In this document: positions 1 to 16,497 of the stretch, one piece after another
Numbering within the stretch: position 1 is the stretch's first letter
Layout: the number at the start of each line of letters is the position of its first letter
Source: Elusimicrobiota bacterium
Lineage (GTDB): Bacteria; Elusimicrobiota; Elusimicrobia; Elusimicrobiales; UBA9959
Assembly: GCA_037137395.1 (NCBI GenBank)
Contig: JBAXKK010000061.1
Location: 1-16,497, forward strand
Length of the DNA stretch: 16,497 bases
Reading direction: 5' to 3'
Translations under genes and position numbers: made by a program
The notes under the pieces: generated by a model
What the model was told of the DNA's origin: nothing
Database searches by the model: none
Seen by the model: the letters and a program-made list of their open reading frames with translations, nothing else

Positions 1-35
1 TGTATTCCTCCCGAAGGGCGCCAGTTATACGGGCG

Positions 36-57
36 GAAAACTTCAACTGAAGTTTTC
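36..57. promoter_or_regulatory. Perfect inverted repeat, possible operator
   Basis: GAAAACTTCA-AC-TGAAGTTTTC: 10-bp arms with a 2-nt spacer in non-coding DNA upstream of the first CDS. The function is inferred. Confidence 0.4.
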
Positions 58-130
58 AGGTTAAGCCATAGGCGATAAGCGGGAAAATGTCTAAGGCTGA
101 AGTAATTATTTAAGTTTTGTTCGGATTTCT

Positions 131-207
131 GCTTACAGCCTATGGCCTATAGCTTATGGCCTAAAGCTTATGGCCTAAAGCCTAAAGCCTAAAGCTTACA
201 GCTTATG
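131..207 (+). repeat. Heptamer tandem repeat, 11 units of GCYTAHR
   Basis: GCTTACA GCCTATG GCCTATA GCTTATG GCCTAAA GCTTATG GCCTAAA GCCTAAA GCCTAAA GCTTACA GCTTATG. About 2.5 inverted units lie at 62-80, and TATAAT follows at 210-215. Confidence 0.9.
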
Positions 208-244
208 GCTATAATTATCCTTGGCCGCTTGTCGGGAAGCAACT

Positions 245-1432
245 ATGGCTGAAAAGAAAAATTCAAAGTGCTATGAGCTGATACTCAACTACAACTGCAA
301 CGCGAAATGTTCTTTTTGTTCGCAGGGGTCGTTCGATAAATCCCTGAACGCTGATTTCGGAACGATAGCCAGGAATATTTATTCCTCTTTCAGGGCCGGC
401 TACCGCCGGCTGGGTTTTACCGGCGGGGAGCCGCTTATAAGACCTGATATTTTGAAGATAGTCTCTCTGGGGCGGTCGGTGGGGTTCAGGTTCATCCGGG
501 TGCAGACCAACGGGATAAAGCTGGCCGACCCCGCTTTTTGCGCCGCCCTGGTCAAGGCCGGACTGACCTTCTGCAAATTTTCGTTCACCACCGACGAACC
601 GGCCGTTCACGACGAGCTTGTGGGGGTTCCCGGTGCCTGGCTTAAAGCCGTCAAGGGTATTGAAAATCTGCGCAAGTTGAAGATCCGTATCGGCACCAAC
701 ATCCTTATCAACAAGCATAACTACAGCCGCCTTCCTGAGATCGTCGCGTCATTCGTGGAAAGAGGGATAACTAATTTTGTCGTCATCTATCCGGTTTATA
801 TCGGCAGCATGGCAGCCAACGCGGAAAAAATAGGCGTGAGCCTGCCGGCGGCCGAAAAATATTTTATTAAAGCAGTTGAGGTTATGGAGAAGGCCGGCCT
901 TCATGGCGAAATACTATTCCTGAATACGCCCCCCTGTTTTCTGGAAGGGCGAAAAAACCTGGCCATAGGCCTGGACCTGTTTAACACAGTTGTGACCGCC
1001 CCCGACGGCAAGAAGACCGACCTGGACGCCAACGCCAATGTGGCCAAGGTTTACGGCGCCGCGTGCCGCGCCTGCACGCTCAAGGGAAGCTGCAAGGGTG
1101 TGGACGAGAACTACGCGCGCATTTGGGGTTTTAAAGGCTTTAAGCCGGTAAAGAGCGAGGTAAACCGGCCCGATATTGCGGCGGCGGACGGGAAGGTGTT
1201 CTTTTCCGACAACGAGCGCTGTCTTATGGAGATACTGAAGATAAAGAAAGAGGTTTCCACGGCCGAGGTGCTTAAACTTTCAAAGAAAATAGTGCTGTGC
1301 CGGGATTGTTCGGACGGGAACGCGGTGATGAATTCGGCGCAGAAGCTGATAGAAAAAGGCTTTGTGTCCAGCCGGTTCTCCAAAGGTAAGTTCTACTGGA
1401 GCTTTAAAAAAACTCCGCCTGAAGGAATCTAA
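245..1432 (+). CDS. HxsC-like radical SAM protein with C-terminal winged-helix-like tail
   Basis: CNAKCSFC (CxxxCxxC), FTGGEP, VQTNG. C-terminal NTPPCFL...CRACTLKGSCKG is an HxsC-type auxiliary Cys motif, followed by an extra ~70-aa tail. Start placed at ATG 245 rather than TTG 221. Confidence 0.85.
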   Translation: MAEKKNSKCYELILNYNCNAKCSFCSQGSFDKSLNADFGTIARNIYSSFRAGYRRLGFTGGEPLIRPDILKIVSLGRSVGFRFIRVQTNGIKLADPAFCAALVKAGLTFCKFSFTTDEPAVHDELVGVPGAWLKAVKGIENLRKLKIRIGTNILINKHNYSRLPEIVASFVERGITNFVVIYPVYIGSMAANAEKIGVSLPAAEKYFIKAVEVMEKAGLHGEILFLNTPPCFLEGRKNLAIGLDLFNTVVTAPDGKKTDLDANANVAKVYGAACRACTLKGSCKGVDENYARIWGFKGFKPVKSEVNRPDIAAADGKVFFSDNERCLMEILKIKKEVSTAEVLKLSKKIVLCRDCSDGNAVMNSAQKLIEKGFVSSRFSKGKFYWSFKKTPPEGI

Positions 1433-1441
1433 TCACCATCG

Positions 1442-1530
1442 GGGCCAAAAGGCCCAGAGGTGCATGGGCCTAAAAGACTGGATTACAGGGGCTTTAGGCC
1501 CCCGCGTCTTTCCGGCGCGGGAGGTATACT
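1442..1530 (+). promoter_or_regulatory. Three quasi-palindromic GGGCY-W4-like boxes plus a -10 element
   Basis: GGGCCAAAAGGCCC (1442-1455), GGGCCTAAAAGACT (1466-1479) and GGGGCTTTAGGCCC (1488-1501), then TATACT at 1525-1530 with no consensus -35. Confidence 0.45.
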
Positions 1531-1574
1531 ATTTACAGCGGCAGTTTTCACTTGCGCATAAGGGAGGCATGTTT

Positions 1575-2231
1575 ATGAAAAGATATTTTATCGCGGCAAT
1601 AATCTCTATGGCGTCGGCATCTGCGGTCTGCGCTTCTGAAAGTGCGTTAAGCGGCCTTAAATCCGCCTCTCCGCTTTCAGCGCTTGAAAATATTTCTTTT
1701 GAAACCCCGAAGGTGGTCAGGGCGCAGAGCGAGATAGCCGCCGAAGGGGCATCCCAGGATGAGACCTTCAAAAGTCTTTTTTTCAAGGGGACGCCTGCCC
1801 CGGCCGCGCCGTCCAGGGTCAATAACTATTCCGGCGAGTGGGGGAATAAAACTTACGACTTTTATTTCAATGATGGCGCGAATAATATATATGGCCGCTG
1901 GGGGGATAAAGACAGCGATTTTTACGTGCGCGGAGACACCGGGAATATTTACGGGAAGATCTCCGGGAAAGAGTTCGATTTCCACGTGCGGCCGGATACC
2001 GGGAATATTTACGGGACTTTCCCCTGCGGCAAGACGGATATTTATTACAAAGTCTCTTCCCGCAATATCTATGGGACTTTGTGTGGTAAGGCTTTTGATA
2101 GCCGCGTAGGGAGTGAGGAAGAGGTTATTCCTGCCGCCAAAGCCCTGTTCCAGTCGGAGATAACCCGGTATCTTCCGGGCATGCTCGACGCCCCGGTCCG
2201 GAAGTTCATCGACGGCAGGATCGAGTTGTAA
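1575..2231 (+). CDS. Secreted hypothetical protein with five ~20-aa NIYG repeats
   Basis: GGAGG at 1563-1567, 7 nt before ATG 1575. Signal peptide MKRYFIAAIISMASASAVCA. Repeats of the form NIYG-x4-K-x2-DFY. Confidence 0.8.
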   Translation: MKRYFIAAIISMASASAVCASESALSGLKSASPLSALENISFETPKVVRAQSEIAAEGASQDETFKSLFFKGTPAPAAPSRVNNYSGEWGNKTYDFYFNDGANNIYGRWGDKDSDFYVRGDTGNIYGKISGKEFDFHVRPDTGNIYGTFPCGKTDIYYKVSSRNIYGTLCGKAFDSRVGSEEEVIPAAKALFQSEITRYLPGMLDAPVRKFIDGRIEL

Positions 2232-2257
2232 ATATGGACAGGCAGCGATCGCGGCGG

Positions 2258-3466
2258 CTACGCCGCGGAGGAATTTCCGGGTATAGCCCGGATTTTTCTT
2301 TTTCGGGGGCCGAATTTTAAACCAAGCTTGTTGATAAATTCCATAAGTTTCGGCATGTCAGCGCGGTCACGCCAGTGATTTCCGGTAAATAGAATGCGCG
2401 AATATCCATGCCTGCGGGCAGCGTAAACGCGTATGCAAACTTCCTGAAAGGCTATAAAATCCGCGCCGGCCCGCATCCCCGCTGAGATCTTGACGGGGGC
2501 GCGCTTGCGCAGGCCCGAAGCTGGCGCCAATTTAAGCGGGCGCAACTCGGAAACGCCGTGCAGGGCGGCATAGATCTTCCATATCCCGCCGCAAATTTCG
2601 TTCAGGACGCAGGCCCGGCAACGGCGTGACTTCACCTTGTGCGTATGGCTGAATTCGGCGGATGATAAAGTAAACGGCTCCGCCTTGGTCGCGTCGTAAA
2701 TCTCGGAATTAGCGGAATTATCGCCAAGATATTGAGTCACGGCAAGGTCTTCATTACCTCCGAGCAGGCACAGCGGCACCATGCCGCAGGCGCTGAGATC
2801 CACGCGGACGCGCGCCCTTTTAAGTTTCTTCACCGCGGCGCTAAAGTACGGGGTGACCTTTGAAAGCCGGGGATATATTTCCATATGTTCCAGCGCGGCT
2901 CCGGAGGGGAAAATATAGGAAAATGTAACCTCGCTGACTTTTGGGAATTGTTTTATGATAAATTCCGCGAATTGCGGCAGCTCCCGGTAGTTCAGTTCGG
3001 TTATGACATGATATACGGACACTTTTGAAAATCCCGCCTCAAGAATGTTGTCGAGTCCCGCCAGTGTGCGTTCAAATGTCGCCCGTGAGCCGGTGAGACG
3101 CTCCGAAATATCCCTGTGATGTGAATGCAGTGACACGCAGAAATCAAGCTTGCGCGTCGCGGCGGGATGACAGGATGATAGCCTGTCCGTGACGCTTTTA
3201 TCAGCGAGCGCGACCCCGTTCGTGACAACGGCTATCGTGCGATAGCCCATTTTTATGGCCGCGCAGACAAGGGCCCCCAGATCAGGCCGCAGTGTCGGCT
3301 CACCTCCGTCGAAGATGAGAGTGTCGCAGCCTTCCGTGCGCTTCGCGTAAATTACCCGAAGGGATTGCGCCGCGGATAATTCGCCCTGGCCGCCCTGCCC
3401 CGCCTTTGTGCAGAAAAGGCAACGCTCATTACAGAGGCCGGTGAGGGAAAGATGGAGTTTTTTCAT
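2258..3466 (-). CDS. HxsC-like radical SAM protein with degenerate partial second barrel at the C-terminus
   Basis: CNERCLFC, FDGGEPTLR, VVTNG, VSLHS. C-terminal MVPLCLL...CRACVLNEICGGIWKIY...G..EL.P matches the HxsC-type tail. Confidence 0.85.
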   Translation of the reverse strand: MKKLHLSLTGLCNERCLFCTKAGQGGQGELSAAQSLRVIYAKRTEGCDTLIFDGGEPTLRPDLGALVCAAIKMGYRTIAVVTNGVALADKSVTDRLSSCHPAATRKLDFCVSLHSHHRDISERLTGSRATFERTLAGLDNILEAGFSKVSVYHVITELNYRELPQFAEFIIKQFPKVSEVTFSYIFPSGAALEHMEIYPRLSKVTPYFSAAVKKLKRARVRVDLSACGMVPLCLLGGNEDLAVTQYLGDNSANSEIYDATKAEPFTLSSAEFSHTHKVKSRRCRACVLNEICGGIWKIYAALHGVSELRPLKLAPASGLRKRAPVKISAGMRAGADFIAFQEVCIRVYAARRHGYSRILFTGNHWRDRADMPKLMEFINKLGLKFGPRKRKIRAIPGNSSAA

Positions 3467-3492
3467 AAAAACTTAAAGAAGTGCCTTAAAAT

Positions 3493-3561
3493 TTGCAAAA
3501 AGTAAGCCACTACCGCTATAATACAATAATTGTATTATAATTTTAGAGACCTGTTTTTCAA
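3493..3561. promoter_or_regulatory. Overlapping divergent sigma70-type promoters on an 11-bp palindrome
   Basis: Plus strand: TTGCAA (3493-3498)-18 nt-TATAAT (3517-3522). Minus strand: TTGAAA (3561-3556)-16 nt-TATAAT (3539-3534). Core palindrome TATAATACAAT-A-ATTGTATTATA (3517-3539). Confidence 0.65.
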
Positions 3562-3631
3562 TCCTCTCAAAGGGAAGCCCCGGAGACAGGGTTCAGGGGA
3601 GTTGGCGTGGAACAGAATATAACTTAAGCCT

Positions 3632-4495
3632 ATGTCATTAATACACTTGTTCAGGCGCTGCAATCAGAAATGCGTGTTCTGCTCCTACCCGGCTGACGCG
3701 AAAACTGAAGGCGAAGGGAACATCGGCTCCTGGCTGAAAGAGATCGCCGGGATGAAGCCCGGACTGGTGCAGATATCCGGCGGAGAGCCTTTGCTGGCGG
3801 ATTTCGGGGACCTTATCAAAGTCATAACCTTTTGCGCCAGGACCGGGCGGACAGTGGAACTGCAGACCAACGGCGTGCTTATATCAGGTATGACGCCTGC
3901 AGAGCGGGCTATACTGGTTAAAGCCGTTCATTCCGCTAAAGGCTATTTTAATTTTAATTTCCCGGCTCATAACGCCGCGCTGGATTTTAAGATCACCGGG
4001 ATAAAAGGCGCTTTTGCGGCGCGGACAAAAGCGGTGAAAAAAATTATTTCCCTCGGCGCGCAAGTGCGGCTGACGCATGTGATATCCGAACTTAACTGCA
4101 AAAAAACAGCCTGCTTCGCCGCCTTCGTGGCAAAAAAACTAAAGGGTCTCTCCTGGCTGCAGTTCAGCTTTATAAAAGGGATAGGCCGTGCCGAAGGTTC
4201 CCGGTTCATCCCGGAATATTATAAGGCGGCGCCGTACCTCCTGAAAGCCCTTGACCTATGCGGCAAGAAAGGGCTCAAATGCGACGTAGATCATATCCCG
4301 CCCTGTTTTCTTGGCCGGCATAACGCTAAAAACGTGGATATGGCTAAGATGCGCGCCGGAGTAAAGGGGCCGCACCTGGATGAAAAGGAAAAAGTGCCGC
4401 AATGCAAAGGATGCGGCTTTTTCAGGCTGTGTCCCGGTCCCAGAAAAGATTATATCGCCGTTCACCACTCGCTGCGCGGAAGGAATCAGATATGA
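3632..4495 (+). CDS. HxsC-like radical SAM protein (compact)
   Basis: CNQKCVFC, ISGGEP, LQTNG, and HIPPCFL...CKGCGFFRLCPGPRKDY. The stop overlaps the next start (ATGA). Confidence 0.85.
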   Translation: MSLIHLFRRCNQKCVFCSYPADAKTEGEGNIGSWLKEIAGMKPGLVQISGGEPLLADFGDLIKVITFCARTGRTVELQTNGVLISGMTPAERAILVKAVHSAKGYFNFNFPAHNAALDFKITGIKGAFAARTKAVKKIISLGAQVRLTHVISELNCKKTACFAAFVAKKLKGLSWLQFSFIKGIGRAEGSRFIPEYYKAAPYLLKALDLCGKKGLKCDVDHIPPCFLGRHNAKNVDMAKMRAGVKGPHLDEKEKVPQCKGCGFFRLCPGPRKDYIAVHHSLRGRNQI

Positions 4496-5742
4496 ATAAA
4501 AAAATAACTTTGCCGCTTATCAGTGAGTTTCCGGCGCTCAAGCGCAGGTTCGGCGGGCGAAGAATGATATATCTCGACAGCGCGTGCACCGCGCTTAAGA
4601 TGAAGTCGGCCGCCGAAGCGCAGAAGGAATTTCTGCTGGATCTGGGCGGTTGCGGCGGCAAGCGCTCCTCGCACGCGCTGGCCAGGGCTGTTGAGGAGAA
4701 GTACACCGCGGCCCGGGCCGCCGCGGCTGAGTTCGTCGGCGCCGCCTCGCCGGGGGAGATCATCTTCACCAGCGGCACGACCGAAGCCGTGAATATTTTC
4801 GCCGGGGCTTTCCCGTTCACCCCGGCAAAGAACGAGGTCATACTCTCGCCGCTGGAACATAACAGCGTTTTTCTGCCTTTTTACAACCTTTCAAAGGCCG
4901 GGAAAATAAAACTCAGGGTTATACCCCTTAAAGGACTTAAGCCAGATCTGGCCGCTTTCGGGCGGATGTTGAATAAAAAAACCGCTTTGGTGGCGGCCAC
5001 CCGCGCTTCCAATTTTACCGGCGGCGTGACGGAGTTCGGTAAGATGGCGGCCATGGCCAGGGCGGTCGGCGCGGCCGTGTTTGCCGATGACGCTCAGTAC
5101 GCGCCCACTCACGCCGTGCGGGCGCTGGAGTCAGGCGCGGACGCCCTGGCTTTTTCCGGGCATAAGCTGGGCGCCCCTTTCGGCATAGGAGTGCTTTGGG
5201 TCAGGGCTGGCATGCTGGCCCGGCTTAAGCACTTTAAAGTCGGAGGCGGGGTGGTTAAAAAGGTGGAGTTCTCAGGCCGCGGCTTTAAAGTGGAATATCT
5301 GGGTGATTATCAGGGTTTTGAGGCGGGTATACAAAATTACGCCGGCGCCATCGGCCTGGCAAAGGCCTTTGAGACGCTTAAAGCGGTAGGCCCGGAAGCG
5401 GTGCGCGCCCATATGGTCACGCTCTCGCGCCACGCCTTCGCCGCGCTTGCCGGCTTCAGACAAATAAAAATACTTGGCGAGCCCGGCGACCTTGAGCGCG
5501 GCGCCCTGCTTTCCTTCGTGCCCGTCAAAGGCGCGTTCGCTCCGGCGGACCTTAACATTTTCCTTAACAATTATTCAAAAGACCGCTTTGTGGCCATCCG
5601 CACCGGACGCCACTGCGCGGACCTCGCTTCGCTGCTGAGCGGCATAGGCGAGACGGCGCGGATCTCTTTCTTTATACACACCTCAAAGGGCGATATAGAC
5701 GCTTTTGTGGAAGCGCTGGATAAATATCTCTCCTTTCTGTGA
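4492..5742 (+). CDS. Group II (SufS/CsdA-like) PLP-dependent cysteine desulfurase, class V aminotransferase
   Basis: YLDSACT, FTSGTTEAVN, EHNS, DDAQ, FSGHK (PLP lysine), FEAG, IRTGRHCA (variant of RxGHHCA with the catalytic Cys). Start at ATG 4492 overlaps the upstream TGA. Confidence 0.85.
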   Translation: MNKKITLPLISEFPALKRRFGGRRMIYLDSACTALKMKSAAEAQKEFLLDLGGCGGKRSSHALARAVEEKYTAARAAAAEFVGAASPGEIIFTSGTTEAVNIFAGAFPFTPAKNEVILSPLEHNSVFLPFYNLSKAGKIKLRVIPLKGLKPDLAAFGRMLNKKTALVAATRASNFTGGVTEFGKMAAMARAVGAAVFADDAQYAPTHAVRALESGADALAFSGHKLGAPFGIGVLWVRAGMLARLKHFKVGGGVVKKVEFSGRGFKVEYLGDYQGFEAGIQNYAGAIGLAKAFETLKAVGPEAVRAHMVTLSRHAFAALAGFRQIKILGEPGDLERGALLSFVPVKGAFAPADLNIFLNNYSKDRFVAIRTGRHCADLASLLSGIGETARISFFIHTSKGDIDAFVEALDKYLSFL

Positions 5743-5765
5743 CGCTGCCTCAGGATAGAAAAGGT

Positions 5766-5795
5766 TTTACAAGGCCGGCAGTCTTTAAATACAAT
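5766..5795 (+). promoter_or_regulatory. Putative sigma70 promoter for the ygeY-like gene
   Basis: TTTACA (5766-5771)-18 nt-TACAAT (5790-5795). RBS GGAGG at 5886-5890. Confidence 0.45.
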
Positions 5796-5894
5796 GTAGA
5801 GAAGGTAAATAGCGGGCGGTGGGCGGAGATTGCCGCGACTGTTTGTTATTTGCCGGCTGTATGACGCTGTTTTCCAGTCGAATACGGAGGAATC

Positions 5895-7082
5895 ATGGAC
5901 CTTAATAAACTCAATACCGCCGTTTCAAAACACAGAAAAGACATGATAGCTTTTGCCCGGGACCTTATCCGCATTCCCAGTTTTTCAATGCAGGAAGGGA
6001 GCCTGGTGACTCGCATAAAAAAAGAGATGATAAAGGTCGGCTTTGATAAAATAAAGATCGACGCTATGGGGAACATAATAGGCTTCATCGGCCACGGCAA
6101 AAAAAAGATCATGATAGACGCCCACATAGATACCGTGGGCATTGGGGACAAGACCGCGTGGAAGATAGATCCTTTTGGCGGGGTTTTTAAAAACGACACA
6201 ATTTACGGGCGAGGCGCCACCGACCAGAAGCTCTCGATGGTCTCAATGGTTTACGGCGGAAAGCTGATTAAAGAGCTGGGGCTTGAGGGTGATTACACTT
6301 ACATGGCCGTCGGCTCTGTCATGGAAGAGGATTGCGACGGTCTGCCGCTCCTCCACATTATCAATAAGGAAAAAATAAAGCCGGATTTTGTCGTGCTGAC
6401 CGAGCCTACCAACCTGGCCGTCTACCGCGGCCATCGCGGCCGGATGGAAATGAAGGTGGTGACAAAGGGCCGTTCCTGCCACGCTTCCGCTCCCGAGCGC
6501 GGCGATAACGCCGTGGTAAAAATGTCCGCTATTATAGAACAGATCACCGCTTTAAACCCTAAGCTCAGAAAAGATAAGTTCCTGGGTAAGGGCACCGTGG
6601 TCGTCACCTCCGTTGAGTGCAAGACGCCATCGCTGAACGCGGTGCCGGACGAATGCACAATATATCTGGACAGGCGCCTGACGCTTGGCGAGACGCTCAA
6701 GTCTTCCGTGGAAGAGATAAAGCACCTGCCCGCGGTTAAAAAGGCCGGGGCTAAAGTGGAAGTACTTTACTACGACGCGATGTCGTGGACCGGGCTGAAG
6801 GTGGGCCAGGAAAAATATTTCCCCACCTGGGTGCTGCCGGAAAATCATAAATTGGTACAGGCCGGAGTGAAGGCCGGCATCGTCGCTCTGGGCAAAAAGC
6901 CGGTAGTGGATAAATGGGTGTTCTCCACCAACGGCGTGGCTACCGCCGGCCGCCTTAAGATCCCGACCATCGGTTTCGGGCCGTCCAATGAGATATACGC
7001 GCATACTGTTAACGAAAATATGCCGGTAGACCACCTGGTAAAGTCGGCAGTGTTCTACGCCGCAATAACGCAGTACCTTTAA
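5895..7082 (+). CDS. ygeY: YgeY-family M20 metallohydrolase
   Basis: DAHIDTVG, IYGRGATDQK, EEDCDG, VLTEPT, RGHRGRME, GRSCHASAPERGDNA, SLNAVPD, KWVFSTNGV and GFGP are characteristic of YgeY-type M20 enzymes. Confidence 0.85.
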   Translation: MDLNKLNTAVSKHRKDMIAFARDLIRIPSFSMQEGSLVTRIKKEMIKVGFDKIKIDAMGNIIGFIGHGKKKIMIDAHIDTVGIGDKTAWKIDPFGGVFKNDTIYGRGATDQKLSMVSMVYGGKLIKELGLEGDYTYMAVGSVMEEDCDGLPLLHIINKEKIKPDFVVLTEPTNLAVYRGHRGRMEMKVVTKGRSCHASAPERGDNAVVKMSAIIEQITALNPKLRKDKFLGKGTVVVTSVECKTPSLNAVPDECTIYLDRRLTLGETLKSSVEEIKHLPAVKKAGAKVEVLYYDAMSWTGLKVGQEKYFPTWVLPENHKLVQAGVKAGIVALGKKPVVDKWVFSTNGVATAGRLKIPTIGFGPSNEIYAHTVNENMPVDHLVKSAVFYAAITQYL

Positions 7083-7084
7083 AG

Positions 7085-7119
7085 CCAGTGATTAGTGGAT
7101 AGTGGGTAGTGGGGAGTGA
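7085..7119 (+). repeat. Heptamer tandem repeat, 5 units of NNAGTGR
   Basis: CCAGTGA TTAGTGG ATAGTGG GTAGTGG GGAGTGA, immediately after the ygeY stop. Confidence 0.75.
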
Positions 7120-7220
7120 AAAACTGAACACTATTTTTGTTGCTAACTCCGTCGGCATTTGCTAAAAAATAGGTATGGACGGCTGAGCGCGCATCCGCCA
7201 GGCCTCTGACTGGATAAATT

Positions 7221-7535
7221 ATGATCGATCTAAAACCGGATTATCTTAAAAAAGTAAAACGCATCCTCGCCGGCAATGTCCCGGAATACGAGGTGCTGTG
7301 TTACGGTTCAAGGGCTGAGGGCACCGCTAAAAAGTTTTCTTATCTGGACCTCGCGGTAATGACATCACAACCGCTTACCCCGCTGCGCCTGGAGAAACTT
7401 TCCACGGCGTTTACCGGAGCAGGCCTTCCGTTCAGGGTGGAGACGGTGGACTGGGCCGCGACTGGTAAAGAATACAGGAAGGTTATCAAAAAAACCGGCC
7501 TGACGATACAAAAACCTCAAAAAACCGCCAAATAA
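7221..7535 (+). CDS. Minimal nucleotidyltransferase (MNT/MntA-like, Pol beta fold) with degenerate metal motif
   Basis: YGSRAEG...SYLDLAV...LPFRVETVDW matches the GSRAxG...SDLDL...LPFxVDLVDW pattern, but the first Asp is Tyr. Confidence 0.75.
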   Translation: MIDLKPDYLKKVKRILAGNVPEYEVLCYGSRAEGTAKKFSYLDLAVMTSQPLTPLRLEKLSTAFTGAGLPFRVETVDWAATGKEYRKVIKKTGLTIQKPQKTAK

Positions 7536-7655
7536 GTTCAAGGCCGCCGAAAAGTGGTAAAATAATTACACAGGGCCGTCCGGTGGCATGCCACGCGCCC
7601 TGACACTGGTTATGCTGAAAGTAACCATTCCATCCTTGAGGAGGCGTAACAGCTT

Positions 7656-8669
7656 ATGAAATCAATGTTAAGAGGTAAAGACTGGATCGAGACCGTGGAC
7701 TGGAGCAAGGAAGAGCTTGAGACGGTACTAGAGGTAGCCAAGTATCTTAAAATAAAATTTTCTCTGGGCGAAGCGCACAGGATACTGCAGGATAAAACCC
7801 TGTTCATGATGTTCTTTGAACAATCCACCCGCACCCGCAATTCCACCGAGGCCGCAATGACCCAGCTGGGCGGCCACGCTCACGATCTCACTCCCGATAA
7901 GATGCAGATTTCGCACGGCGAGACGCCCAAAGACACCGGCAAGGTTCTTTCCCGCTACGGCCACGGCATCGCCATCCGCAACTGCTTCTACGGGATCGGT
8001 AATAAATATATCCGTGAAGTCGCCAAAGAAGCCGAAATCCCGGTGACTAATCTTCAGTGCGATGTGGATCACCCCTGCCAATCTATAGCCGACCTCATGA
8101 CCATGCAGGAAAAGTTCGGGGGTAATTTAAAGGGCATGAAATGCGTCGTCTCCTGGACCTACGCTCCGGCCTACGCCCGGCCCCTCTCAGTGCCGCAGGG
8201 GCTCATCACGCTGCTGCCGCGGTTCGGCGTGGACGTGACGCTGGCTTATCCGAAGGAATTCAATCTGATCCCCAAGACCATGGAAGACGCGCAAAGGTTT
8301 GCTAAAGACACCGGCGCTAAGTTTAAGGTTACCCATAATATGGACGAAGCTTTCAAGGGCGCCCATATCGTGTACCCTAAGTCCTGGGGCTGCCACCAGC
8401 ACTTAAAAGATATCAATGTCCCGGAAGCCGATAAAAAAGATACCGGCATGAAGATCCTGGCCAAATATAAAAACTGGGTCTGCACCGAGAAACGCATGAA
8501 GATGGCGCACAAAGACGCCGTCTATATGCACCCGCTCCCGGCCGATCGGGGCGCCGAAGTGGAAGACGCCGTGATAGACGGGCCGCAAAGCGTGGTGTTT
8601 GACCAGGCCGAGAATCGGCTTCACACGGTTAAGGCTATACTGGCGCTTATCATGGGCGGCAGGCCTTAA
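7656..8669 (+). CDS. Knotted-type carbamoyltransferase (YgeW/AOTCase-like, OTC superfamily)
   Basis: FFEQSTRTR, HPCQ, HPLPADRG, QAENRLH, and the proline-rich loop SWTYAPAYARPLSVPQG resembling YgeW. RBS GAGGAGG. Confidence 0.85.
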   Translation: MKSMLRGKDWIETVDWSKEELETVLEVAKYLKIKFSLGEAHRILQDKTLFMMFFEQSTRTRNSTEAAMTQLGGHAHDLTPDKMQISHGETPKDTGKVLSRYGHGIAIRNCFYGIGNKYIREVAKEAEIPVTNLQCDVDHPCQSIADLMTMQEKFGGNLKGMKCVVSWTYAPAYARPLSVPQGLITLLPRFGVDVTLAYPKEFNLIPKTMEDAQRFAKDTGAKFKVTHNMDEAFKGAHIVYPKSWGCHQHLKDINVPEADKKDTGMKILAKYKNWVCTEKRMKMAHKDAVYMHPLPADRGAEVEDAVIDGPQSVVFDQAENRLHTVKAILALIMGGRP

Positions 8670-8689
8670 TTGCGGGTCAAAGATTATCG

Positions 8690-8726
8690 GGCGCCGCGGG
8701 CTTTCAACCCCTGCGGCGCCTTTTTT
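8690..8726 (+). terminator. Rho-independent terminator
   Basis: GGCGCCGCGGG / CCTGCGGCGCC stem followed by TTTTTT, about 20 nt after the carbamoyltransferase stop. Confidence 0.8.
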
Positions 8727-8760
8727 ACTCCGAAACCTTCGGAAACATAATTCGATTAAA

Positions 8761-10218
8761 ATGACTGCCAAAAAAAATACTGAAATCAAAGTCCCGCCGC
8801 ATATTTACTGGGCTAAACTAGGCGGAGATTACCTGCTGACCAATGACGCGGGCGAGCACATACGCCTCGGCGCCGCGCAGTTCAGGCGGTTTTCGCGCAC
8901 CGGGACGCTTCAGGCCTCTCCGGCGCTGAACGAGCTGCGCGACAAGGGATTCGTCCGGGATATGCTGGATTTTGAAGACCAGGCGGCTAAGTGGGGGCAG
9001 TCCAACGCTTATGTGCGCCGGGGGCCTGGCCTCCATATTATGGTGCTCACCCTGCGCTGCAATCACAAGTGCCTTTATTGTCAGGCGGGCGCGGCCGGGG
9101 CCGCGGCGCGCGGCACAGACATGGATATCAGCGCGGTTCACAAAAGTCTGGATTTCGCCCTTAACGCGCCCGGCCCGGGGCTCACTGTTGAATTCCAGGG
9201 TGGAGAACCGCTGCTTAACTGGGCAGCGCTGAGAGAAGCCGTCATCTACGGGGAGCGCAAAGCCGAGGCCGCCGGCAAAGAGATAAAATTCGCGCTGGTG
9301 TCAAACTTCAGCCTCATGACCGAAGAAAAAGCCTCCTTTCTCATTCGGCACGGGGTTGCTCTCTGTACCTCTCTGGATGGGCCGGCTGATCTTCACGACC
9401 GGAACCGCCCCCTCCGGCACGGGGCGGGCGGTTCCCACGCTCTGACAGTCAAGTGGATAAAGTATTTCCAGAAGAGATGCGGCAAGGATTCCGACTGCGG
9501 CCCCAGCGCGCTGCTGACGGTTTCCCGCTACTCTCTTGGCCGGGAAAGGGAAATTATCGACGAATACGCGCGGCTGGGACTGCATTCCATCTTTATCAGG
9601 CCGCTGACGCCGATAGGTTTTGCCCGCAACGTCTGGGCGACAGCGGGTTATACCTCCGGAGAGTTCTCGCAGTTCTATTGTAAAAGCCTGGCGCGTGTGG
9701 TGGAACTGAATAAAAAAGGGATTTTTTTAAAAGAAAAAACGGCCTTCCTGATACTTAAAAAAGTGTTAGGATTTGAAGACAATAAATATGTAGATCTCCG
9801 CTGTCCCTGCGGGGCCGGGCTCGGACAACTTACTTATAATTTTAACGGGGATATATACACCTGCGACGAGGCCCGGATGCTGGCTTGGCAGGGCGACCCC
9901 CTTTTCAGGGCAGGCAATATTTTTAAGGACACCTATGCCGGCGTTGTCTCTTCCGCCGCGGTTAAAGCCTGTGCCGCGGCTTCCAGTCTGGATTCTCAGC
10001 CGATGTGTGCGCGCTGCGTGTGGCGGCCTTACTGCGGCGTATGCCCGGTATATAATTACCAGACCCAGGGCAGCCTCTGGGGCTATATGCCGGCCAATGA
10101 GCGGTGTAAATTCCTTAAAGGGGTTTTTGAGGTTGTTTTTAATTTGTTGAAGAATAAGAAAACCACTCATCAAGTCTTTAGAAAATGGGTGTACCCGGAA
10201 CCTCTCCAGGCCCCCTAG
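8761..10218 (+). CDS. hxsB: His-Xaa-Ser system radical SAM/SPASM maturase HxsB
   Basis: YLLTNDAGE, LHIMVLTLRCNHKCLYCQA, VEFQGGEPLLN, TSLDGPADLHDRNR, IFIRPLTPIGFA, YVDLRCPCGAGLGQLTYNFNGDIYTCDEARML and CARCVWRPYCGVCPV match the HxsB pattern, and an HxS-repeat precursor lies downstream. Start set at ATG 8761 because the longer ORF runs across a terminator. Confidence 0.92.
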   Translation: MTAKKNTEIKVPPHIYWAKLGGDYLLTNDAGEHIRLGAAQFRRFSRTGTLQASPALNELRDKGFVRDMLDFEDQAAKWGQSNAYVRRGPGLHIMVLTLRCNHKCLYCQAGAAGAAARGTDMDISAVHKSLDFALNAPGPGLTVEFQGGEPLLNWAALREAVIYGERKAEAAGKEIKFALVSNFSLMTEEKASFLIRHGVALCTSLDGPADLHDRNRPLRHGAGGSHALTVKWIKYFQKRCGKDSDCGPSALLTVSRYSLGREREIIDEYARLGLHSIFIRPLTPIGFARNVWATAGYTSGEFSQFYCKSLARVVELNKKGIFLKEKTAFLILKKVLGFEDNKYVDLRCPCGAGLGQLTYNFNGDIYTCDEARMLAWQGDPLFRAGNIFKDTYAGVVSSAAVKACAAASSLDSQPMCARCVWRPYCGVCPVYNYQTQGSLWGYMPANERCKFLKGVFEVVFNLLKNKKTTHQVFRKWVYPEPLQAP

Positions 10219-10231
10219 GCCTGCCGAGGTC

Positions 10232-10260
10232 TTGAAAACAGGCACGGGATGTGCTATAAA
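10232..10260 (+). promoter_or_regulatory. Putative sigma70 promoter for the precursor operon
   Basis: TTGAAA (10232-10237)-17 nt-TATAAA (10255-10260), with TG at the extended -10 position. Confidence 0.55.
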
Positions 10261-10325
10261 TGATATATATATAATGGCCTTGCTGCGGGGCAAGGGGATT
10301 ATTTGTACTCAAGGGTGATAATATC

Positions 10326-11579
10326 ATGAAAAAATGGGGCATATTTATATTGGTCGTCCTGGGTGGGCTACTTCTTATTTTGCAGTATTTTGCTGGCAAG
10401 CGCCTGCAAAGTGTTAGTATGCCGTCCAAGTCCGCGCAGAGTGAGCAGACGGGCGCGGCTTTACCTCTTTCTTCTACCGACTATGTAGCATCCGGCGGGG
10501 CGATCGGACTCGGCGATGCCGTAGGGGATGGCGGCGGTCTTATCCTGCCGAAAGTTCCCACCAATTACCAAGGGGCCTGCCTGGGAGGATCCCTGGAAGA
10601 GATGCGGCTGACGCATGGAACGTATTGGGGCAGTGGTGTAGAAGAAGGATCTTTCGATTTTGGCGAAACACAAAAAATGTACGATATGATGGCCAGCTAT
10701 GTGGGCTGCGTTGCCGTAGCGCGGGAAAACATTGCCCTATGCGACACGCTGCCGGCCGAGGTTACGCAGGGCCGGGATAAGTGGGACGCCGCTTCAACGC
10801 CAAAGTATAAATGCCAGGAACTGGCCACAAACACGCTGCTTCTGGCCTATATCGCGGGGAATGTGAAGGACCCCGTTTATTGCCGAAAAACTCTTTCCTC
10901 TTGGCAGCCGAAAGATGTTGCCCGGATTTCAGTGTCGGATCTATGCAGGGCCGGCGCTGAAGGCGGAATGAGCGGCGCGGCCGACTATCTGAGCAAGCGT
11001 ATGCCGCCCGAAGTGAAGGGCCAGATCGACAAGGCACTGCCCTCGTCAGCGTCCTCCTGCGGCGGAGACGCGAAATGTCTTGTCACTTTCCAGGTATACA
11101 GCGCCATCAAGAACGGTAATATGGGCGGATGCCCTTCATCGTCCGAAGGTTATTGCGAGGCCAGGATCACCGGGAATCCGGCGTCCTGCGAGAGTATCGT
11201 TCACGAAATGTCCAGGAACTATTGTTCATATGTGGAGAGGGTTAAAAAGGTGACCGGCGGTTTTATAGGTATGTCTAGGGAAGCGATAAAGGCTAATGTT
11301 TCTCCGAAGCAGCTCAGCAAAGAAGCGGCGCAGAAAGAGGCGGACCGCCAGAAGATCGCGGCAGAGCTTAAGCGGCAAGAAACAGACCGCCTGAGAAACG
11401 AGGCGTACCTCAAGAAAAAAGAGGCGGACCGGATCAGGGATGAGGCCGACCGACTGAAGACCGCAGAAAAGAAAGAGTCGGACCGCCTAAGGAACGAGGC
11501 GGATCTCCAGAAGAAAGAGAACGATAAGATCCAGCTGGAGCTTAACAGTAAAGTGAAGAAAGTTTTGGGCAAGAACTGA
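10326..11579 (+). CDS. Membrane-anchored or exported Cys-rich protein with C-terminal charged coiled coil
   Basis: N-terminal MKKW plus a hydrophobic helix, 12 Cys in the central domain, and C-terminal ~14-aa repeats of the KKEADRLRNEA type. Confidence 0.8.
   Translation: MKKWGIFILVVLGGLLLILQYFAGKRLQSVSMPSKSAQSEQTGAALPLSSTDYVASGGAIGLGDAVGDGGGLILPKVPTNYQGACLGGSLEEMRLTHGTYWGSGVEEGSFDFGETQKMYDMMASYVGCVAVARENIALCDTLPAEVTQGRDKWDAASTPKYKCQELATNTLLLAYIAGNVKDPVYCRKTLSSWQPKDVARISVSDLCRAGAEGGMSGAADYLSKRMPPEVKGQIDKALPSSASSCGGDAKCLVTFQVYSAIKNGNMGGCPSSSEGYCEARITGNPASCESIVHEMSRNYCSYVERVKKVTGGFIGMSREAIKANVSPKQLSKEAAQKEADRQKIAAELKRQETDRLRNEAYLKKKEADRIRDEADRLKTAEKKESDRLRNEADLQKKENDKIQLELNSKVKKVLGKN
11331..11546 (+). 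repeat. Imperfect ~14-aa coiled-coil repeats
   Basis: QKEADRQKIAAELK / RQETDRLRNEAYLK / KKEADRIRDEADRLKTAE / KKESDRLRNEADLQ / KKENDKIQLELN. Confidence 0.7.
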
Positions 11580-11591
11580 CGGGAGCGATAT

Positions 11592-12020
11592 ATGGGAAAA
11601 AAAACATCCAAAATAACAAAAAATATCAAGCTATTCTTCTCCAGTGAAGAGGGAAAGATGCTGGACTCCGATATAGTGAAAACCGGACTGGCTTTGGGTA
11701 TTCTGGGGACAGCCATGGTTGATCAGGCCAGCGCCCAGGCCATACACAATAATTACTTCACTGCTACCTCGCATATTAGTCACCAGAGCCACGGCTCGCA
11801 CGGCTCGCACGGCTCACACGGCTCGCACGCGTCGCATGGTTCGCACGCGTCGCATGGGTCACATTCTTCGCATGGTTCGCACGCGTCGCATGGTTCGCAT
11901 TCTTCACACGGCTCACATGGCTCGCACGGCTCACACGGCTCGCACGGCTCACATGGCTCGCACGGCTCACACGGCTCACACGGCTCACACGGTTCGCACG
12001 GCTCACACGGCTCGTATTAG
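11592..12020 (+). CDS. hxsA: His-Xaa-Ser repeat precursor peptide (HxsA-type RiPP precursor)
   Basis: 60-aa N-terminal region, then 27 contiguous HxS triplets (20 HGS, 3 HAS, 2 HSS, HIS, HQS) and a terminal Tyr. GGGAG precedes the ATG, and hxsB is nearby. Confidence 0.93.
11772..12014 (+). repeat. 9-bp coding tandem repeat (mostly CAYGGYTCR), 27 units
   Basis: Read directly from the sequence; it encodes the HxS array. Confidence 0.95.
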
Positions 12021-12049
12021 TTGTGGCCCTCAGGCCGGTGCGGGCTCTT

Positions 12050-13210
12050 ATGAAAGGACTGTTTTATCATTTCTGCCCCGGCGGGGACATCGGTCACGGA
12101 GTACACCTTTTCCGCTTAGCCGAAAGTCTGAAGATCTTCTCTAAAAACCGCCTTAAAATTACACTTCTCAGAGACGCCGACGCGGTTTATCCGCCTGACC
12201 GCCGCTGGAAGTGCGGCCCGTTTATCCCCCTGGCCTCCGGCCTTGCCCGTAATAAACTTAAAAGACAAAAAGTGCTGCTCTCCGCTTTGTGCGCCTCCAA
12301 ACCAGAATTTTTACTGACTGCTTATTTCCCTTTCGGCAGGACTGCATGTGCTGGTGAAATAGTGCCGGTTTTAAAGCTGGCTAAAAGTTCCGGAATAAAG
12401 ATCTATGCTTCCGTTCCGATGCCGTATTTTTCCCATAGTGAAAAAAACATTAAAGATCTTTTTGATTTCGCGGGGTTGTATGACCGCATCTTTATTCATT
12501 CTCCCGCGGGCTTTGACCTTAAATATATGGCGGCCGCCGTGCCTTTTGAAAAACGCATCACGAGCAGGCGCTTTCTTGAAGTATTCAGGGCGCTTAAGAC
12601 TAAACTCTGTTTTACCGGTTATGTCATGCCGCCGCTCCCCCGTATCCCGCCAAAGGGGAAGGCTGGCCGCTTTATCCTTATCCATAGGGGCGGGGGCTCC
12701 ACTTCGCCGGATATCATCACCTGCGCCATTCTGGCCAAAGAACTCCTTAAAAGCGGATTGCCCATGACCGTGGTGGCCGGGCCGGCCAGCTCAGACGCTG
12801 AGATGCGCTCCTGGCGCGCGCTTATCAAAAACCGCGGGATAAAAGGTGTTACGCTTTTAATGAAAACGGAAAATTTATTCGGACTTCTGGCCGGTTCGGC
12901 GGTCTCGGCCGGTACGGCCGGTGGGACGGCATACGAGGTTTTATATCTGAATAAAAAGACGGTCCTTATTCCCTTTAAAGGATTCCCCGGAGCCGAGCAT
13001 TCCGATCAGCTTGCCAGAGCTGCCATGCTGAAGGAACTGGCAGGCGCGGCGGTGCTGGATTATGACTCGCTTACTCCTGAAATACTGGCCCGGGAGTTGG
13101 ATTTATCTCTGTTGCACCCCGCCCCGGCTTTTGAGCCGGACCCCGGCGCGTTTAACGGCGCCGAAGTTTTTGCCGCTGAGGTTTTAGGCGCCTCTTTGAG
13201 GAGAAGCTGA
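12050..13210 (+). CDS. GT-B fold glycosyltransferase (COG4671 / GT28 C-terminal-like)
   Basis: GxxxGH N-terminal motif (GGDIGHG), FPFGR, YDRIFIH, FTGYV, GGGS, VVAGP, AGGTAYEVL, LIPF...DQLARA. Alternative start at GTG 12023. TGATG overlap with the next gene. Confidence 0.8.
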   Translation: MKGLFYHFCPGGDIGHGVHLFRLAESLKIFSKNRLKITLLRDADAVYPPDRRWKCGPFIPLASGLARNKLKRQKVLLSALCASKPEFLLTAYFPFGRTACAGEIVPVLKLAKSSGIKIYASVPMPYFSHSEKNIKDLFDFAGLYDRIFIHSPAGFDLKYMAAAVPFEKRITSRRFLEVFRALKTKLCFTGYVMPPLPRIPPKGKAGRFILIHRGGGSTSPDIITCAILAKELLKSGLPMTVVAGPASSDAEMRSWRALIKNRGIKGVTLLMKTENLFGLLAGSAVSAGTAGGTAYEVLYLNKKTVLIPFKGFPGAEHSDQLARAAMLKELAGAAVLDYDSLTPEILARELDLSLLHPAPAFEPDPGAFNGAEVFAAEVLGASLRRS

Positions 13211-14175
13211 TGTTTAAAGAAGTCATGCTTGAGCTGACCTACAGATGCAATCTTAAATGCGGCTTCTGCTATCTCAAACACCACGGACTGCTGAATAAAA
13301 AAGGTCGTGAGCTTTCGACCGCGGAAGTCTTGCGTGTAGTGGACCGTTTTGGCGCCGGGACTCATTTTTATCTCTCAGGAGGAGAGCCGTTGATGCGCCC
13401 GGATATTTTTGAGATCATGGGCCATATAAAGGAGTCAGGCTCGCGCTGCGGCCTTAACACCAACGGCACTCTTTTAAACGCCTTAAGTGCTGAAAGGCTC
13501 GCGGAGCTGAAGCCGGATTATGTTATTTTCTCCCTGCACGGATCGGAGGCGACGCATGACCGCCTGACCGGGAGCAAAGGGGCCTGGCGGAGACTCATTG
13601 CCAACATGAAAAGATTCGCCGCCCTGGCCGCGCCGCAAACCGATATCATGGTGAATTGCGTCGTGAACCGTGAAAATGCCGGTGAGCTTCTTGAAGTCTA
13701 TCGACAGGGCTGCCGCGCGGGCGTCCGCAGGGTAGTGTTTGAGCATATGCAGTTTTTGAAGCCCCATGAAGCCGCCGGGACGCCGCCGTTCCTCAGGGCC
13801 GGAGGGATAATAACGCCGGAACTTGTGAATTACTCAGCCGACGCCGCTTTGATATGGCGCCAGTTCGCGGCTATAAGACGCATCGGCGGGACCGCCCATT
13901 TTGAGACCAGGCCGCTCATGACCGCGGGTGACCTTGATCTCTATTATAACGGAGAAATAAAACCAGTGGGATCGTGTGAACGGGCGCTGAACACCCTTAA
14001 CATAGAACCGGACGGCAGGGTAAGATTATGCGTGTTGTATGGTCTGAAGGCCGGCGACGTCCTTACAACGGATATAAAACAGCTTATGGCGTTCAAGAAA
14101 AAGAACATCAGCGCCAAACTGCCCGCGGGCTGCGCGCGCTGCTGTCATAGGTTTGATATTTTCAGACATTTCTAA
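13210..14175 (+). CDS. Radical SAM protein with twitch/SPASM-like C-terminus
   Basis: LELTYRCNLKCGFC, LSGGEP, NTNG, SLHG...HD. C-terminal C..A...LNIEPDGRVRLC...LPAGCARCC. Confidence 0.85.
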   Translation: MFKEVMLELTYRCNLKCGFCYLKHHGLLNKKGRELSTAEVLRVVDRFGAGTHFYLSGGEPLMRPDIFEIMGHIKESGSRCGLNTNGTLLNALSAERLAELKPDYVIFSLHGSEATHDRLTGSKGAWRRLIANMKRFAALAAPQTDIMVNCVVNRENAGELLEVYRQGCRAGVRRVVFEHMQFLKPHEAAGTPPFLRAGGIITPELVNYSADAALIWRQFAAIRRIGGTAHFETRPLMTAGDLDLYYNGEIKPVGSCERALNTLNIEPDGRVRLCVLYGLKAGDVLTTDIKQLMAFKKKNISAKLPAGCARCCHRFDIFRHF

Positions 14176-14200
14176 GCAGATGAGATGATTGCCTTATTAG

Positions 14201-14929
14201 CTAATCCTTTGCCATGTTTTTTATAATTGTTGAGAAGAGCGCCAGCTCTATCCAGCCGAGGCCTGCCAGCTTTTTCAGGAATATAATATACTCTTTAAAC
14301 ACTTCCAAGCTCAGTCCGTTCAGGTCGGAGTGATGGAAATACACCCCTGCCACCGGCCCGGGAGTTCTGAGCGCGGAAAGGGTTTTCTCCTTCAGCTTTT
14401 CCAATTTCAGCGGTATGGCCTTAAGGTCCAGGTCATAGTCATTCACGTTCACCCGCGCAGGCAGAAAGACTAGGCCGAGCTCATAAAAAGCGCCGGTGGT
14501 TTTGCTGGCTGAGAAAGCTTTAAGGCCTGCTTTGCCTACGGCTTTTACCGTGTCGGAATTGTACATGTGAAAAGGCGGAACGAAAGCGGGGATGAAGAGG
14601 GGGCCGAAGTTTTTTTTCATAAGGTCGCGGCCTGCCCGTATATCCGCGAGCTGGAGGAGGTAGGTTCTGACCGGGCCGAATTCCTGGCGGAGAAAAGGAT
14701 TGCCGGCGTGGTCGCAATGCGAGAGTCCGTGCTGAACCATTTCAAACATGCGTCCGGCCTCAGGATGTCCCGTCAACAGGCGGCTAAGACCGGGCTTTAT
14801 TTTTGCCGGGATTACCGCGTATACCGCCGGGACCTTCTCGCTGAGCAGGAATTTGAAAACCCTGAGAAATTTAGGGTCCGCGGCGGTAACGTCGTCGTCG
14901 CGCAGAAAAACGGTTTTTTTTATAGCCAC
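14201..14929 (-). CDS. Polysaccharide deacetylase-like protein (CE4/NodB, DUF2334-like)
   Basis: FLRDDD, AVIPA, QHGLSH (HxxxH), EFG, FVPPFH, YFHH. GTG start at 14929 follows GGAGG and overlaps the upstream stop. Confidence 0.78.
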   Translation of the reverse strand: MAIKKTVFLRDDDVTAADPKFLRVFKFLLSEKVPAVYAVIPAKIKPGLSRLLTGHPEAGRMFEMVQHGLSHCDHAGNPFLRQEFGPVRTYLLQLADIRAGRDLMKKNFGPLFIPAFVPPFHMYNSDTVKAVGKAGLKAFSASKTTGAFYELGLVFLPARVNVNDYDLDLKAIPLKLEKLKEKTLSALRTPGPVAGVYFHHSDLNGLSLEVFKEYIIFLKKLAGLGWIELALFSTIIKNMAKD

Positions 14930-16275
14930 GGGTCCTCCGCCAGATAACCGCTCCCGCCGTCCTTTGCCAGCGCGCGGCTGCCGCCCAGGCATTTAAGCAG
15001 ATCGCGGCAGACTTTGCAGCGCCCGGGCAGATAATCGAGCCGGTTTAAGTCTTTAAGGAATCGGGAATCCCAGGCTTTCTTAAGGGAGAAGCCCAGATTC
15101 TTTTCTATATAATAACTCGGCTTAAAAAAACCGCGTGTATCGTAAACCACGCGGGTGTGCCCGTCGTCAAAAGCGGCCCCCAGAAAGTTTTTCCTTTCGG
15201 CGGCAGGGACCAGGCATAAGGGGACAGGGTTCGCCATGACGACGCGCGGAGCGCCGGCTTTAAGAGAGGCTATGTTCTTTGACAGCCGCTTAATATCTTC
15301 CCTCTTCAATCGGAATTCTTTTTTGCCGCTCTGAGCGCTATGCCCCGGCATGGGCCGGTAAAGTTCCCAGATATCCGCTTTAAGTCTGACAGCCAGCCGG
15401 TAATAGGCCGGGAAATTATTCAAGACATCTTTCGAAATGACGGTGCCCAGACGCAAGACCTTTACGCCGCCGGTCTTAAATAAACCGATATTGGCGAGCT
15501 TCGCGGTAAAAAGTCCCGGGGTTCTGGTGGCCTCGCCTTCGGTTTTGTTATCGCGGCCCTGCAGGGAAACAAGGACATTATCTATGTGCCGCGCGGCTTT
15601 TTCAAGGAGTTTTTTGTCGGCTGCCACCGCGTTCGTATTTACCAGAGTGTAAAATCCCAGCGCCTTTGCCGCTTTAAGCAGCGGCAGCAGATTTTTGCTT
15701 AAAAAGGGTTCGCCGCCGGTGAAGCGGATGTTCCTGACGCCCATTTTTTTTGCCTGGCGCAGCACCGCGCTGAGATCTTTAAGCGGCCTTTCTTCGCTCC
15801 TGCGGTCAGAGAAGCAGACGAGGCAGTTAAGGTTGCACTTTTTAGTCAGCTCTATGACCACTTCGTTCGGGGCGGCCAGCACGGGAGAAAGTTCCGCGCG
15901 TAAGCTCCTGCTGAAAACACTTTTCTTTTCCAGGCCGGGGCAGAAGGCGTTCAAGCGACAGGCCGCGCAGGCCGCGATCCGCGCGTAGGTCGCGCCGGAT
16001 TTTTTGCGGTAAAGGATATGGTCCCAGGCGTCAGGCATAAAACAAAAAGGCAGATCTTTAATGTAAACCGTAAAAAAAGGTTCCAACCCGTTAAGGGCCC
16101 TGTAGAGAATGTCCCTGATCTTAAGGATCCTGAGCGGGTCCGCCGTTTCAAGGAGGGATAACTCTACAGCGTTGTCGCCGGCGGTTACAAGAAAGCTGAT
16201 GCCGGCCGCTTTCAGTTTGTCCGTTATATGTTTTTGACTAGCCTGAAAGTTGCAGTTGTAACTTTCCGCCCGCAT
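14920..16275 (-). CDS. Radical SAM protein with an extra N-terminal HxsC-type Cys module and a degenerate SPASM domain
   Basis: N-terminal DLPFCFM...CAACRLNAFCPG; core IELTKKCNLNCLVC, FTGGEP, VNTNA, VSLQG; C-terminal PVPLC...CKVCRDLLKCLGGSR...EDP. The start is uncertain (ATG 16275 preferred; 16299 and 16467 are in frame). Confidence 0.82.
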   Translation of the reverse strand: MRAESYNCNFQASQKHITDKLKAAGISFLVTAGDNAVELSLLETADPLRILKIRDILYRALNGLEPFFTVYIKDLPFCFMPDAWDHILYRKKSGATYARIAACAACRLNAFCPGLEKKSVFSRSLRAELSPVLAAPNEVVIELTKKCNLNCLVCFSDRRSEERPLKDLSAVLRQAKKMGVRNIRFTGGEPFLSKNLLPLLKAAKALGFYTLVNTNAVAADKKLLEKAARHIDNVLVSLQGRDNKTEGEATRTPGLFTAKLANIGLFKTGGVKVLRLGTVISKDVLNNFPAYYRLAVRLKADIWELYRPMPGHSAQSGKKEFRLKREDIKRLSKNIASLKAGAPRVVMANPVPLCLVPAAERKNFLGAAFDDGHTRVVYDTRGFFKPSYYIEKNLGFSLKKAWDSRFLKDLNRLDYLPGRCKVCRDLLKCLGGSRALAKDGGSGYLAEDPWL

Positions 16276-16292
16276 AGCAGGCGCCCATTCGG

Positions 16293-16470
16293 GAGGCATA
16301 GTCACGCATAAACCGCATAGCGGTTTTGCGCGACCCCGCCTCGGTGTTTTCGCTGCGCAGGAAAACACCTGCGGCCTTGCGGCCCGGACGCGAGGCCTAA
16401 TTATGCCTCGTTCTAAGCCGGGCCTCACCTTCTCGGATACATCGCGCATAGGCCGTTTGTCGGCCATAGG
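16293..16470 (-). other. Cluster of GC-rich hairpins (structured leader, ncRNA or REP-like element)
   Basis: Long imperfect hairpin at 16293-16342, 9-bp stem at 16343-16369, GGCC-GCAA-GGCC near 16373-16384, and further stems at 16392-16409 and 16451-16465. Confidence 0.5.
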
Positions 16471-16497
16471 CCCTGATACGGCACTGGCATAGCCTTG

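Follow-up and report, generated by a model that had tools for sequence, protein, structure and literature searches.

A His-Xaa-Ser repeat peptide cluster with at least 13 radical SAM genes in uncultured Elusimicrobia, in which the precursor tail tracks the accompanying enzymes

Introduction

The closest described relative of the locus studied here is the HXS system HxsD-HxsB-HxsC-HxsA of E. coli and other Pseudomonadota (TIGR03976-03979), which contains two radical SAM genes. In E. coli, HXS prevents phage DNA from entering the cell (Li et al. 2026, PMC13128918), so that the statement of a first-pass annotation of the present DNA, that no role is known for Hxs, is outdated. HxsB/C/D mature the E. 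coli HxsA, which undergoes cleavage and resides in the periplasm; as an effector it needs a peptidoglycan-binding domain as well as repeats that are basic (PMC13128918). Only this four-gene form has been studied so far, with a modification of +8 Da. For the variants HxsA3 (NF038309) and HxsA4/HxsC4 (NF038313, NF038332), which exist as NCBIfam annotation models, no characterising paper was found in the literature.

A precedent for chemistry at a peptide terminus is mycofactocin (MftA/C/E/F), where a C-terminal Tyr is attacked by a radical SAM enzyme and glycosylated (PMC7491314). In groundwater Elusimicrobia, loci rich in radical SAM genes and located next to group VI nitrogenase paralogues were described by Meheust et al. 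(bioRxiv 10.1101/765248; reviewed in PMC13474568). A tetrapyrrole substrate was proposed for them, and the word "peptide" is absent from the main text (10.1101/765248).

Here we analysed a stretch of 16,497 nucleotides from an Elusimicrobiota bacterium (the window), together with related loci and 74 genomes from a single uncultured family of Elusimicrobia.

Results

The window is a whole contig (C61) and forms the middle of a ~33-kb gene cluster. Its ends overlap the neighbouring contigs C64 and C36 by 55 and 51 nt, respectively. The join to C36 is crossed by locus L141 at 100%, and the genes at the join to C64 are contiguous in locus L002 with 92-98% identity. On the joined contigs, a single repeat precursor is accompanied by 13 radical SAM genes, a pair of HxsD-like genes and one A24-like membrane peptidase. 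C64 holds both HxsD-like genes, the peptidase, a second HxsB and the closest HxsC; many B12-radical SAM, deacetylase and amidotransferase genes, glycan-tailoring-like, lie downstream on C36. The Hxs parts lie on both strands, as do the genes of the window itself, and extend over ~26-33 kb; a compact four-gene hxsD-B-C-A operon was not encountered. All parts named by the first-pass annotation are present (Table 1). It had noted the lack of an HxsD or protease. This is true of the window, because the window is a whole contig, but both are found on C64. The window had also been read as one unit. Instead, it consists of two parts, a family-core module and a tail-specific cassette, separated by the probable passengers YgeY and OTC.

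Table 1. Genes of the window
Feature	Position	Strand	Properties
rS1, HxsC-like radical SAM	245..1432	+	TIGR03977 94 bits < 268; HxsC clade
218-aa secreted-looking protein	1575..2231	+	confined to window and nearest relative
rS2, HxsC-like radical SAM	2258..3466	-	HxsC4/HxsC ~103 bits; HxsC clade
rS3, HxsC-like radical SAM	3632..4495	+	HxsC clade
SufS-like PLP enzyme, dedicated	4492..5742	+	TIGR01979 270 < 475; Lys224, Cys375
YgeY-family M20 hydrolase	5895..7082	+	TIGR03526 556 > 321.5
Minimal nucleotidyltransferase	7221..7535	+	PF18765; 3 loci only (of 50 clustered)
Ornithine-carbamoyltransferase-like (OTC-like)	7656..8669	+	profile matches
HxsB radical SAM/SPASM maturase	8761..10218	+	TIGR03978 470.5 > 370
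Cys-rich (12-Cys) membrane-anchored all-helical protein	10326..11579	+	model pLDDT 90, pTM 0.85
HxsA precursor	11592..12020	+	142 aa; NF038313, NF038309 matches
GT-B glycosyltransferase (GT28_C-like)	12050..13210	+	PF04101 21.5 vs cut-off 22; GT-B model; Tyr-tail cassette
rS5, twitch-type radical SAM	13210..14175	+	PF04055; Tyr-tail cassette
DUF2334/CE4-like deacetylase	14201..14929	-	DUF2334 37.7 > 26; LRDDD motif; Tyr-tail cassette
rS6, radical SAM	14920..16275	-	PqqE = best NCBIfam match; outside HxsC clade

The precursor contains 27 consecutive HxS triplets (11772-12014), as had been annotated, and ends in HGSY, that is in a C-terminal Ser-Tyr. In all six frames of the 2.7-Mb genome (98.9% complete), the longest other HxS run was 2 (23 cases); hxsA is the single HxS ORF of the genome and its product the sole protein there with this leader. 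An identical protein is encoded in genome G071, and 27 repeats are also present in loci L141 and L142. An assembly loop was considered as a source of the repeats and rejected, the longest exact internal repeat being 35 nt against contig overlaps of 51-55 nt. The number 27 does not distinguish the locus, as the complete members of 76 precursors have a median of 14 repeats (range 5-30). An aromatic residue (F, W or Y) within the last two positions was found in 79/79 complete precursors.

In profile searches, the protein exceeded the HxsA4 cut-off (91.4 bits against 55), with the repeats only as the best stretch. The HxsA3 match covers residues 6-93, leader included, and stays below its cut-off (46.5 against 65). 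Neither TIGR03979 nor a peptidoglycan-binding domain was matched. The 94-residue core consists of 28 His, 30 Ser and 20 Gly among others and lacks Arg and Lys. The N-terminus is a basic leader ending in FFSSEEG (residue 21), followed by a hydrophobic helix and an ASA|Q site. E19-E20-G21-K22 of the leader is invariant in 16/16 aligned sequences. Four charged residues (K, D, D, K) stand among the first nine after Gly21 and Glu5 is absent; this is therefore not a canonical class III signal.

The HxsB assignment was borne out with a score well above the curated cut-off, and the second HxsB on C64 reaches 483 bits on the same model. For HxsC, HxsD and A24, all scores fell below the curated cut-offs. 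On TIGR03977 (cut-off 267.9), the best window protein scored 103, the orthologue on C64 167 and a control HxsC 326; on HxsC4 (cut-off 500), the best values were 103.7 in the window and 143 on C36. Despite these sub-cut-off scores, homology to HxsC is shown by the tree, in which three window enzymes and six others share a clade with canonical HxsC (SH-like 90). Four enzymes had been annotated as HxsC-like by their PxC...Cx2Cx5CxG tail, which is present in all four and also in a canonical HxsC. The assignment stands for rS1, rS2 and rS3; rS6 falls outside the clade. rS1, the final gene of the core module that starts on C64, has a C-terminal extension with CxxC in addition to this tail, and its family (two paralogues) was found in 26/50 clustered loci. 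rS2 is a sporadic accessory of 4 of these loci. The stop codon of rS3 and the SufS-like start codon share bases (ATGA), and rS3 lies immediately 5' of the SufS-like gene in 53/59 genomes having both. The window contains six CxxxCxxC enzymes with PF04055, the twitch-type enzyme among them, in agreement with the earlier count; the genome has 63 such matches in 2.7 Mb, or ~0.4 per 16.5 kb.

The proposed SufS-type desulfurase proved to be SufS-like, with Lys224 and Cys375 invariant in 8/8 sequences, though its score is below the cut-off. It carries SGHK and an RxGxHCA-type motif, which we take to be the PLP Lys and catalytic Cys motifs of SufS desulfurases. Cys32 and Cys54 are also invariant. Another class-V desulfurase of the genome is located on C7. 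The HxsD-like genes scored 42.9 and 39.5 bits on TIGR03976 (cut-off 50). The A24-like peptidase scored 24.1 bits on PF01478 (cut-off 26.5), a weak match shared by 8/13 homologues, and its D23 and D96 are invariant in 13/13; a separate housekeeping prepilin peptidase is present in the genome.

Downstream of hxsA, the annotated glycosyltransferase (GT) was supported by a predicted GT-B fold and by PF04101, which scores just below the cut-off here and is matched by 18/19 members of the GT family. Its stop overlaps the rS5 start (TGATG). In rS5, Cys274, Cys308 and Cys311 are invariant in 14/14 sequences and Cys256 nearly so; rS5 is deleted in G071. The CE4-like deacetylase was confirmed by its DUF2334 score and probably starts at GTG 14929. 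rS6 combines a stand-alone HxsC-type Cys tail at its N-terminus with a PqqE-like catalytic domain, scoring 79 bits on PqqE (cut-off 381) and 51 on mycofactocin MftC TIGR03962 (cut-off 265). The best window score on the latter model was that of rS5 (77 bits), so no window protein reached the cut-off.

The last residues of the precursor track the extra enzymes that accompany it, which is a new observation. Tails were compared across 67 genomes (Tyr-ended in 31, other ends in 34). The GT was present in 20/31 genomes with a Tyr-ended precursor and in 0/34 without one. rS6 was the tightest marker, found in 29/31 against 1/34. In metagenome GT loci the precursor is visible in 24/35, and it ends in HGSY in 24/24. 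The pairing recurs with a second leader family (contig 2 of G103; rS6 in G019, G095, G109, G121, G131 and G147), and a 60%-identical GT lies behind Tyr-ended precursors of another leader family. In G004, GT-rS5-CE4-rS6 is kept behind HxsB, 27 kb from the Tyr-ended precursor. An archaeal locus (L048) has the order A24-HxsD-HxsB-HxsA(SSY)-GT28. The match is incomplete: 11/31 Tyr-tail genomes are without a GT match, and some have lost rS5 or the deacetylase. When the Tyr label is mapped on a tree of the Cys-rich protein encoded upstream, 4 changes (2 forced) are required, and 21/24 Tyr rows share one clade. Thus few independent events lie behind the match, and neighbouring genes can also be co-inherited without any functional interaction.

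Nearly all genomes of the family carry the cluster, and its site, close to bamA/lpxD/phoH, is constant. HxsB was detected in 69 of the 74 genomes, the precursor in 66, the A24-like peptidase in 63, the SufS-like enzyme in 60 and rS3 in 59; none of the latter four occurs in the 5 HxsB-negative genomes. The GT was found in 20/74, and 19/22 matches lie directly 3' of hxsA, within 400 nt. These co-occurrences of accessory genes with hxsA/hxsB uphold the claim of an expanded Hxs variant, as do the three enzymes of the HxsC clade. A patchy island was rejected for this family-core cluster. Canonical HXS was seen in the sister family once in 74 genomes, inside a defence island. NifH-like genes were found in 28/74 genomes, HxsB-positive in every case; the window's own genome yielded no NifH/NifDK-like genes.

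The annotated Cys-rich exported protein does have 12 Cys. It also has an N-terminal hydrophobic helix and is therefore membrane-anchored rather than free. It carries a charged C-terminal tail and lies immediately 5' of hxsA in most family loci. Four further genes within the span went unmentioned in the first-pass annotation, namely those for the 218-aa protein, YgeY, the nucleotidyltransferase and the OTC-like protein, as did the placement of genes on both strands. The first, without a Pfam or NCBIfam match, is probably a passenger, and so probably are the other three. YgeY, a conserved neighbour also present in 3/5 HxsB-negative genomes, would then stand outside the pathway; for the selenium-linked YgeY/YgeW system, the best SelD score of the genome was 45.7 bits (cut-off 125). 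In place of the OTC-like gene, related loci have a 37-38% identical paralogue, often inverted.

Discussion

The locus shares with E. coli HXS an HxsB, HxsC and HxsD homologues, and a precursor that combines tandem His-x-Ser repeats with a hydrophobic N-terminal segment. It differs in having 13 rather than two radical SAM genes, two each of the HxsB and HxsD-like genes, and a precursor with 27 neutral HGS repeats, another leader and an aromatic tail. An A24-like peptidase, a SufS-like enzyme, the Cys-rich membrane protein and a sugar cassette are added, and the cluster is family-core, whereas HXS is patchy. HxsC4 is the top match of several enzymes, and the repeats exceed the HxsA4 cut-off. With the loci of Meheust et al. 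it shares the phylum and up to 13 radical SAM genes together, but the genome of the window lacks their nif-like genes.

An HxS protein amid 13 radical SAM enzymes, with a tail that tracks extra enzymes, leads us to predict a cross-linked, sugar-tagged envelope peptide related to the HXS effector. Tentatively, and at slightly less than an even chance, we propose that the cluster, of which the window forms the centre, likely makes a His-Ser peptide that is cross-linked and glycosylated at its tail. On this reading the peptide would be exported and stay in the envelope as a permanent protective layer, most likely one that keeps phage DNA out. HxsB, the HxsD-like proteins and the HxsC-like enzymes would attach to the leader and alter His and Ser residues within the repeats, and the SufS-like enzyme may give sulfur to radical SAM Fe-S clusters or to the product. 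rS6 is predicted to work on the C-terminal Ser-Tyr, where the GT-B enzyme would attach a sugar, most likely at the Tyr hydroxyl; twitch enzyme and deacetylase may then trim it. Trp-Cys- or Gln-Trp-tailed genomes would use different cassettes. The A24-like peptidase could cleave after the invariant E-E-G, the hydrophobic helix would take the peptide to the periplasmic side, and the upstream disulfide-rich membrane protein may anchor or chaperone it, replacing the peptidoglycan-binding domain of E. coli HxsA. The anti-phage part is weakened by near-universal presence at a fixed site, unlike canonical HXS in its defence island. It is weakened as well by a core without basic residues or such a domain, given what the E. 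coli effector needs.

The same biosynthesis could yield a structural or metal-binding envelope polymer without a defence role, as the first-pass annotation had suggested: a His-rich, cross-linked, perhaps sulfur-substituted coat, possibly pilin-like after A24 cleavage. We regard this as unlikely, though it fits a family-core locus beside outer-membrane biogenesis genes, the His/Ser/Gly-rich core, a dedicated desulfurase coupled to an HxsC-like enzyme, and a prepilin-like peptidase with upstream YYPAPYG proteins (a weak PilV/tail-fibre lead, score 0.83). The variable repeat number argues against it, as do the joined region, where no metal transporter was seen, and the sole characterised relative, a defence system. 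The leader resembles type IV pilin class III signals in its hydrophilic 21 residues ending in an invariant Gly, the following hydrophobic helix and the dedicated two-Asp membrane peptidase nearby; it departs from them by its charged residues, where 21 mainly hydrophobic residues with Glu5 are expected, and by a later signal-peptidase-I-like ASA site.

The aromatic tail, universal among complete precursors, might instead be cut off as in mycofactocin or PQQ and become a glycosylated cofactor or signal, the repeats being a processed handle or second product. Mycofactocin likewise combines a Tyr-ended precursor with a radical SAM enzyme, a hydrolase and a glycosyltransferase in one locus and carries its sugar on a Tyr-derived hydroxyl (PMC7491314), PqqE is the best match of rS6, a novel cofactor was predicted from radical-SAM-rich Elusimicrobia loci (10.1101/765248), and all NifH-like genes occur in HxsB-positive genomes. 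We nevertheless find this improbable. The core of mycofactocin is Val-Tyr, not Ser-Tyr, and it has no repeats, a GT2 rather than a GT-B enzyme, a creatininase-type peptidase and no export features, which the hydrophobic leader, membrane peptidase and disulfide-rich partner suggest here. Moreover, rS6 scores far below both cofactor cut-offs, close relatives differ in tail, unlike a cofactor, and the nif-like genes are absent from this genome. Equally doubtful is that GT, twitch enzyme, deacetylase and desulfurase never act on HxsA and represent neighbouring glycan and Fe-S metabolism inherited as a block. Most Tyr+GT loci do fall in one clade, at least 845 distant sequences match the GT family at E <= 1e-10, C36 is rich in glycan-tailoring-like genes, and YgeY/OTC show that passengers occur. 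Against this stand the tight placement of the GT behind hxsA and its overlap with rS5, the related GT behind another leader family, the cassette retained at a distance in G004, and the archaeal Tyr-ended precursor that also precedes a related GT.

Extending our favoured reading of an envelope-held peptide, the tail may be an address code that chooses interchangeable cassettes (rS6, GT-B, twitch enzyme and deacetylase for Ser-Tyr; others for Gly-Trp-Cys and Gln-Trp). The product would be a new class of surface polymer, radical-SAM-cross-linked, glycosylated, possibly with thio-histidine, with its own prepilin-type peptidase and a swappable tail chemistry through which Elusimicrobia and some archaea would diversify their envelopes against phages. 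We rate this extension as rather unlikely.

Through the tail-to-cassette match, an unwieldy cluster becomes small testable pairs of precursor tail with rS6 and GT. A peptide substrate is now on offer for radical-SAM-rich Elusimicrobia loci formerly read as tetrapyrrole pathways. The cluster also suggests that RiPP maturation is linked to prepilin-type processing, a link that we did not find in print. In this uncultured family, almost all genomes retain a version with at least 13 radical SAM enzymes for a single peptide. Should the product protect the envelope, HXS would be known not just as a mobile island but also as a diversified core trait.

Content of the window and the precursor repeats

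The source genome comprises 2.7 Mb in 174 contigs, and the window is the entire contig C61. Its 15 genes were scanned against profiles, and all parts listed in the first-pass annotation were recovered. The HxS-repeat peptide is a 142-residue precursor (HxsA) with 27 consecutive HxS triplets, the sole run of more than two in the genome. HxsB exceeded its family cut-off, the glycosyltransferase (GT) is of the GT-B type, the deacetylase is a DUF2334 enzyme, the SufS-like desulfurase retains its catalytic Lys and Cys, and the Cys-rich protein has 12 cysteines and an N-terminal membrane helix. Six radical SAM genes lie in the window, against an expectation of about 0.4 given the 63 in the genome. 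The span is interrupted by four genes that had not been mentioned: a secreted protein, YgeY, a nucleotidyltransferase and an OTC-like gene. A scan for promoters and terminators gave nothing decisive, and no RNA runs turned up in a database query. The repeat number was corroborated by the independent assemblies G071, L141 and L142, and thus an assembly artefact was ruled out as its source; 27 repeats stand at the upper end of the precursor range (median 14, 5–30). Comparison with HxsB returned 53 loci, mostly from Elusimicrobia, and the HxsB of one of them, L001, is 93% identical to that of the window.

Four tail-bearing enzymes of the window (rS1, rS2, rS3 and rS6) had been proposed to be HxsC-like. 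The canonical HxsC of genome G088 (326 bits) was taken as reference, and its nine best matches in the source genome were all tail-bearing enzymes. In a FastTree phylogeny of 42 domains with long branches, rS1, rS2 and rS3 grouped with canonical HxsC (10 members, SH-like 90), so the proposal stands for these three. rS6 carries the HxsC-type tail twice, yet fell outside the group on a long branch. rS5 paired with an enzyme on the downstream contig C36. rS1 and its C36 paralogue have in common an extra C-terminal domain, roughly 70 residues long and containing CxxC, which may serve to bind peptide or Zn and has no counterpart in the other HxsC-like enzymes. Two more HxsC-clade genes lie remote from the cluster (table), and the one on C101 is 53% identical to the HxsC orthologue of the upstream contig C64. 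TigE/cyclopropane synthases were considered as models for the HxsC-like enzymes and dropped after comparison with the portion of PMC10878394 consulted. Sequence searches of solved structures with GT, rS1, rS5 and the A24-like peptidase of C64 found no close relative. PADLOC 2023 gave only generic matches (viperin, DndA/SspA, nucleotidyltransferase). Phage and plasmid collections contained no close relative, the best plasmid match of rS1 being an annotated HxsC at 25%.

Positions of features in the window and in related contigs and loci
Feature	Position	Description
rS1, rS2, rS3	245-1432, 2258-3466, 3632-4495	window radical SAM enzymes
HxsB	8761-10218	window radical SAM enzyme
Cys-rich protein	10326-11579	
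HxsA	11592-12020	precursor
GT	12050-13210	
rS5, rS6	13210-14175, 14920-16275	window radical SAM enzymes
Contig-end intergenic repeats	window 1-230 and 16230-16497	short GGCCTA/AAGC-like units (1-230)
YYPAPYG-motif pair	C64:8760-10233 (L054)	two tandem paralogues, 65% identical, signal-like N-terminus, TLTTYYPAPYGGY motif, directly upstream of HxsD-like gene
Barnase-like ribonuclease and barstar	C64:6546-7769	just upstream of cluster
U32-type genes (UbiU/TrhP-like hydroxylase)	C36:2310-5497 (L055)	two pairs and asparagine-synthase-like gene, adjoining cassette
Remote HxsC-clade genes	C87:2151-3086, C101:849-1745	
Canonical hxsA-D-B-C	L134:5371-8841 (G088)	small-genome Elusimicrobiales member; HxsA with probable peptidoglycan-binding repeats
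Archaeal locus L049	L049:8544-11979	Woesearchaeota

The window is part of a larger cluster

The window is a fragment of a larger cluster. Its ends overlap with C64 by 55 nt and with C36 by 51 nt. The downstream join is spanned at 100% by the independent locus L141. The upstream overlap falls within a repeat that is also found on C31, and this join is supported by a relative (L002, 92–98% identical) in which the same genes are contiguous. The assembly broke at the contig-end repeats, and the element at the downstream end recurs on C6, C7, C38, C58 and C60.

C64 contributes the two YYPAPYG-motif proteins, two HxsD-like genes (42.9 and 39.5 bits), a second HxsB, the closest HxsC orthologue (167 bits), one more HxsC-like gene and the A24-like membrane protein, in which both A24 aspartates are invariant. 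C36 adds two HxsC-like genes, the U32-type pairs, the asparagine-synthase-like gene and additional radical SAM genes. Counted from the first YYPAPYG gene as far as C36:9924, the cluster measures 33.3 kb and includes 13 radical SAM genes; this downstream limit is provisional, as six more radical SAM genes follow on C36. The YYPAPYG-motif proteins had no Pfam match; an Atlas search pointed weakly to domains of PilV adhesin or tail-fibre type (0.83). U32-type pairs recur in related loci whose precursor ends in Tyr. The barnase-like/barstar pair is conserved in many loci of the family. Among 37 loci with the upstream HxsD-like gene, the YYPAPYG gene flanks it in 30, phoH in 24, and bamA and barstar in 20 each, many misses being due to short loci.

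Distribution across the order

HxsB was surveyed in 151 genomes of the order. It was found in 69 of the 74 genomes of the window's family, usually in 2–4 copies, in one of 74 in a small-genome sister family, which we infer from its genome size to be the gut-associated one, and in neither of two in a third family. The other genes were counted in 80 genomes (75 of the family including the source genome, 5 others). Among 74 family genomes, the precursor was present in 66, YgeY in 64, the A24-like gene in 63, the SufS-like gene in 60, rS3 in 59, rS6 in 30 and GT in 20. Of the 59 genomes with both rS3 and the SufS-like gene, 53 have rS3 immediately 5' of the latter, and the source genome encodes a second desulfurase elsewhere. 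The five HxsB-negative family genomes (66–96% complete) lacked all surveyed cluster genes except YgeY, which was kept in three. YgeY is therefore better regarded as a neighbour than as part of the cluster.

The sole sister-family case is the canonical four-gene system of G088. It adjoins a type I methylase, an ATPase, an HNH-like gene and a CRISPR-like array. The canonical form is thus patchy and island-borne, and the expanded form is core. The cluster is unlike canonical HXS in four of five tested features, yet is made of its parts.

A selenium pathway, hinted at by YgeY, was rejected, with no SelD above the cut-off. TGA codons within rS3 matches were read as the natural stop, because they lie at the protein end and the rS3 stop of the window overlaps the SufS-like start. 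NifH-like open frames of 735–1349 residues, likely fusions, occur in 28 of the 74 family genomes, all of them HxsB-positive, with several in or near the Hxs cluster, and co-occur with all three tail types. Group VI nitrogenase-like genes were not found in the source genome, where the best match was ParA.

The precursor tail matches the downstream cassette

Precursor regions were taken from all 67 positive genomes and from the loci of the HxsB comparison. The 79 complete precursors, which include seven loci from outside the genome survey, ended in GWC (35), GSY/SSY/SGY (34), GQW (7) or FSF (3), and in every case the final two residues included an aromatic one. By genome, 31 of 67 had a Tyr-ended precursor, 34 had only other tails and in two it was cut off (G147 and G047 were assigned from fragments and G029 was added). 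GT was present in 20 of the 31 Tyr-tail genomes versus none of the 34 others, and rS6 in 29 versus one. The two Tyr-tail genomes without rS6 are 79–81% complete, and their contigs end in or just after GT. A precursor was visible in 24 of 35 metagenome GT loci, several of which duplicate surveyed genomes, and all 24 ended in HGSY.

Behind Trp-Cys precursors lie either different radical SAM sets with a diphthamide-synthase-like gene and additional HxsB, or B12 enzymes, an FAD oxidoreductase, a nucleotidyltransferase and a GT2. In L013, L016, L024, L031, L034 and L037 the order 3' of hxsA is radical SAM, B12-radical SAM, FAD oxidoreductase, sugar nucleotidyltransferase, B12-radical SAM and GT2. 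We take the C-terminal Cys together with GT2 to be reminiscent of S-glycosylated glycocins. The diphthamide-synthase-like gene (PF01902) lies within the Trp-Cys-type clusters L036, L039, L043 and L070; diphthamide is a modified His.

A quick tree of 56 upstream Cys-rich proteins requires four changes of the Tyr label, two of them forced, with 21 of the 24 Tyr rows in a single clade. This concentration is a caution against over-reading the tail rule. Tyr tails also occur with a second leader family, which has rS6 in six genomes and a 60%-identical GT in G103, and G004 and G127 carry both precursor types plus GT. The archaeal locus L048 has the order A24-HxsD-HxsB-HxsA(SSY)-GT28, its GT matching the window GT family with an hhalign probability of 94% (E 1e-7). 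These cases extend the pattern beyond block inheritance. A GT profile had no match in five distant genomes, one of them the archaeon with the pairwise GT match. Precursors of a second family (L075, L077, L078, L124, L130, L131 and L177) have the leader ..EEG(K/R)ITKKKI.., a Cys just before up to 30 repeats, and at times two copies.

Leader, A24-like peptidase and Cys-rich protein

The HxsA leader consists of a basic 21-residue part with an invariant E-E-G end, a hydrophobic helix and an ASA site, and is unique in the source genome. Compared with the class III signal rules in the portion of PMC4471445 consulted, it agrees with the Gly rule and departs from the hydrophobic-tract rule. The A24-like gene is a second, dedicated copy in the genome. 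It also stands beside the HxsA3-type loci L041 and L048, more weakly L049, and its profile matched in three of five distant genomes. The archaeal loci L049 and L048 (Aenigmatarchaeota) both contain A24-like, HxsD, HxsB and an HxsA3-type leader; the L049 precursor has 198 residues and no long HxS run, with an iscS/iscU pair nearby.

The Cys-rich protein was modelled with a confident all-helical domain. Foldseek returned nothing at E <= 0.001, the best Z was 5.1, and the Atlas gave only an Elusimicrobiota cluster at 0.87, which is not proof of a new fold. The protein is probably located outside the inner membrane; from gene position alone, we infer an anchoring role. Its predicted complex with HxsA (score 0.02) counts neither for nor against this.

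Discussion

HXS systems have been described as 99.7% from Pseudomonadota and >99.8% with four proteins, in a paper that contains neither 'Elusimicrobi' nor 'prepilin' (PMC13128918). Meheust et al. described up to 13 radical SAM genes adjoining group VI nif paralogues and proposed a tetrapyrrole; the main text does not use the word 'peptide' (bioRxiv 10.1101/765248). A 2026 review restates this view and does not use 'Hxs' (PMC13474568), and the portion of PMC9062424 consulted merely names Hxs clusters. A search of a mainly open-access literature collection found no paper on Elusimicrobia RiPP precursor peptides and none joining a prepilin peptidase with a radical SAM RiPP precursor.

HxsA of E. 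coli is cleaved by HxsB, HxsC and HxsD, which also introduce a change of +8 Da within an HxS repeat; the product is periplasmic and slows the entry of phage DNA (PMC13128918). In the cluster, homology suggests that the core enzymes would act on the His and Ser residues of the HxsA repeats. By analogy, the modifications could be His-to-Ser cross-links of the three-residue cyclophane type. The Tyr-tail cassette (GT, rS5, deacetylase, rS6) may act at the precursor tail. The modelled GT is similar to MurG and to glycopeptide GTs, and in mycofactocin, as described in the part of PMC7491314 consulted, the C-terminal Tyr is attacked by a radical SAM enzyme and its hydroxyl glycosylated.

We tentatively favour a standing envelope barrier against phage, since no other function has been shown for the Hxs kit and the swapping of tails is in keeping with an arms race. 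Three features speak against a mechanism simply copied from E. coli, namely a neutral core, the lack of a peptidoglycan-binding domain and a place in the core genome, and they hold the barrier reading to somewhat less than an even chance. A structural or metal-binding polymer, as first suggested for the window, would arise by the same biosynthesis and is rather unlikely. A released cofactor, for which mycofactocin would be the model, seems improbable. The sugar genes might also be merely linked to the locus; the clade concentration of Tyr tails would allow this, the second leader family, G004, G127 and L048 speak for a pattern beyond it, and we give it equally little weight. What the window adds is the Tyr-tail cassette and the match between tail and cassette, which break the cluster down into small units open to test.

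Follow-up and report, generated by a model that had tools for sequence, protein, structure and literature searches.

What does a small protein built mainly from one repeated triplet do, and which of its neighbors process it? This question is raised by the window, by which we mean the whole 16,497-nucleotide stretch of Elusimicrobiota DNA analyzed here, whose features are collected in Table 1. The hxsA-type precursor gene begins at an ATG with a GGGAG site upstream; a promoter and terminator scan of the region gave results near chance. As the first-pass annotation had described, the open reading frame at 11592-12020 holds 27 perfect, uninterrupted His-Xaa-Ser (HxS) triplets and then Tyr. The triplets comprise 20 HGS, 3 HAS, 2 HSS, 1 HIS, and 1 HQS, with Tyr and the stop codon next, and they are written with 11 different 9-base units. 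The last 94 residues (49-142) contain 28 His with neutral spacers and no Lys or Arg, giving a computed charge of +2 at pH 7 and +14 at pH 6. Across six frames of the 174-contig genome, this array is the sole run of three or more HxS, and in 20,000 residue shuffles of the precursor the longest HxS run was five.

Table 1. Features of the window, in order of position, with strand and basis of assignment
Feature	Position	Strand	Remarks
Exact 55-base overlap with the end of C64	1..55		Contig junction
HxsC-like radical SAM protein	221..1432	+	TIGR03977 94.8 bits, below cut-off 267.9
HxsC/HxsC4-like radical SAM protein	2258..3466	-	TIGR03977 103.1 bits, NF038332 103.7 bits, both below cut-off
HxsC-like radical SAM protein	3632..4495	+	TIGR03977 66.2 bits, below cut-off
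SufS-like cysteine desulfurase	4402..5742	+	PF00266; TIGR01979 269.8 bits, below cut-off; 4/21 loci
hxsB paralogue 2, radical SAM/SPASM	8761..10218	+	Open frame from 8599; ATG 8761 is the probable start
Conserved N-anchored Cys-rich protein, C-terminal coiled coil	10326..11579	+	Directly upstream of hxsA in most family loci
hxsA-type precursor gene	11592..12020	+	142 aa; NCBIfam HxsA4 and HxsA3 matches
Basic leader, residues 1-21, ending F-[LF]-x-x-E-E-G	11592..11654	+	Predicted cut after Gly21
Hydrophobic helix, residues ~28-43	11673..11720	+	Predicted membrane anchor or h-region
27 His-Xaa-Ser triplets, Lys/Arg-free	11772..12014	+	Residues 61-141, no interruption
Terminal Tyr and stop	12015..12020	+	Tail class associated with glycosyltransferase
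GT28-C-like glycosyltransferase	12023..13210	+	Start may be ATG 12050; PF04101 weak
Accessory radical SAM/SPASM-like protein	13210..14175	+	Beside glycosyltransferase in 4/21 mapped loci
Polysaccharide-deacetylase-like protein (DUF2334)	14201..14992	-	PF10096 37.7 bits (cut-off 26); PF01522 weak
Accessory radical SAM protein	14920..16467	-	

The array is real and is maintained at the protein level. G001, another species of the same genus whose flanks are 89% identical to the window, encodes the same 142 residues despite 43 base differences, all of them at third codon positions and 32 of them within the array. Between the two precursors dN was 0 over 324.7 sites, against 0.039-0.064 in four neighboring orthologues, values that would predict 13-21 changes where none was seen. 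The precursor dS was 0.60 overall and 0.90 in the array, compared with 0.26-0.42 in the neighbors. Purifying selection on the protein pattern, which the first-pass annotation had read from the repeats, is thus borne out by the twin, and the identical protein with its 43 synonymous differences rules out the assembly artefact which that annotation had allowed for. Contigs of four other public runs (X2, X3, X5, and X6) end within the array and none spans it, so these reads neither support nor contradict the count of 27. That two species retain exactly 27 repeats is notable, yet this is one pair only. The runs holding at least half of the sampled words were freshwater or lake metagenomes (five rows from four studies, with the possible source left out). 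Because all 43 differences fall at third positions of the HxS frame, the other-frame readings, an Arg/Thr/Ala-rich ORF at 11719-12144 and a reverse ORF at 11776-12006, are repeat shadows. Matches to collagen (PF01391, SclA/SclB/Lcl) and to phage tail fibres reflect period-3 Gly bias and lie far below adhesin cut-offs, and the precursor had no match among the 50,697 phage records searched.

Repeat number was surveyed among relatives, in which HxS repeats per precursor range from 4 to 39. Of 301 phylum genomes, 47 carry a precursor. Within the family it turned up in 21 of 24 further genomes, the system being near-universal there (22/22 genomes), and 16 genomes drawn from two other families yielded none. 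At the level of the phylum, two families have it almost throughout, and it was found in none of the 88 and 89 genomes representing two other families. Named homologues occur in Elusimicrobiota, Omnitrophota, and archaea, which makes an Elusimicrobiota host probable. The 57 complete phylum precursors (from a table of 62 found, with five incomplete ones and that of G271 left out) have a median of 15 repeats; 15 have at least 20 and eight have at least 27, two of these eight being the window protein and its G001 twin, while six exceed 27 (28, 29, 30, 33, 36, and 39). For database homologues, the best 120 of 359 gave a median of seven, with six at 20 or more and one at 29. A pattern scan of genome contigs covering at least 80 loci gave 25 at which a run of at least seven stands near Hxs-like enzymes; the runs span 7-37, with the maximum at one deltaproteobacterial locus. 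From these counts, 37 loci without a run in an HxS frame were excluded, as were 18 of the other 43 that had no Hxs-like enzyme nearby. All six canonical plasmid loci carry 5-8 repeats. The count of 27 is therefore ordinary, the upper tail of a continuum, and the exceptional length proposed in the first-pass annotation did not survive this survey, an outcome that the annotation had itself named as refuting. Its statement that HxsA proteins carry a handful of repeats holds for canonical loci, including the five of E. coli, but not for the phylum relatives. Copy number is labile among kin: in a tree built on the 71 columns preceding the array, with many forks open, leaders that are nearly identical precede 9, 10, 11, 19, 22, 28, 29, and 39 repeats, as expected if the array is a multivalent tract. 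The Xaa positions in the best 120 of 359 homologues are Gly, Ala, or Ser in 1022 of 1166 cases, with three Arg and no Lys.

Two further repeat-bearing groups came to light. Precursors of Myxococcota/Deltaproteobacteria (L053, L065, L071, L083, L086, L100, L126, and L130) have 10-37 HxS and a Trp end, are without a hydrophobic segment, and have no A24 peptidase inside their loci; apparently these form a third, non-anchored subtype. L028 (G017:C8) encodes an unrelated secreted protein with His-Pro-Ser repeats, outside any Hxs locus.

The gene neighborhood extends beyond the window. L173 matches C64:3421-15766 and window 1-8864 at 100% in one unbroken alignment, and L174-L176 bridge the junction too; with the terminal overlap between the contigs, this contiguity makes the window the second half of one cluster of ~22 kb. 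The last 6 kb of C64 carry hxsD-like, hxsB, hxsD-like, hxsC-like, A24 peptidase (C64:13421-14578), and hxsC4-like genes. In all, the cluster has two hxsB and two hxsD-like genes, along with at least seven more radical SAM genes; no HxsD-like gene lies in the window. Both HxsB proteins, 55% identical to each other, exceed the TIGR03978 cut-off of 370 bits (469.9 in the window, 483.2 on C64). The two HxsD-like proteins flanking C64 hxsB score 42.9 and 39.5 bits against a TIGR03976 cut-off of 50 (E 5e-11 and 5e-10), and this is their sole family match. The best HxsC-like protein of the cluster reaches 167.3 bits against 267.9 on TIGR03977, its top family, and the best partner score on HxsC4 (NF038332) is 126 against 500. 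The SufS-like desulfurase likely serves Fe-S supply for the radical SAM enzymes. PADLOC 2023, which is older than the HXS description, returned only generic viperin-type radical SAM matches.

The usual order in kin is hxsD-like, hxsB, hxsD-like, Cys-rich protein, precursor, variable tailoring genes, and then hxsB, hxsC-like, and peptidase. The Cys-rich protein has six invariant Cys in 30 alignment rows and a model at pLDDT 86 with no recognized fold; it matched no Pfam or NCBIfam family, its Atlas lead scored below 0.9, and its residues 316-417 gave coiled-coil matches only. A second copy follows an hxsD-like gene at L196, L197, L201, L202, L204, and L211. The tailoring genes 3' of the precursor vary widely in kin (L036, L044, L045, L046, and L048) and include three sulfatase-family genes, a diphthamide-synthase-like gene, a CmcH-type carbamoyltransferase, a B12 radical SAM protein, and a flavin oxidoreductase. 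Window positions 5895-8669 encode a carbamoyltransferase, an MNT-like nucleotidyltransferase (7221-7535), and a YgeY-family hydrolase scoring above cut-off, the last of which was also seen at 3 of 21 mapped loci and at L239 and L240. Two 240-aa proteins, paralogues of each other, share a hydrophobic N-terminal segment and a conserved T-Y-Y-P-[AS]-P-Y-G-G-Y motif (L033:261-980 and L033:1027-1734, equivalent to C64:8760-10236); they stand just before hxsD-like here and in at least eight kin loci and match no Pfam family. A 289-aa secreted-looking protein with short aromatic-rich repeats (window 1362-2231) matched no Pfam, NCBIfam, PHROGs, or PADLOC family. Elsewhere in the genome, G000:C36 carries a second HxsC-like radical SAM gene group, 41% identical to window 221-1432, in which no precursor was seen. 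The contig break itself (window 1-64 and the C64 end) lies inside a ~187-base dispersed repeat, of which the genome has at least 12 near-full copies, and a 7/14-base tandem repeat occupies window 137-198.

The N-terminal part of the precursor in part resembles a class III (prepilin-type) signal peptide. The leader motif is present in 118 of the best 120 of 359 homologues, ending in Gly in 105, Ala in 10, and Glu in 3. Among those 118, Gly or Ala stands at -1 before the hydrophobic helix in 115, +1 is Lys in 85, and +5 is Glu in 11; the -3 and -2 residues are Glu-Glu. The helix spans only ~16 residues, its hydrophobic stretch beginning ~7-10 residues past Gly21. Its best 13-residue hydropathy is 1.77, and 110 of the 118 reach at least 1.6. 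A second conserved Gly/Ala at residue 32 offers an alternative cut site, and an A-x-A site follows the helix at residues 46-48. Flp and class III Pfam models found no match among 83 precursor family members. Between the A-x-A site and the array, most homologues carry a conserved His-x-Asn-aromatic motif (window 11742-11759), possibly a further modification site.

A candidate for the leader peptidase lies in the same cluster, on the adjoining contig and so out of reach of the first-pass annotation. The C64 peptidase is a 385-aa membrane protein with both A24 motifs, in which D23 and D96 are invariant; Pfam A24 (PF01478) matches five of nine members. Its model (pLDDT 81.5) had FlaK as top match (3s0x_B, Z 11.4, rmsd 3.3, 162 aligned; next row 6.5), while searches of the PDB by sequence and of Foldseek with the model returned no match. 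A separate, ordinary A24 gene lies elsewhere in the same genome. Occurrence followed the precursor closely: of 22 kin genomes that have both precursor and HxsB, 20 also have the peptidase, as against none of 19 without, and it was found across the phylum in 44 of 47 genomes with a precursor and 2 of 254 without, kin in these counts not being independent. It adjoins the precursor in Omnitrophota and lies next to or near it in Patescibacteria and an archaeon. Among the best 80 of 296 metagenome peptidase loci, 57 have the precursor or a gene resembling hxsB, hxsC, or hxsD; for those of at least 10 kb the figure is 36 of 44, with the precursor itself within reach in only six. Several distant peptidase loci have HxsC4-like radical SAM neighbors only. 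In the pattern scan of at least 80 loci, a peptidase lay within 10 kb at 4 of 10 enzyme-flanked loci with an F-L-x-x-E-E-G leader and at 0 of 15 without, three of the latter having no assembled leader; it was found at none of the six canonical plasmid loci.

A complex predicted for the peptidase and precursor residues 1-55 scored 0.69, against 0.00 for the best of three controls, on a score whose mark was reached by 116 of 157 solved pairs and 2 of 215 mismatched pairs; the score may reflect likeness to solved peptidase folds, and the calibration is only rough for our own alignments. The runs agreed in at least 85% of contacts, with partner pLDDT of at least 67. In the predicted interface, precursor residues 14-39 lie against the region with D23 and residues 90-97, both catalytic Asp included. 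Contacts A94-F15 and F362-M23 flank Gly21, favoring it over Gly32 as the cut site, and precursor residues 28-36 pack on peptidase helix 123-137. These models suggest that the leader is likely bound by the cluster's FlaK-like peptidase and cut after Gly21. Gly at -1 is critical for FlaK in the account given in PMC4187195, and EppA, as described in PMC4187195 and PMC4390842, sets a precedent for a second dedicated peptidase inside its substrate's cluster. In the literature searched, outside of which most subscription journals lie, we found no report of a GxGD prepilin-type protease as a RiPP leader peptidase and no paper linking a class III signal peptide with radical SAM enzymes.

At the other end of the precursor, the tail class correlates with a neighboring gene. 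Tyr, Trp, and Gly-Gly-Trp-Cys are the endings seen among family precursors. The glycosyltransferase downstream of the window precursor matches PF04101 at E 2.8e-4, below cut-off, with an Atlas feature score of 0.97 to a PF04101 cluster; no solved relative was found. Its nearest Atlas cluster (score 0.97) is 94% viral, although PHROGs gave no match. A search for this GT28-like gene located it in 8 of the 301 phylum genomes and in 7 of 41 kin. Sorted by tail, genomes with a complete precursor comprised 11 with Tyr and the glycosyltransferase, 5 with Tyr where one query did not find it, 35 with another tail where that query likewise did not find it, and none with another tail and the gene. With this one query, the glycosyltransferase was thus found only with Tyr-ending precursors (11/16 versus 0/35 genomes). 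The tails of G228 and G113, read after this link had been stated, were both Tyr. On the leader tree the combined label changes eight times, at least four of these being forced by well-supported branches. The DUF2334 deacetylase-like gene stands together with the glycosyltransferase in the window, and the pair occurs in 4 of 21 mapped loci; in G007 a different deacetylase fold, fused to a GT2, accompanies the glycosyltransferase. Either the glycosyltransferase acts at or near Tyr, or recombination in the array moves tail and cassette as one unit, a reading drawn from the tail lying only a few bases from the glycosyltransferase start in most loci; at G015 and G113 the two are 17-27 kb apart. The link points to a modification site.

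The experimental reference for any interpretation is the E. coli HXS system of Li et al. (2026, PMC13128918), which according to its main text blocks phage DNA entry. There, HxsA carries five basic HxS repeats and a peptidoglycan-binding domain, and its N-terminal cleavage and export need HxsB, C, and D. One +8 Da change (+C/-4H) was located on the last repeat, with its chemistry left open, and no loss of 2 Da per repeat appears in this account of the only experimental case. The strings 'prepilin', 'Elusimicrob', and 'archae' are absent from that main text. Hxs names otherwise appeared, in the literature searched (most subscription journals lie outside it), only in PMC9062424 and genome reports; PMC9062424, in the parts seen, mentions HxsB/C as unstudied and describes TigE, a precedent for repeat-wise radical SAM chemistry that yields a poly-cyclopropylglycine peptide.

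Based on these comparisons, our preferred reading would proceed as follows. The HxsB-, HxsC-, and HxsD-like proteins would modify the chain in the cytoplasm, likeliest at the last repeat and aromatic tail or close to them, and not at every triplet, and the FlaK-like membrane peptidase would remove residues 1-21. Residues 28-43 would then stay as a membrane anchor in place of the peptidoglycan-binding domain of E. coli HxsA, or be removed at the A-x-A site, and the glycosyltransferase and deacetylase would place a de-N-acetylated sugar on the terminal Tyr or close to it. Presented outside the cytoplasm, the array would form a multivalent, length-tolerant barrier keeping phage DNA from entering, as E. 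coli HXS does, with the many histidines compensating for absent Arg and Lys in DNA binding. We give this whole reading a probability of roughly 0.4. Its first two steps, radical SAM-type modification and peptidase removal of residues 1-21, are together probable. The anti-phage role, drawn by analogy with E. coli, is tentative and falls somewhat short of an even chance. The E. coli barrier model rests on basic repeats, and the window repeats have no basic residue; presence in 22 of 22 family genomes and dN 0 would suit a core surface function better than a patchy defense island. Neutral repeats, the missing peptidoglycan-binding domain, and a near-core distribution therefore disfavor a simple transfer of the E. 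coli function, and other explanations were weighed.

In one of these, unlikely but by no means far-fetched, the precursor would be a structural surface polymer that after the prepilin-type cut remains membrane-bound or assembles in the manner of a pilin, forming a decorated cell coat or adhesin unrelated to phage. The dedicated peptidase and predicted retained helix would suit such a polymer, as would the near-universal presence in two families, the highly variable tailoring cassettes (sugars, B12 radical SAM, carbamoyl transfer), and the conserved membrane-anchored Cys-rich neighbor. Against it, no assembly ATPase or platform protein was found among the 15 window and 8 C64 ORFs scanned, the residues after the cut are charged, unlike pilin N-termini, and the helix is short for that role. 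A bolder combination, a pilin-RiPP hybrid, is improbable: a membrane-anchored surface polymer with processively modified repeats, its leader cut by a private prepilin-type protease, would have its tail and tailoring cassette swapped by recombination inside the array, giving a chemically diversified phage barrier. If true, Tyr would go with sugar transfer and deacetylation, and Trp or Gly-Gly-Trp-Cys with other enzymes.

The chemistry of the repeats separates the remaining explanations. Radical SAM/SPASM enzymes that make triceptides cross-link an aromatic residue 1 to residue 3 of three-residue motifs. The first-pass annotation had rightly taken the protein for an HxsA-type precursor, which sits beside a true HxsB, and had extended this chemistry to processive His-Ser cross-linking, with HxsB converting every triplet into part of a rigid polycyclic chain with as many as 27 rings. 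The strict period of three with invariant His and Ser and a small Xaa, the unchanged protein in G001, and the wealth of radical SAM genes would accommodate this, as would the TigE precedent, and two cross-links could account for the -4H component of the E. coli shift. The proposal nevertheless fared poorly and is clearly unlikely, given the single +8 Da change confined to the last repeat in the E. coli account, the labile copy number, and the difficulty that a densely ringed chain would probably meet in export, for which no exporter was seen among the scanned ORFs. Nor does the enzyme resemble triceptide maturases: window HxsB scores just 38.4 bits on XyeB, 38.3 on GrrM/OscB, and 44 on YhhB, against cut-offs of 450, 310, and 445. 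None of the papers found demonstrates per-repeat chemistry in an HxS protein. If instead the array were a periplasmic sponge or store for Ni, Zn, or Cu, with modification tuning or protecting the histidines, its His content with neutral spacers and its length tolerance would fit, and metal binding by the unmodified array is plausible from composition. No metal transporter or regulator was found among the scanned cluster genes, however, and the invariant Ser and large radical SAM cluster would seem superfluous for a His tract, which leaves this role very unlikely. A similarly slim chance attaches to a small-molecule-like RiPP released from the C-terminal end, comprising the last repeats and aromatic tail, with the remainder a spacer or degraded. 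The pairing of tail classes with different tailoring genes and the position of the E. coli modification speak for it; the lack of internal cleavage motifs, and of a soluble protease or exporter among the scanned genes, speaks against it, as does the identity of the entire array, residue for residue, in the window and G001.

The locus is of interest as a variant system, for which the preferred reading is modification near the tail, the Gly21 cut, and display outside the cytoplasm; the count of 27 is ordinary. The main text of PMC13128918 left open both the HxS repeat chemistry and the protease behind HxsA processing, and the variant offers a candidate protease with a predicted site. Its relatives also provide a natural series, 4 to 39 repeats behind almost identical leaders, in which modification at one site or at every repeat would be distinguishable by intact mass.

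Herein, the comparison with known systems places the locus close to several of them. Class III signal peptidases (FlaK/PibD/EppA; Pfam A24, PDB 3s0x) share with the C64 enzyme the fold and two aspartates, with its substrate a Gly (or Ala) before a hydrophobic helix, and, in the case of EppA, the position of a second, dedicated peptidase in the cluster. The C64 enzyme is larger, at 385 aa with extra helices, and its substrate is a repeat peptide and not a pilin. Whereas class III substrates (pilins and archaellins) have basic -2/-3 residues, those of the precursor are acidic; its hydrophobic stretch is delayed, the helix starting near +10, and it shows no +5 Glu consensus. With triceptides and the TigE peptide the locus shares a radical SAM/SPASM enzyme and a repeated short core, differing from triceptides in the HxsB scores given above.

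Among named HxsA families, the precursor reaches 91.4 bits on HxsA4 (NF038313, cut-off 55), mostly from the repeat (best stretch 111-141), but no partner reaches the HxsC4 cut-off. On HxsA3 (NF038309) it scores 46.5 bits against 65, aligned over residues 6-93, the leader and first repeats. Of 83 homologues, 83 and 82 match the HxsA4 and HxsA3 models, respectively, at E 0.01 or better, and public records already call such proteins HxsA4; these NCBIfam models name the family, not a tested function. A further known relative is the HXS system of Pseudomonadota, D-B-C-A (TIGR03976-TIGR03979). Both have tandem HxS behind an N-terminal hydrophobic segment, a true HxsB above cut-off, HxsC- and HxsD-like partners, and expected N-terminal processing. 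In contrast to the five basic repeats described for E. coli, the window precursor has 27 neutral ones, adds a basic leader with F-L-x-x-E-E-G, ends one residue past the array, and has no TIGR03979 match or peptidoglycan-binding Pfam domain. Its HxsC-like genes stay below the TIGR03977 cut-off, and in place of a compact four-gene operon there is a ~22-kb cluster in which hxsB and hxsD-like genes are each present twice, with many accessory radical SAM genes as well as its own A24 peptidase, glycosyltransferase, and deacetylase. The locus thus resembles the HXS system in its workings but departs from the canonical four-gene form in several defining features, and it is best regarded as a variant of that known system with a presumably related function.
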